From positions 383,315 through 430,502 of the forward strand of contig CAYFMS010000001.1 of the NCBI GenBank assembly GCA_964344415.1: a DNA stretch of 47,188 bases. Direction: 5' to 3'. The position numbers and the translations under genes were made by a program. Every line of letters starts with the position of its first letter. Position 1 is the first letter of the stretch. The DNA comes from an uncultured Gammaproteobacteria bacterium. GTDB taxonomy: Bacteria > Patescibacteriota > Patescibacteriia > UBA9934. Positions 1 through 47,188 of this stretch are shown here, piece after piece. Below the pieces are notes generated by a model. That model saw only the letters and a list, made by a program, of their open reading frames with translations, was not told the origin of the DNA and searched no databases.

Positions 1-1
1 A

Positions 2-3000
2 GGGGATTGGGGGCATGTCCCGCAGGCGGGTGTTTGGCCTATGACAGGAATGGCTGGCGCGACATCGAATTACATGGTTAATTTCCCAATTACGGAACAG
101 ATTCGTGGTAATGCCAATGGCGGAAAGGTTGTACTGACATTCCCGAGTGGATTCAATGTAACGAATGCGGCAGTACTTTCGGATTCCTTCATCAATAAAG
201 ACGTGAATGTTCATGGTTCGGGAACGGTGGCAATTAATAGCGTAACAGCAAATAATCAAGCCCGAACCGTAACCGTAGACTTTTCTATCGCGACAGCTTG
301 TGGATCTGGAAATGTTGATCCTTGTGTATCGGGGGATGAAAATGACTTCATTTCATTTGACCTAGAAGGGATTGGGAATACAGACCAGCCGCGTGACTGG
401 GAAACATCTGGGTACACGGTAGATATTAAAACCATGACTGGATCGACGGTGAATGAAACCATGACATCGATGCCATTCTTCATTTCGCCGGCAGGAGACA
501 ATTCGCTGCAAGTCGATTTGACGGCTGCTGGGGCGGACACAGGTACGGCGGATGTTCATATTTGGTCTCCGGGTACAGGTGAAATGACGGCAACGGCCAA
601 TTTTGCGACGAATGGAGACGGTACAGCCTCTGTTACATTTAGCGGACTTCCTTCTGATTACTTCGATATTTGGATGGATCCTGTTTTGACCATTAAAGCA
701 TCGGATGATTTTGTTGGTCCAATGAATGAACCTGTATTTGTGACCGGTAGTACAACAAAGGCAATTACGCTTTCAGCGACTTCAGGGCTGACAAGTGTCA
801 CGGTAAATGTTACGGGCGCAACTGGAAAGGATATCGATGTCTTTGCTGGTGGTCCTAACGGATTTACTGTTAAGCGTATTTCTAGCACAACGGGAAGCGA
901 TTCTGTGACATTGAAATTAGCGGATGGTGATTGGCATGTTGGTGTTGGCCCGCATATGTCTATGGATGGAGGATTTACCATGCCAGAGCCACCAGACTAT
1001 ATCGTTTCACCGGGGAATTTGAATTTGTCAGTTGCAAGTCCAAATGTTACGGAAGATTCTGGCACGGCAAATGATGGAACAGTTACATTCGATTTGTCGC
1101 CCGCATCAGATTCTGTAACGGTTAATGTTGTTGATGAGTCTGGAAATCCTGTTATGGATGCCATGATATTCATGGACTCTACCGAGGGAGGATTTGGAAC
1201 ATTCGGACAAACGTCAGGAGCTGGTTCTGCAACATTGAATGTAAATCCAGGAACCTATCGTGCCGGAGCATTCCTTGATGGTACGCCTCCGACTCGTGAA
1301 ATCCGTGTACGTGTTGCGGATGATGGTAGTGTTTATCAGGACGGTACGCTTGTGAATGCGGTAACAATTGAATTGAGTAAAGGGGATTATGCGATTAGCG
1401 GAACGGTAACGGATGGAAATAATGCGGTAACAGGAGCGGCCGTTCATGCATTCTGTACAGCGAATTGTGAAGGATATTTCGATGCAGGCGCGATGACCAA
1501 TTCAAATGGTAAATACACATTGTATGTTGGGGCAGGTACATGGCAGGTTGAGGCATTTATTCCGGGATTTGGTAGCTCGACCCGTTCGACGGTAGTGATT
1601 ACAACAGATGATGAAACGGGAGTAAATCTTAGCCCGGATTCTGATGTGACATTTAGAACCATTTCTGGAACGGTCTGTAAGAAAGATGGCGGAGGAGCTG
1701 ATTGTACAGGTGGAACTGGAATAGACGGTATTGAAATTTTTGCTTGGTCAGATGCAAATGGTGGAGGCTCGAACTTCACACAAACAGGTGCGGATGGAAC
1801 ATTCTCATTGCGAGTTCCTTCGGCGAGCGGATACACACTCGAGGCATGGGACCCGCGAAAAGGGCCGCTTCCGATCATTTCAAATGTCGACGTATCTTCT
1901 GGAAATCAGACGGATCAAGACATTGTGATCGACACCCCAGAAGGAGTAACGATTAATTTGAAAGACGATCAAGGGAATGCGGTAACAGTTGGTGAGGTAT
2001 TCATTGAATTCTTTGATGACTCAACAGAGGTGAGGCAGCATGTATTTATTGAGAATGACAGTGATGGAACAATTGATCTTCCAGAAGGAGTCTACGATGT
2101 ATTGGTGCATGCGAAAGGAGTGGAGCTTGATGAATCAACGGATGTAACTTCAGACGATGCGGGGACATCTGTAACATCAGGTGTTGTGACGGTGGATGGA
2201 ACAGAAGTAGTGAAAATCGAAATCCCAGACTTGCAAACTATTTCTGGAACATTGACGGATGGTTCTGACCCTGTGGAAGATGCATGGGTTGAGGTTACGG
2301 ATCCGACAACGGGTATTTCAACGGGTGGAGTGACGGATTCGAATGGTAATTACTCTATCTCTGTTCCGGACGGAACGTATCAGGTGAATGCATATAACCC
2401 AGGACTTGTTGTTGCGCCGATGACGGTCGCGGTAAGTGGGGCGAGTGCGACGGATCAAGATATGGAAGGGACGGTTTCTTCTCAGAATATTACCGGAACG
2501 GTGACGGATCCATCTGGAAATGCTGTACCATATGCTTTCGTAGAGGCTTCAAAATCTGGAGGAGGATTTACGGCGGTTCAGGCTGATGCAGATGGTGAAT
2601 ACTCTCTGCCAGTTGATGATGGAACATGGCAAGTAACGGCCATTGGTCATGGATATGAATCAGAAGCACTTGGTTCAAATGTCGTGATTAGCGGTTCATC
2701 AGATAGTGGAAATGATATTCAATTCGATACATCGGCCTCTGGATTGGCAGAACCAACTGTGAAGTCGGTAACACCGGCTGATGGAGGAACAGTGCAGGAT
2801 CAAACAGCAGGATTGACCGTTTCAATTCCAGCAAACGCAACGAGTACGTCTACAAGCGCGGGGACTGTTTCTATGAAAGAAACAAATAATGTTGTGAGTA
2901 CGGCGAATAATACGGTTGTCGGTGAAGGATTTGAAATTTCAATGACAGATGCGGGTGGTACGGCGCTTTCATCTGGATTTGATGAGGAAGTTTCCATTAA

Positions 3001-4354
3001 GAAAAACATGAGTGTGGCTGATCTTGATACCGCCGGCATTGATACGCTTGATGAGGTGAAGGATCTGAAAATATCTTATTTCTCTGGAAATGGGACATGG
3101 ATTCCAGAAAATACAACAAAGGCATATTTGGATGCAGATGGAGATGTTGTTGCGAGTCCGGCGGCTGATCTTTCAAATGTAACGACGGTGGCATTTACGA
3201 CAGCGGTGGATCACTTTACGGTCTTCTCAATTACGGCACCGGCTGATGGATTAGCACCAAAGGCACCAACGAATGTAAGTGCTTCTGTAGACGGTATGAA
3301 AGTAACAATTACATGGGATGCAGTAACAACGAACTCAGATGATACAGCCATCACAGACTTGCTTGGATATGAAATTTATCGTGATACTGATTCAGGCGGA
3401 GCTTTCTCAACACAATTGAATACTTCCGATATTCTGACAACGTCATATTCGGATTCAACGGTAGAAGGAAGCACGACATACTATTACAAAGTAACAGCGG
3501 CAGATACGGGCGGACAAGAATCGGCTATGTCATCTGCGGCAACGGCGGTGGTTGTTGGTTCAACGACAAGTTCAAGCGGGGGACGATCATCTACTCCGTC
3601 CGTGCAAGAAGATGATGATTCGGATGATGTGACGGAAGATGCTGAAACAACTGAAGAAGAAACTGTTTCTATTGATCCGGAAGATCCTGTCGCTGAACTC
3701 TATCCGGATAAGACCGAGACGGAAGCAGCATTACCGTCATCTGTGAATATCGGAAGCTTGGTGAAGCTAGCTGATAGCCCGGCCGTCTACTTCGTGGGAG
3801 GTGACGGTACTCGTCATCCATTCGCAAATGCTCATATTTACTTCACTTGGTATGACAATTTCGACGATGTAGAGACAATTTCGGCGGATGATATGGCGAA
3901 TATCCCAATGGGAGAAGCGGTTCGAGTGCGGCCAGGGACATGGCTTGTGAAAATTCAGAGCGATCCAAAGGTATATGCTGTTGAGCCAGGAGGGGCGCTT
4001 CGCTGGATTGAAACGGAAGAGGTTGCATTGACGCTATACGGTACGAATTGGAATCGTCGGATTATCGATGTAGAACCGATTTACTTCACTCGATACGAAA
4101 TAGGCGATCCAATTTCCGAAGCGAAAATTCATCCAGAGGGTTCAATTATACGAGATATTGCCACTGGAGATGTCTATTATGTGGCGGAAGATGGTACGCT
4201 TCGTAAGTTCATCGATGACGAGGCGGTTCAGGCCAATGAAATTCAGACCCAATATGTCTTGAATGCTACGACGAAGGATCTTGAAAGGACGATTGGTGAT
4301 CCAATTACTTCAAGAGAAGATATTCTGCTGTTCTACCAAGACATTGGAAGATAA
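2..4354 (+). CDS. Giant cell-surface/secreted protein, 5' end cut by the window edge: tandem carboxypeptidase-regulatory-like beta-sandwich repeats, one FN3-like module, acidic linker, C-terminal triple repeat
   Basis: ORF 41..4354 stays open in frame back to nt 2, and M41 is not followed by a signal peptide, so the gene probably starts upstream of the window. It has recurrent ~80-aa units of the type ISGTVTD..G.PV..A.V.....T.SNG.Y.L.V..GTY.V.A..PG. An FN3-like stretch reads APKAPTNVSASVDGMKVTITWDAV...YYYKVTAADTGGQES. A D/E-rich linker is followed by three VY.V...G..R modules at the C terminus. Confidence 0.85.
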   Translation, partial: GDWGHVPQAGVWPMTGMAGATSNYMVNFPITEQIRGNANGGKVVLTFPSGFNVTNAAVLSDSFINKDVNVHGSGTVAINSVTANNQARTVTVDFSIATACGSGNVDPCVSGDENDFISFDLEGIGNTDQPRDWETSGYTVDIKTMTGSTVNETMTSMPFFISPAGDNSLQVDLTAAGADTGTADVHIWSPGTGEMTATANFATNGDGTASVTFSGLPSDYFDIWMDPVLTIKASDDFVGPMNEPVFVTGSTTKAITLSATSGLTSVTVNVTGATGKDIDVFAGGPNGFTVKRISSTTGSDSVTLKLADGDWHVGVGPHMSMDGGFTMPEPPDYIVSPGNLNLSVASPNVTEDSGTANDGTVTFDLSPASDSVTVNVVDESGNPVMDAMIFMDSTEGGFGTFGQTSGAGSATLNVNPGTYRAGAFLDGTPPTREIRVRVADDGSVYQDGTLVNAVTIELSKGDYAISGTVTDGNNAVTGAAVHAFCTANCEGYFDAGAMTNSNGKYTLYVGAGTWQVEAFIPGFGSSTRSTVVITTDDETGVNLSPDSDVTFRTISGTVCKKDGGGADCTGGTGIDGIEIFAWSDANGGGSNFTQTGADGTFSLRVPSASGYTLEAWDPRKGPLPIISNVDVSSGNQTDQDIVIDTPEGVTINLKDDQGNAVTVGEVFIEFFDDSTEVRQHVFIENDSDGTIDLPEGVYDVLVHAKGVELDESTDVTSDDAGTSVTSGVVTVDGTEVVKIEIPDLQTISGTLTDGSDPVEDAWVEVTDPTTGISTGGVTDSNGNYSISVPDGTYQVNAYNPGLVVAPMTVAVSGASATDQDMEGTVSSQNITGTVTDPSGNAVPYAFVEASKSGGGFTAVQADADGEYSLPVDDGTWQVTAIGHGYESEALGSNVVISGSSDSGNDIQFDTSASGLAEPTVKSVTPADGGTVQDQTAGLTVSIPANATSTSTSAGTVSMKETNNVVSTANNTVVGEGFEISMTDAGGTALSSGFDEEVSIKKNMSVADLDTAGIDTLDEVKDLKISYFSGNGTWIPENTTKAYLDADGDVVASPAADLSNVTTVAFTTAVDHFTVFSITAPADGLAPKAPTNVSASVDGMKVTITWDAVTTNSDDTAITDLLGYEIYRDTDSGGAFSTQLNTSDILTTSYSDSTVEGSTTYYYKVTAADTGGQESAMSSAATAVVVGSTTSSSGGRSSTPSVQEDDDSDDVTEDAETTEEETVSIDPEDPVAELYPDKTETEAALPSSVNIGSLVKLADSPAVYFVGGDGTRHPFANAHIYFTWYDNFDDVETISADDMANIPMGEAVRVRPGTWLVKIQSDPKVYAVEPGGALRWIETEEVALTLYGTNWNRRIIDVEPIYFTRYEIGDPISEAKIHPEGSIIRDIATGDVYYVAEDGTLRKFIDDEAVQANEIQTQYVLNATTKDLERTIGDPITSREDILLFYQDIGR

Positions 4355-4384
4355 AAAAAATCCCCCCAAGCGGGGGATTTTTTT
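4354..4384. terminator. Bidirectional intrinsic terminator shared by two convergent genes
   Basis: AAAAAAATCCCCC-caagc-GGGGGATTTTTTT has perfect 13-nt arms with an A-run on one side and a T-run on the other. It lies exactly between the + gene stop (4354) and the - gene stop (4383). Confidence 0.85.
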
Positions 4385-5135
4385 ATCGAATTTGATAGGT
4401 GATGCTTACAAGTGCCGTTATGTCATCTTCTCCTAATTGGAAAGATTGTTCCAATTCGATGCCTGCGCTATGCATTTCTGCATAATAGGGCTCAAATTGA
4501 TCTCCATTATTAATCCATTCATTGTAATCGACTACCGCTCCAAGTCGTATACCTAATTCCTGACTTAATTCTTCAGCTTTCTGCTCGGCTTGTAAAATTG
4601 CCTCCTTTCGGGCTTGCGCCTCATAATCATATGTTTCACTTATTTCGAAGTTTGGCCCGGAAATATCCGTCACTCCATTCCTGCCGGCGGCATCTAAAAC
4701 GGAATCTATCAAATCAGTATCGTTTATTGTGACGTCGACTGTTTCGGTGATCATCCATCCGCGTTTTATATAATCTTGCTCATCTTGGTCCCAGAAGCGA
4801 TTTTCACGCATATAATAACTCTGCGTTTGAATATCAGATTCTGGTAGTCCCAATGCTTTGATTTCATTTATGAGAGCATTTGTCGAATTTGTATGATTTG
4901 TTTGCGCTGTGAGTACTGTTTCCGCTTCTGTGCGCACACCCAATTGTAATGTCGCTTGATCTGGCTTCAATGAGACTTGTCCCTCTCCTTCGACGATGAT
5001 TGTCCCATTCGGCTCAGGAGGTGAGAAAAGGGTTCTGATTTGATTCAGGGAAATGAGTGTAAGTACGGTTAGAATGGAAATGGCAATAGCCGAAATGTAT
5101 TTTTTGTATTCTGGTGATAGATATTCTTGATGCAT
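4383..5135 (-). CDS. SIMPL / DUF541 family periplasmic-type protein with N-terminal membrane anchor
   Basis: 250 aa with N-terminal TM segment ISAIAISILTVLTLISL. This is followed by GTIIVEGEGQVSLKPDQATLQLGVRTEAETVLTAQ...ALI..IKALGLPESDIQTQSY, typical of SIMPL/26-kDa periplasmic immunogenic protein family. ATG at 5135. Confidence 0.8.
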   Translation of the reverse strand: MHQEYLSPEYKKYISAIAISILTVLTLISLNQIRTLFSPPEPNGTIIVEGEGQVSLKPDQATLQLGVRTEAETVLTAQTNHTNSTNALINEIKALGLPESDIQTQSYYMRENRFWDQDEQDYIKRGWMITETVDVTINDTDLIDSVLDAAGRNGVTDISGPNFEISETYDYEAQARKEAILQAEQKAEELSQELGIRLGAVVDYNEWINNGDQFEPYYAEMHSAGIELEQSFQLGEDDITALVSITYQIR

Positions 5136-5182
5136 AATATTGATTAATATATCGGTAGTTTACGATATTTTTATGAAGATAC

Positions 5183-5215
5183 AAAAAACCCCGCAGCTAG
5201 CTTGTAGCTTTGGGG
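5183..5215 (-). terminator. Intrinsic terminator of the GC-rich lipoprotein gene
   Basis: On the minus strand the sequence reads CCCCAAAGCTA-caag-TAGCTGCGGGG (stem with a 2-nt internal mismatch) followed by TTTTTTG. It lies 17 nt after the stop at 5232. Confidence 0.6.
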
Positions 5216-5231
5216 TCTCCGCGCATGGCGG

Positions 5232-5912
5232 CTAGATTTCGCGCAGGAATGAGAAGGTTTGACCCTTGTCATCCCATGCGCCCGAATTTTCCATGATTTC
5301 GTGCATGGCATTGCCGGTCTCGGCATCGGTCCACTGAATCATGGTTCTCACGGTCGCGAGGTCGCCGTTGTCGTCTGGGATCATGTTCTCGGTCAGTTCT
5401 GGACTGACATCGATCACGATTTCTCCTTCTTCGTGGGTGTCCACGAAGAGATTGACGTCCTCAACGATGAATACGACGAGCTCTTCGTCATGCAGTTCAC
5501 CGTCTGATGTTACGACGGTGACTAGGCCGCGCTCCTCTCGATCGATCCAGTCAGCGTCGATCGTGATGAGCATATTGTCGACGAAGTACCCTTCGCCACA
5601 GCCGCGCTCGGCCGTGAACAGAAGGGACTGCTCGGCGCCGTCCTCGCGCGCGAAGAAGTCGGACTGAATTGTCCGTGCAATCGGTTGCGAGGTGGTTTCA
5701 TACGGCCCGTCGATCCAGTTGAACTGGAAGGGGTCGCATCCGTCATCCGCATCCTGATCGACATCCGGATCCCCGCGTGGGGATTCGAAAATGATCATGG
5801 GCGGCTGATTGCCTGCATCCGGATCTTCCACATACACATAAACCGTTTCCGGTTCGGGAATGCGGCACCCGGTCGCGACGATGAGCATCGCGAAGAAAAA
5901 TCGAAAGAACAT
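5232..5912 (-). CDS. GC-rich cassette 1: acidic lipoprotein of unknown function
   Basis: 226 aa. The signal peptide with lipobox is MFFRFFFAMLIVATG|C. SD AGGAGA lies 4 nt before ATG(5912). The sampled 60-nt line 5581 is 41/60 G+C against an AT-rich backbone. The product is very D/E-rich. Confidence 0.75.
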   Translation of the reverse strand: MFFRFFFAMLIVATGCRIPEPETVYVYVEDPDAGNQPPMIIFESPRGDPDVDQDADDGCDPFQFNWIDGPYETTSQPIARTIQSDFFAREDGAEQSLLFTAERGCGEGYFVDNMLITIDADWIDREERGLVTVVTSDGELHDEELVVFIVEDVNLFVDTHEEGEIVIDVSPELTENMIPDDNGDLATVRTMIQWTDAETGNAMHEIMENSGAWDDKGQTFSFLREI

Positions 5913-5975
5913 GGTATCTCCTGAGGAGTGATCTGAGCACGATTATCATGCCCAAATATCTATCCAAGACGATTA

Positions 5976-6004
5976 TTTTTAACACAAAAACGCAGATTTG
6001 TCAA
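5976..6004 (-). promoter_or_regulatory. Sigma70-type extended -10 promoter of cassette 1
   Basis: Minus strand reads TTGACA-AATCTGCGTTTTTG-TG-T-TAAAAA: perfect -35, 17-nt spacer and a TGn extension. Its -35 overlaps back-to-back with the ppa -35 (TTTGTCAA). Confidence 0.55.
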
Positions 6005-6026
6005 TCCCATACCCTCATTCTACAAT
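5998..6026 (+). promoter_or_regulatory. Candidate ppa promoter
   Basis: TTGTCA-17 nt-TACAAT, about 75 nt upstream of ATG 6101. Confidence 0.45.
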
Positions 6027-6100
6027 GACCGTTTTTATTACACAATGACTTGATTCATTCGATAAATAGGGCTAATATACAGGCATTCATAAACAAAAAT

Positions 6101-6631
6101 ATGGCTTTCAATTCATGGCATGACATTACACCAGGAGAAAATGCTCCAGAAATCGTAACAGGAATTATCGAAATTCCTCACGGGTCCAAGGCAAAATTCG
6201 AATTAGACAAAGAAACGGGCATGATTATGCTTGATCGTGTTTTGCATTCACCATTTAGGTATCCTGCAAATTATGGATTTATTCCGCAGACATATTGTGA
6301 TGATAAAGATCCGCTTGATGTTTTAGTTCTTTGCAGTGAAGATCTTCCACCACTTACGCGCGTTGAATCACGAGTGATTGGTGTTATTAAAATGATCGAC
6401 GGCGGGGAAGGTGATGATAAAGTTATTGCTGTTGCGGAAGGTGATCCTCGTTATGCTGATGTAAATGACATTTCTGACTTACCAGAAATTGTTCGTGGCG
6501 AAATGCGCATGTTCTTCGAGGATTATAAGAAGCTGCGGAAGAAGAAGGTTGAGGTGACGGATATGCTCGGTCGTGAAGCGGCGATTGATGTCGTGAAGGA
6601 CGCAATAGAGCTGTATAAAAAGGAGTTCTAG
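6101..6631 (+). CDS. ppa: Inorganic pyrophosphatase, family I
   Basis: Matches include IIEIPHGSKAKFELDKETGMIMLDRVL..P..YPANYGFIPQT..DDKDPLDVLVL and IGVIKMIDGGEGDDKVIAV. The ORF track starts at a TTG (6050); the first ATG at 6101 gives the canonical MAFNSWHD start. Confidence 0.93.
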   Translation: MAFNSWHDITPGENAPEIVTGIIEIPHGSKAKFELDKETGMIMLDRVLHSPFRYPANYGFIPQTYCDDKDPLDVLVLCSEDLPPLTRVESRVIGVIKMIDGGEGDDKVIAVAEGDPRYADVNDISDLPEIVRGEMRMFFEDYKKLRKKKVEVTDMLGREAAIDVVKDAIELYKKEF

Positions 6632-6634
6632 ATT

Positions 6635-6643
6635 TGTGGATAA
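6635..6643 (+). promoter_or_regulatory. Perfect DnaA-box 9-mer (TGTGGATAA) upstream of the DUF378 gene
   Basis: TGTGGATAA followed by TTAGCG, the same extension seen at 37484 (TGTGGATAAGTTTAGCG). Confidence 0.4.
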
Positions 6644-6700
6644 TTAGCGAATTTTGGAGTCTGAAGAGGTATACTGTTTGTATAATTCTTAAGAATTTAT

Positions 6701-6910
6701 ATGAAGCATCATAGTCCTTTACATAAGGTTGCGTGGATCCTCGTCGTTGTGGGAGCACTCAACTGGGGTCTTGTTGGCGTTACTGCCAATGACTGGGATC
6801 TTGTGACTGCTCTATTCGGGGGCGTGCCTTGGCTTCGCGAGCTTGTATTCATCCTTGTGGGTGTTTCTGGTCTTGTGCTGCTTATGGGCATGGCTCAGAA
6901 GAGCAAGTAA
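6701..6910 (+). CDS. DUF378 family small membrane protein
   Basis: 69 aa. The pattern LHKVAWILVVVGALNWGLVGV...DLV..LFG......VFILVGVSGL is typical of DUF378. TATAAT at 6681-6686. Confidence 0.8.
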   Translation: MKHHSPLHKVAWILVVVGALNWGLVGVTANDWDLVTALFGGVPWLRELVFILVGVSGLVLLMGMAQKSK

Positions 6911-6914
6911 TTTT

Positions 6915-6955
6915 AAACAAAAACACTCTCATTGTATCGAGGGTGTTTTTGTTTT
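6915..6955 (+). terminator. Intrinsic terminator after the DUF378 gene
   Basis: AAACAAAAACACTCTC-attgtatc-GAGGGTGTTTTTGTTT. Confidence 0.8.
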
Positions 6956-6966
6956 GTCGCTTGTGA
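6952..6966 (+). repeat. Post-terminator box TTTTGTCGCTTGTGA (copy 1 of 3)
   Basis: Identical 15-mers lie at 46964-46978 (+) and 11543-11557 (reverse complement). In each case the box is fused to the T-run of an intrinsic terminator. Confidence 0.7.
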
Positions 6967-7160
6967 ATCAGCGCTTTTCCGGCTCAGATCTGCGCTACGG
7001 GGCGCCGCACCTTTCAGTGCGCCTTACTACGTGTGCTCGATCTTCACCGAAATAGCATCTCATTCACTGCGCGACCAATATTTACCCAATATCCTTCATT
7101 TCCGAACCTGCCGCCACCTGCGAGACTGTCACACTGCATGCGGCAGGAGCGAGGAATTGC

Positions 7161-7229
7161 AAAACAGCCGATAGGAATGAACAACTATTCTGTATTAAGA
7201 AAAATAAAGACATTCCTATCGGCTGTTTT
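7161..7229. repeat. 19-bp perfect inverted repeat with a 31-nt AT-rich loop
   Basis: AAAACAGCCGATAGGAATG (7161-7179) pairs with CATTCCTATCGGCTGTTTT (7211-7229). Confidence 0.8.
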
Positions 7230-7275
7230 GCCCGAGCGATGACGCTCTATGCATGTGACAAAGCGAGCACTGGCG

Positions 7276-7338
7276 GCGTTCTTTTGCTTACTTTTCTTTA
7301 AAGAAAAGTAAGAAGAAAATAATGAGAGATCCCTGCCT
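7276..7338 (+). repeat. Dispersed ~62-nt repeat module containing a 26-nt perfect palindrome
   Basis: GCGTTCTTTTGCTTACTTTTCTTTAAAGAAAAGTAAGAAGAAAA is identical over 44 nt to the reverse complement of 47145-47188, then continues ..GAGATCCCTGCCT. The palindrome CTTACTTTTCTTTAAAGAAAAGTAAG lies at 7287-7312. Confidence 0.85.
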
Positions 7339-7451
7339 ACTGGCACCTGTCTACCGCCAGGTAGGTCAAGCCCGGAATGACAATCACGGATGTACATCTG
7401 TAACGGTGACCTACTTACTATTTTCTACTAACTACTTACTTCGCATTCGCA

Positions 7452-9587
7452 TCACTCCAACAAATGACTCGCTGTAAATGAATGTAGGCTTTGATCTGTA
7501 ATGAAGAAAATCGTTTTTGTTTCTTCATCGACGTATATATCATGTGCAGAGCCTAATTGTTCATGGCTATACTGCCTAACAAAGTCACCCGTTTTTGTGA
7601 AGACAAGAATACGATTATTGTCTGACTCAAGAACATAAAGATAATTCGATTCTGTATTCGTGAACAGCCTTGTCATATTCGATGGCAGAGGATCGACAAT
7701 ATCAAGATTGAAATCAACCTCTCTTCCAGAACTGAATTTGGCTATTCCTTTTGGCAGAAGAATGTATATATCACCGTCAATTGCTATATCTCTACCTTCA
7801 GATATATCGGTTTCTCTTGCGCTAATCCATGGCGTTCCCGCATCAAATCCGTCGCCTTGTGGCTGCATCTTTGTTATTTGCTGTGATGTTGTAGAAAATG
7901 CATACAAATTATCAACATAGCTCTCAATACCTCCAAGAGAACTCAGTCGATTCACGCCGCTAATAATCGGATTTACGCTTCCTGTTTGCGCATTAAATCT
8001 TCCAAGCTGTGAATTGTCGTCGATGATATATGTACTCGTTTCATCGTTTGCTACATGTGTAGGGCTGCCGATGCTGCCAATCACGGCATCGATTTGAGAC
8101 CAAGAATTATTCACGCTGTCGTACAGATAATAAAGGTTTGAATTCGACACACCGTATATCGACGAATCAAGATGAGCTAGGAATGCAAGCTCTGATCCAT
8201 TTTCCGCGAGTGTTTGAAGGGCGATATGTTCAATTCCTTGCAATGACTGCAATAATTCATTCAATTCAATCTTTAAATCCTCAACAGTCTGCTGCTCGCT
8301 CTTTGGAATGGCGACAGTGTCGAGGAGTGCCAATGCTTCTGCAATCAGCTGCCTCGCGCCTTCTTTATCTTCATAAATAAGATTTGCAGATGCCGAATCT
8401 CGTTTATCTTCTACTGTTTTTACAATAGAATTAAATGTTTCAATTTCTGAACGATGTTTTCTTGATTTTGTGAAGGCCTGCGTAAGAATAAATCCGCTCA
8501 AAATAACAAGGAGAGCGACGGATGTTACGATCTTTGTTCTATTCGAAATAGATGAAGCGGACTCTTTTGCTCGTGAAAATACTGATGCCATGCCCGCCTT
8601 TATGTCTCGATTCTCACGATTCTTTATAAGGTGCTTTATCCCGTTTATGGTGAGCTTGGTTAATGCGCGTATGCCAGACCAAAGAGCGGCAAGTGCAATA
8701 ATGAGTACTTTTATGATGAAGCGAATAAACTGAACAATCATGCTCTTTGTCCCTTTATTACCCGGACCTGAAATGCGATCGAGAAGTGGATTTACAATCG
8801 TTTGCATGAATGTATTCAGATTCATTTTTTGATCCCCAAGTAAGTCTGCTGTTTGTTCTTTTGTTTGCGTGAGCTGCTGTATGGATGAAAGCGGATTTAC
8901 TTTTTTTATGCCCTCATGAGATTTGCGCTGCGTCATTTTAAACAGAACGGCCCCATAAGACTCCTGCGTGCCGCGATACTGGCCAATGCGCTGTAATGCT
9001 CCCGAAGGGGGGAGTGTGACGAGAATATGCTGCAATTCATCTTGGCTTAATTCACGATTTGGAATGGCTGTTGCAACATAAAAAATATCCCCAGGATTTA
9101 ATTCGCCATCCAGAATAGTTAAAAACAGCTTATGCCAATCTGTATTGGCTTCATGGTCAAATTGTTCATTCAATTCATAAACGGTGAAGCGCGATTGTGC
9201 GGATTTATGCATGAAATGTGCGAGTAGTTCACCCACGCCGCTTACATAAACTTGATTGTCAGAAATGACACCAATAATGGCATTCATATCAGTAATCGGA
9301 ATCGGCCTTACGTCATTTGCAATTTCATTAAGCTGCTCATTTAATGTCTGAAGGAGTTGCTCGAAGCGTCTGGCCATATTCATGTCTTCTCCAGCGTTCA
9401 AAGCAAATCGTTCAATATGTTCATTGATGGTGATGGCTATTTGCTCTCGTGACTTGTTTTTACGGCCAATTATTTTATACAATCCAAAAATCTTGCCTCG
9501 ATTTCCAGGCAGGTCATAAAGGAGCGCTTGCATGATAGGCGCTTTTTCTCTTGGTAATGCTGTAATTTTGGCGGATTTGTAATCCAT
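7452..9587 (-). CDS. Hypothetical 711-aa membrane protein: N-terminal cytoplasmic domain, central TM segments, C-terminal beta-propeller-like repeats
   Basis: Long ORF at backbone GC. TM stretches are FIIKVLIIALAALWSGI and IVTSVALLVILSGFILT. The C-terminal half has repeated blades (..LYYLYDS.., ..TYIIDDNSQLGRF.., ..IYILLPKGIAKF.., ..YLYVLESDNNRILVF.., ..IFFITDQSLHSF). I recognise no catalytic motif. Confidence 0.7.
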   Translation of the reverse strand: MDYKSAKITALPREKAPIMQALLYDLPGNRGKIFGLYKIIGRKNKSREQIAITINEHIERFALNAGEDMNMARRFEQLLQTLNEQLNEIANDVRPIPITDMNAIIGVISDNQVYVSGVGELLAHFMHKSAQSRFTVYELNEQFDHEANTDWHKLFLTILDGELNPGDIFYVATAIPNRELSQDELQHILVTLPPSGALQRIGQYRGTQESYGAVLFKMTQRKSHEGIKKVNPLSSIQQLTQTKEQTADLLGDQKMNLNTFMQTIVNPLLDRISGPGNKGTKSMIVQFIRFIIKVLIIALAALWSGIRALTKLTINGIKHLIKNRENRDIKAGMASVFSRAKESASSISNRTKIVTSVALLVILSGFILTQAFTKSRKHRSEIETFNSIVKTVEDKRDSASANLIYEDKEGARQLIAEALALLDTVAIPKSEQQTVEDLKIELNELLQSLQGIEHIALQTLAENGSELAFLAHLDSSIYGVSNSNLYYLYDSVNNSWSQIDAVIGSIGSPTHVANDETSTYIIDDNSQLGRFNAQTGSVNPIISGVNRLSSLGGIESYVDNLYAFSTTSQQITKMQPQGDGFDAGTPWISARETDISEGRDIAIDGDIYILLPKGIAKFSSGREVDFNLDIVDPLPSNMTRLFTNTESNYLYVLESDNNRILVFTKTGDFVRQYSHEQLGSAHDIYVDEETKTIFFITDQSLHSFTASHLLE

Positions 9588-9674
9588 GTTTTATGTCAAA
9601 GCTTTACGAATATCGACTTAGGATTTACTATAAGTATATACGAACTTGCAAAGTAGCCAAGTGCAAGTACCTCA

Positions 9675-10370
9675 ATGAACAAAATTCGTATTCGTATGCC
9701 AAAGAAAAAGATTCAAGAAGTTAAGGAGGGTAATACTGATACACGCGTGCAGTCAGAGCAATCGATTGAGCAATTGTTTGGGTCTAAAACCCGTGTGCGC
9801 ATGCTCAGGCTTTTTCTGGATAATCCAGATCGAGCTTTTTATGTTCGTGAGCTGACTCGGCGCATTGATGCTCAGCTTAATTCCGTTCGTCGAGAGTTGA
9901 ATAACTTGATTGGGATTGGAATCCTGAAAGAAACAAAAGGGGTCATTCTGAAAGAAGAGGATAAGGGTAAGAAGGGAAAATCTACAAAGAAAAAATTCTA
10001 TCAAGCGAATAGTGAGTTTGCATTTTTCGAAGAACTGCGTGGCATCATGAAAAAGTCTGCCGTGCTTATGAATAGGGGGTTTGTTGAGGAAATTACGAAG
10101 AAGGGAAATATTCATTTGCTCTTTTTGACGGGAACATTCATTGATAATCCGGGTACGGAATCTGACATGCTGGTTGTTGGTGATATTAAGCCAGATGATT
10201 TGCGTAAAGCGGTAGAAAAATTTGAAAAAGAAATTGGTCGTGAGATTAATTATACGAGCATGCCAAAAGATGAACTCGTATATCGAATGGAGGTAAAGGA
10301 TAGATTCCTGCAGTCTCTTTTGAAAACGGATAAGGTAATATTGATTAACGATTTGGACCTTGATATATGA
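9675..10370 (+). CDS. Winged-helix (ArsR-like) DNA-binding protein with C-terminal alpha/beta domain
   Basis: The wHTH signature is FGSKTRVRMLRLFLDNPDRAFYVRELTRRIDAQLNSVRRELNNLIGIGILKE. It overlaps the next gene by 4 nt (ATGA). Confidence 0.7.
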   Translation: MNKIRIRMPKKKIQEVKEGNTDTRVQSEQSIEQLFGSKTRVRMLRLFLDNPDRAFYVRELTRRIDAQLNSVRRELNNLIGIGILKETKGVILKEEDKGKKGKSTKKKFYQANSEFAFFEELRGIMKKSAVLMNRGFVEEITKKGNIHLLFLTGTFIDNPGTESDMLVVGDIKPDDLRKAVEKFEKEIGREINYTSMPKDELVYRMEVKDRFLQSLLKTDKVILINDLDLDI

Positions 10371-10774
10371 AAATCTATTTCAATGGGTCGGACATTCACA
10401 GATGTGCGATAGGGGAATTGGAATCGGGTGCATATAAAGTTTTTGAAGGGGGCCCAGACACATTTTTACAATCACTGAATACATTTATTGAACAGTGCGG
10501 GGGTCATAATGATCAAATCATAGAAATGCATGTTATTGTGGGTCCAGGATCGGCGACGGCTCTTCGTGCATCCCTTTCCATTGTTAACACTCTTCGTTTC
10601 ACGCAAGGGGTTGATGTATTCGGATATGAATTATTGGATGATTCTGATGAAGAAATAATGCGTGCAATTCAGAATGAAGAAAGGAGGCCAGTACAGCAAG
10701 GGGGGGATTTGAAGCCTTATTATGCACATGGACCGCGCATTACAAAAAGTAAGAAAAATCGTTTAAAACAATAA
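10367..10774 (+). CDS. Short TsaB/YeaZ-like protein (N-terminal ASKHA-fold half only)
   Basis: 135 aa. VIVGPGSATALRASLSIVNTLRF resembles the GPGSFTGLRIG motif of TsaB. It is about half the length of a normal TsaB. Confidence 0.45.
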   Translation: MKIYFNGSDIHRCAIGELESGAYKVFEGGPDTFLQSLNTFIEQCGGHNDQIIEMHVIVGPGSATALRASLSIVNTLRFTQGVDVFGYELLDDSDEEIMRAIQNEERRPVQQGGDLKPYYAHGPRITKSKKNRLKQ

Positions 10775-10775
10775 T

Positions 10776-11480
10776 ATGGAACATTACGTAGACCTTCTTC
10801 AAAGTGCTTTTATTGATATGTGGACGGCAATATTGCTCTTTCTGCCACAATTTTTGCTAGCACTTATTATTATATTGCTTGGTTTTTTGCTTGCAGGGAT
10901 TTTAAAAGCAGCAATCGAGCGTGTATCTGCACTTGTAAAATTAGATCAATTAATGGATGTTCTTGAAGTTAAGGCGGCATTCAAAAAAGCGAATATAGAC
11001 TTACATATCGGAGGATTCCTTGGGTGGCTTGCAAAATGGTTCATTTTGATACTTGCTCTCATTATTGCAGCCGATACGCTTGGATGGGATCAAATAACGG
11101 TATTTCTTTCTGAGGTTGTTTCTTATATTCCAAATGTCATTATTGCTGTTGTTATTCTCTTGGTTGGTATTGTACTTGGTTCATTTGTTCAGGGGATTAT
11201 TAAAAGTACATTGGATGCTTCCGGATTGCAGACAAGTGCTTTTCTATCCGGAATAGCTAAATGGTCTATTGTTGTATTTAGTTTTATGGCTGCACTTGTG
11301 CAGCTTGGTATTGCCGAGTCGCTTATTCAGGTGCTCTTCACTGGTTTTGTTGCGATGGTTGCACTTGCTGGTGGATTGGCATTTGGACTGGGTGGTAAGG
11401 AATTCGCGGCAGAGATCCTGAAAAAGATTAAAAAAGATTTGGTGAAGGGGGAGGGGGCAGGAAGCGGCAAGGAAAGTTAG
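10776..11480 (+). CDS. Membrane protein with two 'conserved TM helix' (MscS-N-terminal-like) repeats
   Basis: Two similar modules are FLPQFLLALIIILLGFLLAGILKAAIERV and YIPNVIIAVVILLVGIVLGSFVQGIIKST. The last codons and the stop codon lie inside a dispersed repeat module (see findings). Confidence 0.75.
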   Translation: MEHYVDLLQSAFIDMWTAILLFLPQFLLALIIILLGFLLAGILKAAIERVSALVKLDQLMDVLEVKAAFKKANIDLHIGGFLGWLAKWFILILALIIAADTLGWDQITVFLSEVVSYIPNVIIAVVILLVGIVLGSFVQGIIKSTLDASGLQTSAFLSGIAKWSIVVFSFMAALVQLGIAESLIQVLFTGFVAMVALAGGLAFGLGGKEFAAEILKKIKKDLVKGEGAGSGKES

Positions 11481-11528
11481 AAAAGTGAGTAAGGTCTGAG
11501 GAGGAGATAAAAGAGATTTAGGAGATTG
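11474..11528 (-). repeat. Dispersed repeat modules (ACCTTACTnACTTTTCTAACTT and CAATCTCnTnAATCTCTTnTATCTCCT), reverse orientation
   Basis: The reverse complement of 11474-11495 matches 34362-34383 (21 of 22). The reverse complement of 11502-11528 matches 34315-34341 with a few mismatches. Confidence 0.75.
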
Positions 11529-11542
11529 GAAAGATCGCTAAC

Positions 11543-11557
11543 TCACAAGCGACAAAA
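11543..11557 (-). repeat. Post-terminator box TTTTGTCGCTTGTGA (copy 2 of 3, minus orientation)
   Basis: The plus strand reads TCACAAGCGACAAAA, directly abutting the 11556-11591 terminator. Confidence 0.7.
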
Positions 11558-11591
11558 TAAAAACACCACTCAAATGAGCGGTGTTTTTTAT
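11556..11591. terminator. Bidirectional intrinsic terminator between convergent genes
   Basis: AAAAACACCACTC-aaat-GAGCGGTGTTTTTT (one mismatch in the stem), flanked by an A-run and a T-run. Confidence 0.7.
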
Positions 11592-11596
11592 TCATG

Positions 11597-12136
11597 TTAG
11601 AACTGAACCGGTATAGCGATAGATTTGTCACGAATAGCATCGCCAGATGGATTTGCATTCTTTATGATCAGAACACCGGTATTATTTATCGTATTATTTG
11701 GCGACGTGAATGTTAAACTTCCTTCAAAGTCAACGAAATCTTCCGTCGTCCATGGACCTAAAGTCTCGATATAGCCATTAGCTACTTGTGATCCATCCCA
11801 ATTAAGCAATTCAACGTCGGCTCTTGCTTCAAAAAACCATGTGCCGCGCGCTTGACCTGAAATTGTAAGAGGCGATGATATCGCCGAATTCTCTAAAGGA
11901 TTTGAAACAATGATATCGTCTGCACTCGCATTACTGTATTGAGTAATTATCTCAATTTCGTTACCCGCCTTTGGATCAGCAATTTCCTCTACCTCTTCCA
12001 ACTGCGTATCTTCGCTGATATTCTCGGCTAATTCATTTTGCTCTGATTCATGTGCAAGCACGGAAAATAGCCCTATAATCAGTGCTAAAAGAGCAAGAAG
12101 TCCCAAGTACAATGGTAATAGCTTTTTCATATACAT
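11597..12136 (-). CDS. Gmad2 immunoglobulin-like domain protein, membrane-anchored
   Basis: N-terminal anchor KKLLPLYLGLLALLALIIGLF. The Gmad2-type domain is SSPLTISGQARGTWFFEARADVELLNWDGSQVANGYIETLGPWTTEDFVDFEGSLTF. Confidence 0.75.
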   Translation of the reverse strand: MYMKKLLPLYLGLLALLALIIGLFSVLAHESEQNELAENISEDTQLEEVEEIADPKAGNEIEIITQYSNASADDIIVSNPLENSAISSPLTISGQARGTWFFEARADVELLNWDGSQVANGYIETLGPWTTEDFVDFEGSLTFTSPNNTINNTGVLIIKNANPSGDAIRDKSIAIPVQF

Positions 12137-12145
12137 TCATCGTAT

Positions 12146-12871
12146 CTATTCCATGTCATTTTGCAAGGGTATATCGTGTATATGTGTTCTTGTAATCTGG
12201 AGGGCAAATCCACCGAGCTCATGCGCGATACTGCGCATATATGTCCCGCTACTGCAATGTACATTAATAGTTACCGTTCTCAACTCTTGTGTTTCTTTGA
12301 GTAACTTCGTCCAGGCACTCAGGATTTCCGCCTGTCTGAAGTCACCATTAACCTTGCTGATACGTTCGACGATCTTTGTTAACAATTTTTCCGAGCTTAT
12401 ACTTTCTTCGTTCAAGATTTCTGTATTGTAAATCGTTCGCGTCTTGCTTGGTACTTCAATTTCGTCCAACTTGCCTTCGCGCGCCCACCCATGCAGTGGC
12501 TTGCCATGCACTTTGTATGCGGAATAGGGAGGAAAGCTTTGCTCGATCTCACCTTCGAGTGACTTGAGCGTCGCCTTGAAATCAGTAGGGCTCTCACCGC
12601 TAAACTTTGGTATTCCGAGTGCATCATAGCTATCCGTCTGAATACCGAGTACAATTTTTACTTTATATGTCTTATCCTTTTTCAGGTGAATACTTTTTTT
12701 ATACACTTCTTCGCCGGCAAGCAATATAAGTATGCCATCGGCCATTGGGTCCAGCCTACCGGCATAGGTCATTTTAATATCCTTATATTCTGGAAATGCT
12801 TCCTTGAATCGATGTATGCATTCAAGAGGCGTTTCGCCTTGGAATTTGTAAATGGGGAGGATTGTTTTCAT
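12146..12871 (-). CDS. truB: tRNA pseudouridine(55) synthase TruB, short form
   Basis: AGRLDPMADGILILLAGEE and KTYKVKIVLGIQTDSYDALG match the catalytic-Asp and K.Y...G..TD..D motifs of TruB. The ORF track begins at a TTG (12913); the first ATG is 12871 (MKTILPIYKFQGETP). Confidence 0.8.
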   Translation of the reverse strand: MKTILPIYKFQGETPLECIHRFKEAFPEYKDIKMTYAGRLDPMADGILILLAGEEVYKKSIHLKKDKTYKVKIVLGIQTDSYDALGIPKFSGESPTDFKATLKSLEGEIEQSFPPYSAYKVHGKPLHGWAREGKLDEIEVPSKTRTIYNTEILNEESISSEKLLTKIVERISKVNGDFRQAEILSAWTKLLKETQELRTVTINVHCSSGTYMRSIAHELGGFALQITRTHIHDIPLQNDME

Positions 12872-12874
12872 GGA

Positions 12875-12903
12875 TTGACATTTGATGCATTTTATCCTAC
12901 CAT
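12875..12903 (+). promoter_or_regulatory. Candidate promoter for tRNA-Gln
   Basis: TTGACA-17 nt-TACCAT, about 118 nt upstream of the tRNA. It overlaps the truB start region on the other strand. Confidence 0.35.
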
Positions 12904-13020
12904 TCCAGCACAATTTAGCCAGATCTCATCCATTCCGCTCCCGGATCTCTTCGAGATCCGTGTCACTGCGCTCGGATGTAAAAAATGAACAAGATCATTT
13001 CCATACATCACTCGCTACAT

Positions 13021-13094
13021 TCCCGGATCGTCTAATGGCAGGACGTCAGTTTCTGGCACTGAAAATCGGGGTTCGAATCCCTGTCCGGGAACCA
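13021..13094 (+). tRNA. tRNA-Gln (anticodon CTG), CCA encoded
   Basis: Hand-folded cloverleaf. Acceptor TCCCGGA/TCCGGGA, anticodon stem TCAGT/ACTGA with loop TTCTGGC (anticodon CTG), T arm CGGGG-TTCGAAT-CCCTG, discriminator A plus CCA. Confidence 0.9.
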
Positions 13095-13133
13095 TCAAAG
13101 AAGTCGACGAAAGTCGGCTTTTTTGATGGTTCC
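13088..13133 (+). terminator. Long hairpin that includes the tRNA 3' end (trailer/terminator)
   Basis: GGAACCATCAAA...TTTGATGGTTCC are 12-nt perfect arms enclosing an inner GTCGAC-gaaa-GTCGGC stem and a T-run. Confidence 0.6.
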
Positions 13134-13253
13134 AGAACCGAAGGTTTAAAATAATTACCTGCAATCTGATAATTATTTCGGACGGGGATCCTCCCGAGCG
13201 GTGAAAGTTTACTTTCATGGAGCGAGGGTATATACCTGTCTTTCAGCAAATGA

Positions 13254-13292
13254 GGGAACCATCAAAGAATCGCACGAACGTGCGGTTTTTTA
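13254..13292 (+). repeat. Second copy of the tRNA 3' end (GGGAACCATCAAAGAA) followed by a small terminator hairpin
   Basis: The 16-mer at 13254-13269 is identical to 13087-13102. It is followed by CGCAC-gaac-GTGCG and GTTTTTT. Confidence 0.7.
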
Positions 13293-13296
13293 TTTT

Positions 13297-14256
13297 ATGC
13301 TAAACTCTAGCCATATGATTGATGTCATTCTTGAAACGGGTGAGGACAGGCGAAAAATGATTCGTACTGCGACGGAGCGGCTTGGTGCTGATTTTGTGGA
13401 GCGCATCAAAGAAGCGAAAACAATCTTCATCAAAGTCAATTTGATTCATCATGAACGCCAGCTTGCATCCACGCATGTCGACGCAGTGCGCGGCCTTCTT
13501 GATGTCATAACACTTCATTCACCGGCTATCATTTATATTGGTGACGCAGGTTATACGGGAACAAAGGCGGCCTTTCGTCATTTTGGATATGATCGTATTC
13601 CGGAAGAATATCCGCAAGTGCAACTTATGGATCTCAATGATGACGGTTGGATTCCGGGAGTATCAATCAAAAAAGATGGAAGCAAAAATGAAATACGTCG
13701 CGCAAAAACACCTCTTGAAGCCGATATAAAGATTAGCCTTGCACCGATGAAAACACATGCATCTGTCGGCGCTTCTCTTTCTATCGAAAATTGGGTGATG
13801 GGAACATGGATTGTCCCTCCGCGCATTGGACCGACGGGTCAGGTATTTGCAAAATGGCCTTGGCTTGAAGAGGAGGGGGCTTGGGCGCATCATGCGAGTA
13901 TTGCGCGGATCTTCAAAGATGCTCCATGCGACATTTCGATTATTGACGGCATTATGGCTATGGAAGGCGATGGTCCAATTGAGGGGGCAGCCATTCCGAT
14001 GAATGTTGTTTTGGCTGGTTTTGATCCTATTGCGGTGGATACAGTTGCGGCATCACTTATGGGAATTGATTCGTCAGACATTGGCTATCTCACTATGCTT
14101 GCTGAGCAAAATATTGGTACAATAGATATGACGCGTATTAATGTACCACCGATGCTTCTCTTGGAATTGAAGCGAGAGGTGGCTCTTCCCGATGAGACAA
14201 GGGCAGCACTGCGCGCATTTAAAAATCTTGATCCATCTATTACTGTTTCTCTATGA
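13297..14256 (+). CDS. DUF362 domain protein
   Basis: KTIFIKVNLI, ..STHVDAVRGLLDVI.., MKTHASVGASLSIENW and IIDGIMAMEGDGPIEG are DUF362 hallmarks. The ORF-track start (13201) would read through the tRNA-end repeat and a terminator, so I prefer ATG 13297 (or 13315). Confidence 0.8.
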   Translation: MLNSSHMIDVILETGEDRRKMIRTATERLGADFVERIKEAKTIFIKVNLIHHERQLASTHVDAVRGLLDVITLHSPAIIYIGDAGYTGTKAAFRHFGYDRIPEEYPQVQLMDLNDDGWIPGVSIKKDGSKNEIRRAKTPLEADIKISLAPMKTHASVGASLSIENWVMGTWIVPPRIGPTGQVFAKWPWLEEEGAWAHHASIARIFKDAPCDISIIDGIMAMEGDGPIEGAAIPMNVVLAGFDPIAVDTVAASLMGIDSSDIGYLTMLAEQNIGTIDMTRINVPPMLLLELKREVALPDETRAALRAFKNLDPSITVSL

Positions 14257-14720
14257 GTATTTGTTTATTTCCTGGACGATTTCAACCATTTCATACTGGG
14301 CAACTTCTTGTTGTGAAGGGCATGATGAAGGCTTGTGGTCGCGTGATTATTCCCGTTTGCCTTTCCGCCGATGACAGTGAGTTTTCTAAAGAAGAGATTC
14401 GCGAAATGATTAGCGCGGCATTACTTGCTGAAGATATTGTTGATGCCGAAATTCAATTTGTTTCTGATTGTGAGTCTGATTCGGATTGGGTTGAGCGAGT
14501 CCTCGAATTAGTTGAGGATGAGGGTGACGTTTCTGTTTGGAGCGGAAACCCATCGGTACTTCAATTGTTTGGCGATGCTGGTATTGAAACAAAAGAGATT
14601 AAACTTGTTCCGGGGCATGACAGTGATGAAATTCTCCGGATGATTCAAGATAGAAATACAGAGTGGCGCGCAAAGGTTCCTGCGGGCGCGATGGATGTTG
14701 TGACAAAACATTTGGAATAA
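14253..14720 (+). CDS. Cytidylyltransferase-fold protein, archaeal-type NMN adenylyltransferase (NadM)-like with altered signature (HTGQ instead of HxGH)
   Basis: The N terminus CLFPGRFQPFHTGQLLVV matches GRFQPFH.GH. It overlaps the DUF362 stop by 4 nt (ATGA). Confidence 0.65.
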   Translation: MSICLFPGRFQPFHTGQLLVVKGMMKACGRVIIPVCLSADDSEFSKEEIREMISAALLAEDIVDAEIQFVSDCESDSDWVERVLELVEDEGDVSVWSGNPSVLQLFGDAGIETKEIKLVPGHDSDEILRMIQDRNTEWRAKVPAGAMDVVTKHLE

Positions 14721-14723
14721 AAT

Positions 14724-14749
14724 AACCGAGCTTCGTACTCGGTTTTTTG
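14724..14749 (+). terminator. Intrinsic terminator
   Basis: AACCGAG-cttcgta-CTCGGTT followed by TTTTGT. Confidence 0.8.
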
Positions 14750-14917
14750 TTTGGCCAATGTGAATCATTAGTTTGATTTGATGAGATAAAAACAGCAGTC
14801 GTTTTTAGCTGCTATGTTAATGAACGTCGCTTTACTTTGGTTGATTATTTGTTACACTATGCATACAAACCGGATCCCAAGGGTGCCCAGTAAGGCACTT
14901 GGTCCGGGTATTTGTGT

Positions 14918-16930
14918 ATGAATTTCAAACTCAAATCAAAATATAGTCCAGCGGGAGATCAACCAAAGGCGATCGAGCAGTTAACCGATGGCATAAAAAT
15001 AGGTCTTGAAAAACAGACCCTTCTTGGTGTTACCGGTTCAGGAAAGACATTCACGGTTGCAAATGTGATTCAGAATGTTCAAAAACCAACACTCGTTATT
15101 GCGCATAATAAAACGCTTGCGGCGCAGCTCACGAATGAGTTCAGGGAATTTTTTCCAGATAATGCCGTTGAGTATTTTGTTTCTTATTATGATTATTATC
15201 AGCCAGAGGCCTATATGCCGCGGAGCGACACATATATCGAGAAAGAAGCTCAGATTAATGAGGAAATTGACCGTCTAAGGCATAGCGCTACGCAAGCTCT
15301 ATTAACGCGTAAGGATGTAATTGTTGTGGCTTCTGTTTCCTGTATTTATGGACTTGGCTCACCGAAGGAATATGCGAATGTGATTCTCCACATGGAAAAA
15401 GGTCAGGATGTGAATCGTGCTGATTTTATTCGTCAGCTCATTGAAATGTATTTTGAACGCACGAATGCTGATCTTGACCGCGGAAAATTCCGCGTAAAAG
15501 GTGATGTATTTGAAATCATGCCGATGAATGATCGTGCTTCTATTATTCGCATGGTGATTGAGAATGAAAAAGTTCATGACATTTTTCTACTTGATCCAAT
15601 TACGCGCAAAATTCAGGATACAAGTGAGGATTTTTGGCTTTTCCCGGCGAAGCATTATGTCGTTGGTTCTGATCAAGTTGACCGCGCGCTTGCAAGCATC
15701 GAATCAGAACTCACTGATCGCTTGGCAGTTCTTGAAAAAGAAGGTCGAGTTCTTGAATATGAACGATTGAAACGACGGACACGTTATGACATCGAAATGA
15801 TCCGCAATATTGGATATACGAATGGAATCGAGAATTATTCAAGGCATTTCGAGGGAAGAAAGGCCGGCGATCCCGCGGAAACGCTTCTGTCATATTTTCC
15901 AGAAGATTTTCTGACGGTTATTGATGAATCGCATGTAACGGTGCCGCAGATTCGAGCGATGTATGCTGGTGATCAGGCTCGAAAAGAAACACTTGTTGAT
16001 CATGGATTCAGACTTCCGTCGGCCAAGGATAATCGACCTCTTCAATTTGATGAATTCGAAAAGAGAACAGGGCAGACTATTTATGTAACGGCAACACCGG
16101 GTCCATATGAGCAAGAAGAAACAGATGCGACGGTTGAACAAATTGTACGACCAACTGGGCTTGTAGATCCAAAAACAACGATTCTGCCTGTAACGGGGTC
16201 AGAAGATTATCCAGGACAGGTCGATGATTTAATCGAAAGAATTAAGGATCGAGTCGATGGCGATGAAAGGACATTGGTGACAACGCTTACCAAGAAAATG
16301 GCAGAAGATCTTACAGGATATCTTGAAGACATTGGCATCAAGGTTCAGTATTTACATAGCGGTGTAGACACTTTGGACCGCATAGAAACGCTCACGAAAT
16401 TGAGGCAGGGGGAATATGATGTTGTTGTTGGTGTGAATTTGCTGCGTGAAGGACTTGATTTACCAGAGGTTTCGCTTGTTGCCATTTTAGATGCAGATAA
16501 GGAAGGATTTCTGCGCTCTACGACATCCCTCGTCCAGACCATTGGTAGGGCGGCACGTAATGTAAATGGTGAAGTTATTTTATACGCCGATCATATGACA
16601 GGCTCGCTCGAACGTGCACTTGAGGAAACGGATAGGCGTCGGAAAATTCAGCTTGAATATAATAAAAAGCACGGCATTACGCCGCAAACCATTCAAAAAG
16701 AGATTAAAGATATTCGCGAAATGATTGAATCGGGTGATAGGGAGGAGGAAATAAAAAATGTGCTCAATATTGAATTGTCGGCCGAGCCCGATGAAATTCG
16801 CAAGGTGATCAAGGAAAAGGAAAGGGAAATGAAGCTTGCAGCAGCGGACCTTCTTTTTGAAACAGCGGCACTTCTAAGGGATGAAATTGATGTATTGAAA
16901 AAGGAACTTGATATGAAAGAGAAAAAATAA
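14918..16930 (+). CDS. uvrB: Excinuclease ABC subunit B
   Basis: PAGDQPKAIEQL, GVTGSGKTF, YYDYYQPEAY and DESHVT, plus the C-terminal UVR motif AAADLLFETAALLRDEI. ATG at 14918 (the track starts at TTG 14912). Confidence 0.97.
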   Translation: MNFKLKSKYSPAGDQPKAIEQLTDGIKIGLEKQTLLGVTGSGKTFTVANVIQNVQKPTLVIAHNKTLAAQLTNEFREFFPDNAVEYFVSYYDYYQPEAYMPRSDTYIEKEAQINEEIDRLRHSATQALLTRKDVIVVASVSCIYGLGSPKEYANVILHMEKGQDVNRADFIRQLIEMYFERTNADLDRGKFRVKGDVFEIMPMNDRASIIRMVIENEKVHDIFLLDPITRKIQDTSEDFWLFPAKHYVVGSDQVDRALASIESELTDRLAVLEKEGRVLEYERLKRRTRYDIEMIRNIGYTNGIENYSRHFEGRKAGDPAETLLSYFPEDFLTVIDESHVTVPQIRAMYAGDQARKETLVDHGFRLPSAKDNRPLQFDEFEKRTGQTIYVTATPGPYEQEETDATVEQIVRPTGLVDPKTTILPVTGSEDYPGQVDDLIERIKDRVDGDERTLVTTLTKKMAEDLTGYLEDIGIKVQYLHSGVDTLDRIETLTKLRQGEYDVVVGVNLLREGLDLPEVSLVAILDADKEGFLRSTTSLVQTIGRAARNVNGEVILYADHMTGSLERALEETDRRRKIQLEYNKKHGITPQTIQKEIKDIREMIESGDREEEIKNVLNIELSAEPDEIRKVIKEKEREMKLAAADLLFETAALLRDEIDVLKKELDMKEKK

Positions 16931-17433
16931 TGGCCGCCAGCACCGCCACTCTGTGGTCTCGCTGGACGGCCCGTATATGTGCTGGTTGTCAATTGAAGCT
17001 TCGCTGTAATCTACGGTTACACGCCTGAGGTTGGCAAGGGTTTTCGACGCACATGGACAAAGCCCATGGCACGAGGTACCTTCTGCGGCGTATAGCGAAC
17101 AGATTACGAGTACGAAAGCTGCAGCATTCTTGATTGCTCGTCAAGAATAGATCTGCGGCTTCCGACGCAAACGAGGCTTTCTCCACGACGCAAACGGGTT
17201 TGACATTCCCGGATGCTGGAACGGGCGGCGACGGGGAGTCCGAGACATCTCTGACCAATTGGCCGAAGGCATCTGGATCTGACGTTGGAGTTCGCCAGTT
17301 GGACACTCCCGAGGAATGTTATCCCCGACGGAGCTTACCCCACCCGCTCCCAAGTGGAACACGAATGATCTCTCCTTCTATTATCAGTGCAGAAGTGCAC
17401 AGATAAAAACATCATAAAAAACACATAAAAAAT

Positions 17434-19944
17434 ATGCAAGAACACATTGTTATTAAAGGGGCTAAGGAACATAATCTGAAAAATGTTGATTTGAAGCTCC
17501 CGCGGAATAAATTGATCTGTTTCACAGGTCTTTCTGGAAGTGGAAAATCTTCTCTGGCTTTTGATACGATTTTCGCCGAAGGTCAACGGCGCTACATTGA
17601 ATCACTTTCTGCTTATGCTCGGCAATTCCTTGGACAAATGCAAAAACCAGATGTCGATGAAATCGAGGGTCTTTCACCGGCTATCTCAATTGACCAGAAG
17701 GCGCATTCGCGCAATCCTCGATCAACGGTCGCGACCGTGACGGAGATTTATGATTACCTTCGTGTTCTTTTTGCTCGTATTGGTGTTCCTCATTGTCCTG
17801 AAACGGGAGTGCTACTTGAGAAGCTGACCATCGATGAAATGGTGGATATTGTTCTTGCTGATAACAAAAACGCGCATAAAGCGAAAGGAGGTGTTCAAAT
17901 TCTCGCACGCGTTATTGATGGGCGAAAGGGTGAGTATTATCAATTGCTGTATGACTTGTATAATTCTGGATTCGCCAAGGTTCGGATTGATGGGGTCGAG
18001 CATCGACTGAATGAGAAGATTAAATTATCGCGCTATAAAAAGCATACGATTGATGTGGTTGTTGACACGATTCCGTCTACTGCGCTGCTTGATCCAAGCA
18101 AGGATGACCGTCAGCGATTATCGGAGGCGCTTGAAAAAGCGCTTGATGTTGGGAATCAAGTTGCATTTGCATTGTTTTCAGATATGTCAGAACGTCGACT
18201 TTCCGCAACGTTGACTTCGCCGGCAACAGGGAAGTCTTTTCCGGAAATTGAACCGCGTCTCTTTTCATTCAATAGCCCTTATGGTGCATGTCCAGCTTGT
18301 AATGGTTTGGGTGTGAAAGAGTTGTTTTCTTCAGATATTTGTGAAGTTTGTGACGGGGCTCGGTTGCGACCTGAATCATTGTCTGTGAAAATCTCTGGTG
18401 TCAATATTGTTGATTTGACGAATATGACCGTCGAACGAGCGCATGAATTCATTGAAGAAGTCGAACTCGATGAGCGGACGCAAGAAATTGCGGGAACGGT
18501 CCTCGCAGAGATTTCGAATCGATTGCGTTTTATGCTCGATGTTGGTTTGCATTATTTAACATTGAATCGAAAGGCTGGGACATTGTCTGGCGGTGAAGCT
18601 CAGCGCATTCGTCTTGCATCGCAGATCGGATCTCGACTTGTTGGCGCGCTGTATGTTCTTGATGAACCGACTATTGGACTGCATCAACGTGATAATGAAA
18701 AGCTCATTAAGACGCTCGAGGATTTACGTGATATTGGAAATACGGTTTTGGTTGTTGAGCATGATGAAGATATGATTCGTCGCAGTGATTTTATGGTTGA
18801 AATTGGGCCTGCTGCCGGGGCTCACGGCGGCGAAATTATTGCAGCAGGAACAACGCCAGACATTTTCAAGGATAAAAAATCAAATACGGCTGCATATTTG
18901 CGCGGTGAAAAACAGATAGAAATTCCAAAGGAGCGTCGTCGTCCGGGCAAGGATAGCCTGAAAATCAAGGGGGCAAAGGAAAATAATCTGAAAAATATTG
19001 ATGTCGAAATTCCGCTGCGTCGGTTCACGTGCGTAACAGGTGTTTCTGGAAGTGGAAAGTCTACGCTTATTTTTGACATTCTTTATAAGGCTATTGCGAA
19101 GAAATTACATCATGCAAAGCATCAGCCGGGTGAGCATAAAGCGGTTCTGGGACTCGAATATATCGATAAAGTCATTTTGATGGATCAGTCGGCGATTGGT
19201 CGATCATCGAGAAGTAATCCGGCGACATATACGGGTGCTTGGGGTCCAATTCGTGAATTATTCGCTGCGACAGAAGAGGCTCGGTTCCGTGGATATAAAC
19301 CGGGACGTTTCAGTTTTAATGTTCCGGGCGGGCGTTGTGATAATTGCGATGGTCATGGTGAAAATGCTATTGAAATGCATTTCTTGCCGACGGTATATGT
19401 GACATGTGATATTTGCCACGGGAAACGTTTTAATCGAGAGACGCTTGAGGTTGAATGGAATGGGAAAAATATTTGGCAAATCCTTGATATGACAGTCGAG
19501 GAGGCTGCGGAATTTTTCAAAGATATTCCAAATATCAATTCGAAAGTTAAAACATTGAATGAAGTCGGACTCGGGTATTTGAAATTGGGTCAGTCAGCGA
19601 CGACATTGTCTGGTGGTGAGGCGCAGCGTGTGAAATTGGCATCCGAGCTTTCAAAGCGGTCAACGGGGCGAACGCTCTATTTGCTCGATGAGCCGACGAC
19701 GGGTTTGCATTTCGATGATATAAAACAGCTTTTGGGAGTTCTACAGAAATTGGTGGACAAGGGGAATTCGATTATTGTGATTGAGCATAATTTGGATGTC
19801 ATCAAAACGGCAGATTGGATTATTGATTTGGGTCCCGAGGGCGGTGAGGGTGGTGGAACGATTGTTGCTGAGGGGACGCCGGAAGAAATTATCCGTACAC
19901 GCGCAAGTCATACGGGGAAGTATTTGAGACCGTATTTGGATTAG
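17434..19944 (+). CDS. uvrA: Excinuclease ABC subunit A, short form lacking the insertion domain
   Basis: Two ABC modules are present ([42 protein letters not shown]). At 836 aa, only 8 residues separate CPACNGLGV from CEVCDGARL, where E. coli UvrA has about 115. Confidence 0.97.
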
Positions 19945-20019
19945 GGGATAGGGTGTAGGGGGTAGGGTTGCCGTTACAGATTTACAGATGGTACGGATAT
20001 ACGGGATCCATCGCCAAGC

Positions 20020-20044
20020 GTCATTCCGGCCTCCGAGCCGGAAT
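20020..20044 (+). repeat. Dispersed hairpin module GTCATTCCGG...
   Basis: GTCATTCCGGC-ctccga-GCCGGAATC. The 10-mer GTCATTCCGG recurs as its reverse complement at 7372-7381. Confidence 0.6.
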
Positions 20045-20102
20045 CCAGTGGAGTAGAACATGGCACGTATACAAAAATTGGTCCGTACGGACGAAAAAGT
20101 GT

Positions 20103-20152
20103 CAAAGAAAAATCCCCGCCTCACGTAGCCGTTGTGGCTTTGTGAAGCGGGG
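20103..20152 (-). terminator. Intrinsic terminator of GC-rich cassette 2a
   Basis: Minus strand reads CCCCGCTTCAC-16-nt loop-GTGAGGCGGGG (11 bp including one G-U) followed by ATTTTTCTTTG. Confidence 0.65.
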
Positions 20153-20169
20153 TCGATCCTGCGTGAGGC

Positions 20170-21138
20170 CTAGGGCGTCGCGCAGGTTTCGAATTGTACG
20201 TTCTGGAACTCGGCGCACATGGCGCCTTCCAGTTCGGCGACCCTGTCGAACAGGGACATGCCACCCCAGCTTGCGCCGAGATGGTAGCCGTAGTCCGACG
20301 TGATTTGACCCAGGATCATCTCCTGGACGCCCATCACGCCGACCCAGTCGGTCCCCTCGATGCCGTGAAGATCGTTCTCGAGCTCGTTCACCGAGCTCTC
20401 GATTCCACGTTCGATGCACCATTGCTCGTTCACGACATTTCCGTGCACGAGGCATGGGATGTCGTTCTCGACGCGAGTGATCCTCACATCGAGATCGAAG
20501 GTGTCGACGGACTGGTCGAGCACCGAAATCCGGTTGGTTTCGATCTTGTCCTGCAGCGACCAGAGGTCGGTGCCGGGATCGACGTGGAGCTCGTACCCGC
20601 TTGCGAGCGTACTTGCGTCGCTCGCTGCGATCGAACTCGACGGTGTACGCATCCGCGCGACCGTCGTGTTGAGCGCATTTGCGTTCGCTTCGAGGTCCCA
20701 GATGTCGACGCTCTGGTCGAGCGTTGCGATCCGGTTGGTTTCGACCTGCGCTTCGAGTTCCCAAACGCGCGCCTCGAGCTGACCAACCTCACCTTGGAGG
20801 ATGTTGATCGTGCTCTGTCGGGCCGGGCCCATCGACGTCTGTACGGTGGTGAAGACCTGGCGTTCCAGCTCCTCAATCCGCCCCTTGGCGACTACCAATG
20901 CAGCGCGATGCTGCATGACGGTGGTCTCGAGGCCACGCGCATACATTGTGAGCGATTCGAAATCACTCACGAGTGCGTCGTGGCGGCAGTCCCGCCACAC
21001 ATCGGTCCCTGCGGTCAAATGACCGCATTGGTCACCGCCCGCGTGTGCGGCAGTGGAACACATCGCCGCGCCGCAAAGCAGTACGACGATCACGATTCCG
21101 GCCATGCGGGCCAGGAGTCGGGTTGGGTAAATGGGCAT
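20170..21138 (-). CDS. GC-rich cassette 2a: exported Cys-loop / coiled-coil repeat protein, unknown function
   Basis: GGAGG lies 4 nt before ATG 21138. The signal peptide is MPIYPTRLLARMAGIVIVVLLCGAAMCSTAAHA. A C-x12-C loop (CGHLTAGTDVWRDC) is followed by heptad-like sequence with a 67-codon internal duplication (ETNRIATLDQSVDIWDLE / ETNRISVLDQSVDTFDLD). Sampled lines are 53-63% G+C. Confidence 0.7.
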   Translation of the reverse strand: MPIYPTRLLARMAGIVIVVLLCGAAMCSTAAHAGGDQCGHLTAGTDVWRDCRHDALVSDFESLTMYARGLETTVMQHRAALVVAKGRIEELERQVFTTVQTSMGPARQSTINILQGEVGQLEARVWELEAQVETNRIATLDQSVDIWDLEANANALNTTVARMRTPSSSIAASDASTLASGYELHVDPGTDLWSLQDKIETNRISVLDQSVDTFDLDVRITRVENDIPCLVHGNVVNEQWCIERGIESSVNELENDLHGIEGTDWVGVMGVQEMILGQITSDYGYHLGASWGGMSLFDRVAELEGAMCAEFQNVQFETCATP

Positions 21139-21200
21139 GTATCCTCCGAATGGCATTTTCAGCCAAAGTGCACGGAAATCTTGATGAAATCCGAGGGAAT

Positions 21201-21229
21201 AATGTACCAAAAAATAGCTCTTTTGTCAA
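21201..21229 (-). promoter_or_regulatory. Extended -10 promoter of cassette 2a
   Basis: Minus strand reads TTGACA-AAAGAGCTATTTTT-TG-G-TACATT. Confidence 0.55.
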
Positions 21230-21293
21230 GGTAAAATGCTATTTTTTTAGCCAAAACAAGCCAAAATAATTAAGTCCGACTTAAATTCTGAAA

Positions 21294-21333
21294 ATAAAAA
21301 TCCGCCCGTCACACTGTTGGCGATCGGGGCGGG
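21294..21333 (-). terminator. Intrinsic terminator of GC-rich cassette 2b
   Basis: Minus strand reads CCGCCC-loop-GGGCGG followed by ATTTTTATTTT. Confidence 0.6.
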
Positions 21334-21353
21334 TTGTCGTAGTTGTGTCTTGG

Positions 21354-22118
21354 CTAGGGTTCCGCGATCAGGGTCGGATACGTATACGGATCCTGACCAG
21401 AACTGGACCTCACGAGATCCGTACTGATCGTCTGAAACAATCCATCCTTAGCAATTCCTCCGTTTTTGAAGTTGCTCGAGGTGTAGATGTACTGCGTTTG
21501 GAAGTTCGCAGGAGTTGCCAACGTAGTTACGAAATCGCCGATCACAGCAACATCCATCGAATGGTTCTCCATGCCCGTGAAAACGCTGCCGGTAGCGGTA
21601 AGGACGAAGTCCCTGTCACCAGATCCATTCAGGAGCCCGACATCGAGCGGACCCATGCTCAGCGCGGCTGGATCGCCGACATCCGTCAAACGGACCAGGC
21701 GGACATTCACGAGATAGACATCGTATAGCGGGTCGACGGTGTCATTGATCGTGATCGGGAATCCGTGGAAAAAGGTCAGATCTTCGGTCCAGATCCTGCC
21801 CGTCCAGAGGACGATGTCATTCTCTGCTCCCGCATGCGGTTTAACCACAGATTTCTCATATCCCTCCAATTTCGTGGAGGTGATGTCGATTACATGATGT
21901 GGATCGACCTGCTGCGCATACAAATCGTCGACGTCCGCTTCGAGAGCGTCAACGCGATCTTGCAGTAGTGAACCGCTCGAGAGAAGGAAGAGAATTTGGC
22001 AATTCTGCCAGTCCTCACCTCCGCTCGTGTGCTGATCGCAGGGGGCCGCTTCCGCATAAGATGCGGGGATGATGAGCGCGGCGACGATCGCTACGAAGAG
22101 AAGAATAAGTTGCTTCAT
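21354..22118 (-). CDS. GC-rich cassette 2b: exported Cys-loop / coiled-coil protein with C-terminal beta-rich domain, paralogous N-terminus to 2a
   Basis: Start preferred at ATG 22118, giving MKQLILLFVAIVAALIIPASYAEA (signal peptide). The C-x12-C loop CDQHTSGGEDWQNC has the same spacing and the same T, G, D/E, W and D/N positions as in 2a. Confidence 0.7.
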   Translation of the reverse strand: MKQLILLFVAIVAALIIPASYAEAAPCDQHTSGGEDWQNCQILFLLSSGSLLQDRVDALEADVDDLYAQQVDPHHVIDITSTKLEGYEKSVVKPHAGAENDIVLWTGRIWTEDLTFFHGFPITINDTVDPLYDVYLVNVRLVRLTDVGDPAALSMGPLDVGLLNGSGDRDFVLTATGSVFTGMENHSMDVAVIGDFVTTLATPANFQTQYIYTSSNFKNGGIAKDGLFQTISTDLVRSSSGQDPYTYPTLIAEP

Positions 22119-22167
22119 TGCTTTTTCCTTTGAAGGATGTTGAACCTGCATGACCACAGGTGGCAGG

Positions 22168-22196
22168 AGAGTATCAGCTTTTACAACAAATGTCAA
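22168..22196 (-). promoter_or_regulatory. Extended -10 promoter of cassette 2b
   Basis: Minus strand reads TTGACA-TTTGTTGTAAAAGC-TG-A-TACTCT. Confidence 0.5.
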
Positions 22197-22241
22197 TCAT
22201 TTAATCATTGATTTTATTGCGAAAATAAGTCATTTTGGTAG

Positions 22242-22247
22242 TATAAT
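22242..22247 (+). promoter_or_regulatory. -10 hexamer TATAAT placed 6 nt before the uvrC ATG (leaderless-type arrangement)
   Basis: TATAAT-tcttct-ATG with no SD. Confidence 0.5.
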
Positions 22248-22253
22248 TCTTCT

Positions 22254-23585
22254 ATGGCAATTCCAGCTGAAATCAAGATAAAAAACAATGAACTTCCAGA
22301 TAATCCTGGGGTGTATTTTTATTATGACGAAAAGGGTGAGCTATTATATATCGGTAAGGCAACCTCACTTAAAAAGCGGGTGGGTTCATATTTTACAAAG
22401 GCGCATAATGGTCGCATTGCGGAATTGGTATCGCATATCGCGTGCATAGATTATATTGGAACGCCAACCGTGATCGAGGCCTTGGTTTTGGAAGCGAATC
22501 AGATCAAGGCAAAAAAACCGAAATACAATATTTTGCTTCGCGACGATAAGAGTTTTAATTATTTATGCATTACAAATGAAGATTTCCCGAAGCCATTTAT
22601 ACTCAGAGGGCATGATTTGGAGCGTATCGGAATCAATCCATTTGATAAAGAACTTTCAGATAAAGCTGCGGCGAGGTTCTTAGCTGTATTTGGTCCATTC
22701 ACATCGGGCTTGTCTTTGAAGAGATCGCTTGAGTATATTCGGAAAATCATTCCATGGACGACATGTGACAATCCAAAAATAACAGGACGAACACGCCCAT
22801 GCTTTGACCGTCAGATTCGAAAATGTCCAGGTGTTTGTACTGGTGAAATATCGAAGGCGGAGTATCGTAAAATTATTCGCGATCTTATTTTATTTTTCCG
22901 TGGTGAGAAAATGCAGCTCATCAAACGACTGAAGAAACAAATGAATACAGCGGCTAAGAATCAGGAATTTGAATTGGCGGCGAGCTTGCGTAATAAAATA
23001 TTTGCACTCGAGCATATAAAAGATGTGGCACTTATTACGAGAGAAGATTTTGAATTACCCGTTGAAAAAATAAAAGACCCATCGAGTATTGATTTGGATG
23101 GCCGGATTGAGGCATTTGATATTAGTAATATTTCAGGCACCTCTTCCGTGGCTTCAATGGTAGTTTTTGAAGAGGGAAGGCCGGCTAAATCGAAATATAG
23201 GAAATTTAAGATTAAGACGGTTGATGGACCAAATGATGTTGCGTCAATGCAGGAAGTAATGCGTCGTCGATTGCGTCGGGCGCAGCTTTACCCGAATGCA
23301 TGGCCGCTGCCGGAATTATTTGTCATTGATGGTGGTAAGCCACAGGTTGCGGCGGTATATGATGTGCTTCATGAAATGCAGGTAAATGTGTCTGTGCTTG
23401 GAATAGCAAAGGGTCCAGATAGAAAGAAAGATGAACTCATTTTTGACCGTGGCGACATACGTTTGCGAGACGTGGCGCTGCGCGGTAAGGGGATTTTTCA
23501 GCATGCTCGTGATGAAGCACATCGCTTCGCCGTTAAATATCATCGGCAATTACGATCGAGGAATTCTGGCATTAAAAGAAAATAG
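22254..23585 (+). CDS. uvrC: Excinuclease ABC subunit C, minimal form (GIY-YIG + UVR + RNase H-like endonuclease; no central domain, no C-terminal HhH2)
   Basis: PGVYFYYDEKGELLYIGKATSLKKRV (GIY-YIG), EFELAASLRNKIFALE (UVR), IEAFDISNISGTSSVASMVVF and ARDEAHRFAVKYHR. The protein ends about 15 aa after that motif; 443 aa versus about 600 for typical UvrC. Confidence 0.93.
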   Translation: MAIPAEIKIKNNELPDNPGVYFYYDEKGELLYIGKATSLKKRVGSYFTKAHNGRIAELVSHIACIDYIGTPTVIEALVLEANQIKAKKPKYNILLRDDKSFNYLCITNEDFPKPFILRGHDLERIGINPFDKELSDKAAARFLAVFGPFTSGLSLKRSLEYIRKIIPWTTCDNPKITGRTRPCFDRQIRKCPGVCTGEISKAEYRKIIRDLILFFRGEKMQLIKRLKKQMNTAAKNQEFELAASLRNKIFALEHIKDVALITREDFELPVEKIKDPSSIDLDGRIEAFDISNISGTSSVASMVVFEEGRPAKSKYRKFKIKTVDGPNDVASMQEVMRRRLRRAQLYPNAWPLPELFVIDGGKPQVAAVYDVLHEMQVNVSVLGIAKGPDRKKDELIFDRGDIRLRDVALRGKGIFQHARDEAHRFAVKYHRQLRSRNSGIKRK

Positions 23586-23590
23586 CAAAA

Positions 23591-23618
23591 AGATCCGAAC
23601 ATAGACCGGATCTTTTTT
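23591..23618 (+). terminator. Intrinsic terminator after uvrC
   Basis: AGATCCG-aacatagac-CGGATCT followed by TTTTT. Confidence 0.8.
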
Positions 23619-23623
23619 ATTAG

Positions 23624-23691
23624 AGTGGATAACTTTTGTTGACGATTGGAATTTGGTGGAGTAGAGTGGAGTCATTGAGGCACAAAGTGGG
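23624..23691 (+). promoter_or_regulatory. Candidate mraZ promoter with GTGGA/GTGGG direct repeats (possible MraZ operator) and a DnaA-box-like 9-mer
   Basis: TTGACG (23639-23644)-17 nt-TAGAGT (23662-23667). GTGGA occurs at 23625, 23656 and 23666 (the last two 10 nt apart) and GTGGG at 23687. AGTGGATAA at 23624-23632 has one mismatch to TGTGGATAA. Confidence 0.45.
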
Positions 23692-23824
23692 TTTCAAGGT
23701 TCAACCTTGAATGCAGCCTCGAGTTTATTCTTATTTTATGAATGAGCGGTATCGGGACATCTCCCCCTGTCAGAAATCAAACAAGGTTACTGACAGAGCA
23801 ACCGCTTGTTCTTTTTTATAGCCT

Positions 23825-24256
23825 GTGTTCATAGGCGAGTATCACCATCAAATTGACGAAAAGGGACGCATGTCGATCCCTACGAAGTTTCGTTTAGACC
23901 TAGCGAAAGGAGCGGTTGTGACGCGAGGGCTCGATACTTCACTGTTCCTGCTTCCTTTGGAGGAGTGGGGTAAGCTTGCGAATAAACTTGCAGGCTTGCC
24001 CTTGGGACAGGCAAACTCGCGTGCATTCGCCAGGCTCATGCTTGCTGGCGCAATGGACGTTCAACCTGATAAGCAGGGACGGTTCGTTATCCCAGAGTAT
24101 CTGCGTCGATACGCAGGACTTCAAAAAAAGGTGGTGATTGTTGGTGTGTCTACACGTCTTGAAATCTGGGATGAACAAGCTTGGGAGACATATCGAAAAC
24201 AAACCGAGGAGGATGCAAGTGATATTGCTGAGCAGCTTGGGGAACTAGGCATCTAA
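23825..24256 (+). CDS. mraZ: Transcriptional regulator MraZ
   Basis: MFIGEYHHQIDEKGRMSIPTKFR and a second KQGRFVIPEYLR SpoVT/AbrB-like repeat. GTG start. Confidence 0.93.
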   Translation: MFIGEYHHQIDEKGRMSIPTKFRLDLAKGAVVTRGLDTSLFLLPLEEWGKLANKLAGLPLGQANSRAFARLMLAGAMDVQPDKQGRFVIPEYLRRYAGLQKKVVIVGVSTRLEIWDEQAWETYRKQTEEDASDIAEQLGELGI

Positions 24257-24279
24257 TTTATAATGCTCGGCTGAGCATT

Positions 24280-25146
24280 ATGAAAGCAGAACATATTCCC
24301 GTCTTGGCTCGCGAAGTCATTGATGGACTACAATTGAAACCGGGTATGACCGTTCTTGACGGTACGCTTGGACTCGGTGGTCACGCAGGACTCATCCTCG
24401 ATCAAATAGGCGATGAGGGCACATTGATCGGTGTTGATCGCGATGATCGAAACCTTGCTCTCGCAAAAGATCAATTGCAAGAAAAACCCGGAACAAAGCA
24501 ATATATCCGAGATTCTTATGCGAATATCGGCGAGCATAATGTCGAGCATATTGATGCGGCATTGTATGACCTTGGCTTTTCGTCGATGCATGTAGATGAT
24601 GCATCTCGCGGATTCTCCTTTCAAAAAGAAGGACCGCTTGATATGCGATATGACCAGTCGCAGTCAGAAACGGCAGAGTCTATTGTGAATAGCTGGCCGC
24701 GTGAGGAGCTTGCAAAAATGTTTCGCATGTATGGTGAAGAGCCTCGATCGCAAGAAATTGCAAAAGCGATTTTTGACGCGAGACGAAAGCAAAGAATCAC
24801 CAGAACAACGGAATTGGCAGATATTATTGCGAGCGTGAAAAGGGCGCGGAGCAGGCAACATCCAGCGACGCAAGTATTCCAAGCTCTACGCATTGCTGTA
24901 AATGATGAATTGGGAGAAATGGAACGAGGACTTGTAGCAGGCGTCCACGCACTCAAAGCGGGCGGGCGAATCGCCGTAATCACTTTCCACTCATTAGAAG
25001 ATCGTTTCGTAAAGAACTTTTTCAAAGATAATGCAGAGCTGGAGGTGGTCACAAAAAAGCCACTCAGGCCAACCTTTGAAGAAAAAAAATATAATCCACG
25101 CGCAAGAAGCGCAAAACTACGAATTGCACAAAAAACGGAGGTATGA
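24280..25146 (+). CDS. rsmH: 16S rRNA (cytosine1402-N4)-methyltransferase
   Basis: HIPVLAREVIDGL, DGTLGLGGHA, DLGFSSMH.D...RGFSF, FHSLEDR.VK. Confidence 0.95.
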   Translation: MKAEHIPVLAREVIDGLQLKPGMTVLDGTLGLGGHAGLILDQIGDEGTLIGVDRDDRNLALAKDQLQEKPGTKQYIRDSYANIGEHNVEHIDAALYDLGFSSMHVDDASRGFSFQKEGPLDMRYDQSQSETAESIVNSWPREELAKMFRMYGEEPRSQEIAKAIFDARRKQRITRTTELADIIASVKRARSRQHPATQVFQALRIAVNDELGEMERGLVAGVHALKAGGRIAVITFHSLEDRFVKNFFKDNAELEVVTKKPLRPTFEEKKYNPRARSAKLRIAQKTEV

Positions 25147-25460
25147 AATCAACGTTAAAACAATTGAAGCAGATCGACGTCCGTCGACTTTTACCGATAG
25201 CGCTTAGCGTTGCAACGGTATTTCTGGGACTTCTGTATATTTGGGAGGTGAATATGGCTGCGACGGCAGGTTTTGAATTGCGTGATTTGGAGCAGTCTAT
25301 TTATACGCTCGAACAAGACGGTAAGAGTTTAGATGCGCGCGTCGCTTCACTGCGGTCAATCGATAGCGTGACAACACGAATGGATATGCTTGGATTAAAG
25401 CCGGTGAGTAGAATTGAGTATCTTGTGCCGGGTGGATCGAATGTTGCTATTAATCGATAG
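25143..25460 (+). CDS. FtsL-like cell-division protein
   Basis: 105 aa with a single TM (LLPIALSVATVFLGLLYIW) followed by a coiled-coil segment. It sits in the canonical position after rsmH and overlaps it by 4 nt. Confidence 0.65.
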   Translation: MKSTLKQLKQIDVRRLLPIALSVATVFLGLLYIWEVNMAATAGFELRDLEQSIYTLEQDGKSLDARVASLRSIDSVTTRMDMLGLKPVSRIEYLVPGGSNVAINR

Positions 25461-25620
25461 TATGGAAGCTCCGACGGTTCAGGAATTGACGATGAGAATA
25501 TTAGTGACGGTTATGATATTGAAGTCCGGGGCGGTGAAGATGATTGATCTTTTGTAAATATTGTGAAGAAAAGAGAAAGGGCACGGCTGAGGGTTCTTTT
25601 TTATTTTCTACTTACCATCG

Positions 25621-25633
25621 TCTGCGCTATAAT
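25621..25633 (+). promoter_or_regulatory. Repeat-borne -10 element TCTGCGCTATAAT, 9 nt before the gpmI ATG
   Basis: An identical 13-mer at 34437-34449 sits 6 nt before another ATG. Confidence 0.5.
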
Positions 25634-25642
25634 GACGACGAT

Positions 25643-27238
25643 ATGCCAAAAGACGCAAATAGACGACCAAGGCCTGCAGTGCTTATTATCATTGATGGAT
25701 TTGGTATAGCGCCTGACGGGGAGGGAAATGCGGTTACAAAGGCAAAAATGCCAACATTTGAAATGCTGAAACAGCGTTATCCGGTTGTTACATTGAAGGC
25801 CTCGGGCGAAACAGTAGGACTCATGTGGGGTGAGATGGGGAATTCCGAGGTTGGACATCTGACCATTGGTGCAGGTCGCGTTCATTTCCAGACATTGCCA
25901 AAAATTGAGAAAGCAATTGCGGATAAAAGTTTCTTTGAAAATGAAAAATTGCTAGCTGCGGCTGAACATGTGAAAAAGACAAAGGGCACTGTCCACATCT
26001 TTGGATTAATGTCATCTGGAAAGGTGCATGCATACAATAAGCATGCCTATGCTCTCCTTGAATTTTGTAAGAAGCAGAAAATAAAAGACGTGGCGATTCA
26101 CGCTGTTTTGGACGGGCGTGACACCCTTTATAATTCAGGGGCAGAGTTTATCGATGAATTGCAGGCGAAAATGAAGGAGCTGAAAATTGGGCATCTCGCA
26201 ACACTCTCGGGTCGATTTTATAGCATGGACCGCGACAATCGTTGGGACAGAACAGAGAAGGCGTATCGAGCGATGGTGCTCGGCGAATCAGATGAACAGT
26301 TCGACGATCCTATGGATGCCATCAGGGCATCATATGCGAAAGAAGTTTTTGATGAAGAATTTGTCCCAACCGTGATTACGAAGCGAGGAAAGCCTGTTGC
26401 GACCGTTCAGGATGGTGATGCAGTTGTTTTCTTCAATTTCAGACCAGACCGAGCTCGGCAGATTTCGAAAGCTTTTGTTCTCGATGATTTTAATAAATTC
26501 GAACGTGAAAAGATCAAGAATCTCTATTTTGCGAGCATGACAGAATATGAAGATGATTTGCCAACCGAGGTCATGTTTCCAACCGAAGAATTACAAAATA
26601 CGCTTGCGGAGGTTTTGTCAGATGCTGGACTTGTTCAATTGCATATTGCCGAAACAGAAAAATACGCTCATGTTACATTCTTTTTGAATGGCTCGCATGA
26701 AGACCCGTTCCCGCATGAAGATCGCGTGATTATTCCTTCACCGAAAGTCCCTTCATATGATGAAGCGCCTGATATGGCTACTCGGGAATTGACGGATAGG
26801 GTTTTGAAAGAGGTAAAGACAGATAATTACGATGTTATTATCTTGAATTTTGCCAGTCCAGACATGGTGGCGCATACGGGTAATTTTGATGCGACGGTGC
26901 AGGCACATGAAACGGTGGATGAATGTGTCGGAAAGATTGTAAAAGCTGTTTTAGCGCAAGACGGAGTTGTTTTAATTACAGCTGATCATGGAAATTCTGA
27001 AGAGGTGAAGAATATACAAACAGGTGAGATGGATAAAGAACATAGTACAAACCCAGTTCCGTTTTTTATCATTGCGAATCATTTGGAGGGTCAGCCAGGT
27101 ATTGCTGGAGACGTTCCTAGTGGTGATTTATCACTTATGCCTCCGATTGGGATGCTTGCTGATGTCGCGCCGACACTGCTTAAGATGCTTGGAGTTGATC
27201 AACCTAGCGACATGACAGGCACTCCACTTATTGATTAA
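25643..27238 (+). CDS. gpmI: 2,3-bisphosphoglycerate-independent phosphoglycerate mutase
   Basis: VLIIIDGFG, NSEVGHLTIGAGR, LDGRD, PDMVAHTG and TADHGN. The first ATG consistent with homologues is 25643 (MPKDANRRPRPAVL); the track's earlier start adds a non-homologous extension. Confidence 0.95.
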   Translation: MPKDANRRPRPAVLIIIDGFGIAPDGEGNAVTKAKMPTFEMLKQRYPVVTLKASGETVGLMWGEMGNSEVGHLTIGAGRVHFQTLPKIEKAIADKSFFENEKLLAAAEHVKKTKGTVHIFGLMSSGKVHAYNKHAYALLEFCKKQKIKDVAIHAVLDGRDTLYNSGAEFIDELQAKMKELKIGHLATLSGRFYSMDRDNRWDRTEKAYRAMVLGESDEQFDDPMDAIRASYAKEVFDEEFVPTVITKRGKPVATVQDGDAVVFFNFRPDRARQISKAFVLDDFNKFEREKIKNLYFASMTEYEDDLPTEVMFPTEELQNTLAEVLSDAGLVQLHIAETEKYAHVTFFLNGSHEDPFPHEDRVIIPSPKVPSYDEAPDMATRELTDRVLKEVKTDNYDVIILNFASPDMVAHTGNFDATVQAHETVDECVGKIVKAVLAQDGVVLITADHGNSEEVKNIQTGEMDKEHSTNPVPFFIIANHLEGQPGIAGDVPSGDLSLMPPIGMLADVAPTLLKMLGVDQPSDMTGTPLID

Positions 27239-27348
27239 TCCACAATCAAAGTCGGACATGAAATGTGGATAAGTTTACGAAACTGACTGATAATTGGTTG
27301 TTTTTTAATTTTCATCCACAGATAAAGTCCGACATTGTCTGTGGATAG
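27236..27348. promoter_or_regulatory. Cluster of four DnaA-box-like 9-mers with an AT-rich stretch, in a convergent intergenic region
   Basis: TAATCCACA (27236-27244), TGTGGATAA (27264-27272, perfect), TCATCCACA (27312-27320) and TGTGGATAG (27340-27348). The AT-rich GATAATTGGTTGTTTTTTAATTTTC lies between them. Confidence 0.5.
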
Positions 27349-27360
27349 ATTTTAGGTAAG

Positions 27361-27391
27361 AAAAAGCCCCTACCGCGAAAGCAGTAGGGGC
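27361..27391 (-). terminator. Intrinsic terminator of GC-rich cassette 3
   Basis: Minus strand reads GCCCCTAC-tgctttcgcg-GTAGGGGC followed by TTTTT. Confidence 0.8.
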
Positions 27392-27422
27392 GTAGGATCA
27401 CATCAGCCGTGTGCTGAGGTGA

Positions 27423-28940
27423 TTAGTTGTCGTAGCTGACGACGATCGCAGCACGATTGTTGTCCCAGTCGGTGGGGTATCCGTCGTCGTCGTAGTCGGT
27501 GAACGACTGTCCGTCGTAGGATTCCGACTCGGCGGTTCCGAGGTTGGTTTCCACGTTGACGTCCCAGATACCGAACAGTTCTTCCTCGACTTCGATGTCG
27601 ATGAAGTCACTGTTGCCATTCTCGTCGACGATGTGATGAGCTTGACCGTTGTCATCGGTAGCAAATCCATTGAACCAGAATTCGTCGTCGATGTCTCCGC
27701 TCAGGGTGACCTCGACGATGTCTCCGGATTCCAGATTCGTCATGTTGACGAGGAAAACCTCGTCGTTCGAGATGACGCCATCAGCTGCCAGCTGTCCACG
27801 CCCGTACCAATAGTTGATTTCGGGCGAGTCGGTCCGGTCGGACCGGGCCCCGAACAGCTCCAGCTTGTCGAGGTCTTCCTCGATCTCGATGGTGAAGGTG
27901 ATCTGGGTCAAGTGATCGCAGGCGCCGGACTCATCGACTTTGTCGTCGCAGTCGTTGTCGTTGCCGTCACAGAACTCGTCTTCGTTGGGGTTGACGTAGA
28001 ACTCGTCGTCGTCGCAGTCGAGATCGTCGCCGTCCTCGTAGTCGACTTCGTCGGTCTGGCATTCCTCGCGGAGGGTGCCGTCGTCGTCCTCATCACCGAA
28101 CCCGTCTGCATCATCGTCGTCGATGCACAGGTACAGGCACGACTCTTGATCTGCATCGTCTTCTCCGCTGCAGTCGTTGTCGATGTTGTCGTCGCAGTTG
28201 CCCTCGTCGATCTCTTCGATCTCGGCGGGGCTGACGTCATCATCATCGTCATCGCAGTCGGTGTTGTCCTCGACTTCGTCTGCTTCGCATTCGGAGCGTT
28301 GGATGGCAGCTTCGCCATCATCTCCGAACCCGTCGCCGTCGAAATCGGGATAGCAGTTGACCATGGTCACGTCGCCGCAGTTCTCGAAGACGTCGAAGTC
28401 TTCGTCATCGCAGTCGGTATTGTTCCAGCTCCCTTCGATGAGAGTGCAGGTGAGCTCGCTGACCGCGAGTCCAGAATCATTCGAATCGCCATACCCATCG
28501 CCATCAGTGTCTCTGAAGCAGAGGGTGTAGCAGATGTTCTGGACGTCAAACTCTTCGTCATTGCAGTCGGAGTTGTTCAGGCTGTGCCAGCCGTCACTCA
28601 CCAGTGCATCGCAGTCGTCGCTCGGAATCTCGATCCCTGGATCGAGCGGATCACCGAATCCATCGCCGTCGCTGTCGATGTAGCACATGACATCTTCCAC
28701 AACGCTGCAGTTCTCGAAGACATAGAAGTCTTCGTCATCGCAGTCGGTGTTGTTCAGGCTGTACGTACCAGCGTCCACCAGTACGTCACAGTCGTCGCTT
28801 GGAATCTCGATGCCTGGATCGAGCGGGTCACCATAGGTATCGCCGTCGCCGTCGATGTAGCACATGACGTCGGGATTGCTCTGACCACCTCCGAAGAAGT
28901 AGATCCAGAGCATGAACAGGAATTGTTTGAATGCGGTCAT
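27423..28940 (-). CDS. GC-rich cassette 3: exported protein with five Cys/Asp-rich 'putative metal-binding motif' (MopE-like) repeats, poly-acidic linker and C-terminal beta-rich domain
   Basis: GGAGG lies 4 nt before ATG 28940 (MTAFKQFLFMLWIYFFGGG). Repeats have the form C(Y/F).D.DGDG(Y/F)GD.......C......(W/Y)...N.DCDD.D..V; the first two are near-identical. A later motif is CDGNDNDCDDKVDE. Asp is almost always GAC. Sampled line 27961 is 34/60 G+C. Confidence 0.75.
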   Translation of the reverse strand: MTAFKQFLFMLWIYFFGGGQSNPDVMCYIDGDGDTYGDPLDPGIEIPSDDCDVLVDAGTYSLNNTDCDDEDFYVFENCSVVEDVMCYIDSDGDGFGDPLDPGIEIPSDDCDALVSDGWHSLNNSDCNDEEFDVQNICYTLCFRDTDGDGYGDSNDSGLAVSELTCTLIEGSWNNTDCDDEDFDVFENCGDVTMVNCYPDFDGDGFGDDGEAAIQRSECEADEVEDNTDCDDDDDDVSPAEIEEIDEGNCDDNIDNDCSGEDDADQESCLYLCIDDDDADGFGDEDDDGTLREECQTDEVDYEDGDDLDCDDDEFYVNPNEDEFCDGNDNDCDDKVDESGACDHLTQITFTIEIEEDLDKLELFGARSDRTDSPEINYWYGRGQLAADGVISNDEVFLVNMTNLESGDIVEVTLSGDIDDEFWFNGFATDDNGQAHHIVDENGNSDFIDIEVEEELFGIWDVNVETNLGTAESESYDGQSFTDYDDDGYPTDWDNNRAAIVVSYDN

Positions 28941-29019
28941 GCCGCCTCCATTGTCTCGTGTTGAAAATGTACGTAAACACCCGTTAGACGGGAGTCCACG
29001 AAATAACTCGTGGTCGCAA

Positions 29020-29048
29020 AAAGTAGCACAAAATGCCTCATTTGTCAA
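29020..29048 (-). promoter_or_regulatory. Extended -10 promoter of cassette 3
   Basis: Minus strand reads TTGACA-AATGAGGCATTTTG-TG-C-TACTTT. Confidence 0.55.
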
Positions 29049-29109
29049 TGCTGAGACTGGAAAAAATGATCATTATGATATAGTTCAGACAACCTTTTTT
29101 TGGAAAAAT

Positions 29110-29943
29110 ATGAAGAAAATGCAAGAAATTGGCCAAGATAAGCCACATTCTAAGGTTATCACAACTTTGGTGGTGATTATCCTATTCTTACTTATAGGAA
29201 TAATAGTGCTACTTTCATTGCTATTTTGGAATGATGTGACAGATTTCGCTGATCAGATTCCAGAGGATGAAATTTCAACTGAAATGACCGATGATTCACA
29301 AGATGAAGATGTCCTAGATATTGAAGAAAATGACGAATCATCTGAAATAAGTGCATTACCATATCTCGAAAACACATCACGAAATATCGATTTTTCCTTT
29401 GAATCGACGTATTTGAATCAAATTCGTAATACGAATACCTATCCATATTGCCAGAAAATTGCTGGACATGATGGTGTTCCAGTGTCCGAACTGAATGAAG
29501 AAATTATTTCTCAAATGCTCCCAGAATTAGATCCTACGAATCTGACGGCAGTCACGCACCAGATTTTTACGATTCTTGATGCGAATAATCTAAATATCCA
29601 TCAAAAATGCCAGGGAACTGGATGGCAGATTCTAACGGCAGGAAATATAAATACGGGGCAATTGATGCTTATGCAAATCAATTCAGATGCTTTGACTCCA
29701 GGACAATTTCAATTGAATCAATTTGAAACGGTATCAAATGTGATTGATATGACATATGACATTATTGATTTCGGAGACTTTGTAGGGCTTTGGCATGGAT
29801 ATGGCGATGCTGGAATTGTTAGCTGGGAGGTGCGTCGTATTGATTTTGAATCTATGACACTTGATTTATATGAGTCATGTCAAGCCGAGGCATTTATGGA
29901 TCCGGGTCAGTTGACATGTGAACGGGAATATATTTCAGGGTAA
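29110..29943 (+). CDS. Hypothetical membrane-anchored protein
   Basis: Start preferred at ATG 29110 (MKKMQEIGQ...). The ORF-track upstream extension overlaps the cassette-3 promoter and start. TM VITTLVVIILFLLIGIIVLLSLLFW, then an acidic linker and a globular domain with no motif I recognise. Confidence 0.65.
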   Translation: MKKMQEIGQDKPHSKVITTLVVIILFLLIGIIVLLSLLFWNDVTDFADQIPEDEISTEMTDDSQDEDVLDIEENDESSEISALPYLENTSRNIDFSFESTYLNQIRNTNTYPYCQKIAGHDGVPVSELNEEIISQMLPELDPTNLTAVTHQIFTILDANNLNIHQKCQGTGWQILTAGNINTGQLMLMQINSDALTPGQFQLNQFETVSNVIDMTYDIIDFGDFVGLWHGYGDAGIVSWEVRRIDFESMTLDLYESCQAEAFMDPGQLTCEREYISG

Positions 29944-30668
29944 TGTCAAAAAATCCAAATCAAAAAGAAATACAGGAGGTTCTTTCAGTGCTGAAAAAAC
30001 GATTTCCACAGTCGGGTGCGCTTGAGCTTGGTAATCCCTATAAAACACTGACAGGAGTTTTACTCTCAGCTCGGACAAGAGATGAACAGGTTTTAAAATT
30101 GCTGTCAGGCTTTTTTGAGCGATTTCCAGATGTAAAGGCTCTGGCGGTAGCCGATGTGACAGAAATACAATCTCGAATCAATACGATTGGAATGTATCGA
30201 CAGAAAGCGAAGAATCTCAAGAAGATGGCGCAAAAGATCATAGAGGATTTTGATGGACAGGTTCCGGGCACAATTGACGAATTAACGACTCTTGCGGGAG
30301 TTGGCAGGAAGACGGCATCGGTTGTACTCCCTCATATTTTTGATACGCCAGCTATTGCCGTTGATGTGCATGTGCATCGCGTCGTTAATCGGCTTGAATG
30401 GGTTCAGACAAAAAATCCGGCAAAAACAGAGCAGGAATTATTGAATTTAATACCAAAATCATTACATAAAGTCGTGAATCAAGTCTTTGTTAAATTTGGG
30501 CGTTATATTTGTATTTCGCGCAAGCCGCGCTGCTGGGCATGCCCAATTCAAGACATTTGTCCGTATAAAGATAAAAATCTCATGGCTCCAAAAAATGCTG
30601 ATCACATTCTCGAAAAAATAAAGGATCAAGAGGAGGCCTTGCAAGCATTACGCGAGAAGGTACTATAG
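29943..30668 (+). CDS. nth: Endonuclease III (HhH-GPD DNA glycosylase with 4Fe-4S cluster loop)
   Basis: LTTLAGVGRKTASVVL (HhH-GPD), VDVHVHRV, and C-x6-C-x2-C-x5-C (CISRKPRCWACPIQDIC). Confidence 0.93.
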   Translation: MSKNPNQKEIQEVLSVLKKRFPQSGALELGNPYKTLTGVLLSARTRDEQVLKLLSGFFERFPDVKALAVADVTEIQSRINTIGMYRQKAKNLKKMAQKIIEDFDGQVPGTIDELTTLAGVGRKTASVVLPHIFDTPAIAVDVHVHRVVNRLEWVQTKNPAKTEQELLNLIPKSLHKVVNQVFVKFGRYICISRKPRCWACPIQDICPYKDKNLMAPKNADHILEKIKDQEEALQALREKVL

Positions 30669-30679
30669 TTCTGACATAT

Positions 30680-31192
30680 ATGCTTTTGAAATTAGATAAA
30701 GACATTTCAAAGTGGATTCATGATCGTGGCGAGCGATTCTTTGGATTTTGGGAATTTTTGTCACTGTATGGAGCGCTTTTGTACATTGCGTATTTTATTG
30801 GAGTATTGATTGCAGATGCTTCGCCATTGTCGATTATCTTGATTACGGGAACGAGTCTTGTGACGACATTTATATCAACGGTTGTGATGCGATATCTCAT
30901 CAGGCGCCGCCGTCCACAATTTATGAAAACGGCGTATGAGCCTTGGATGAATGATTATACATTCCCATCGCTTCATGCCTCGCTTGTTTTTGCCATTGCC
31001 GTTGTGATTGTTCATGTCTTGCTGACAATATCTTCAAGCACATTCGTGATATTCTCCGTCGTCATGCTGTTACTCCTCGCATTCCTTATCTCGCTTTCAC
31101 GCATTATGCTCGGCGTGCATTATCTGTTTGATATCATTGCTGGCGCGATGCTTGGGGCTGGACTTTCTTGGCTTGTGATTCTGTTTATATGA
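30680..31192 (+). CDS. PAP2-family membrane phosphatase
   Basis: The three PAP2 motifs are present: IRRRRP, PSLHAS and SRIMLGVHYLFDIIAG. Multiple TM helices. Confidence 0.85.
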   Translation: MLLKLDKDISKWIHDRGERFFGFWEFLSLYGALLYIAYFIGVLIADASPLSIILITGTSLVTTFISTVVMRYLIRRRRPQFMKTAYEPWMNDYTFPSLHASLVFAIAVVIVHVLLTISSSTFVIFSVVMLLLLAFLISLSRIMLGVHYLFDIIAGAMLGAGLSWLVILFI

Positions 31193-32118
31193 TGAAAAAA
31201 ATATTTGGATTGATTGTTTTTACTATTATTACTGGAATGGTTTTTGGCATTGTTGCTTTGAATCAAGCTTTTCAATTTTGGCTTCGAATGCCGCCAAAAG
31301 ATGCGCAGGAAATGAGTTTCGAGATTGAAAAGGGGGAGTCGGTGAATGCAATCTCTGATCGGCTTCTCGAGAATGATCTTATTTCTAATCTCTTTTGGTT
31401 CAAGGTATTTTTGAAAATCGACGGGACGGCTCGGGGTATCCACGCGGGGTCATTCACGCTGAAAAAAGGCATGAATTACAAATCAATCATTGATGAACTT
31501 TCATTTGCTGCTTCTGAGGAAATATCCATTACCTTCCCAGAGGGTCGGACGTCGACGGAATATGCTGAAATTGTGACCGAGCTTTTTGATATCACTGAAG
31601 ATGAATGGATTGCGACAGCGAAGCCATTTGAAGGATTTTTATTCCCAGACACATATCGATTTTTCCCTGATGCAACGGCTGAAGAGATTGTGAATGAAAT
31701 GAGAGACACCTTTAATGAAAAATTAGAAGATGCTGGGCTTGAAATTTCAATGGATGATTTGATCATTGCATCTATTCTTGAAAAAGAAGTGAAGCGTCCC
31801 GATGAGATGCGTCTTGTTGCTGGCGTGATATACAATCGGATTGAGATTGGAATGCCATTACAGGTCGATGCAACACTTTTTTATGTTCTTCCATTTGGGC
31901 AATTCGATAGCTCAATAGATTCCCCATATAACTCGTATAAATATACAGGTTTGCCGCCAGGCCCTATTGGGAATCCCGGAATCGCAGCGATAGAGTCCGC
32001 TCAAAATCCAACACCATCTTCGTATTTGTTTTATGTGACACGTCCGGAGGATGATGTAGCCGTTTTTGCGGAAACATACGGCGAGCATTCAGCGAATGTG
32101 CAAAAATATTTACGCTGA
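31189..32118 (+). CDS. mltG: Endolytic murein transglycosylase MltG (YceG-like)
   Basis: N-terminal TM. Motifs are PEG.T, LIIASILEKE, VIYNRI..GMPLQVDATL.Y and YNSYKYTGLPPGPIGNPG. ATG 31189 overlaps the PAP2 stop (ATGA). Confidence 0.9.
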   Translation: MMKKIFGLIVFTIITGMVFGIVALNQAFQFWLRMPPKDAQEMSFEIEKGESVNAISDRLLENDLISNLFWFKVFLKIDGTARGIHAGSFTLKKGMNYKSIIDELSFAASEEISITFPEGRTSTEYAEIVTELFDITEDEWIATAKPFEGFLFPDTYRFFPDATAEEIVNEMRDTFNEKLEDAGLEISMDDLIIASILEKEVKRPDEMRLVAGVIYNRIEIGMPLQVDATLFYVLPFGQFDSSIDSPYNSYKYTGLPPGPIGNPGIAAIESAQNPTPSSYLFYVTRPEDDVAVFAETYGEHSANVQKYLR

Positions 32119-32119
32119 T

Positions 32120-32872
32120 ATGAAGTACTCTGTATTATTGCTTGGACTATTTTTTCTGATCTTCCCGCTAAATGCTCAAGGGTCTAAAATATGTGATGCA
32201 GACGATTGGAAGGTGACTTCTTTACATGCGGATATTAATATTCATGATGACGGTCGAGTGACATTCGATGAACAGATTTCTCTTGAGGTATTTCATGATA
32301 ATTCTTGCTCGAGTTTTTATCGCTATATCCCGAAGCATTCTCTACGCAAATTAGAAGCTCGATGGGATGGAGAGGAAGTTGATGTACGCCTTCGAAGCGC
32401 TGATAAAGACCATCGAAGCATTTTGATCGAGGATTCAGAAAGGCTGTCTTATCCAGGTACATATGTGTATACGCTTTCGTATGAAATGAGTAATCTTGTT
32501 GCCATAGGGCAAGATGAAGATGTATTTGATTGGAATATTGTGCCAAGAGATTGGGATGTTTCCATCAGAAATACAAGTGCTTCCATTGATTTGCCCAATA
32601 ATGCTTCTATCCGAGAACGATCTTGTGCGACTGATTCTGATATTCGTGAATGCAAAACAAGTCTAACGGGGTCGGCATTAACCGTATTTGGTGATGATGA
32701 TTTATCTGTACACATTTCATTTGATCATGGCATTATTCGTCCACGATTGCTGAAGAGGCTGTTTTCCTTTTGGTGGATGGTGATATTATTGCCTGTGATT
32801 ACTCTGAGTATTGCATTTTGGAGAAAGAAAAAAATGTCTAAAAAGAGCTTAGAACAGATAAATTCGTTATAA
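32120..32872 (+). CDS. DUF2207-like membrane protein (N-terminal domain only)
   Basis: Signal peptide MKYSVLLLGLFFLIFPLNAQG. W.VTSLHADINIHDDGRVTFDEQISLEVF......FYRYIP resembles the DUF2207 N-domain. There is a C-terminal TM. Confidence 0.55.
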   Translation: MKYSVLLLGLFFLIFPLNAQGSKICDADDWKVTSLHADINIHDDGRVTFDEQISLEVFHDNSCSSFYRYIPKHSLRKLEARWDGEEVDVRLRSADKDHRSILIEDSERLSYPGTYVYTLSYEMSNLVAIGQDEDVFDWNIVPRDWDVSIRNTSASIDLPNNASIRERSCATDSDIRECKTSLTGSALTVFGDDDLSVHISFDHGIIRPRLLKRLFSFWWMVILLPVITLSIAFWRKKKMSKKSLEQINSL

Positions 32873-32873
32873 T
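32868..32873 (+). promoter_or_regulatory. -10 hexamer TATAAT 6 nt before the tgt ATG (leaderless-type arrangement)
   Basis: TATAAT-acaaat-ATG with no SD. Confidence 0.5.
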
Positions 32874-32879
32874 ACAAAT

Positions 32880-34010
32880 ATGTTTTCACTTCGCGGGAGA
32901 AATGGATTAGCTCGTCATGGTGTGCTTTCGACGAATCATGGTGATATTGAGACGCCGTTTTTTATGCCGATTGCTACGCGCGGGGCGGTAAAAACATTGT
33001 CATCAATTGACATGAAGTCACTTGGGGCGCAAATTCTTCTTTCAAATACCTATCATTTACTTCTCCGTCCCGGCATGGATGACATGCGTAAACTCGGTGG
33101 GCTTCATGAATTCATGAAATGGGATGGTCCAATATTGACGGATAGTGGAGGCTATCAGGTTTTCAGTTTGTCAAAAATGAATGATATTGATGATGATGGA
33201 GTTGCATTTCAGTCGCATATTGATGGTAAACGTATTCGTTTAACGCCGGAAGGGTCAATGGCAATGCAGTCGGCAATTGGCGCGGATATGATTATGCAAT
33301 TCGATGATGTAGCTCCGGCGGACTCGACGAAGCCTCGTTTTGAAGAAGCGATGGAGCGGTCTATCGCCTGGGCGAAGCGTTGTAAAGATTCTTATGATGA
33401 GTCACAGAAATTATTCGGTATTGTGCAGGGCGGAACGCATGAAGATTTGCGCGAGCGCAGCGCTCATGGATTAATGGAAATCGGTTTTGATGGATATGCA
33501 ATTGGTGGGTTGTCTGTTGGTGAGCCTAGGCCTGCGTCATTCCGTATCACAAAACAGATGACAGATATCCTTCCAGAAGATAAGCCTCGGTATTTTATGG
33601 GCGGGGGTATGCCGGAAGAAATTGTTTACTATGTTTCTATTGGCGTGGATATGTTTGATTGCGTTTTGCCATCGCGCAATGCGCGGCATGGGACTGTTTT
33701 TACGTGGAAAGGGGATCCAGCTGAATGTGTAAGAACAGCATTTGAGAGAGCGCAAAATGGTATGACGGATGTCATGATTGCGGACGCACTTTATCATCGA
33801 ATTCAAATTAATAGGGAGCCATTCACAACTGATAAAGATCCTCTGGATGCTTATGCTGATTTGCTTGAATCAAATATGTATTCTCGCGCATATGTGAGGC
33901 ATCTTTTTAAAACAAATGAGATTCTCGGCATGCGTCTTGCGACCATGCAAAATATTCGTTTTTACTTGCGACTGATGCAAGAGCTTCGGAATGTGATTGG
34001 AAAAAAATAA
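32880..34010 (+). CDS. tgt: tRNA-guanine transglycosylase (queuine tRNA-ribosyltransferase) lacking the CxCxxC zinc site
   Basis: TPFFMPIATRGAVK, LSNTYHL, LTDSGGYQVFSL, GIVQGG, GGLSVGE and VDMFDCVLPSRNARHG. The zinc motif region reads LDAYADLLESNMYSRAY. Confidence 0.93.
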   Translation: MFSLRGRNGLARHGVLSTNHGDIETPFFMPIATRGAVKTLSSIDMKSLGAQILLSNTYHLLLRPGMDDMRKLGGLHEFMKWDGPILTDSGGYQVFSLSKMNDIDDDGVAFQSHIDGKRIRLTPEGSMAMQSAIGADMIMQFDDVAPADSTKPRFEEAMERSIAWAKRCKDSYDESQKLFGIVQGGTHEDLRERSAHGLMEIGFDGYAIGGLSVGEPRPASFRITKQMTDILPEDKPRYFMGGGMPEEIVYYVSIGVDMFDCVLPSRNARHGTVFTWKGDPAECVRTAFERAQNGMTDVMIADALYHRIQINREPFTTDKDPLDAYADLLESNMYSRAYVRHLFKTNEILGMRLATMQNIRFYLRLMQELRNVIGKK

Positions 34011-34026
34011 TCGCCGGCGGGCGATT
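34001..34026 (-). terminator. Hairpin terminator serving the minus-strand mini-ORF (and abutting the tgt stop)
   Basis: Minus strand reads AATCGCC-cgcc-GGCGATT followed by ATTTTTTT. Confidence 0.6.
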
Positions 34027-34031
34027 CGAGT

Positions 34032-34148
34032 TTACAGAATGATGAACGTGATACACATAGCGAAAAGCGCGATCACGCAGAAGGCGATAAATACATCTTT
34101 GAAGGATGTATCGCTATTTCTGCGCGGACTCCGACGTCTACGAGCCAT
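34032..34148 (-). CDS. Unlisted 38-codon ORF: Arg-rich N terminus plus one TM helix (MARRRRSPRRNSDTSFKDVFIAFCVIALFAMCITFIIL)
   Basis: Below the ORF-track length cutoff. AAGGAGG lies 4 nt before the ATG, a terminator lies immediately downstream, and TTGACA-N14-TG-N-GAATGT lies upstream (34168-34196). Confidence 0.5.
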   Translation of the reverse strand: MARRRRSPRRNSDTSFKDVFIAFCVIALFAMCITFIIL

Positions 34149-34167
34149 GTTTCCTCCTTGTGAATGT

Positions 34168-34196
34168 ACATTCTCATGGTGCGCATGGAGTGTCAA
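34168..34196 (-). promoter_or_regulatory. Candidate extended -10 promoter of the mini-ORF
   Basis: Minus strand reads TTGACA-CTCCATGCGCACCA-TG-A-GAATGT. The geometry matches the five cassette promoters but the hexamer is weak. Confidence 0.35.
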
Positions 34197-34261
34197 TTAA
34201 GTACGCAGTAAGTAGTCGAGCATTCATGTGTGTGGCTCACAGGTGGCGGCAGATTGGGGCA

Positions 34262-34449
34262 TCGAAATCCTGAGCCTGTCGAAGGATCTTTCTAAATTGC
34301 GACTAGACTCTCTTCAATCTCATGAATCTCTTCTATCTCCTTTGCGTATCTCATTTCTCTAACCTTACTAACTTTTCTAACTTCCCTCATCCCCGCACCT
34401 ACAAGCTACCAGCTAAAACCTACCCCCTATATTCCATCTGCGCTATAAT
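34262..34449 (+). repeat. Mosaic of dispersed intergenic repeat modules ending in an outward-facing -10 element
   Basis: It contains TCGAAATCC, CCTGAGCCTGTCGAAGGATCTT (copy at 47064-47085), CAATCTCATGAATCTCTTCTATCTCCT and ACCTTACTAACTTTTCTAACTT (copies in reverse complement at 11474-11528), CCTACCCCCTA (reverse complement at about 19957-19967), and TCTGCGCTATAAT (copy at 25621-25633). Confidence 0.8.
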
Positions 34450-34455
34450 ACGAAC

Positions 34456-34806
34456 ATGCTGATCATAAAGCATTTTTTCATTGAATTATTTTGGGGGATG
34501 ATCCGCTACCCAATTTGGTGGTATTCAAAGGGACTTGTTCAGCGGGTAAAATCGAGTTTTGATGGGATTGAATATTATGCTCGCAGTCTCGCGATTAGTG
34601 TTTGGGTGAAGAACATTTTCGTCCCCATGTTTGGTCAGCGAGATTGGCAGAGTCGAATCATTTCCTTTTTTATACGCATAGCAAATATCATCATCCGAAG
34701 CCTCCTGCTCATTTTGTGGATGGTAATCATGATTGCTTTGATTCTTGTATATATTCTCATTCCACCGACTTTAATTATCTTGTTCCTCTTTTCTCTAAGT
34801 GGCTGA
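34456..34806 (+). CDS. Hypothetical small membrane protein
   Basis: 116 aa with 2-3 TM helices. TATAAT lies 6 nt before the ATG. Its stop lies 1 nt before the ATG of the Clp-like gene. Confidence 0.65.
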   Translation: MLIIKHFFIELFWGMIRYPIWWYSKGLVQRVKSSFDGIEYYARSLAISVWVKNIFVPMFGQRDWQSRIISFFIRIANIIIRSLLLILWMVIMIALILVYILIPPTLIILFLFSLSG

Positions 34807-34807
34807 T

Positions 34808-37432
34808 ATGAATGATTTGGAGGCACTCGAAAAGCATTTAGCAGGGTCCCAAAAGCCGGGAGTGCTGATCGGTGGTATATTTTGGTTCTTTAAATCGTCA
34901 ATCAGTCTGGGCGGAATTGAAGCGCGTCGAGCTAGGGCTGCGGCGAGGAAAATGATTCGCATATTCTCATTGATCTCCGCCACCATTCTTCTTTTGATTT
35001 TTATTGCTCTTTTTTACATCGACTTAAACTCGGTCAAGACTATTGGTGAATTATTTGCATTGCGGCCGACCCTTATCCCATTTTATCTATCCCTTTTTGT
35101 ATTTGGCTTTGCTTGGTTTTTGTCCAAGGAGAAGGCGATGCTCATACAGCGAATACCGCAGCGGGATGATGATGTGACGGTTGAGGTTTCGAATGCGAAT
35201 AGCGCGGAATCTCTCGAAAAAACGCGCGACATATCAAAAGTACTTTCCGATGAGTCGCAGGAGGCGATTGATCATGCATTTGAATATGCATATAAAGCCG
35301 GTCATAAAGATGTGCATGCGGTTCATCTCTTTCTTGGAACAATGCCTTCGATGTCGGTACGAATGCTCTTTATGCGGCTTGGTATTTCTTTTGAAAAAAT
35401 GAAGGATCCAATTCGGCGTCATATTTCTGATTTCAAAAAGGGCGAAACGGTATTCAGCGCCTCAGCTCAAAAAATAATTGCTCAGGCATTTGCAAATGCA
35501 GTGAATCGAGGGCAAAAAGAAATTCCCGCCATTGAAATATTCATCGAAAGTTACAAAGCGGATGATTTTTTGAAGGAGCTTTTCTATTCGCTTGGCGTGG
35601 AGGAAGATGAATTTATGAGCGTTGTTGATTGGATGCGTATAAATGAACAGCTGAAAGAACAGTATTTGCGCTATCGGGAAGCGGCTTCATTTAAACCGAC
35701 GGGGAGCATGAATCGGTCATATACGGCGATTGCCACGCCGCTGCTCGATCGATTGAGCGAGGATTATACGGCACTTGCCGTAAAAGGGGCATTGCCACTT
35801 CTGGTTGGTCGTGATCGCGAAATGAATGAATTGCTACGCGTGGTAGAGTCTGGAAAAAATGTACTTCTCGTGGGTCCTCCTGGTGTTGGGAAAGGAGCAA
35901 TGATAGCGGGGATTGCTGAACGCATGGTCGAGGAGCATGTTCCAGATTTGCTGCAAGATAAGCGATTGGTCAAAATATCGATTCCGCATATTATTTCGAG
36001 TAATAAAAGTGAAGAATTACTTTTGAATGTGCTGCAAGAGGTTGGGATGTCGGGGAATATTGTCTTAATTCTTGAAAATATTGAACAGCTCATTGCTAGC
36101 GATGCGGATCTTGCTTCTGTGCTCGTGCATGAACTGGAAAAACGTTATACATATGTTCTTGCGACAACGACACCACAAGGTGCGAAGCTGATTGAAAAAA
36201 GTTCGCTTCCGACCGTCTTTAGCTCTCTTATGGTCGAAGAACCGAATCGGAAAGACACGCTTCGTGTTCTGCAATCAAGTATTGGCGGCATCGAGAATAA
36301 GAATCGCGTTGTATTTACATTTGAGGGACTCGCTGCCATTGTTGATTTTGCAACGCGATATATGCATGATAGTTTTTTGCCAGCGAAAGCTTTGCAGCTT
36401 GCTGAAGAGGTGGGACTCGCGTCAAAGAGTGGCGATAAGAATTGGAAGCATATTTCAAAGGAAGATGTTGCGGGTATTGTGAGTCAAAAGGCGAATGTGC
36501 CTTTGACGGAATTATCGCAGGATGAAAAGACGACGCTTTTGAATTTAGAAGATCGTATGCATGAGAGGATTATTGGCCAGGAGCATGCGGTTGAGGCCGT
36601 AGCAGCAGCGCTTCGAAGGGCGAGGACGGAATTACGGTCACAGAATCGTCCTATTGCGAATTTCTTATTCCTCGGCCCAACCGGTGTTGGAAAGACAGAG
36701 CTCGCTAAAACAACGGCTGAGGTTTACTTTGGAAAAGAGGATGCCATGATTCGTTTCGATATGTCAGAATTTCAGGACAAGAATTCTATTGAGCGACTTA
36801 TTGGAGGTCCGAATCAAAATGGCCAATTGACGGATGCGGTGCGCAAGCAGCCCTTTGCCTTGCTGCTTCTTGATGAGCTCGAAAAGGCACATCCAGATAT
36901 CCTAAATCTCTTTTTGCAGGTGATGGATGATGGGCGTTTGACTGATGGGACGGGTCGCACCATTGATTTTACAAATATTATTTTGATCGCAACGAGCAAT
37001 GCTGGGACGCAGTATATTCAGGATGAAGTTTCAAAAGGCACAAATATTGATGCGATTAAGCAGAGTTTGGTAGAGCATCAACTCAAGGAAGTGTATAGGC
37101 CTGAATTCTTGAACCGATTCGATGGCGTGATGGTATTTAAGCCGCTCGCGATGGAGGATGTGGTGGCAATTGCCTATCTCATGATTCAAAAAGTCGTCGG
37201 AAGAATAGAGGAGAAGGGAATTCATTTCCGTGCAACTGATGAAGCGATTCATGAACTTGCTGAGAAGGGATATGACCCGAAATTTGGCGCGAGGCCACTT
37301 CGGCGTGTTATTCAGGAAACAGTTGATAATGCTATTGCAGATATTTTATTGAAAGGTGAGGCAAGTCGTCGTGACACACTTATTTTGCAAGCGGGGGGTG
37401 AGATTGTTGTTGAAAAGGCCAGCAAGCTTTAA
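34808..37432 (+). CDS. Membrane-anchored Clp/Hsp100-family AAA+ protein with degenerate first ATPase module
   Basis: Two N-terminal TM helices and two Clp_N repeats. NBD1 reads GPPGVGKGA / VLILENIE, where the canonical forms are GEPGVGKT / ILFIDE. NBD2 is canonical (GPTGVGKTELAK, LLLLDELEKAHPD). An alternative GTG start exists at 34799. Confidence 0.88.
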   Translation: MNDLEALEKHLAGSQKPGVLIGGIFWFFKSSISLGGIEARRARAAARKMIRIFSLISATILLLIFIALFYIDLNSVKTIGELFALRPTLIPFYLSLFVFGFAWFLSKEKAMLIQRIPQRDDDVTVEVSNANSAESLEKTRDISKVLSDESQEAIDHAFEYAYKAGHKDVHAVHLFLGTMPSMSVRMLFMRLGISFEKMKDPIRRHISDFKKGETVFSASAQKIIAQAFANAVNRGQKEIPAIEIFIESYKADDFLKELFYSLGVEEDEFMSVVDWMRINEQLKEQYLRYREAASFKPTGSMNRSYTAIATPLLDRLSEDYTALAVKGALPLLVGRDREMNELLRVVESGKNVLLVGPPGVGKGAMIAGIAERMVEEHVPDLLQDKRLVKISIPHIISSNKSEELLLNVLQEVGMSGNIVLILENIEQLIASDADLASVLVHELEKRYTYVLATTTPQGAKLIEKSSLPTVFSSLMVEEPNRKDTLRVLQSSIGGIENKNRVVFTFEGLAAIVDFATRYMHDSFLPAKALQLAEEVGLASKSGDKNWKHISKEDVAGIVSQKANVPLTELSQDEKTTLLNLEDRMHERIIGQEHAVEAVAAALRRARTELRSQNRPIANFLFLGPTGVGKTELAKTTAEVYFGKEDAMIRFDMSEFQDKNSIERLIGGPNQNGQLTDAVRKQPFALLLLDELEKAHPDILNLFLQVMDDGRLTDGTGRTIDFTNIILIATSNAGTQYIQDEVSKGTNIDAIKQSLVEHQLKEVYRPEFLNRFDGVMVFKPLAMEDVVAIAYLMIQKVVGRIEEKGIHFRATDEAIHELAEKGYDPKFGARPLRRVIQETVDNAIADILLKGEASRRDTLILQAGGEIVVEKASKL

Positions 37433-37468
37433 TCAAGGTTAAATCCTCCTTTGCTCTTCGAGCTACGG

Positions 37469-37509
37469 GCGGACATGCCTTGCTGTGGATAAGTTTAGCG
37501 TGATAAGCT
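37469..37509 (+). promoter_or_regulatory. DnaA-box-containing repeat plus TGn-extended -10 placed 7 nt before ATG
   Basis: GCGGACATGCCTTGCTGTGGATAAGTTTAGCG contains a perfect TGTGGATAA at 37484-37492. It is followed by TG-A-TAAGCT (37501-37509), ctgcatt, then ATG. Confidence 0.45.
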
Positions 37510-37516
37510 CTGCATT

Positions 37517-38545
37517 ATGGAGATCTGGTGGATGTACCCCATTTTAGGAAGTTTTCTGCTTTCGTTAACGCTTGTAAAGGGCATGCGTCGTTTTGCATAT
37601 CGCCATGGAATCGTTGATCGTCCTTTAAAACCAAGAAAGAAGCATAAGCATGCTATTCCTCTCGGGGGTGGTATTGGTATTTTTGCCGCATTTTTTGTGA
37701 TTACCGCTTTGGTCGAGCTATCAACGGGTCATTTTACAATGGGGGAAATTGGTTATGCTGAACTCGGTGCTTTACTGGCAGGTTCAAGTATTCTAATGAT
37801 ATTGGGATATCTCGACGATAAATATGATTTACCGCCTCGTGTAACAATTTGGGGTGCGATTTTGGCAGCTCTTATAGCGTCGATCGCTGGAATTGGTTTT
37901 CAAAAAGTTTCGAATCCATTTGGTGATATTTTTTATATTTCTGAAATGCTATCAAGTCTTTTTACATTTTTATGGCTCATGGGCATGATGTACACAACCA
38001 AATTGCTCGATGGCCTGGACGGTCTTGTATCGAGTATTGGATTTATTGCGAGTATTATTATTTCTGCTCTTGCGCTCAGCGCGGCATTTTATCAGCCGGA
38101 TGTCGCATTGATGGCGCTTATTGCAGCAGCAGCAATACTTGGTTTTTTCATTTGGAATGCCCCACCGGCGTCTATCTTTCTTGGCGATGGGGGCAGTTTA
38201 TTTGTTGGATATCTTATTGGAGTTTTGGCGATTATATCCGGAAGTAAAGTATTCACCGCGCTCCTTGTAATGGCTATTCCGGTTATTGATGTGGTATTTG
38301 TTATCGTTCAGAGATTGAGGCGTGGGAAGTCTCTTGTGAAGGGAGATCGACTACATTTGCATCATCGATTAAGCGATTATGGATGGAAAACATCATCTAT
38401 TCTCATCTTATACGCGTCTATTGCATTGCTCTTTGGCCTGTCCACTTTGATTTTAAGTGGCTTGCAGAAGTTGATCGCGCTGATTATTTTATTTACAATG
38501 ATGCTGATTGGAATTACTTTCTTAAATATCTATGAAAAAAATTAG
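37517..38545 (+). CDS. Glycosyltransferase family 4 polyprenyl-phosphate sugar-1-phosphate transferase (WecA/MraY superfamily)
   Basis: LGYLDDKYDLPPRV, TKLLDGLDGL and NAPPASIFLGDGGSLFVGYLIG. About 10 TM helices. Confidence 0.88.
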   Translation: MEIWWMYPILGSFLLSLTLVKGMRRFAYRHGIVDRPLKPRKKHKHAIPLGGGIGIFAAFFVITALVELSTGHFTMGEIGYAELGALLAGSSILMILGYLDDKYDLPPRVTIWGAILAALIASIAGIGFQKVSNPFGDIFYISEMLSSLFTFLWLMGMMYTTKLLDGLDGLVSSIGFIASIIISALALSAAFYQPDVALMALIAAAAILGFFIWNAPPASIFLGDGGSLFVGYLIGVLAIISGSKVFTALLVMAIPVIDVVFVIVQRLRRGKSLVKGDRLHLHHRLSDYGWKTSSILILYASIALLFGLSTLILSGLQKLIALIILFTMMLIGITFLNIYEKN

Positions 38546-38993
38546 CGTAATTATTGCCATTATTGTCATTGCTCTTGCATTGATTGTTTTTGTTTCTTCA
38601 AGAAGTCGATCCATGATGTCATTTGAATTACTTGGTCATGATGTCGATCTCATTCTCGTAAGGAGTCCGTTATTGCAGGCGCAGGGCTTGTCAGGCCAGT
38701 CACTCGAAGAGTTCACTGAGAAGGCGGATGGAATGCTTTTTGTCTTCTCTGACGAAAAAGAGCGAACATTTTGGATGAAAGGAATGGAGTTTAATCTCGA
38801 TATTGTATGGCTGCGAGATGGAAAGGTGATGAAGGTTGAAACGAGTGTACCCGCTCCGAAAGATGGAGAAGAGCCGAGGAAAATGCATTCAGCTCCATTT
38901 GAGGTGGATGCGGTGCTCGAATTGCCCGAAGGTGGCGTGTATAAATACGGAATTACGACGGGGCAGAGAATACAGAGTTTGGATATTGACTAA
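38532..38993 (+). CDS. DUF192 domain protein
   Basis: N-terminal TM. GLSG......ADGMLFVF.....TFWMKGMEFNLDIVWL..GKV is typical of DUF192/COG1430. Confidence 0.8.
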   Translation: MKKISVIIAIIVIALALIVFVSSRSRSMMSFELLGHDVDLILVRSPLLQAQGLSGQSLEEFTEKADGMLFVFSDEKERTFWMKGMEFNLDIVWLRDGKVMKVETSVPAPKDGEEPRKMHSAPFEVDAVLELPEGGVYKYGITTGQRIQSLDID

Positions 38994-39083
38994 AATGCAT
39001 TGTTTTGCTAATATCCTCGCATCATAATTAATCACGCATGCCGAGGTTAAAAGTCCGTAAGGCACCGAAGGCAGCGAAAAAAT

Positions 39084-39398
39084 ATGTTTGCAATTATTCA
39101 AACCGGCGGGAAGCAGTATCTCGTTAAAGAAGGTCAGGAAATCAAAGTTGAGAAACTTGACCTGGAAGATGGAAAGACAATTGAATTCGATGCTCTGCTT
39201 ATTGCGAGCGAGGATGGAAGCGATGTAAAGCTTGGTCGACCAACAGTTGATGGGTCGAAAGTAAAGGCTTCAGTCATTGAAACTGGTAAAGGGAAGAAAA
39301 TCTCAGTTATCAAATTCAAATCTAAGTCTCGATATCGACGAAATGTCGGACATCGTCAGCCTTTCACGAAAATCAAAATTGAAAGCATTTCAGCTTAA
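39084..39398 (+). CDS. rplU: 50S ribosomal protein L21
   Basis: MFAIIQTGGKQYLVKEGQEIKVEKL...KFKSKSRYRRNVGHRQPFTKIKI. Confidence 0.97.
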   Translation: MFAIIQTGGKQYLVKEGQEIKVEKLDLEDGKTIEFDALLIASEDGSDVKLGRPTVDGSKVKASVIETGKGKKISVIKFKSKSRYRRNVGHRQPFTKIKIESISA

Positions 39399-39412
39399 AT
39401 AGTAGAAATAGC

Positions 39413-39440
39413 AAAACGCCTCAAAATGGGGCGTTTTTGT
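39413..39440 (+). terminator. Intrinsic terminator after rplU
   Basis: AAACGCC-tcaaaatgg-GGCGTTT followed by TTGTTATTT. Confidence 0.75.
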
Positions 39441-39455
39441 TATTTCTACGACAAT

Positions 39456-39493
39456 TTATCCACATTTAACGTCCGACATTGTCTGTGGATAAG
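39456..39493. promoter_or_regulatory. Two perfect, inverted DnaA-box 9-mers and a copy of the GTCCGACATTGTCTGTGGATAAG repeat
   Basis: TTATCCACA (39456-39464) and TGTGGATAA (39484-39492). Positions 39471-39492 are identical to 27327-27348 except for the last base. Confidence 0.5.
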
Positions 39494-39553
39494 TATGTTT
39501 CGTTTTGTACTTTTGTTCACGGCAATCATACGGTTCTGGTACAATTCGTTCAT

Positions 39554-40564
39554 ATGAAGGAATTGAAGCGAGGTAGCGATGAGCGGCTCAATATACCCAA
39601 AACGATACGGTATATATTTATGCATTTACTTCCGCTTGGCGTGATATTCACGGGAATATCAACAGCAGCCATTTGGTGGTTTGTTGGCTTATTCTATGTC
39701 CGCATGTTCTTTGTAACGGGCGTATATCATCGTTATTTCTCTCACAAAACCTATAAAATGGGACGAGTGATGCAATTCTTGATGGCTATAGGTGCTCAGT
39801 CGGCTATACAAAAAGGGGTTTTGTGGTGGGCATCCCATCACAGGCATCATCATCGATATTCGGACACTGAGCGAGATGTTCATTCGCCGCAGAAAGGGTT
39901 TTGGTGGAGTCATATCGGATGGGTACTTTGCAGAAAGTATGAAGGAATAGAATGGGAAAATGTGCAAGACTTTGTAAAATTCCCAGAACTTATTTGGCTC
40001 AATAAACATCCATTCATTGTCCCAACTTTACTTGGTGTATTCGTTCTGATTCTTGGTGGTCCTTCGGCATTATTCTTTGGCTTTTTTGGGTCCACTGTCC
40101 TTCTGTGGCATGCAACATATACCATCAACTCACTCTCTCATGTATTTGGAAAGCGTCGTTATGTGACTGGCGATACGAGTCGAAATAATATCCTTCTTGT
40201 ATTCTTAACGCTTGGCGAGGGTTGGCATAATAATCATCATCACTATCAGTCCTCGGCAAGGAATGGATTTTTCTGGTGGCAAATTGATATTACATATTAT
40301 ATTTTGAAGATCTTAAGTCTTTTTGGTCTTGTATACGATTTAAGGCCAGTGCCAAGGGCTGCGAAATATAAAAACCTTGTTCGAGACGGACATTTCGATT
40401 TAGGTATGTTCAGAAAATACTCACGTAAAGCTCAATTGCTTGTTGATAAAACGGTAGCTGGCGCTGAGGGAGCATTTGCAAATAAAAAAGCCGCCACTGG
40501 CAGCTTTCTTCGCAATGCTCGGGATCGCGCGGAGGATTTAGCGCGCATGAGACGTAAGCTCTAA
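39554..40564 (+). CDS. Membrane fatty-acid desaturase (acyl-CoA/acyl-lipid delta-9 type, three His boxes)
   Basis: The His boxes are HRYFSH, HHRHHH and HNNHHH, with the expected TM pairs. Start preferred at ATG 39554 (MKELKRG...); the track starts at TTG 39479. Confidence 0.88.
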   Translation: MKELKRGSDERLNIPKTIRYIFMHLLPLGVIFTGISTAAIWWFVGLFYVRMFFVTGVYHRYFSHKTYKMGRVMQFLMAIGAQSAIQKGVLWWASHHRHHHRYSDTERDVHSPQKGFWWSHIGWVLCRKYEGIEWENVQDFVKFPELIWLNKHPFIVPTLLGVFVLILGGPSALFFGFFGSTVLLWHATYTINSLSHVFGKRRYVTGDTSRNNILLVFLTLGEGWHNNHHHYQSSARNGFFWWQIDITYYILKILSLFGLVYDLRPVPRAAKYKNLVRDGHFDLGMFRKYSRKAQLLVDKTVAGAEGAFANKKAATGSFLRNARDRAEDLARMRRKL

Positions 40565-41160
40565 GTTTCACGCCGGCCGAGAAGTGCATCACCGAGCGTA
40601 ACCTCATCAGCGTATTCAATATCCGCACCCATTGGAAGTCCTCGCGCTAGGCGAGTGACTTTTTTATTCTTGTCTTTTAATTTTCTTGAAAGATAGAGAA
40701 TTGTTGTTTCTCCATTTACATCGGGGGAAAAAGCGAGGATGATTTCTGAAATTTCAGAGCGCTGATCAATATGCTCCATAAGCTCACGTACATGAAGCGT
40801 TTCCGGAGTGCTTCCCTCGAGTGGATTCAATGTTCCACCAAGGACGAAATAATGGCCATGATATGCCTCAGTCGCCTCGATGGTCGATATATCTCTTGCT
40901 TCTGAGACAATGCAGAGTTTTGTTTTGTCTCGTTTTTCATCAGAGCATATTTCACATATATTCTTCTCAGTATGCGTGAAGCAAGTTGGGCATTCTCGAA
41001 TATGATTCAGATTTTCAATTGTCTGCGCAAGCCGCTTCCGCTCCGAGGCGGGGAGGCGCATAAGTGCATAAACATATCGAAGCGCCGTTTTTGGCCCAAC
41101 GCCTGGAAGTCGCGTCAAAGATGCAACCAAATTCTGAATTGGTCCAGGAAATTTACGCAT
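40561..41160 (-). CDS. recR: Recombination protein RecR
   Basis: LPGVGPKTALRYVYAL (HhH), C4 zinc finger CPTCFTHTEKNICEIC, and a Toprim region. Confidence 0.95.
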   Translation of the reverse strand: MRKFPGPIQNLVASLTRLPGVGPKTALRYVYALMRLPASERKRLAQTIENLNHIRECPTCFTHTEKNICEICSDEKRDKTKLCIVSEARDISTIEATEAYHGHYFVLGGTLNPLEGSTPETLHVRELMEHIDQRSEISEIILAFSPDVNGETTILYLSRKLKDKNKKVTRLARGLPMGADIEYADEVTLGDALLGRRET

Positions 41161-41191
41161 AACTTAGCATGCAGCAATTAGAGAGTAGTAT

Positions 41192-41485
41192 TTACCCGAG
41201 CATGTCCTTGAGCGCATCAAGTCCGCCCATATCTTTCATTTGCGCTGCCATCTGCTTCTGAAGCTTTTTTGTTGCATCATTGAATGCATCCTTTACTGCA
41301 GATTCTGTTTCGGTGGTAGAAAGCCCTTCTTCGATCTTTACGCCTTGAACTTTCTGATTGCCATCAATGGTGATCATAACCTTGTCGCCACCGCTGCGGC
41401 CGACAACAACAACTTCAGCAAGCTTATTCTGCATTTGCTTCGCTTGCTTTCGAATTTCATTTACTTGTTTTAATTTATTAAACAT
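41192..41485 (-). CDS. ybaB: Nucleoid-associated protein YbaB/EbfC
   Basis: 97 aa, MFNKLKQVNEIRKQAKQMQNKL...V.ITIDGNQKV..VKI, in the canonical position upstream of recR. Confidence 0.9.
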   Translation of the reverse strand: MFNKLKQVNEIRKQAKQMQNKLAEVVVVGRSGGDKVMITIDGNQKVQGVKIEEGLSTTETESAVKDAFNDATKKLQKQMAAQMKDMGGLDALKDMLG

Positions 41486-41543
41486 ATTTTGATATTAGTT
41501 TTTGGTACGATGATTCTACGATGTGAATTGCATATTCGCAACT

Positions 41544-43001
41544 CTAACTTGGTGGTTTTGGCGGGATTCCTGGGGGAAGGCCGATATTCGCAGGATTCGG
41601 TCCCGATGGTCCTCCCGACGCCATGCTGGCAACGGGCGGGCTGGACGGACGAGACATTTCTAGATTTCTGAAGCTTGCTCGCTGCGCATCCCAGAACAAT
41701 TTTACGGTACCCGTCGGTCCATTTCGATGCTTTGCGATATGTACTTCACCGAGCGTTTTCTCTTCGGGTGAAAGTTCATCTGGGGTGTAATTTCTATCTA
41801 CCGCTTTTCGGTAAAGGAACATCACGACATCGGCATCTTGCTCAATCGAACCAGATTCACGAAGATGAGAAAGTTTTGGAATAGCTGGCTTTGATTGCTC
41901 AACGGCACGCGATAGCTGCGCGAGTGCAAGGACAGGAATATTCAATTCACGAGCAATCTGTTTTAATCCACGCGAAATCTCAGCAACTTCCTGTGTACGA
42001 TTGTCGCTATTTTTTGTTCGACCTTCCATCAGCTGCAGATAGTCAATCACAATAAGGCCCAAATCATGTTCAGCCTTCAAACGCCTCGCTTTCGTTCTAA
42101 TAGACATAATATTTGCCGTCGCCGAGTCATCAATATAAATTGGTGCATCAGAGAGAACGGCAAGCGCTTCACCGATTTTGGGAAAATCATCATCTCGATC
42201 AGAGAGTCGTCCTGTACGTAATTTCCACAAATCGATATTCCCTTGTGCGCAAATCATGCGGTCAACGAGTTGTTCTTTCGACATCTCGAGAGAAAAGAAC
42301 CCAACGGGAGTTTTGGTTTTTACGGCAATATTTCGGACAAGGTCCAGGGCAAAAGATGTCTTTCCAACGGAAGGCCTTGCTGCCAAAATAACAAGGTCCG
42401 ATCGCTGCAATCCGGCAAGTAAATTATCAATTCCCTTGAATCCAGACGGAAGGCCTCGCAATTTTCCGCGATCTCGATGCAATTCGTCAATACGATCAAA
42501 TGCCGTCGATAACACGGTACGCATCGGCACAAAGCTCTGTTTAATAAAATTCGAAGAAACATTAAACAATTTTTGCTCGGCATCATCAATTAAAACGTCG
42601 ATGTCCTCGCTTTCATTGTATGCGAGCTCAGAAATCTCACCAGAAGCCTTGAGCAGTCGCCGCAATGTGGCCTTTTTCTGAATGAGCTCAGCATAATGAA
42701 CAATGTTTGATGCTGTCGCAACGGCATTTGTAAGCTCGACAATTTTTGTACGCCCACCAATCTGTTTCAGTAAATCTGTTTCTTCCAATCGATTTCCGAC
42801 CGTAAGAAGATCGATTGGTTCATGTTTTTCAAAAAGTTCAATGCAAGTATCGAAAATGTGGCGATGAGATTCTTTGTAAAAATCCTCGCCACGAACAGTG
42901 TCGGCAACTTTCACAATAGAGTCTGGCTCAATAAGAAGAGCGCCAAGAAGCGACTCCTCGGCCTCAATATTATGTGGCGGGATTCTATTTGCCATGCTCA
43001 T
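41544..43001 (-). CDS. dnaB: Replicative DNA helicase DnaB with Pro-rich C-terminal tail
   Basis: PPHNIEAEESLLGALL, GLPSGFKGIDNL, ARPSVGKTSFAL, VIDYLQLM and QLSR. About 40 extra C-terminal residues (..SRPSSPPVASMASGGPSGPNPANIGLPPGIPPKPPS). Confidence 0.95.
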   Translation of the reverse strand: MSMANRIPPHNIEAEESLLGALLIEPDSIVKVADTVRGEDFYKESHRHIFDTCIELFEKHEPIDLLTVGNRLEETDLLKQIGGRTKIVELTNAVATASNIVHYAELIQKKATLRRLLKASGEISELAYNESEDIDVLIDDAEQKLFNVSSNFIKQSFVPMRTVLSTAFDRIDELHRDRGKLRGLPSGFKGIDNLLAGLQRSDLVILAARPSVGKTSFALDLVRNIAVKTKTPVGFFSLEMSKEQLVDRMICAQGNIDLWKLRTGRLSDRDDDFPKIGEALAVLSDAPIYIDDSATANIMSIRTKARRLKAEHDLGLIVIDYLQLMEGRTKNSDNRTQEVAEISRGLKQIARELNIPVLALAQLSRAVEQSKPAIPKLSHLRESGSIEQDADVVMFLYRKAVDRNYTPDELSPEEKTLGEVHIAKHRNGPTGTVKLFWDAQRASFRNLEMSRPSSPPVASMASGGPSGPNPANIGLPPGIPPKPPS

Positions 43002-43009
43002 AGGTCTTC

Positions 43010-43038
43010 ATCTTATGATCAGAAATCCATATTGCCAA
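43010..43038 (-). promoter_or_regulatory. Candidate dnaB promoter, -10 placed 8 nt before ATG
   Basis: Minus strand reads TTGGCA-17 nt-TAAGAT-gaagacct-ATG with no SD. Confidence 0.5.
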
Positions 43039-43076
43039 GTGAAACATGTGTATTGAGAGTGGACAGACTGTGGAGA

Positions 43077-43085
43077 TGATATAAT
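43077..43085 (+). promoter_or_regulatory. Extended -10 (TGaTATAAT) 6 nt before the permease ATG
   Basis: TG-A-TATAAT-gcatgc-ATG(43092). The earlier ATG at 43088 is out of frame and hits a stop after 6 codons. Confidence 0.5.
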
Positions 43086-43091
43086 GCATGC

Positions 43092-44234
43092 ATGCAAAGT
43101 GGTCATAGGGTTTTCTGGAGAAGTGTTCTTACATTTGTCGGATCAATGATTGGCGTTGGTATTTTCGGCTTGCCATTTGTCTTTGCGCAGTCGGGTTTTT
43201 TTATTGGCGCGGCACATCTCATTATCATTGGTTTGCTTTTTATGTCGGTTCTTGCGATGTATGCCGATATCCTTATTAACACTCCCGGACATAGTCGTTT
43301 AGCGGGACTTACGCAGAAATACCTCAGCCCTTATTGGAAATTACCGACATCCATTCTCCATTATTGTCATTCATGGGGCGCAATGCTTGCCTATATCATT
43401 ATCGGTGGTGAGTTTTTATTTGCCCTAATTGGGAATGCGGCAGGTGGTTCGATTCTGTTTTATCAAATTGCTTTTGGGCTTGCGATGAGCTTTTTGTTGA
43501 TCGGGGGACTCGGTCTCGTTTCGCGCATCGAAGGGATTTTCGTTTGGGTACTTATATTTCTACTACTTGTTATATCAATTGGTTCACTTCCTTCAGCGGA
43601 CATTAGTCATATTATGGAGATTCATCCTGGCAATTGGTTCTTGCCATTCGGTGTAACACTTTTTGCTTTTGGAGGGATTGCAGCGCTACCTGAAGCAAGG
43701 GATGTTCTTGGGCCAAAGCGGCATCAATTACGAAAGACAGTTGTGGTGAGTACATTGCTTGTCGCTGTTATTTATTTGATTTTTTCTGCCGTTGTCGTTA
43801 TGGCGACGGGGGAGAATACAACGCAGGAAGCAATACTTGGCCTTGGCAATGTGATTGGAGATTGGGCAATTACACTCGGAGCATTTATTGGGCTTTTTTC
43901 TGTTTTTACGAGCTTTCTTGTTTTGGGGGTTTCAATTATGGATGGTTTGATATTTGATTTTCATGTCCGATATTTGCCTGCATGGTTTATAGCTGTTCTC
44001 ATTCCTATGAGCATGTTCCTGCTCGGCGCGCGCGATTTTATTGATGTGATTAGTTTTACAGGAGCAATACTTGGTAGCTTAATTGCTCTTATCGTTATCT
44101 ACCTTTATTTGAAAGCAAAAAAAGCGGTATGTTTACCGCATCGTTGCCTTGTTATTCCAAGATGGATACCAATTATTGCTGGGTGTTTCTTCTTCCTTGG
44201 ACTTGCCTTAACTCTGATCAGCTTTTCGCTGTAA
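43092..44234 (+). CDS. Amino-acid permease (Aa_trans / aromatic amino-acid permease-like), about 11 TM
   Basis: FVGSMIGVGIFGLPFVFAQSGFFIG at the N terminus and hydrophobic throughout. The family assignment is generic. Confidence 0.75.
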   Translation: MQSGHRVFWRSVLTFVGSMIGVGIFGLPFVFAQSGFFIGAAHLIIIGLLFMSVLAMYADILINTPGHSRLAGLTQKYLSPYWKLPTSILHYCHSWGAMLAYIIIGGEFLFALIGNAAGGSILFYQIAFGLAMSFLLIGGLGLVSRIEGIFVWVLIFLLLVISIGSLPSADISHIMEIHPGNWFLPFGVTLFAFGGIAALPEARDVLGPKRHQLRKTVVVSTLLVAVIYLIFSAVVVMATGENTTQEAILGLGNVIGDWAITLGAFIGLFSVFTSFLVLGVSIMDGLIFDFHVRYLPAWFIAVLIPMSMFLLGARDFIDVISFTGAILGSLIALIVIYLYLKAKKAVCLPHRCLVIPRWIPIIAGCFFFLGLALTLISFSL

Positions 44235-45053
44235 TTCAAATGCCTTCAATACATTCAGTAGAAGGTAAGAAACGGTGAGTGGGCCAATCCCACCCGGTAC
44301 AGGACTTGCAAATGCCGCCTTTTGCTTTGCTTGCGTCAAGATATCTCCACGAACTTTATTTCCTGTCCTATTTGTACCGACATCAATCAAGATTGATCCC
44401 TCTTTTACCATATCCTCTTTGATAAATCCCAATCTTCCAACTGCGACAATCAGAATATCGGCTGCACGGGTTTTGCTGGCGAGAGCTGATGATTCAGGTG
44501 AAAGATATTGCGCGGTTATATTTGACTCTTCTAGTAATTTGCTAATGGGGCGTGAAAAAATCTCATTATTGCTAATGATGACGGCATGCTTTCCGCGTAG
44601 TGGCTGTCTAGATGCTTGAATGAGTCGCATGATAGCGAGTGCAACTGGTGGTACGAGACTCGCTTCGCTGCGGTCGAGCTTATCAAGATTTTCTTCTTTA
44701 AATCCGTCTACATCTTTCAATGGGTCGATCGTGTCGATGATTATGTTTTCGTCAATTCCATCTGGAAGGGGAAGTTGAACGAGAATACCGTGGATGTCGG
44801 CACGATTGTTAAATTCTTTCACTTTACTTCTAATATCTTCGGTCTTTGCTTTCGCGTCGAATTCAGCTTTTTCAACAAAGATTCCCGCGCGTTTTGCTGC
44901 TGACTCTTTTAGGCTTACATAGAGATGCGATGCCTTATCATCGCCAGCTAAAATAACGCCGAGGCCAAGTGGCTGATCGAGTTTTTCGATACGCGCTCTT
45001 ACCTTTTCTTCAATGTTTTTTGCGAGGATTCGCCCGCGAAGCCATTCATTCAT
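44208..45053 (-). CDS. folD: Bifunctional methylenetetrahydrofolate dehydrogenase/cyclohydrolase
   Basis: LGVILAGDDKASHLYV..K...A...GI, GILVQLPLP, V.VVGR and PGGIGPLTVSYLL. Its 3' end overlaps the convergent permease by 27 nt. Confidence 0.93.
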   Translation of the reverse strand: MNEWLRGRILAKNIEEKVRARIEKLDQPLGLGVILAGDDKASHLYVSLKESAAKRAGIFVEKAEFDAKAKTEDIRSKVKEFNNRADIHGILVQLPLPDGIDENIIIDTIDPLKDVDGFKEENLDKLDRSEASLVPPVALAIMRLIQASRQPLRGKHAVIISNNEIFSRPISKLLEESNITAQYLSPESSALASKTRAADILIVAVGRLGFIKEDMVKEGSILIDVGTNRTGNKVRGDILTQAKQKAAFASPVPGGIGPLTVSYLLLNVLKAFELQRKADQS

Positions 45054-45062
45054 ATCGCCGTG

Positions 45063-45091
45063 AGTATAGCTATTTCATGCTTGAAAGGCAA
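45063..45091 (-). promoter_or_regulatory. Candidate folD promoter, -10 placed 9 nt before ATG
   Basis: Minus strand reads TTGCCT-17 nt-TATACT-cacggcgat-ATG with no SD. Confidence 0.5.
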
Positions 45092-45135
45092 GTAAGGCTT
45101 CGTTTTCTGGGTGCTAATCTTGGCCAAATATTCAT

Positions 45136-45157
45136 TTAAGTGTCGATCGGCACTTAA
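45136..45157. promoter_or_regulatory. 22-nt near-perfect palindrome in the folD / cassette-4 divergent region (candidate operator)
   Basis: TTAAGTGTCGATCGGCACTTAA has 20 of 22 positions self-complementary. Confidence 0.4.
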
Positions 45158-45226
45158 GTGAAGAATTATATTTTCTTTAGCGAAATGTAGCTGCAGTACA
45201 TAATATTGCTAATATTAGCTAAATAC

Positions 45227-45255
45227 TTGACAAAAAGGTCATTTTTTGCTAGTTT
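45227..45255 (+). promoter_or_regulatory. Extended -10 promoter of cassette 4
   Basis: TTGACA-AAAAGGTCATTTTT-TG-C-TAGTTT. Confidence 0.55.
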
Positions 45256-45299
45256 TTGAAGTCGCATTTTGTGTAAAATGCGCGTACTTTGGAGGTAAA

Positions 45300-46901
45300 A
45301 TGAGAGAAAAACAAGGGGTGGCGACGCCAAAATGGCCGAGCTATCCTGTCCGAACCAAGCAGTGTTGGTTTGAGGAGGACAATAAGTCCACCTGGCCGGT
45401 GCTGTACACACATGTGAGCGCTGACCTGGATGCTCTTCTTGCGATTGCGGCCTATTGTTACTACAAGGGGCTCGTGATCGACGAAAACTGCAAGATCAGG
45501 TTCGTCGAGGCCAATTGGAGCGGTGAGATGGATTTGGCGAGGGGAGACCGCGCCTTTGACATCAAAGCACCCGTTCACTTTGACGGGATCACAGATCGTG
45601 ACCGCGATCAGTGGCCGAAAGATGAATCCCGCCGATATCATCGCGGATGGAAGGGGAAAACCGAGCAGGACGGCGCGACATTGTCCGTTTTCTCACTCGT
45701 CATGAAGCGATGCGCTCCACGTGAGCATGTCAACTACTTCAAGCAACTCATGAGCATTGTGGACAATCACGATGCTTATGGGTCAGCGATGAAGGGCTTC
45801 AAGGAGCGAGTTCATCCGGACTTGCTGAACATGCTCAGGCAAATCGGTGTCGTGGAGGTTTATCGCGCTCTGCAAGGCGCGCGGAAGCTCGACATGTTCA
45901 GCAAATTCGATTTGCCCAAATGTCGGACTAAGGAACACAGGTCAGACTATAAAATGGTGGCATTATTTGTTGCCATTTTCCGAGGCATGGCCGCGCAAGC
46001 AGATCGAGCAACCTATGCGGACTATGTTCCACTGAAGGCTGCTCTCGAGAATCGCTTTGATCCCGAGGACCGCGAATATTACGATGTGCTGATGAAGCAT
46101 GTCGATGTGGTGCTCGGCAAGGAGGATCCTCATGTCATTGACGGACTGTTCCGCAATCCTGAAGGAAAATTTCTGAGCGCTGACCTGCGCAAAGAAATCT
46201 TCATGACCGTCAGGCAGGCGAGTCTACCACTCTTCGTAAAGGGCGCGAAGACGGCTGCCGAGAATGGCTGGATCGATTTCATTCCTGGCGAGGATGCAAC
46301 GGAGCGTTGCGAGTATCTGTGTGACATGATTGCACAGGGATTCGTGAACAATCTGTCAGCCTTGCGGGAAGCTGAACAGTTCGTACGGGAAGGGCTCGAC
46401 GCCTATCACGCGAGTGATGGAGTCGGATATCGGCTCACGACATTCCATCAGTTGCAATTTGCGAATGATGAGCAGAATGAGGATCCGGTGGTGGCGGTGC
46501 TGAATGTGCCGAAATCAGAGGACAATTTCAAGCTGCATGAAGTCCTGTGGAAACATGGGATGAAGGTCATCATCCGCATTGATCGTAAAAATGTCGCCAT
46601 CATCAGACGCCCTGACAGCAGGGATTTCTGGATGGATGACGAGCGGCTTACGTCTTTGATCGAACGCTTGGATGAAACCTGGGATCGGGATGGAATCCTT
46701 AGCAAGGGCGGTAAGCTCAACTGGTTTGCTCATGAGGGTGGCTGGTTGTTAGCATCGGGTACGAAGAAGGCTCCCGCCAAGAAGCTCACCATTATCCGAT
46801 ACGACCGTATCGTGGAAGTGGTGTGCAAAATCCTGCGTGATCCCAAGGCTGCCAATCAGGAAAAGCGGCAGCATCACAGTAGTAGTGAACGACATTCCTA
46901 G
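45300..46901 (+). CDS. GC-rich cassette 4: 533-aa cytoplasmic orphan protein; weak DHH/DHHA1-phosphoesterase-like motifs
   Basis: GGAGG lies 4 nt before ATG 45300 (the track starts at TTG 45246). There is no signal peptide. LYTHVSADLDAL (H-x3-D-x-D), VDNHDA and FAHEGGWLLASG loosely resemble DHH motifs I, III and the DHHA1 GGGH region. Sampled line 45541 is 34/60 G+C. Confidence 0.7.
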   Translation: MREKQGVATPKWPSYPVRTKQCWFEEDNKSTWPVLYTHVSADLDALLAIAAYCYYKGLVIDENCKIRFVEANWSGEMDLARGDRAFDIKAPVHFDGITDRDRDQWPKDESRRYHRGWKGKTEQDGATLSVFSLVMKRCAPREHVNYFKQLMSIVDNHDAYGSAMKGFKERVHPDLLNMLRQIGVVEVYRALQGARKLDMFSKFDLPKCRTKEHRSDYKMVALFVAIFRGMAAQADRATYADYVPLKAALENRFDPEDREYYDVLMKHVDVVLGKEDPHVIDGLFRNPEGKFLSADLRKEIFMTVRQASLPLFVKGAKTAAENGWIDFIPGEDATERCEYLCDMIAQGFVNNLSALREAEQFVREGLDAYHASDGVGYRLTTFHQLQFANDEQNEDPVVAVLNVPKSEDNFKLHEVLWKHGMKVIIRIDRKNVAIIRRPDSRDFWMDDERLTSLIERLDETWDRDGILSKGGKLNWFAHEGGWLLASGTKKAPAKKLTIIRYDRIVEVVCKILRDPKAANQEKRQHHSSSERHS

Positions 46902-46928
46902 AATCGTGTGAACGGCACAATTCTAATA

Positions 46929-46967
46929 ACCCGCCAAGGCTGGAACACAGCAATGGCGGGTTTTTTT
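46929..46967 (+). terminator. Intrinsic terminator of cassette 4
   Basis: CCCGCCA-17-nt loop-TGGCGGG followed by TTTTTTT. Confidence 0.75.
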
Positions 46968-46978
46968 GTCGCTTGTGA
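46964..46978 (+). repeat. Post-terminator box TTTTGTCGCTTGTGA (copy 3 of 3)
   Basis: Identical to 6952-6966 and again fused to a terminator T-run. Confidence 0.7.
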
Positions 46979-46987
46979 ACGTAATAA

Positions 46988-47000
46988 GGTTCAACCTTGA
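46988..47000 (+). repeat. Dispersed module GGTTCAACCTTGA
   Basis: An identical 13-mer lies at 23698-23710, and a partial third copy (GGTTCAACCTTT) at 47017-47028. Confidence 0.6.
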
Positions 47001-47063
47001 CTGCGATTCGGAATAGGTTCAACCTTTCAACCTTTTCAAGCTCACTACGCAACCCCATTCGGT

Positions 47064-47085
47064 CCTGAGCCTGCCGAAGGATCTT
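47064..47085 (+). repeat. Dispersed module CCTGAGCCTGCCGAAGGATCTT
   Basis: Matches 34269-34290 at 21 of 22 positions. Confidence 0.7.
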
Positions 47086-47126
47086 CGCGACCATTGTCGA
47101 AATCCCAAATTTAATATTCCTACCGC

Positions 47127-47188
47127 AGGCAGGGATCTCTTGTTTTTTCTTCTTACTTTTCTTTAAAGAAAAGTAAGCAAAAGAACGC
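47127..47188 (-). repeat. Second, inverted copy of the ~62-nt palindrome-bearing repeat (cut by the window edge)
   Basis: The reverse complement of 47145-47188 is identical to 7276-7319. The similarity continues through GAGATCCCTGCCT. Confidence 0.85.

Follow-up and report, generated by a model that had tools for sequence, protein, structure and literature searches.

GC-rich, self-contained single-gene units between the housekeeping genes of a Candidatus Uhrbacteria chromosome

Units of the locus and their composition

The window (the whole stretch of DNA that was analysed, 47,188 nt) belongs to a 768-kb Candidatus Uhrbacteria (Patescibacteria) contig and carries five GC-rich ORFs, here called c5, c20, c21, c27 and c45, whose neighbours are the housekeeping genes ppa, uvrA/uvrC, gpmI/nth and folD/glyA. 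Each lies in a single-gene unit with its own predicted signals, and a mini-ORF, which is not called in the public annotation, is less clearly a weaker member of the same set. The features are as follows.

Unit c5, 5183–6004, minus strand: promoter 5976–6004 (TTGACA, 17 nt with TG, then TAAAAA); leader ~57 nt, AGGAGA 5917–5922; ORF 5232–5912 (226 aa, lipobox IVATGC, Asp+Glu 22.6%, GC3 0.69); terminator stem 5189–5215, U-run to 5183
Unit c20, 20108–21229, minus strand: promoter 21201–21229; leader ~56 nt, GGAGG 21143–21147; ORF 20170–21138 (322 aa, signal peptide, Cys-loop, repeated ETNR..LDQSVD motif, GC3 0.77); terminator 20114–20152, U-run to 20108
Palindrome TTAAGTCSGACTTAA, 21270–21284, no strand assigned: ~40 nt upstream of the c20 −35 box
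Unit c21, 21296–22196, minus strand: promoter 22168–22196; leader ~43 nt, weak AAGGA only; ORF 21354–22118 (254 aa, signal peptide and Cys-loop like the c20 N-terminus, GC3 0.64); terminator 21302–21332, U-run to 21296
Two inverted-repeat units ATCCACA..AAAGTCSGACAT..TGTGGAT, 27235–27274 and 27310–27349 (region 27235–27349), plus strand
Unit c27, 27361–29048, minus strand: promoter 29020–29048; leader ~73 nt, GGAGG 28945–28949; ORF 27423–28940 (505 aa, MopE-type Cys/Asp repeats, Asp+Glu 31%, 24 Cys, GC3 0.75); terminator 27366–27391, U-run to 27361
Mini unit, 34001–34196, minus strand: TTGACA 34191–34196, poor −10 GAATGT; AGGAGG 34153–34158; mini-ORF 34032–34148 (38 codons, Arg-rich N-terminus and one hydrophobic helix, GC3 0.54); terminator 34009–34026, U-run to 34001
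Unit c45, 45227–46967, plus strand: promoter 45227–45255; leader ~38 nt, GGAGG 45291–45295; ORF 45300–46901 (533 aa, no signal peptide, ORFan, GC3 0.61); terminator 46930–46960, U-run to 46967

The stretch from the gpmI end to the c27 terminator contains both inverted-repeat units, which have a GTCSGAC core in common with the palindrome at 21.27 kb (GTCSGACTT has six matches, with 0.57 expected). The palindrome itself is a half-copy of a 45–51-nt element; in the related locus L089 this element occurs as direct repeats on both sides of the c20 homologue.

A preliminary description of this DNA had singled out the five ORFs as compositional outliers with AT-rich flanks, and the values calculated ORF by ORF agree with this. 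Their GC3 lies at z = 4.7–7.9 with respect to the 47 backbone genes of the window (mean 0.386, S.D. 0.049, maximum 0.51), whereas the mini-ORF reaches only z = 3.1. In 500-nt windows the GC content peaks at 0.53–0.62 over the five ORFs compared with ~0.43 in the rest of the window, and it is 0.52–0.61 within the ORFs compared with 0.31–0.43 in the 150 nt upstream. The shift is restricted to third positions, and Asp is, as described, written preferentially GAC in the units and GAT in the backbone (relative usage of GAC 1.25 and 0.46 respectively).

The junctions were compared with independently assembled contigs. Identity over every junction is 100% for the Logan contigs of ERR2281800 and ERR2281801 and 99.87% for a MEGAHIT contig of ERR2281802; in addition, the c5 junctions are supported by L005 and L006 and those of c45 by L003. 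As the assemblies of three sequencing runs, made with two assemblers, reproduce every junction, the units are not chimeras.

Expression signals in the window and across the lineage

Four exact matches to TTGACA-N14-TGN-TANNNT occur in the window, each upstream of a GC-rich ORF, with 0.05 expected by chance and four matches in none of 100 shuffles. This geometry had been attributed to all five ORFs and to the mini-ORF; it is exact in four, c5 has the 17-nt spacing with TAAAAA rather than TAnnnT as its −10 box, and the mini-ORF with GAATGT does not share it. The TG had also been described as missing from the backbone promoters that could be read; it is nevertheless not peculiar to the units, since uvrC has TGgTAGTAT 9 nt upstream of its ATG. 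The tRNA-Gln promoter at 12875 fits the pattern once the TG requirement is dropped, and the type TTGACAAA...ATTTTnTGnTA is also found in many Uhrbacteria, at tRNA genes among others; it is the strong promoter native to the lineage. Such a promoter is no mark of shared ancestry among the units, nor can it simply have come in from a foreign phylum.

GGAGG or GGAGA stands 4 nt upstream of the ATG in c5, c20, c27, c45 and the mini-ORF, as first reported, c21 with its weak AAGGA being the exception, and a hairpin with a U-run ends all six units (stem energies of −9.6 to −28.4 kcal/mol). No SD was seen in the backbone genes of the window, which often have a −10 box 6–9 nt from the ATG, weak −35 boxes, translational coupling and AT-rich third positions, suggesting that backbone transcripts may be leaderless. 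These data support the separate expression grammar that had been proposed for the units, i.e. a monocistronic order in which a promoter and an SD-bearing leader precede the ORF and a terminator follows it, as against an SD-less and apparently leaderless backbone.

In a survey of 68 Uhrbacteria loci (1,189 ORFs), high relative GC3 is associated with an SD, a consensus promoter, a terminator, non-conservation and random orientation. The pattern is real and is not peculiar to this stretch: it is a lineage-wide two-tier layout. The frequency of GGAGG rises with relative GC3 from 4–8% to 31% in set 1 and from 5–6% to 40% in the independent set 2, control pentamers show no trend, and a peak of SDs 4–7 nt upstream of the start is present in the high-GC3 class only. 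High-GC3 non-conserved ORFs exceed the rest in terminators (28% compared with 10%), perfect −35 promoters (17% compared with 3%) and SDs (30% compared with 7%), with p values of 3e-4 to 1.5e-9 when the window is left out, and 55% of them lie antisense to the local backbone, compared with 6% of conserved genes. Across the lineage, GC1 and GC2 of the high-GC3 class differ as well (GC2 by +0.047), with Gly, Ala, Arg and Pro raised and Phe, Tyr, Met, Ile, Asn and Lys lowered, a shift in keeping with a long stay in a GC-richer genome.

Products and genomic setting

Homology searches showed the unit proteins to be strain-specific and, except for c27, which is of MopE type, and c20, which has a single distant homologue, ORFans. 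The c45 protein matches itself alone among 5.8e9 proteins, the one homologue of c20 (P0003, on L089) was found among 1.84e9 representatives, every unit protein forms a singleton cluster, none was found in 160 Uhrbacteria loci, and the five showed no relatedness to one another. At c27 the public gene call places an antisense ORF, 27636–28964 on the plus strand; we rejected this as a real gene, as it is the minus-strand frame, read at 27.4–28.9 kb from the outset, that has 983 MopE-type homologues (best E-value 1.5e-39), and the public annotation is on the wrong strand. With MopE-related proteins of PF11617 (‘putative metal-binding motif’) c27, alone of the five, shares Y-D-x-DGDG-(F/Y)-GD ... 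C ... DCDD-x-D ... CDG-x-DNDCDG repeats, but it is shorter and lies in a CPR genome, and its acidic C-terminal domain is an unrelated one for which no homologue was detected; the family is widespread in non-CPR bacteria (the two homologues looked up, the second-best P0005 and P0010, are in non-CPR contexts) and is absent from all 160 related loci.

A signal peptide or lipobox is present in four of the five proteins, predicted to be a lipoprotein, two Cys-loop proteins and a MopE-type acidic Cys-repeat protein, which may plausibly act as variable surface or host-contact proteins; c45 is predicted to be cytoplasmic. Export, which had been put forward as typical of the products, is predicted for these four but is no property of the class, as N-terminal hydrophobic segments occur in 25% of high-GC3 genes and 25% of the remaining genes lineage-wide.

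Comparison with relatives showed the units to be missing at the same sites. The uvrA|uvrC gap ranges from 8 bp to 6.9 kb (8–83 bp in L009, L019 and L014) and the uvrC|mraZ gap from 205 bp to 7.9 kb; the same gap contains different ORFs in L011 and in L041 (uvrC genes 83% identical in DNA), and in the uvrC|mraZ gap one Nudix-like family occurs in both grammars (GC3-rich SD-led copies e.g. in L099 and L041). Gaps between conserved housekeeping operons are gene-turnover hotspots throughout the class. Orthologues of the same GC at the same loci throughout the lineage would have pointed to ancient resident genes; one such orthologue was found, that of c20 in L089 alone, in a syntenic position with a promoter 33/35 identical, a homologous terminator and a GC3 of 0.59 compared with 0.25–0.36, the two backbones being 69–71% identical in DNA. 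Simple recent transfer would predict drift to host composition, so this high GC3 counts against it and leaves room for a mechanism maintaining the composition. In the window we found no recombinase, integrase or other mobility gene, tRNA target, target-site duplication, att site common to the units or array of them, in agreement with the earlier failure to find a recombinase or att-like boundary, and the suggested undescribed cassette-type unit is not borne out as a mobile one.

Origin of the units and comparison with known systems

We think it rather likely that the five ORFs are strain-specific accessory genes, autonomous and moron-like, that were horizontally acquired (xenologous). Each unit follows one plan, with a near-consensus sigma-70 promoter (TTGACA, a T-rich 17-nt spacer and a TGn-extended −10), a 38–73-nt leader with GGAGG, the ORF and a strong intrinsic terminator. 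The genes may have come from a GC-richer, SD-using gene pool; unable to join leaderless operons, they would bring or recruit a complete signal set and could insert in either orientation. Frequent horizontal transfer is known in Patescibacteria (PMC12455944), and a division into core genes and acquired accessory genes is the simplest reading of the two-tier layout. No donor was identified for any unit. Of the horizontally acquired, autonomously expressed repertoire envisaged in the preliminary description, the self-contained, strain-specific nature of the units and their absence in relatives stand, whereas the c20 orthologue with its high GC3 speaks against recent transfer.

That orthologue, which keeps its synteny, promoter, terminator and GC3 despite ~30% divergence of the backbone DNA, suits long-resident, fast-evolving genes of the lineage whose high GC3 is actively maintained, either because selection acts on how stable leadered, strongly expressed transcripts are or on how they are translated, or through GC-biased gene conversion at recombination hotspots, with SD use and GC3 tied by expression mode and not by foreign origin. 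We regard such an intrinsic two-tier genome as possible but doubtful. It accords with the native type of the promoters, the restriction of the window units' shift to third positions, their third-position C/G skew, which follows the current replication strand as in resident genes, and the c20/P0003 alignment, a mosaic of conserved and unalignable blocks that suggests recombination. Also in its favour, all GGAGG-positive non-conserved ORFs follow host GC3 (slope 0.74, roughly constant offset +0.11). Against it, full-grammar units have a GC3 of ~0.64 irrespective of host; the presumed highly expressed rplJ, rplL and rplU have a GC3 of 0.33–0.42 and no SD, indicating that neither translational selection nor transcription-linked repair raises GC3 there; gene-conversion effects described in bacteria are far smaller than the GC3 excess of 0.2–0.4; the lineage-wide class differs in GC1, GC2 and amino acids too; and 29 of the 37 set-2 ORFs with relative GC3 >0.2 have no homologue in other loci.

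It is improbable that Uhrbacteria phages or other mobile elements left the units behind as morons or prophage remnants. The ORFan status is typical for phage genes, and among 64 high-GC3 ORFs of relatives there are a few strong phage-family matches (phrog_2087, 1.5e-48; virion structural protein, 7.6e-45), but phage DNA is commonly AT-richer than its host, not GC-richer. Around the window units we saw neither phage genes nor an integrase or att site, PHROG gave no significant match for any of the five proteins, c5, c21 and c45 have no tblastn match in 50,697 phage genomes, and neither a relative of c5 or c21 nor the palindromic repeat element of L089 was found in IMG/VR. An artefact is barely conceivable, whether from a chimeric assembly, from contaminant reads of high GC or from chance ORFs in GC-rich non-coding DNA, for all that the DNA is from a metagenome assembly, that in GC-rich DNA several frames stay open (antisense ORFs of 346 and 443 aa) and that the public call erred at c27: the junctions are spanned as described above, a GC1 > GC2 < GC3 periodicity, correctly spaced SDs and properly oriented promoters and terminators indicate real genes, and c27 has its homologues and c20 one in another metagenome. 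The five ORFs are real genes of the Candidatus Uhrbacteria chromosome.

The units resemble the morons of temperate phages (Juhala/Hendrix; reviewed in PMC3594210), single genes with their own promoter and terminator and a GC content unlike that of their neighbours, inserted between conserved genes, absent there in related genomes and often ORFans. Their architecture fits that definition, which speaks for a phage origin, but they lie in a cellular chromosome among housekeeping genes, are GC-richer than the host and are marked by a switch of initiation mode, from leaderless backbone to SD-led unit. In group C genomes of GeneMarkS-2, which are rich in leaderless transcripts, some operon-first genes have a Pribnow box ~10 nt from the start and leadered genes use an RBS, and the ‘atypical’, putatively transferred class makes up ~8–9% of a typical genome's genes (PMC6028130). 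The start-adjacent Pribnow box, the RBS on leadered genes and the compositionally atypical minority recur here, but the atypical genes of Uhrbacteria are GC-richer, where the usual ones are AT-richer than the genome, operon-internal genes also have no SD, and the RBS is nearly confined to the atypical non-conserved class; in the literature searched we found neither this link nor a listing of this lineage. Integron gene cassettes are likewise single-ORF, strain-variable units, each followed by an imperfect inverted repeat. In contrast, every Uhrbacteria unit has its own promoter, its 3′ hairpin is a GC-rich stem with a U-run, i.e. a terminator, with no shared attC-like core, and the units are scattered and not arrayed, with no intI gene.

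Composition and expression signals of the GC-rich units

The window is taken from metagenome contig k127_100043 (768,188 bp; ENA ERZ930061, run ERR2281801, project PRJEB17505) and, with the obtainable flanks, ~62.5 kb of this 768-kb genome was read. The nearest species representatives are Candidatus Uhrbacteria/Patescibacteria MAGs, with a UvrC identity of at most 67%. The backbone, i.e. the surrounding housekeeping genes, has a GC content of ~0.43, with positive GC skew and genes mostly co-oriented on the plus strand. The five GC-rich single-ORF units (cassettes), named c5, c20, c21, c27 and c45 by their kb position, have GC3 values of 0.69, 0.77, 0.64, 0.75 and 0.61 respectively, against a mean of 0.386 (sd 0.049, maximum 0.51) for 47 backbone genes, which places them at z = 4.7–7.9. 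Their relative codon usage is inverted with respect to the backbone (r = −0.24; GAC 1.25 vs 0.46), and over the 150 nt that precede each ORF the GC content drops to 0.31–0.43. These data clearly show that all five are compositional outliers, as the preliminary description had claimed from hand counts. A sixth and weaker member of the set, the 38-codon mini-ORF (34032–34148, minus strand), reaches a GC3 of only 0.54. Every junction is spanned by contigs from three runs and two assemblers at 99.87–100% identity, so that a chimeric assembly, against which a check had been advised, is excluded.

The pattern TTGACA-N14-TGN-TANNNT gave four matches, every one of them preceding a GC-rich ORF, with 0.05 expected by chance. 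The promoter that had been proposed as common to the units is exact in these four, but the c5 promoter (5.9 kb) has TAAAAA and the mini-ORF GAATGT at the −10 position. Likewise, the TG extension is present in the four exact promoters but is not exclusive to the cassettes, uvrC having TGgTAGTAT, and the tRNA-Gln promoter has its −35 box and T-rich spacer in common with them. A Shine–Dalgarno (SD) sequence, GGAGG or GGAGA, was found 4 nt ahead of the ATG in c5, c20, c27, c45 and the mini-ORF, precisely as reported, with c21 having AAGGA only, and a hairpin plus U-run ends all six units, again as first described. The observation that these units share an expression grammar (promoter, SD and terminator) foreign to their neighbours is hence confirmed.

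At no backbone gene in the stretch examined did we find a canonical SD. Many backbone genes, e.g. uvrC, gpmI, tgt, folD, dnaB and the amino-acid permease, have a −10 box 6–13 nt before the ATG and a weak −35 box, and internal operon genes abut or overlap their upstream neighbours. Among 445 conserved genes, strict −10 hexamers peak 6–9 nt from the start. Judged by these signals, the backbone has the look of leaderless transcripts. Conserved genes, internal operon genes included, lack an SD, whereas leadered accessory genes show an SD peak at 4–7 nt.

Five copies of the motif TGTGGATAAGT, which is complementary to the DnaA-box consensus TTATCCACA, are present in the window vs 0.65 expected (6635, 27264, 37484, 39454 on the minus strand and 39484), with others past its end (at window-equivalent positions ~48.9 and ~53.9 kb) and in two related genome fragments, L011 and L089. 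These sites lie in promoter-proximal intergenic DNA, often beside short palindromes such as AGATCSGATCT, and may represent a transcription-factor or DnaA site. A 23-nt sequence, GATCCTTCGRCAGGCTCAGGA, is common to two intergenic regions at 96% identity (34268–34290 and 47063–47085). The shared intergenic repeats also include hairpins of the GTCATTCC/GGAATGAC type (window 19945–20090; L089 5600–5930 also listed), and overlap small called ORFs which are probably not genes.

A lineage-wide split between conserved and GC3-rich accessory genes

Using 33 loci (set 1) and a further 41 independent ones taken from JGI metagenomes (set 2), we called ORFs mechanically and expressed the GC3 of each relative to the conserved-gene median of its own locus. 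GGAGG 3–10 nt before the start was present in 31% of set 1 ORFs with a relative GC3 >0.2 vs 4–8% of those with low or normal values, and in 40% vs 5–6% in set 2, where a −10 box adjoining the start was found in 11% vs ~50% respectively. GC-rich control pentamers displayed no trend with relative GC3 in either set. SD-positive ORFs averaged a relative GC3 of ~+0.10 and all others +0.01 (p = 1e-7 and 2e-7), and the SD was correctly spaced, 4–7 nt from the start, in the high-GC3 class only. We then pooled 68 loci with a backbone GC3 <0.6, comprising 1,189 ORFs, and compared high-GC3 non-conserved ORFs with the rest.

Table. Expression signals in high-GC3 non-conserved ORFs and in the rest (pooled loci)
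Terminator: high-GC3 non-conserved 28%; rest 10%
Perfect −35 promoter: high-GC3 non-conserved 17%; rest 3%
SD: high-GC3 non-conserved 30%; rest 7%

All three differences persist with the window excluded (p = 3e-4 to 1.5e-9). Of the high-GC3 class, 55% lie antisense to the local backbone, vs 6% of conserved genes; GC2 is also raised, with Gly, Ala, Arg and Pro commoner and Phe, Tyr, Met, Ile, Asn and Lys rarer. Approximately three quarters of the class have no Pfam domain, the remainder being envelope-sugar enzymes, pilins, M23 peptidase and a few phage-like proteins, and N-terminal hydrophobic segments were not enriched. The split is of added interest in being lineage-wide. Within this lineage, accessory or acquired genes could be flagged cheaply and without recourse to homology by the presence of an SD together with an excess of GC3.

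Proteins encoded by the units

The five products and the outcome of their homology searches were as follows.

c5: lipobox, very acidic; no homologue found in family libraries, phage genomes, IMG/VR or 160 related loci
c20: signal peptide, Cys-loop and a repeated ETNR..LDQSVD motif; one homologue, P0003, among 1.84e9 representatives
c21: signal peptide and Cys-loop; no homologue found in family libraries, phage genomes, IMG/VR or 160 loci
c27 (27423–28940, minus strand, 505 aa): MopE-type Cys/Asp repeats; 983 homologues, E-values down to 1.5e-39
c45: cytoplasmic; no match but itself in 5.8e9 proteins

Pfam, PHROGs, NCBIfam and PADLOC returned no significant family for c5, c20, c21 or c45; GenBank phage genomes held no match to c5, c21 or c45, and IMG/VR none to c5 or c21. 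For c45, an AlphaFold2 model built without an alignment had a pLDDT of 35.6 and was unusable, and a PDB sequence search gave no relative. A 100-aa ORF overlapping the end of c45 (46792–47094, minus strand) is probably spurious.

In Pfam, c27 scores 23 bits against PF11617, with a curated cut-off of 27 bits. Its 983 homologues, however, carry PF11617 and the repeats align, and c27 belongs to the MopE-related/PF11617 repeat proteins. The family is common in Myxococcota and other non-CPR bacteria at only 30–40% identity to c27, and the two homologues whose contexts were looked up, P0005 (the second-best) and P0010, are both in non-CPR genomes. The public gene call at this position (NCBI, ENA and Logan) is an antisense ORF of 442 aa (27636–28964, plus strand), and the true protein is missing from protein databases; the 983 MopE-type homologues settle the minus strand. 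This illustrates how gene finders trained on a leaderless AT-rich core miscall GC-rich SD-led genes. In the region 28939–29110, the most likely start of the 334-aa gene annotated downstream of c27 is near 29110 (MKKMQEIG..., then a transmembrane helix); the 5′ end as annotated is the c27 leader and promoter in reverse complement.

Patescibacteria presumably live in attachment to hosts, and ORFans which are strain-specific and predicted to be strongly expressed and exported are first-rank candidates for proteins of host contact or phage evasion.

Origin of the units and comparison with known systems

The gene order uvrB-uvrA-uvrC-mraZ-rsmH-ftsL(-gpmI) is kept throughout Uhrbacteria, with a uvrA|uvrC gap of between 8 bp and 6.9 kb and a uvrC|mraZ gap of between 205 bp and 7.9 kb. 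This wide range indicates that the cassettes sit in turnover hotspots and that empty sites exist in relatives; the comparison of syntenic loci which had been suggested for this purpose found uvrA|uvrC nearly closed in L009 (8 bp), L019 (15 bp) and L014 (83 bp). None of the cassette proteins was encoded in the 160 related loci fetched. The distribution is patchy and close relatives lack the units, the exception being c20, which has one orthologue, P0003, on L089. Same-GC orthologues at the same loci, listed beforehand as counting against recent transfer, are represented by this one c20 orthologue, which lies at a syntenic place and also has a high GC3; the other cassettes have no homologue in the 160 loci.

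The preliminary interpretation, that the units are horizontally acquired and autonomously expressed, is partly supported. Acquisition is favoured by proteins that are unique and sites that are empty in relatives, by random orientation, by a composition shifted over the whole gene throughout the lineage, by a GC3 of ~0.64 in full-grammar units regardless of host GC3, and by the largely non-CPR family of c27. With uvrC genes that match at 83% in DNA, L011 and L041 hold different ORFs in the same gap, and a Nudix-like family of the uvrC|mraZ gap exists in both grammars, as follows.

L099 1501–2235: GC3-rich form (0.74–0.77) with GGAGG, and additionally its own promoter and terminator
L041 3174–3866: GC3-rich form (same GC3 range) with GGAGG
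L108 8495–9061 and L107 164–730, also L024, L036, L054 and L094: AT-rich form without SD, −10 box next to the ATG

Horizontal transfer is documented in Patescibacteria (PMC12455944). Against a simple recent transfer, however, the c20 orthologue still has a high GC3 (0.59 vs 0.25–0.36 for the L089 backbone), the shift in the window genes is limited to third positions, and their C/G skew agrees with their strand. The high GC3 of c20 has persisted although the two backbones are only 69–71% identical in DNA, and this persistence adds to the interest of the case. Should the composition be maintained and not a donor's legacy, this lineage would be a natural test of the coupling between initiation mode and codon composition. 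We found no mobility signatures (integrase, tRNA target or direct repeats) in the window.

The c20 locus bears on a second reading. In L089 the order is the conserved uvrB|uvrA element, the P0003 cassette and then mraZ; the c20 and P0003 promoters are identical at 33 of 35 positions and their terminators are homologous, with the proteins only 35% identical. The homologue is surrounded by 90%-identical direct repeats of a palindromic element, AATTAAGTCCGACTTAAA-N8-TTTAAGTCGGACTTAATT, which has no match in IMG/VR. This and other shared elements are listed below.

L089 3694–3744, 3917–3967 and 5003–5053: palindromic repeat element, 45–51 nt, built from TTAAGTCSGACTTAA
Window 21270–21284: half-copy of the L089 element, upstream of c20 and 40 nt from its promoter
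Window 27235–27274 and 27310–27349: two inverted-repeat units with a related GTCSGAC core, beside c27
L011 11336–11384; L041 3101–3141 and 3923–3973: shared terminator AAACGGCGCGGCCCACTCGGGTCGCGCCGTGTATCTTTTT (41 nt), in two related genomes

This terminator follows three non-homologous GC-rich SD-led ORFs with 100% and 92% identity, and the 500 nt upstream of mraZ are 99% identical between L011 and L041, with uvrC only 83%. The c20 promoter likeness, the shared terminator and the TTAAGTCSGACTTAA direct repeats point to fixed ‘expression slots’, i.e. conserved promoter/terminator frames at set intergenic positions in Uhrbacteria that would take up unrelated GC-rich SD-led ORFs through recombinational exchange; we regard this as unlikely. 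The preliminary description had also entertained an undescribed cassette-type unit and had found no recombinase; none was seen here either, and the flanks share no att-like site, target duplication or motif. The L089 repeats, the half-copy and GTCSGAC units in the window and the shared terminator keep cassette exchange alive without establishing it. If such slots were real, translation would be functionally partitioned between a leaderless core and SD-led accessory genes, e.g. so that variable surface proteins could be controlled on their own, and the contrast would be more than a footprint of horizontal transfer.

The uvrB|uvrA intergenic element (window 16970–17366; L089 5235–5426) contains 195 nt that are 80% identical between the two, above the backbone coding DNA (69–71%). 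Its minus strand has an SD-led ORF of ~72 codons (VFHLGAGGVSSVGDNIPRECP...) with a GC2 of 0.58; given this GC2 and an amino-acid identity close to that of the DNA, the element could represent an RNA or a further small cassette. Rfam gave no match to it, and it folds no better than shuffled sequences (z = −1.22).

Translational selection for C-ending codons is unlikely, since the ribosomal protein genes rplJ, rplL and rplU are neither SD-led nor GC3-rich, C3 and G3 are both raised in the cassettes, and the division between C and G goes with the strand. A common cassette ancestry read from the promoter spacer is rejected because the same type, TTGACAAA..ATTTTnTGnTA, recurs lineage-wide at tRNA and other non-cassette promoters. 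Nor do the five derive from one donor or one family, the proteins being mutually unrelated except for a weak similarity between the c20 and c21 N-termini.

Among known systems, integron cassettes are promoterless, arrayed by intI and end in attC at the 3′ end, whereas our units have their own promoters, are scattered over 40 kb and end in a GC-rich stem and U-run, with no shared flank motif or attC-type core seen and no integrase or intI among the called genes of the window; this identity was rejected. Like morons, the units are single genes with their own promoter and terminator, deviating composition (GC3 z as high as 7.9 and at least 4.7) and positions that are empty in relatives, but the defining phage or prophage setting is replaced by ppa, SIMPL, uvrA, uvrC, gpmI, nth, folD and glyA as neighbours. 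The −10 box ~6–10 nt upstream of first-gene starts would, from its position, match GeneMarkS-2 group C, in which other genes are SD-led; here this applies to leadered accessory genes but not to conserved or internal operon genes. The literature searched held no description of such a split in expression grammar. With a composition outside the genome distribution and a patchy occurrence, the units agree with the broad group of genes that are atypical and putatively transferred, here within a leaderless-rich genome (PMC6028130), and differ from the usual atypical genes in being GC-richer than their host and almost the sole users of an SD.

Follow-up and report, generated by a model that had tools for sequence, protein, structure and literature searches.

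Two GC3-rich orphan genes with similar N-terminal cysteine loops between uvrA and uvrC of an uncultured bacterium

The uvrA and uvrC genes of an uncultured bacterium with a small genome are separated by two GC-rich ORFs of opposite orientation, and the question raised by this locus is whether these ORFs are genes, whether they are related to each other and what kind of proteins they encode. In the initial annotation they were described as exported paralogs, inserted between the two uvr genes, with a cysteine loop, a coiled-coil stalk and a variable head like those of fibers or adhesins. A computational analysis of this region has been carried out in a stretch of DNA of 47,188 nucleotides, referred to as the window, and in related sequences from databases.

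Gene boundaries, transcription signals and composition

The genes uvrB (14912-16930), uvrA (17434-19944) and uvrC (22254-23585) are all located on the plus strand, and the NCBIfam equivalog cut-offs were passed in the three cases. The interval between uvrA and uvrC includes two minus-strand ORFs, named genes A and B, with the following elements:

20170..21138, minus strand: gene A coding sequence, 322 aa (P0001), start MPIYPT with GGAGGA upstream, no family match
21354..22118, minus strand: gene B coding sequence, 254 aa (P0003), start MKQLIL, no credible relative
21229-21201, minus strand: promoter of A, TTGACA-17-TACATT with extended -10 TG, near-consensus
22196-22168, minus strand: promoter of B, TTGACA-17-TACTCT with TG, near-consensus
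20104..20154, minus strand: terminator of A, hairpin in two tiers, -30.5 kcal/mol (z -6.3), with a U run after it
21291..21332, minus strand: terminator of B, hairpin, -15.9 kcal/mol (z -2.7), with a U run after it
21271..21283, no strand: 13-bp palindrome TAAGTCCGACTTA, about 42 bp upstream of the A -35 box

A Shine-Dalgarno sequence is present for each gene, and the tail of the B terminator is 81% like that of the A terminator. The right boundary initially annotated for the region (22196) corresponds to the TTG of a mechanically called ORF, located within the -35 box of B, and the left boundary (20103) to the end of the A terminator.

The GC content and GC3 were 0.61 and 0.77 in gene A, and 0.54 and 0.64 in gene B, respectively, with GC3 values of 0.36-0.39 in neighboring genes. 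The gene neighborhood of A and B consists of uvrB, uvrA, uvrC, mraZ, rsmH, an ftsL-like gene and iPGM. The sense frame follows the order GC3 > GC1 > GC2. The ORFs and their GC3 therefore bear out the description of a GC-rich, minus-strand gene pair between collinear uvrA and uvrC. The high GC3 is confined to the coding sequences and stops at their ends, the flanks being AT-rich, and high GC3 values are also found in three more orphan genes of the window. An explanation based on the optimal codons of highly expressed genes was rejected because rplU, rplL and rplJ, on the same contig, have GC3 values of 0.33-0.42. The proposal of a freshly inserted GC-rich fragment is weakened by the AT-rich flanks, the host-type promoters and the conservation of the bias in an ortholog of A. 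If this class of genes with a GC3 bias restricted to the coding sequence turns out to be general, a mechanism beyond recent transfer or codon optimization would be needed.

The ortholog of gene A and the variable parts of the locus

A single ortholog of gene A was found, at the corresponding locus of a related organism (tblastn, E 1e-22, sense frame), in which A is syntenic and the DNA is only about 70% identical. At this locus the sense frame scored 88.6 bits versus 37 bits for the antisense frame, and the plus-strand antisense ORF (20194-21234), which had been put forward as a possible competitor, is not open in the related organism and is the worse candidate. With a promoter and a terminator for each gene, and an ortholog of A in the sense frame, A and B are real genes that are separately transcribed. 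An identical A protein has also been called in another sample, and the A-B arrangement is repeated in a second sample with 99.9% identity and zero changes within A or B.

The ortholog locus retains the loop, promoter and high GC3 of A, with 94% identity across 35 nt in the A promoter and a hairpin shaped like the A terminator, but it lacks uvrA, uvrC and B. The ortholog lies immediately upstream of mraZ in divergent orientation, and in the window A lies within 3 kb of mraZ. Since the ortholog lies by mraZ with its promoter kept, and uvrA, uvrC and B are absent there, gene A looks like a long-standing resident, with the uvr genes and B as the variable parts. The statement that both genes were inserted between uvrA and uvrC is thus doubtful. 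Whether relatives carry uvrA directly adjacent to uvrC had also been raised; in the only related genome found, both are absent from the locus.

Around the ortholog (contig L052) there are six copies of the palindrome TAAGTCCGACTTA, a count reached in none of 200 shuffles, and hairpin repeats of about 45 bp that occur as direct repeats. The window contains one exact copy of the palindrome, and no convincing att-like direct repeats were found around A-B in it.

The identity between A and its ortholog is 32%, with domain-scale indels, and the values obtained for the same pair of genomes were 89% for MraZ, 76% for iPGM, 62% for RsmH and 55% for the FtsL-like protein. Hypervariability or a diversity-generating mechanism was rejected on the basis of the two samples without variation inside A or B and of the ortholog, which is identical in five contigs; a sixth contig (L001) has two gaps only, which shift its frame.

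The position of A by mraZ raises the alternative that it encodes an accessory protein of the envelope or the division machinery, an extracytoplasmic coiled coil like EnvC or FtsB/DivIC kept by mraZ-rsmH-ftsL, with B as an unrelated neighbor. The proximity to mraZ in both genomes, the conservation of A where uvrA and uvrC are missing from the locus, and the N-terminal hydrophobic segment and helical part of the protein (see below) are in agreement with this proposal. However, A contains neither a LytM domain nor any other domain of division proteins and matches no family, an FtsL-like gene already exists, and the identity of A, with gain or loss of repeats, is far below that of the FtsL-like protein. 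Its own promoter, divergent orientation and atypical codon usage are also unlike those of core division genes, and a division role is considered unlikely.

Signal-peptide-like N-termini, cysteine loops and predicted structure

The following segments of the two proteins were located in the DNA:

21040..21138, minus strand: A residues 1-33, signal-peptide-like by inspection (two Arg, 16-residue hydrophobic core, putative cleavage between AHA and GG)
22053..22118, minus strand: B residues 1-22, signal-peptide-like by inspection (MK, 15-residue hydrophobic core, putative cleavage between SYA and EA)
20986..21027, minus strand: A Cys loop C38-C51, CGHLTAGTDVWRDC, motif match
21999..22040, minus strand: B Cys loop C27-C40, CDQHTSGGEDWQNC, motif match
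20671..21003, minus strand: A residues 46-156, predicted long helix (AlphaFold2, pLDDT 45-71 by 10-residue block)
21903..22004, minus strand: B residues 39-72, short heptad-like helix (LLQDRVDALEADVDDLYAQ), from the heptad score and a low-confidence model
20685..20747, minus strand: A internal repeat copy 1 (QVETNRIATLDQSVDIWDLE), 63-nt direct repeat
20484..20546, minus strand: A internal repeat copy 2 (KIETNRISVLDQSVDTFDLD), 63-nt direct repeat

By eye, A, its ortholog and B appear to start with a tripartite n-h-c signal in which positions -3 and -1 are occupied by small residues, and AHAGG is kept in the ortholog. The signal peptides proposed initially have thus been found as signal-peptide-like N-termini with putative cleavage sites, and Sec-dependent export of both proteins is predicted from these features. 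A search for cell-surface anchors (lipobox, LPXTG, C-terminal transmembrane segment) gave no result in A or B. The lipobox [LVI][ASTVI][GAS]C is absent from the ends of both signal peptides: the cysteines in the hydrophobic region of A are preceded by VLL and AAM, and B has no cysteine before C27, the residues ahead of it being EAAP. Sites of the A-x-A type are found in place of a lipobox. Neither LPXTG nor a hydrophobic tail was found at the C-termini (...FQNVQFETCATP in A and ...YTYPTLIAEP in B).

Signal peptides with no anchor motif, disulfide loops that would favor stability outside the cell, rapid divergence, patchy distribution and strong promoters are in line with a second alternative, in which A and B are released as soluble effectors (toxin, bacteriocin or host-interaction factor) rather than forming surface structures. 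On the other hand, no toxin, immunity or defense family was matched, no immunity-like small membrane protein or dedicated transporter is found next to the genes, and helical repeats would rather be expected in structural proteins. A small, though appreciable, probability is assigned to this alternative.

The post-signal C-x12-C module described initially is present in A and B, and it is kept in the ortholog of A as CGHLTHGTNNWQVC. The A and B loops are the sole motif matches in the six frames of the window, and no further copies were found in the window or in the same-contig sequence scanned past both ends (L059, L061). A 22-position profile made from A and its ortholog ranked B first of the 397 ORFs of the window (E 0.03), and B was the second-best ORF when the ortholog was used as query (E 5e-4). 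When the mature N-termini, without signal peptides, were compared, the score of B versus the ortholog was reached in 0 of 5000 shuffles and that of B versus A in 11 of 5000. The hhalign comparison gave an E value of 2.7e-4 over 31 columns with a probability of 42%. The family consists of three sequences, which makes the statistics of conservation thin, and the motif was defined post hoc from two sequences. Profile searches and shuffle tests favor the shared module, and the resemblance between the loops appears to exceed chance moderately, and only locally. The similarity extends over about 30-40 residues and it is not significant past the loop region in the shuffle comparison, the remainder of A and B being unrelated, so the term paralogs applies, at most, to some 40 residues at the N-terminus and fails for the rest.

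A wider search for the module gave 48 metagenomic stretches that match the strict DNA pattern, mostly out of frame and none of them a loop preceded by a signal peptide, in a collection that evidently lacks the contig of the window and in which absence is weak evidence. No sign of a more general module has come from these stretches. Two matches to the strict pattern were found in viral contigs (IMG/VR).

These data also bear on the possibility that A and B are not functional genes at all, that is, chance long ORFs in GC-rich DNA with a fortuitous resemblance between their loops. Long ORFs do occur in several frames of this GC-rich DNA, B is without any relative and the motif has the post hoc origin already mentioned. 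However, the ortholog agrees with A in its loop, signal peptide and promoter and in the shape of its terminator, the sense frame has a much higher score than the antisense frame and shows the GC3 > GC1 > GC2 order, the N-terminal similarity is favored by the shuffle tests, and each gene has a near-consensus promoter, a Shine-Dalgarno sequence and a terminator. This possibility is regarded as highly improbable.

Structural models of A and B were obtained with AlphaFold2 at pLDDT values of 42 (A, two-sequence alignment) and 34 (B alone), a confidence too low for fold comparison that makes a fold search on such models meaningless. The B loop was modeled with low confidence as a beta-hairpin (strands 28-32 and 35-39). 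With a crude home-made heptad score, reached for A in 1 of 300 shuffles, the best segment of A was 106-136, with a lower-scoring one at 143-176, and those of B and the ortholog were 39-72 and 87-128, respectively; the score exceeded the shuffles only over segments of about 30 residues. The coiled-coil stalk and the globular C-terminal heads described initially are therefore putative features. The DNA of the B 39-72 helix shows 76% identity over 29 nt to the segment of A that encodes RVWELEAQVE. The two repeat copies of A are 78% identical and spaced 201 nt, and the block of copy 1 has 87% DNA identity in the relative. Turns with the sequence H-x3-G-T-D-x-W span residues 40-48 and 185-193 of A, and residues 261-264 read GTDW. 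Mature A contains six cysteines in three local pairs (x12, x11 and x10), which would fit an oxidized extracytoplasmic protein; the odd number of cysteines in the mature ortholog counts against such a reading.

Database comparisons and possible functions

Scans of A, B and the ortholog against Pfam, NCBIfam, PHROGs and PADLOC gave no usable match, with no PADLOC match at E <= 1. When A, B and an A+P0002 profile were compared with 5.8 billion proteins through a word index, only the proteins themselves and the one ortholog were recovered. In the PDB sequence search A matched only prefoldin (E 0.5) and B nothing. The initial assessment, in which no known family was recognized, is thus borne out in these searches. 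The best Pfam matches of A, DUF7518 and DUF7310 (residues 91-160, E 0.0056 and 0.023), reached 17.8 and 15.6 bits versus gathering cut-offs of 27 and 40; they cover the helical part only, B is unmatched, and they probably reflect coiled-coil composition. For C1q/TNF profiles, B had no Pfam match at E <= 1 and A only sub-threshold matches of the coiled-coil type, and neither a YadA-type anchor nor the head, neck or stalk repeats of trimeric autotransporter adhesins were found in the Pfam and NCBIfam scans. The only PHROGs match of A was to a minor head protein, at 22 bits and of the coiled-coil type, and for B no match fell below E 0.07.

An exhaustive phmmer search with B as query, covering 1.84 billion representative proteins, produced P0004 as its one hit (E 2.5e-9). 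This repeat protein of 679 aa weakly matches a PHROG tail-fiber family. P0004 contains about six near-identical repeats of about 48 residues, and a stretch of 42 residues of B (IVLWTGRIWTEDLTFFHGFPITINDT...) shares 40-45% identity with each of the three that match best. It was rejected as a homolog because its best single stretch scores 18.4 bits, with a library-wide E value of 110, and the E value of 2.5e-9 sums near-identical repeats.

The P0004 hit is nonetheless one of the points in favor of considering A and B as remnants of a prophage or mobile element, that is, receptor-binding proteins like tail fibers with a conserved N-terminal attachment end and swappable heads. A conserved N-terminus with a variable C-terminus follows the logic of tail fibers, the GC3 is atypical, B is present in one lineage and missing in the other, and the ortholog is flanked by the direct repeats of about 45 bp. 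Against it, the hit is a repeat-summing artifact, PHROGs gave no tail-fiber match for A or B, and neither tblastn against 50,697 phage genomes nor the protein search in IMG/VR gave any match. No tail, baseplate, integrase or other phage genes are found nearby, nor an endolysin or holin that, with a lipobox, would suggest spanins. Signal peptides are unusual for tail fibers, the GC-richness ends with the coding sequences, the promoters are host-type, and A is syntenic in a relative with about 70% DNA identity. A phage origin is thus very unlikely. No sequence link to tail fibers, C1q/TNF proteins or adhesins was detected in the families and phage genomes searched, and A and B are orphan genes with relatives almost nowhere else, not a recognizable fiber or adhesin.

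The reading that is tentatively preferred, with somewhat less than even confidence, considers A and B as fast-evolving accessory proteins, Sec-exported, with atypical composition and a shared loop module. After cleavage, each protein would begin with a 14-residue loop (C-x3-T-x-G-x-[DEN]-x-W-x2-C) closed by a disulfide, probably a beta-hairpin with a helical segment right after it. In A, the helical part would be long and broken by the H-x3-G-T-D-x-W turns, with ETNRI..LDQSVD..DL repeats and two more cysteine pairs toward the C-terminus. In B, the helix would be short and the stretch of about 180 residues after it beta-rich. The hairpin and the first helix might constitute a module common to both proteins, with a role as a cap, as a nucleus for oligomer formation or in docking, and the divergent C-terminal parts could carry the specific function outside the cytoplasm, for example in a surface structure or in binding. 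What the analysis shows are the genes, their transcription signals, the motif and its retention in the ortholog, and the fast divergence; export, the disulfides, an oligomeric coiled coil and any docking or adhesive role are inferred.

A bolder version, which would be a long shot, regards the hairpin and first helix as a lineage-specific docking or sorting tag on interchangeable exported proteins. In this version A and B would represent a class of accessory genes not described so far, defined as single-gene units in which the coding sequence alone is C3/GC3-rich, with host-type consensus promoters, bounded by hairpin repeats in the relative and with a composition kept over deep divergence. If A and B are exported surface or host-contact factors, they would be candidates for the way in which an uncultured small-genome bacterium touches its surroundings, and the hairpin that they share would help to identify their partner; as they stand, A and B form a well-delimited orphan pair, which is common in such genomes.

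Among known systems, SLH S-layer, tail-fiber and M-like proteins, which combine a conserved end for anchoring with a variable end for function, follow a comparable logic, with a short conserved N-terminal module in otherwise unrelated proteins, rapid divergence and predicted export. In contrast to them, A and B lack SLH, LPXTG, YSIRK, lipobox and a tail-fiber N-terminal domain, and their shared module of about 40 residues is not known from any described family. T4 fibritin represents the segmented coiled-coil fibers. A differs from it in having no similarity to phage proteins, no foldon-like C-terminus and no phage context, and in its signal-peptide-like N-terminus and predicted disulfide loops, but it resembles fibritin in the alternation of short heptad-like helices with Gly-containing turns and in its repeated blocks.

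Two minus-strand genes between uvrA and uvrC

The window is part of a 768,188-bp metagenome contig, has a GC content of about 43% and carries the majority of its genes on the plus strand. The uvrA-uvrC interval holds two ORFs, both on the minus strand (genes A and B), as the initial annotation had described, and their boundaries were refined as follows.

Features of the uvr-mraZ region
14912-16930, plus strand, UvrB (NCBIfam)
17141-17362, minus strand, small conserved ORF in the 504-nt uvrB-uvrA gap; counterpart at 11098-11313 of L052, a contig of a related organism
17434-19944, plus strand, UvrA (NCBIfam)
20170-21138, minus strand, gene A, 322 aa; start MPIYPT, GGAGGA upstream (read from the minus strand)
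21229-21201, minus strand, promoter of A, TTGACA-17-TACATT with TG
21354-22118, minus strand, gene B, 254 aa; start MKQLIL, AAAGGAAAAA upstream (read from the minus strand)
22196-22168, minus strand, promoter of B, TTGACA-17-TACTCT with TG
22254-23585, plus strand, UvrC (NCBIfam)
23825-24256, MraZ (NCBIfam)

Independent promotion and termination of both genes was confirmed, each having its own promoter and a terminator hairpin followed by a U run (-30.5 kcal/mol, z -6.3 for A; -15.9 kcal/mol, z -2.7 for B). The longer mechanical ORFs of A and B, started at TTG, extend into these promoters. The uvrA-A-B-uvrC segment was found again in a second sample with 99.9% identity and four differences, none of them inside A or B, and an assembly chimera is therefore excluded.

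The plus-strand ORF 20194-21234, antisense to A, had been named as a possible competitor. In a comparison with L003, a related locus, the sense protein of A reached 88.6 bits (E 1e-22), as opposed to 37 bits for the antisense ORF; the antisense frame of the relative is interrupted and yields ORFs of 95-116 aa, and the order GC3 > GC1 > GC2, present in the sense frame (0.77, 0.63 and 0.43), fails in the antisense frame. On these three grounds the antisense ORF is the weaker candidate and the minus-strand genes stand; that A and B are non-genes is considered extremely improbable.

Both neighboring Uvr proteins are short. UvrA has 836 aa for a model of 943 positions, and its residue 296 aligns with model position 402, so that the N-terminal half lacks about 100 residues. 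UvrC has 443 aa for models of 574-652; in the alignments its N-terminal part and endonuclease domain are about 100 model positions apart, and the final ~55 positions are unmatched. The spacer from the uvrA stop to the terminator of A (19945-20103, GC 52%) contains the hairpin ATTCCGGC-CTCCGA-GCCGGAAT, and a short GCGATGGATCCCG stretch of it recurs at the end of related contigs (L052 tail).

A short N-terminal module shared by A and B

By inspection, both N-termini open with a basic n-region; 15-16 hydrophobic residues form the core, and the predicted cleavage site is of the small-x-small type (AHA|GG in A, SYA|EA in B). A lipobox is absent from both. Four residues past the predicted cleavage site lies the C-x12-C loop (CGHLTAGTDVWRDC, C38-C51 in A; CDQHTSGGEDWQNC, C27-C40 in B). 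The pattern C-x3-T-x-G-x3-W-x2-C matched only these two loops in the six frames of the window, with no further match in the scanned sequence of the same contig past both window ends (L059 and L061). The orthologue of A in the related organism has the loop CGHLTHGTNNWQVC, likewise downstream of an AHA|GG site.

With a 22-position profile built from A and its orthologue, B was the top match of the 397 window ORFs (E 0.03; runner-up 1.6), and with the orthologue as query B was the second-best window ORF (E 5e-4). A tblastn search of B against the 9-12 kb loci of the orthologue matched the orthologue's N-terminus (E 7e-5 and 1e-4), and hhalign gave E 2.7e-4 over 31 columns with a probability of 42%. 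After removal of the signal peptides, B scored 60 against the orthologue (shuffles 22 +/- 4.3, 0/5000 as high), and 11/5000 shuffles were as high for B against A, so that the loop similarity described initially exceeds chance. A 29-nt stretch coding for RVDALEADV in B and RVWELEAQV in A is 76% identical. Past the first ~40 residues no significant A/B similarity was detected; the term paralogues, used in the initial annotation, holds for at most these N-terminal residues and overstates the relation of the full-length proteins, whose C-terminal parts had rightly been called unrelated. Judged from their sequences, A and B have a real but short N-terminal module in common, the remaining parts being unrelated.

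Six cysteines occur in the mature A protein, grouped locally as pairs with spacings x12, x11 (C229-C241) and x10 (C308-C319). The turn motif of the loop reappears without cysteines at 185-193 (HVDPGTDLW) and 260-264 (EGTDW), and ETNRI(A/S)xLDQSVDxxDL is encoded twice, by the two copies of an internal 63-nt repeat with 78% identity. With a home-made heptad score, segment 106-136 stands out in A and 143-176 is lower, the maximum being reached by 1/300 shuffles; in B the segment is 39-72. AlphaFold2 with a two-sequence alignment (mean pLDDT 42) modeled A as a single long helix at 46-156 (block-mean pLDDT 45-71) followed by shorter helices, and the single-sequence model of B (pLDDT 34) places a hairpin within the loop, formed by strands at 28-32 and 35-39, and a helix at 53-67 that precedes further strands. 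Both models fall short of what a fold comparison needs, and the fibre- or adhesin-like architecture proposed initially stays conjectural.

Export, disulfide formation, oligomeric state and location are all properties that we infer for A and B. In the best-supported reading, which is tentative and less than probable, they are exported, disulfide-stabilised, fast-evolving accessory proteins with a common N-terminal hairpin-plus-helix module, A being partly segmented helical and possibly coiled-coil. Since only the first ~40 mature residues are conserved both from A to B and over the deep divergence that separates the orthologue, this end would serve a shared purpose, be it capping, oligomer nucleation or docking, and the variable C-terminal parts a specific one. 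A reading of A and B as released effectors is unlikely.

Relatives of A and history of the locus

Neither Pfam nor NCBIfam gave a match above threshold for A or B; A came closest to the coiled-coil families DUF7518 (17.8 bits) and DUF7310 (15.6 bits), both sub-threshold. Searches against PHROGs, PADLOC, PDB sequences, phage genomes and IMG/VR returned nothing, and the initial statement that no known family is recognisable was upheld. In the metagenome collection, 48 stretches fitted the strict DNA pattern of the loop, but none is a post-signal loop; viral contigs gave two candidate stretches. That the pair is a phage-fibre remnant is very unlikely. An exhaustive search with B among 1.84 billion representatives revealed no relative; its sole match, the 679-aa repeat protein P0004, was rejected as a homologue because its E of 2.5e-9 is a sum over about six near-identical repeats, the best single stretch giving 18.4 bits (E 110). 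Among 5.8 billion proteins A has exactly one relative, whose intact form of 251 aa (P0005) is present in several samples on five identical contigs, a sixth (L001) having a frameshifted copy (P0002). On sequence grounds, A and B represent a new and very narrow family, though of a type that is familiar: orphan proteins, predicted to be exported, from an uncultured bacterium.

The P0005 gene adjoins mraZ, divergently, upstream of mraZ-rsmH-ftsL-iPGM (the FtsL-like protein of the window is a sub-threshold NCBIfam match). Identity between both organisms is 89% for MraZ, 76% for iPGM, 62% for RsmH, 55% for the FtsL-like protein and 32% for A, with a whole repeat unit lost or gained. The promoter of A is 94% identical over 35 nt, and the terminators have the same two-tier shape. 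The related 11.8-kb locus contains none of uvrA, uvrB, uvrC or B. The small ORF, located between uvrB and uvrA in the window, there directly follows the A orthologue in the same orientation; it encodes 73 and 71 aa in the two organisms with AAGGAG upstream, is 73% identical as protein (more than RsmH or the FtsL-like protein) and 80% as DNA, with many synonymous differences and an in-frame 3-nt indel, and has no match in Rfam or NCBIfam.

Since A is kept beside mraZ in a locus without uvrA, uvrC and B, it looks, from this gene order, like an old resident near the dcw cluster, the variable parts being uvrA, uvrC and B, and the claim that A and B were inserted between uvrA and uvrC is doubtful. 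With one relative compared, loss in the relative and gain in the lineage of the window both fit. The reading of A as an envelope or division accessory protein, which this neighborhood suggests, is quite unlikely.

Three independent assemblies of the relative (L001, L003 and L052) stop at the same base, ~1 kb past the A orthologue, which suggests a repeat or coverage break. Around this orthologue, the 13-bp palindrome TAAGTCSGACTTA is found in three pairs with 25-bp spacing (L052 9552-9589, 9775-9812 and 10863-10900), each able to form a hairpin of 16 bp (-22 kcal/mol, z -7); two pairs are direct repeats of ~45 bp on either side of the gene. The window has one copy (21271-21283), upstream of the promoter of A. 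For this palindrome, the roles of operator, REP-like element and cassette boundary are all conceivable. A second intergenic hairpin repeat, TCCACA..(A/C)(T/G)GTCSGACTTT..TGTGGA, with which the palindrome has the core GTCSGACTT in common, is found at 27249-27275 and 27325-27350, between iPGM and a MopE-motif gene, and near SHMT (L059 ~4135-4165).

High GC3 confined to orphan coding sequences

GC3 is 0.60-0.77 in A, B and three other orphan genes, and 0.31-0.47 in all other genes.

Further GC3-rich orphan genes
5232-5912, minus strand, acidic protein with a lipoprotein-like N-terminus
27423-28943, minus strand, very acidic protein with a sub-threshold MopE-type metal-binding motif match
45300-46901, plus strand

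The 27423-28943 protein (506 aa, Asp+Glu 31%) contains many C-x-D-x-D-G-D-G-x-G-D-type repeats and scores 22.9 bits against Pfam Cu-binding_MopE (threshold 27). The rise is due chiefly to C-ending codons, G at four-fold sites being unchanged. Ribosomal protein genes of the same contig are free of the bias (rplU 0.34, rplL 0.33, rplJ 0.42), which is therefore not the optimal-codon set of the host, and translational selection was discarded as its cause. The bias ends where the coding sequences end, with upstream regions of 34-39% GC. A TTGACA -35 box precedes all five genes and the full extended -10 consensus fits four; the promoters of A, the MopE-motif gene and 45300 are rplU-like (TTGACAAA, T-rich spacer, TGnTAnnnT), and that of B has the same -35 box and TG. 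The orthologue of A keeps a GC3 of 0.66 in a genome of 0.34-0.36. The case for recent transfer is weakened by this confinement, the host-type promoters and the conservation in the orthologue, so that neither process accounts for the high GC3 of the five genes, a class that is a more curious lead than the A/B pair itself.

The N-terminal region of 27423-28943 overlaps the opposite-strand mechanical ORF 28912-29943, whose true start is probably near 29110. The first window ORF (41-4354, plus strand) continues in L061 (11559-18695) and belongs to a signal-peptide-bearing protein of 2,378 aa, in which LTD, Big_5 and CarboxypepD_reg domains are present. Its gene adjoins rplL and rplJ, and its codon usage is normal, with a GC3 of 0.36.

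Follow-up and report, generated by a model that had tools for sequence, protein, structure and literature searches.

The minus strand of a 47,188-nucleotide stretch of DNA (the window) encodes a Cys/Asp-repeat protein of 505 residues, extremely acidic and putatively secreted, in a real, intact, and monocistronic gene that was probably acquired horizontally, as judged from its codon usage and its position in the genome. We place somewhat better than even confidence in the following reading taken as a whole: a real gene entered by horizontal transfer, lies behind a host-type promoter, and encodes a stalk stabilized by disulfides and Ca2+ that displays a C-terminal domain. The host genome is, by its sequence, that of an Uhrbacteria-like member of the Patescibacteria (CPR). 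The 768-kb source contig carries a CPR-like gene set, and backbone relatives, with gpmI at 54 to 77% identity, are named Patescibacteria, Uhrbacteria, or Magasanikbacteria. Attachment to other cells is the presumed lifestyle of CPR/Patescibacteria, whose surface proteins remain mostly uncharacterized. The present gene would add to these a "MopE-like" protein with Cys/Asp repeats, from a lineage in which no named homolog was retrieved, and this protein ends in a wholly orphan, putative binding domain.

A minus-strand gene with its own expression signals

The coding sequence occupies positions 27423 to 28940 of the minus strand (505 codons plus a TAA stop). The longest open reading frame (ORF) in this frame is 27423 to 29048, and the ATG at 28940, 3' of GGAGG-CGGC, is the best candidate for the start; as read from the sequence, the Shine-Dalgarno GGAGG (28945 to 28949, minus strand) lies 4 nt 5' of this codon. 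A predicted promoter on the same strand (29024 to 29048) consists of TTGACA (29047 to 29042), a 17-nt spacer with ATTTTgTGc, and the −10 element TACTTT. Because this −10 element matches the consensus at only three of six positions, the promoter was missed by a simple promoter scan. The extended motif TTGACA-N8-ATTTT-N-T-NN-TA occurs five times in the window, versus 0.02 expected, and one of these copies is the promoter of the gene, which by this motif is of a host type that the genome uses elsewhere. An intrinsic terminator (27391 to 27366, minus strand) has an 11-bp stem with eight GC pairs followed by a T run, and an 81-nt region containing it folds with −35.5 kcal/mol (z = −8.6). The first-pass annotation of this locus had credited the gene with its own TTGACA/TGn promoter, GGAGG-N4-ATG start, and strong terminator, and all three were confirmed at the level of sequence.

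Public gene calls annotate a different gene at this locus, a Val-rich plus-strand ORF of 442 aa (27636 to 28964). If that ORF were the true gene, or if the GC-rich segment were a chimeric assembly with DNA from another organism, the minus-strand gene would be an artifact; the sharp jump in composition at both ends of the segment and the fact that all copies trace to one sequencing project point the same way. We consider such an artifact exceedingly improbable. The plus-strand ORF is a singleton cluster with no homolog except itself among 5.8 billion clusters and no Pfam domain, whereas homology in the minus-strand frame is highly significant, its Cys spacing is conserved, and it comes with a ribosome binding site, a promoter, and a terminator; on this comparison, the antisense ORF was rejected as a true gene. 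Used as a query, it also retrieved no relatives that had been called on the wrong strand. Against a chimera, the segment is embedded in the 768-kb contig, an independent Logan assembly is built alike, composition shifts exactly at the host-type promoter and terminator rather than at arbitrary points, and four further genes of such composition lie within the window. Asp-rich genes written in GAC codons carry long Val-rich antisense ORFs, and the choice of the wrong strand by gene callers is the reason that this protein is missing from 5.8 billion clustered proteins. The gene thus illustrates how genes of this kind are lost from databases.

Codon usage, insertion site, and origin

The composition of the gene differs from that of its surroundings. 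GC is 0.50 to 0.56 in the gene versus 0.37 to 0.44 in the flanks, and GC3 is 0.75 versus a backbone of 0.379 ± 0.04 (z = 9.3), with values of 0.72 to 0.77 held throughout the signal segment, the repeats, and the C-terminal domain. The deviation exceeds what amino acid content accounts for, as backbone codon usage would give a GC of 0.418 in place of the observed 0.562. For example, the fraction of GAC is 0.73 versus 0.23 in the backbone, that of AAC is 0.76 versus 0.09, and that of ATC is 0.92 versus 0.20. These shifts bear out the earlier proposal that codon usage is unlike the backbone; the description of the genome as low in GC applies only moderately (about 43%). Since the codon usage is foreign, the gene was probably acquired from outside.

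The position of the gene provides a second line of evidence. It sits between gpmI and nth, where relatives have a shorter interval or none: the gap is about 20 bp to 1.3 kb in nine of them (2.9 kb in L043), and no homolog of the gene was found in this interval in L010, L019, L022, L005, L007, L013, L016, L036, or L043. Neither the 67 related loci nor the databases searched contained an ortholog. Close homologs, whether of similar GC in the same lineage or in general, were likewise missing from the protein database (both strands) and from JGI metagenome contigs, where the full protein gave four weak matches, in the repeats only; the best identity to any homolog is 38%, again confined to the repeats. 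Taken together, the foreign GC3 and GC, the relatives without the gene, and the lack of a close homolog make a horizontal origin well supported.

Among the features sought as marks of a genomic islet, neither a donor nor mobility machinery was found. No mobility genes occur in the window, and an explanation by integrase or transposase was rejected for that reason. No direct repeats bracket the gene or form a clear junction; the only tRNA of the window is 14 kb away, so that no tRNA target flanks the gene. A 33-nt palindromic element, ATCCACA-N19-TGTGGAT, occurs twice in the stretch from the gpmI stop codon to the terminator (27238 to 27346), has a third copy at 39458 to 39490, and is absent from related loci; the pair may mark the 3' junction. 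A scan of IMG/VR returned seven weak matches, all in the repeats, and therefore no phage vector is indicated. Diversity-generating retroelements are common in the CPR. A retroelement target was rejected as an explanation here, there being no reverse transcriptase domain among the window ORFs; nor does any part of the gene recur in the window, as a template repeat would.

Under the reading that we favor, a donor richer in GC would have passed on the ORF horizontally, and a host-type promoter would then have come to drive it. Myxococcota-like bacteria are typical carriers of the repeat family, though the donor may also have been a GC-richer member of the Patescibacteria. A different origin, which we hold to be unlikely although worth serious consideration, is that the gene is no recent acquisition but belongs to a class intrinsic to the lineage, comprising monocistronic, strongly promoted, C3-rich genes. 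Its codon usage would then be kept over the long term by selection on C-ending codons, or would result from repeated exchange of surface-gene cassettes among Patescibacteria differing in GC, and GC3 would be silent on the age and source of the gene. Several features of the window fit such a class. Five of its 36 genes, this one included, have a GC3 of 0.60 to 0.77, and all five are elevated in C3 (0.29 to 0.58 versus 0.10 to 0.18 in backbone genes). Four of the five (this gene and three others) share the extended promoter motif, which also precedes tRNA-Gln, and signal- or lipoprotein-like N termini likewise occur in four of the five. One of them, the gene at 20170 to 21156, has homologs in the same neighborhood of two related loci, L003 and L016, that are also GC3 outliers (0.66 versus 0.35 and 0.83 versus 0.42, in that order), and the L003 homolog is preceded by a nearly identical promoter. 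Related Patescibacteria reach 66% GC, and most horizontal transfer into Patescibacteria is reported to originate from other Patescibacteria (PMC12455944).

These observations limit what GC3 can say: as one high-GC3 gene has syntenic high-GC3 orthologs, GC3 does not date a transfer. The earlier claim of horizontal acquisition stands on the foreign codons, the absence of the gene from the gpmI-nth interval of relatives, and the lack of a close homolog, with GC3 alone being weaker evidence of a recent transfer than had been assumed. Against a lineage-intrinsic class stand the lack of an ortholog in the 67 related loci and the databases, and the fact that names attached to the repeat family come almost exclusively from Myxococcota or Deltaproteobacteria. 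Neither rplU nor dnaB has the codon bias of the gene. The C3 of rplU, a typical highly expressed gene, is 0.15, and ordinary translational selection would therefore not yield the bias here; translational selection, which clpB does not support either, is a less likely cause. The use of CTG and CTC for leucine and GGC for glycine also suggests a GC-rich donor over wobble optimization.

A more specific proposal, which we offer tentatively and think rather improbable, is that the gene is one of a set of undescribed single-gene cassettes in Uhrbacteria-like Patescibacteria. Each would pair a conserved strong promoter (TTGACA-N8-ATTTTnTnnTA) with a C3-rich gene that evolves fast and in most cases encodes a secreted protein, at a fixed or new position in an otherwise low-GC3 genome, and would keep its codon anomaly across species. 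If this were true, there would be a dedicated route for exchanging or renewing episymbiont surface proteins, either between Patescibacteria of differing GC or from hosts, and it would here have picked up a Cys/Asp repeat stalk of Myxococcota type. With five C3-rich genes, four behind one promoter type and one conserved together with its anomaly, the compositional pattern bears on how horizontal transfer is called in such genomes.

Repeat units and C-terminal domain

The product contains 110 Asp, 48 Glu, and 24 Cys residues, with only 10 Lys plus Arg. Its hydrophobic N-terminal segment (aa 1 to 25; 28866 to 28940, minus strand) reads MTAFK, then FLFMLWIYFF, then GGGQS, has no lipobox, and is predicted by AF2 to form a helix at residues 2 to 16 (pLDDT about 70); it is putatively a Sec signal peptide or, alternatively, a signal anchor.

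Five units follow, beginning at aa 27, 86, 141, 196, and 272 with motifs of the type C[YFI]xDxDxDG[YF]GD (DGDGDTYGD in unit 1), and every unit holds an xDC[DN]D motif. The repeats contain all 24 Cys residues, and each unit has an even number of them. Units 1 (aa 27 to 85; 28686 to 28862), 2 (aa 86 to 140; 28521 to 28685), and 3 (aa 141 to 195; 28356 to 28520), all on the minus strand, are short, with four Cys each. Units 4 (aa 196 to 271; 28128 to 28355) and 5 (aa 272 to 342; 27915 to 28127), on the same strand, are long, with six Cys each; unit 4 has a degenerate CDDNIDNDCSG half and poly-D/E runs, and unit 5 has the sole complete canonical second half, with CDGNDNDCDDKVDE at aa 324 to 337. 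The motif and Cys pattern in all five thus agree with the original description of five Cys/Asp-rich tandem units, two details of which did not hold. Units 1 and 2, described as nearly identical and recently duplicated, match at 37 of 55 aa (67%) and at about 82% of nucleotides over a 153-nt direct repeat (D4), and they were not reported as a tandem array by TRF. The poly-D/E stretch placed after the last motif is in fact runs inside units 4 and 5.

The repeats are, by sequence, homologous to the "MopE-related" PF11617 superfamily, and they make the protein a divergent representative of a known family, not something new in kind. A phmmer search with the protein gave 983 matches at E ≤ 1e-3, nearly all PF11617 proteins (best E, 1.5e-39); the repeat region registers with the PF11617 protein P0001 in BLASTP; and hhalign matched a 50-unit canonical profile to unit 5 with 95.5% probability (E = 1.5e-8). 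The PF11617 model itself (Cu-binding_MopE, "putative metal-binding motif") stays below its curated gathering threshold of 27 bits, with a single match at aa 308 to 337 (DCDDDEFYVNPNEDEFCDGNDNDCDDKVDE; 27930 to 28019, minus strand) of 23.0 bits (E = 9.8e-5), or 23.8 bits for the repeat region alone, compared to 248 to 272 bits over seven to nine stretches in homologs. The low score arises because the CDGxDNDC half is complete in unit 5 alone; units 1 to 3 are without the half that PF11617 models. The assignment to a MopE-like repeat therefore survives as homology but not as a match to the Pfam model, and an HMM match to the family is not clearly lacking. Across NCBIfam, PHROGs, and Pfam, searched with the whole protein and the C-terminal domain, only this subthreshold match and an insignificant PHROG were returned. 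The association with high-GC Myxococcota also held in part: hit names are mostly Myxococcota and Deltaproteobacteria, but a restriction to high GC does not follow, as the homologs in four genomes of 48 to 72% GC have the GC of their surroundings and appear native.

The C-terminal domain (aa 343 to 505; 27426 to 27914, minus strand) is acidic and an orphan, as the first-pass annotation had it, with a length of about 163 aa rather than about 170. It had no Pfam match, no PDB match, no match in JGI metagenome contigs, and no similarity to the other high-GC3 proteins of the window. An exhaustive HMMER search of 1.84 billion representatives gave three matches, which were rejected as spurious since they are long repetitive proteins aligned in many short stretches. 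With a family alignment, AF2 gave a mean pLDDT of 76, with unit 4 the most confident part (above 90). The C-terminal domain is predicted as all beta at low confidence (strands with pLDDT below 50); the single-sequence AF2 model of the full protein (pLDDT 37) was unusable.

On the favored reading, each unit would fold after export as a small disulfide-locked module, and the DxDxDG loops that open units 2 to 5 (DSDGDG, DTDGDG, DFDGDG, and DDDADG; DGDGDT in unit 1) would bind Ca2+ and stabilize the modules, which jointly would form a rigid, strongly negative stalk. This stalk would display the beta-rich C-terminal domain, in the manner of homologs whose C termini are lectin, fibrinogen-like, or other binding domains. 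A role for that domain in binding, such as adhesion to or interaction with a host cell, a partner cell, or the environment, is suggested purely by analogy.

Comparison with calcium-binding, copper-binding, and PF11617 proteins

DxDxDG loops are an established calcium-binding motif, and we infer Ca2+ binding by the protein from their presence. Thrombospondin type 3 and EF-hand-like loops share with units 2 to 5 the DxDxDG-type opening and a further Asp, and thrombospondin type 3-type proteins are likewise Cys rich, secreted, and tandemly repeated. Similarity of the unit profile to the EF hand of polcalcin is weak (E = 0.97), and no thrombospondin or EF-hand structure gave a significant sequence or fold match. 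As a separate observation, another surface protein (L073) has thrombospondin type 3-like DSDGDG repeats interleaved with PF11617-like motifs.

MopE of Methylococcus capsulatus and CorA of Methylomicrobium album resemble the protein in their surface or secreted location (putative here), and Ca2+ stabilizes both (PMC3423442, PMC3912023); the motif-bearing N terminus of MopE* is Asp rich (PMC3423442). When PDB sequences were searched using the protein, its C-terminal domain, or the unit profile, the profile reached residues 13 to 43 of MopE* (PDB 2VOV; E = 0.012), the only other returns being insignificant ones to AOAH and polcalcin. This contact, the name of the sole Pfam match, and the implication of the Asp-rich MopE* N terminus in weak Cu(II) binding by IMAC (PMC3423442) could suggest a protein for copper acquisition that works like those of methanotrophs, and Cu binding had been proposed from the start. 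We judge this very improbable. The high-affinity Cu(I) site of MopE* and CorA, formed by two His residues and a kynurenine, lies in a beta-sandwich domain outside the motif (PMC3423442, PMC3912023), and that domain has no counterpart here, the protein itself matching neither 2VOV nor CorA at E ≤ 1. Only four His residues occur in 505 aa, and a CPR genome offers no context of methane or ammonia oxidation. MopE also has one motif where this protein has an array, and since the MopE* crystal shows the motif region as disordered or not at all, it offers no precedent for the structure or function of the repeat.

The CDGxDNDCDG core of unit 5 also resembles the Cys-rich domain of teneurins and the CxDGxDNDxDG motifs of algae and diatoms, a likeness that corresponds to the motif aligned with PF11617 in PMC3278476. 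Only 14 to 23 aa, in units 4 and 5, are held in common with teneurins, and no other teneurin domain is present.

In overall architecture, the protein is close to PF11617 proteins of Myxococcota/Deltaproteobacteria-type bacteria (such as P0001, P0002, P0008, and P0064). Shared are tandem units with the xYxDxDGDG[YF]GD start, the internal Cys, and DCDD, and, in units 4 and 5, the PxxxExCDGxDNDCDGxxDE half. Canonical units have 61 aa and four Cys, with a period of 66 to 73 aa; units 4 and 5 fit this anatomy with insertions, whereas units 1 to 3 (55 to 59 aa) retain only its first half. Short units of 45 aa with two Cys are present in other members (P0077, P0020, and P0065). Canonical units open with W, F, or Y (Cys is first in 0 of 418), but all five units here open with Cys and end with an extra Cys. 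The homologs carry lipoprotein signals (..AC, ..GC), which this protein does not, and continue from a lipoprotein or signal N terminus through the repeats into Lectin_C, fibrinogen_C, LTD, or beta-helix domains. The protein follows the same plan of an export signal (putative here), a repeat array, and a C-terminal domain that differs from member to member, and it is set apart by its orphan C-terminal domain, its CPR host, and a composition foreign to that host.

Reading frame and protein layout

The minus strand of 27361-29048 holds a single long open reading frame (27423-29048, counted from a TTG), and the best-placed start is the ATG at 28940, after GGAGG-CGGC, which yields a 505-aa product. 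A terminator hairpin (27391-27366, minus strand; 11-bp stem with 8 GC, then a T run) lies 3' of the stop codon, and the 81-nt fold reaches −35.5 kcal/mol (z = −8.6). The promoter, with TTGACA at 29047-29042 (minus strand), a 17-nt spacer, TGc, and TACTTT, was not listed by a generic scan because its −10 element matches the consensus at only 3 of 6 positions. All three signals described in the first-pass annotation, GGAGG-N4-ATG, a TTGACA/TGn promoter, and a strong terminator, were therefore located. An extended motif, TTGACA-N8-ATTTT-N-T-NN-TA, has five copies in the window, this one included, compared to 0.02 expected by chance, and since one copy (12875-12899, plus strand) precedes tRNA-Gln, the promoter looks like the host genome's own type.

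The 442/443-aa Val-rich plus-strand ORF overlapping the same DNA is a shadow ORF, as is usual opposite genes rich in GAC and GTC; the contig's public gene calls annotate this antisense ORF (27636-28964, plus strand) in place of the repeat gene. The adjacent membrane-protein gene is publicly called at 28939-29943 (plus strand), abutting the repeat gene's start codon; its true start is likely the ATG at 29110 (MKKMQ..., then a transmembrane helix).

The product contains 110 Asp, 48 Glu, 24 Cys, and 4 His residues, with only 10 Lys plus Arg. Residues 1 to 25 (MTAFK-QFLFMLWIYFF-GGGQS...) resemble a Sec signal peptide or signal anchor, with a helix at residues 2 to 16 in the AF2 model, and whereas homologues carry typical lipoprotein signals, this protein has no lipobox. 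Five Cys/Asp-rich units, confirmed with minor corrections, start at aa 27, 86, 141, 196, and 272; units 1 to 3 span 55 to 59 aa with 4 Cys each, units 4 and 5 span 71 to 76 aa with 6 Cys each, and all 24 Cys lie within the repeats. Units 1 and 2, earlier described as nearly identical and recently duplicated, share 37 of 55 residues and about 82% nucleotide identity over 153 nt, and are a tandem duplication that is neither recent nor near-identical. The poly-D/E runs, previously placed after the repeats, are inside units 4 and 5. A separate acidic C-terminal region does exist, at 163 aa rather than the proposed 170 or so.

Foreign composition and genomic setting

The window lies within a 768-kb metagenomic contig (ENA ERZ930061), and the best relatives of its gpmI (54 to 77% identity) come from Patescibacteria MAGs, several of which carry the name Uhrbacteria or Magasanikbacteria. 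Many of the closest backbone relatives (compared loci L003, L005, L006, L009, L010, and others; gpmI identity up to 77%) are GTDB-representative MAGs titled "uncultured Gammaproteobacteria bacterium," recorded as TPA_asm from binchicken/SRP co-assemblies. Because these MAGs carry the closest relatives of a Patescibacteria backbone, the titles look like placeholders or mislabels.

The composition of the repeat gene is foreign to this host, as the first-pass annotation had proposed from codon usage. Its GC3 is 0.752 versus 0.379 ± 0.04 for 31 backbone genes (z = 9.3), and its GC content is 56.2% versus 41.8% for the same protein under backbone codon preferences, with the bias even across signal segment, repeats, and C-terminal domain. 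In four homologue-bearing genomes ranging from 48 to 72% GC, the homologue matched the GC of its surroundings, so amino acid content is not the cause. Homologues were absent from all 67 related loci, the gpmI-nth distance in nine relatives is about 20 bp to 1.3 kb (2.9 kb in locus L043), and the GC content shifts at the gene's terminator and at its promoter; the gene is an insertion. No mobility genes, RT/DGR elements, or duplicated segments were found nearby, and no close relative was found in any database searched, including relatives possibly miscalled on the antisense strand; IMG/VR held only a few contigs with distant repeats.

A 33-nt palindrome, ATCCACA-N19-TGTGGAT with core GTC[CG]GACAT, occurs three times (0.01 expected): in tandem between gpmI and the repeat gene's terminator (27238-27270 and 27314-27346), and overlapping the predicted start of a fatty-acid desaturase ORF (39458-39490). 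It was not found in related loci and could be a REP-like element or operator. Elsewhere, 41-4354 (plus strand) encodes a 1,437-aa protein of backbone composition (GC3 of 0.36) with at least four CarboxypepD_reg-like domains, putatively another large surface protein.

Four further genes are GC3 outliers, at 0.60 to 0.77 in a 0.38 backbone: 5232-5912, 20170-21156, and 21354-22151 on the minus strand and 45246-46901 on the plus strand. Their C3 is 0.29 to 0.45 versus 0.10 to 0.18 in backbone genes, three have signal- or lipoprotein-like N termini, none has a Pfam domain, and three have a copy of the extended promoter motif upstream (6004-5980 and 21229-21205, minus strand; 45227-45251, plus strand). 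Homologues of gene 20170-21156 lie near the same mraZ/uvrC neighborhood in L003 (1034-1789, minus strand; promoter at 1878-1854) and L016 (559-1278, minus strand), and are themselves outliers (GC3 of 0.66 versus 0.35 and 0.83 versus 0.42 in their own genomes), so in this lineage an anomalous codon usage can be retained, or restored through exchange. The L003 promoter is almost identical while the proteins share only 32% identity, which suggests that the promoter is conserved while the coding sequence it precedes evolves fast or has been replaced. Members of this secreted, coiled-coil family end in C-x-P and carry, in the N-terminal part, the motif C-G-H-L-T-x-G-x-x-x-W-x-x-C, which is weaker in L016.

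As rplU lacks the bias, ordinary expression-linked selection does not readily account for it, and horizontal origin is therefore kept as the best reading for the repeat gene; acquisition by transfer is probable given its foreign composition and its absence from related loci. Related Patescibacteria reach 66% GC, and transfers into Patescibacteria come mostly from other Patescibacteria (PMC12455944). The GC3 value is not used to date the transfer or to place the donor in Myxococcota. Of modest interest by itself, the repeat gene is a less curious lead than the class of C3-rich genes tagged with this promoter.

Repeat family and comparison with MopE

A database search returned 983 proteins at E ≤ 1e-3 (best, 1.5e-39), almost all with PF11617, and named sources were Myxococcota, Deltaproteobacteria, or "MopE-related protein." The family resemblance noted at first pass was therefore right, and Pfam membership was overstated: PF11617, the only Pfam match, scored 23 bits in one stretch (aa 308 to 337) against a 27-bit cutoff, compared to 248 to 272 bits in homologues, and no NCBIfam model matched. 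The canonical 61-aa unit of homologues, [WFY]YxDxDGDG[YF]GD, 7 residues, C, 12 residues, DCDD, and PxAxExCDGxDNDCDGxxDE, recurs every 66 to 73 aa, and PF11617 covers only its second half. That half is kept in units 4 and 5, well in unit 5 (hhalign, 95.5%), and is lost from units 1 to 3, which explains the weak score; other family members, P0077, P0020, and P0065, also contain such short units. Cys opens every unit here and an extra Cys closes each, whereas none of 418 canonical units opens with Cys. The protein thus belongs to the repeat superfamily as a divergent member, below the Pfam threshold. The CDGxDNDC core is similar to the teneurin Cys-rich motif (PMC3278476).

The C-terminal domain had no match in Pfam, PDB, or JGI metagenomes, and only three among 1.84 billion representative proteins, all repetitive proteins aligned in short stretches; AF2 predicts an all-beta fold at low confidence. 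Because the arrays of homologues lead into binding domains, for example Lectin_C, fibrinogen_C, LTD, and beta-helix, the repeats could act as a stalk and this domain as a head. With an alignment of 118 rows as input, AF2 models the repeat region with fair confidence (mean pLDDT of 76, above 90 in unit 4), and no solved structural relative of the model was found.

In the MopE* crystal the motif-bearing region is disordered or missing (PMC3423442), and the high-affinity Cu(I) site of MopE*/CorA, two His plus kynurenine, lies elsewhere in the beta-domain (PMC3423442, PMC3912023). The Asp-rich MopE* N terminus is ascribed only weak Cu(II) retention, and Ca2+ stabilizes MopE* (PMC3423442, PMC3912023). 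A PDB sequence search found no similarity of our protein to the MopE*/CorA structure, and the unit profile aligned to 2VOV, the MopE* structure, over residues 13 to 43 only (E = 0.012). With the Cu(I) site outside the motif and the protein unlike MopE*/CorA, the copper binding suggested at first pass is unsupported.

The DxDxDG loop is an established calcium-binding motif. Such loops open units 2 to 5 (unit 1 has DGDGDT), from which we infer that the protein may bind calcium. On a low-GC (43%) metagenomic contig, L073, a protein with a C-terminal transmembrane anchor (40-2028, plus strand) alternates thrombospondin-type-3-like DSDGDGLxD repeats with PF11617-like DCDDxDxxxxPGxxExxDGxDNDCDE motifs, an independent hint that the PF11617-like motif works alongside calcium-binding repeats. 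Among these systems, the protein is a new, divergent singleton, in an unusual host, of a known but functionally uncharacterized repeat family.
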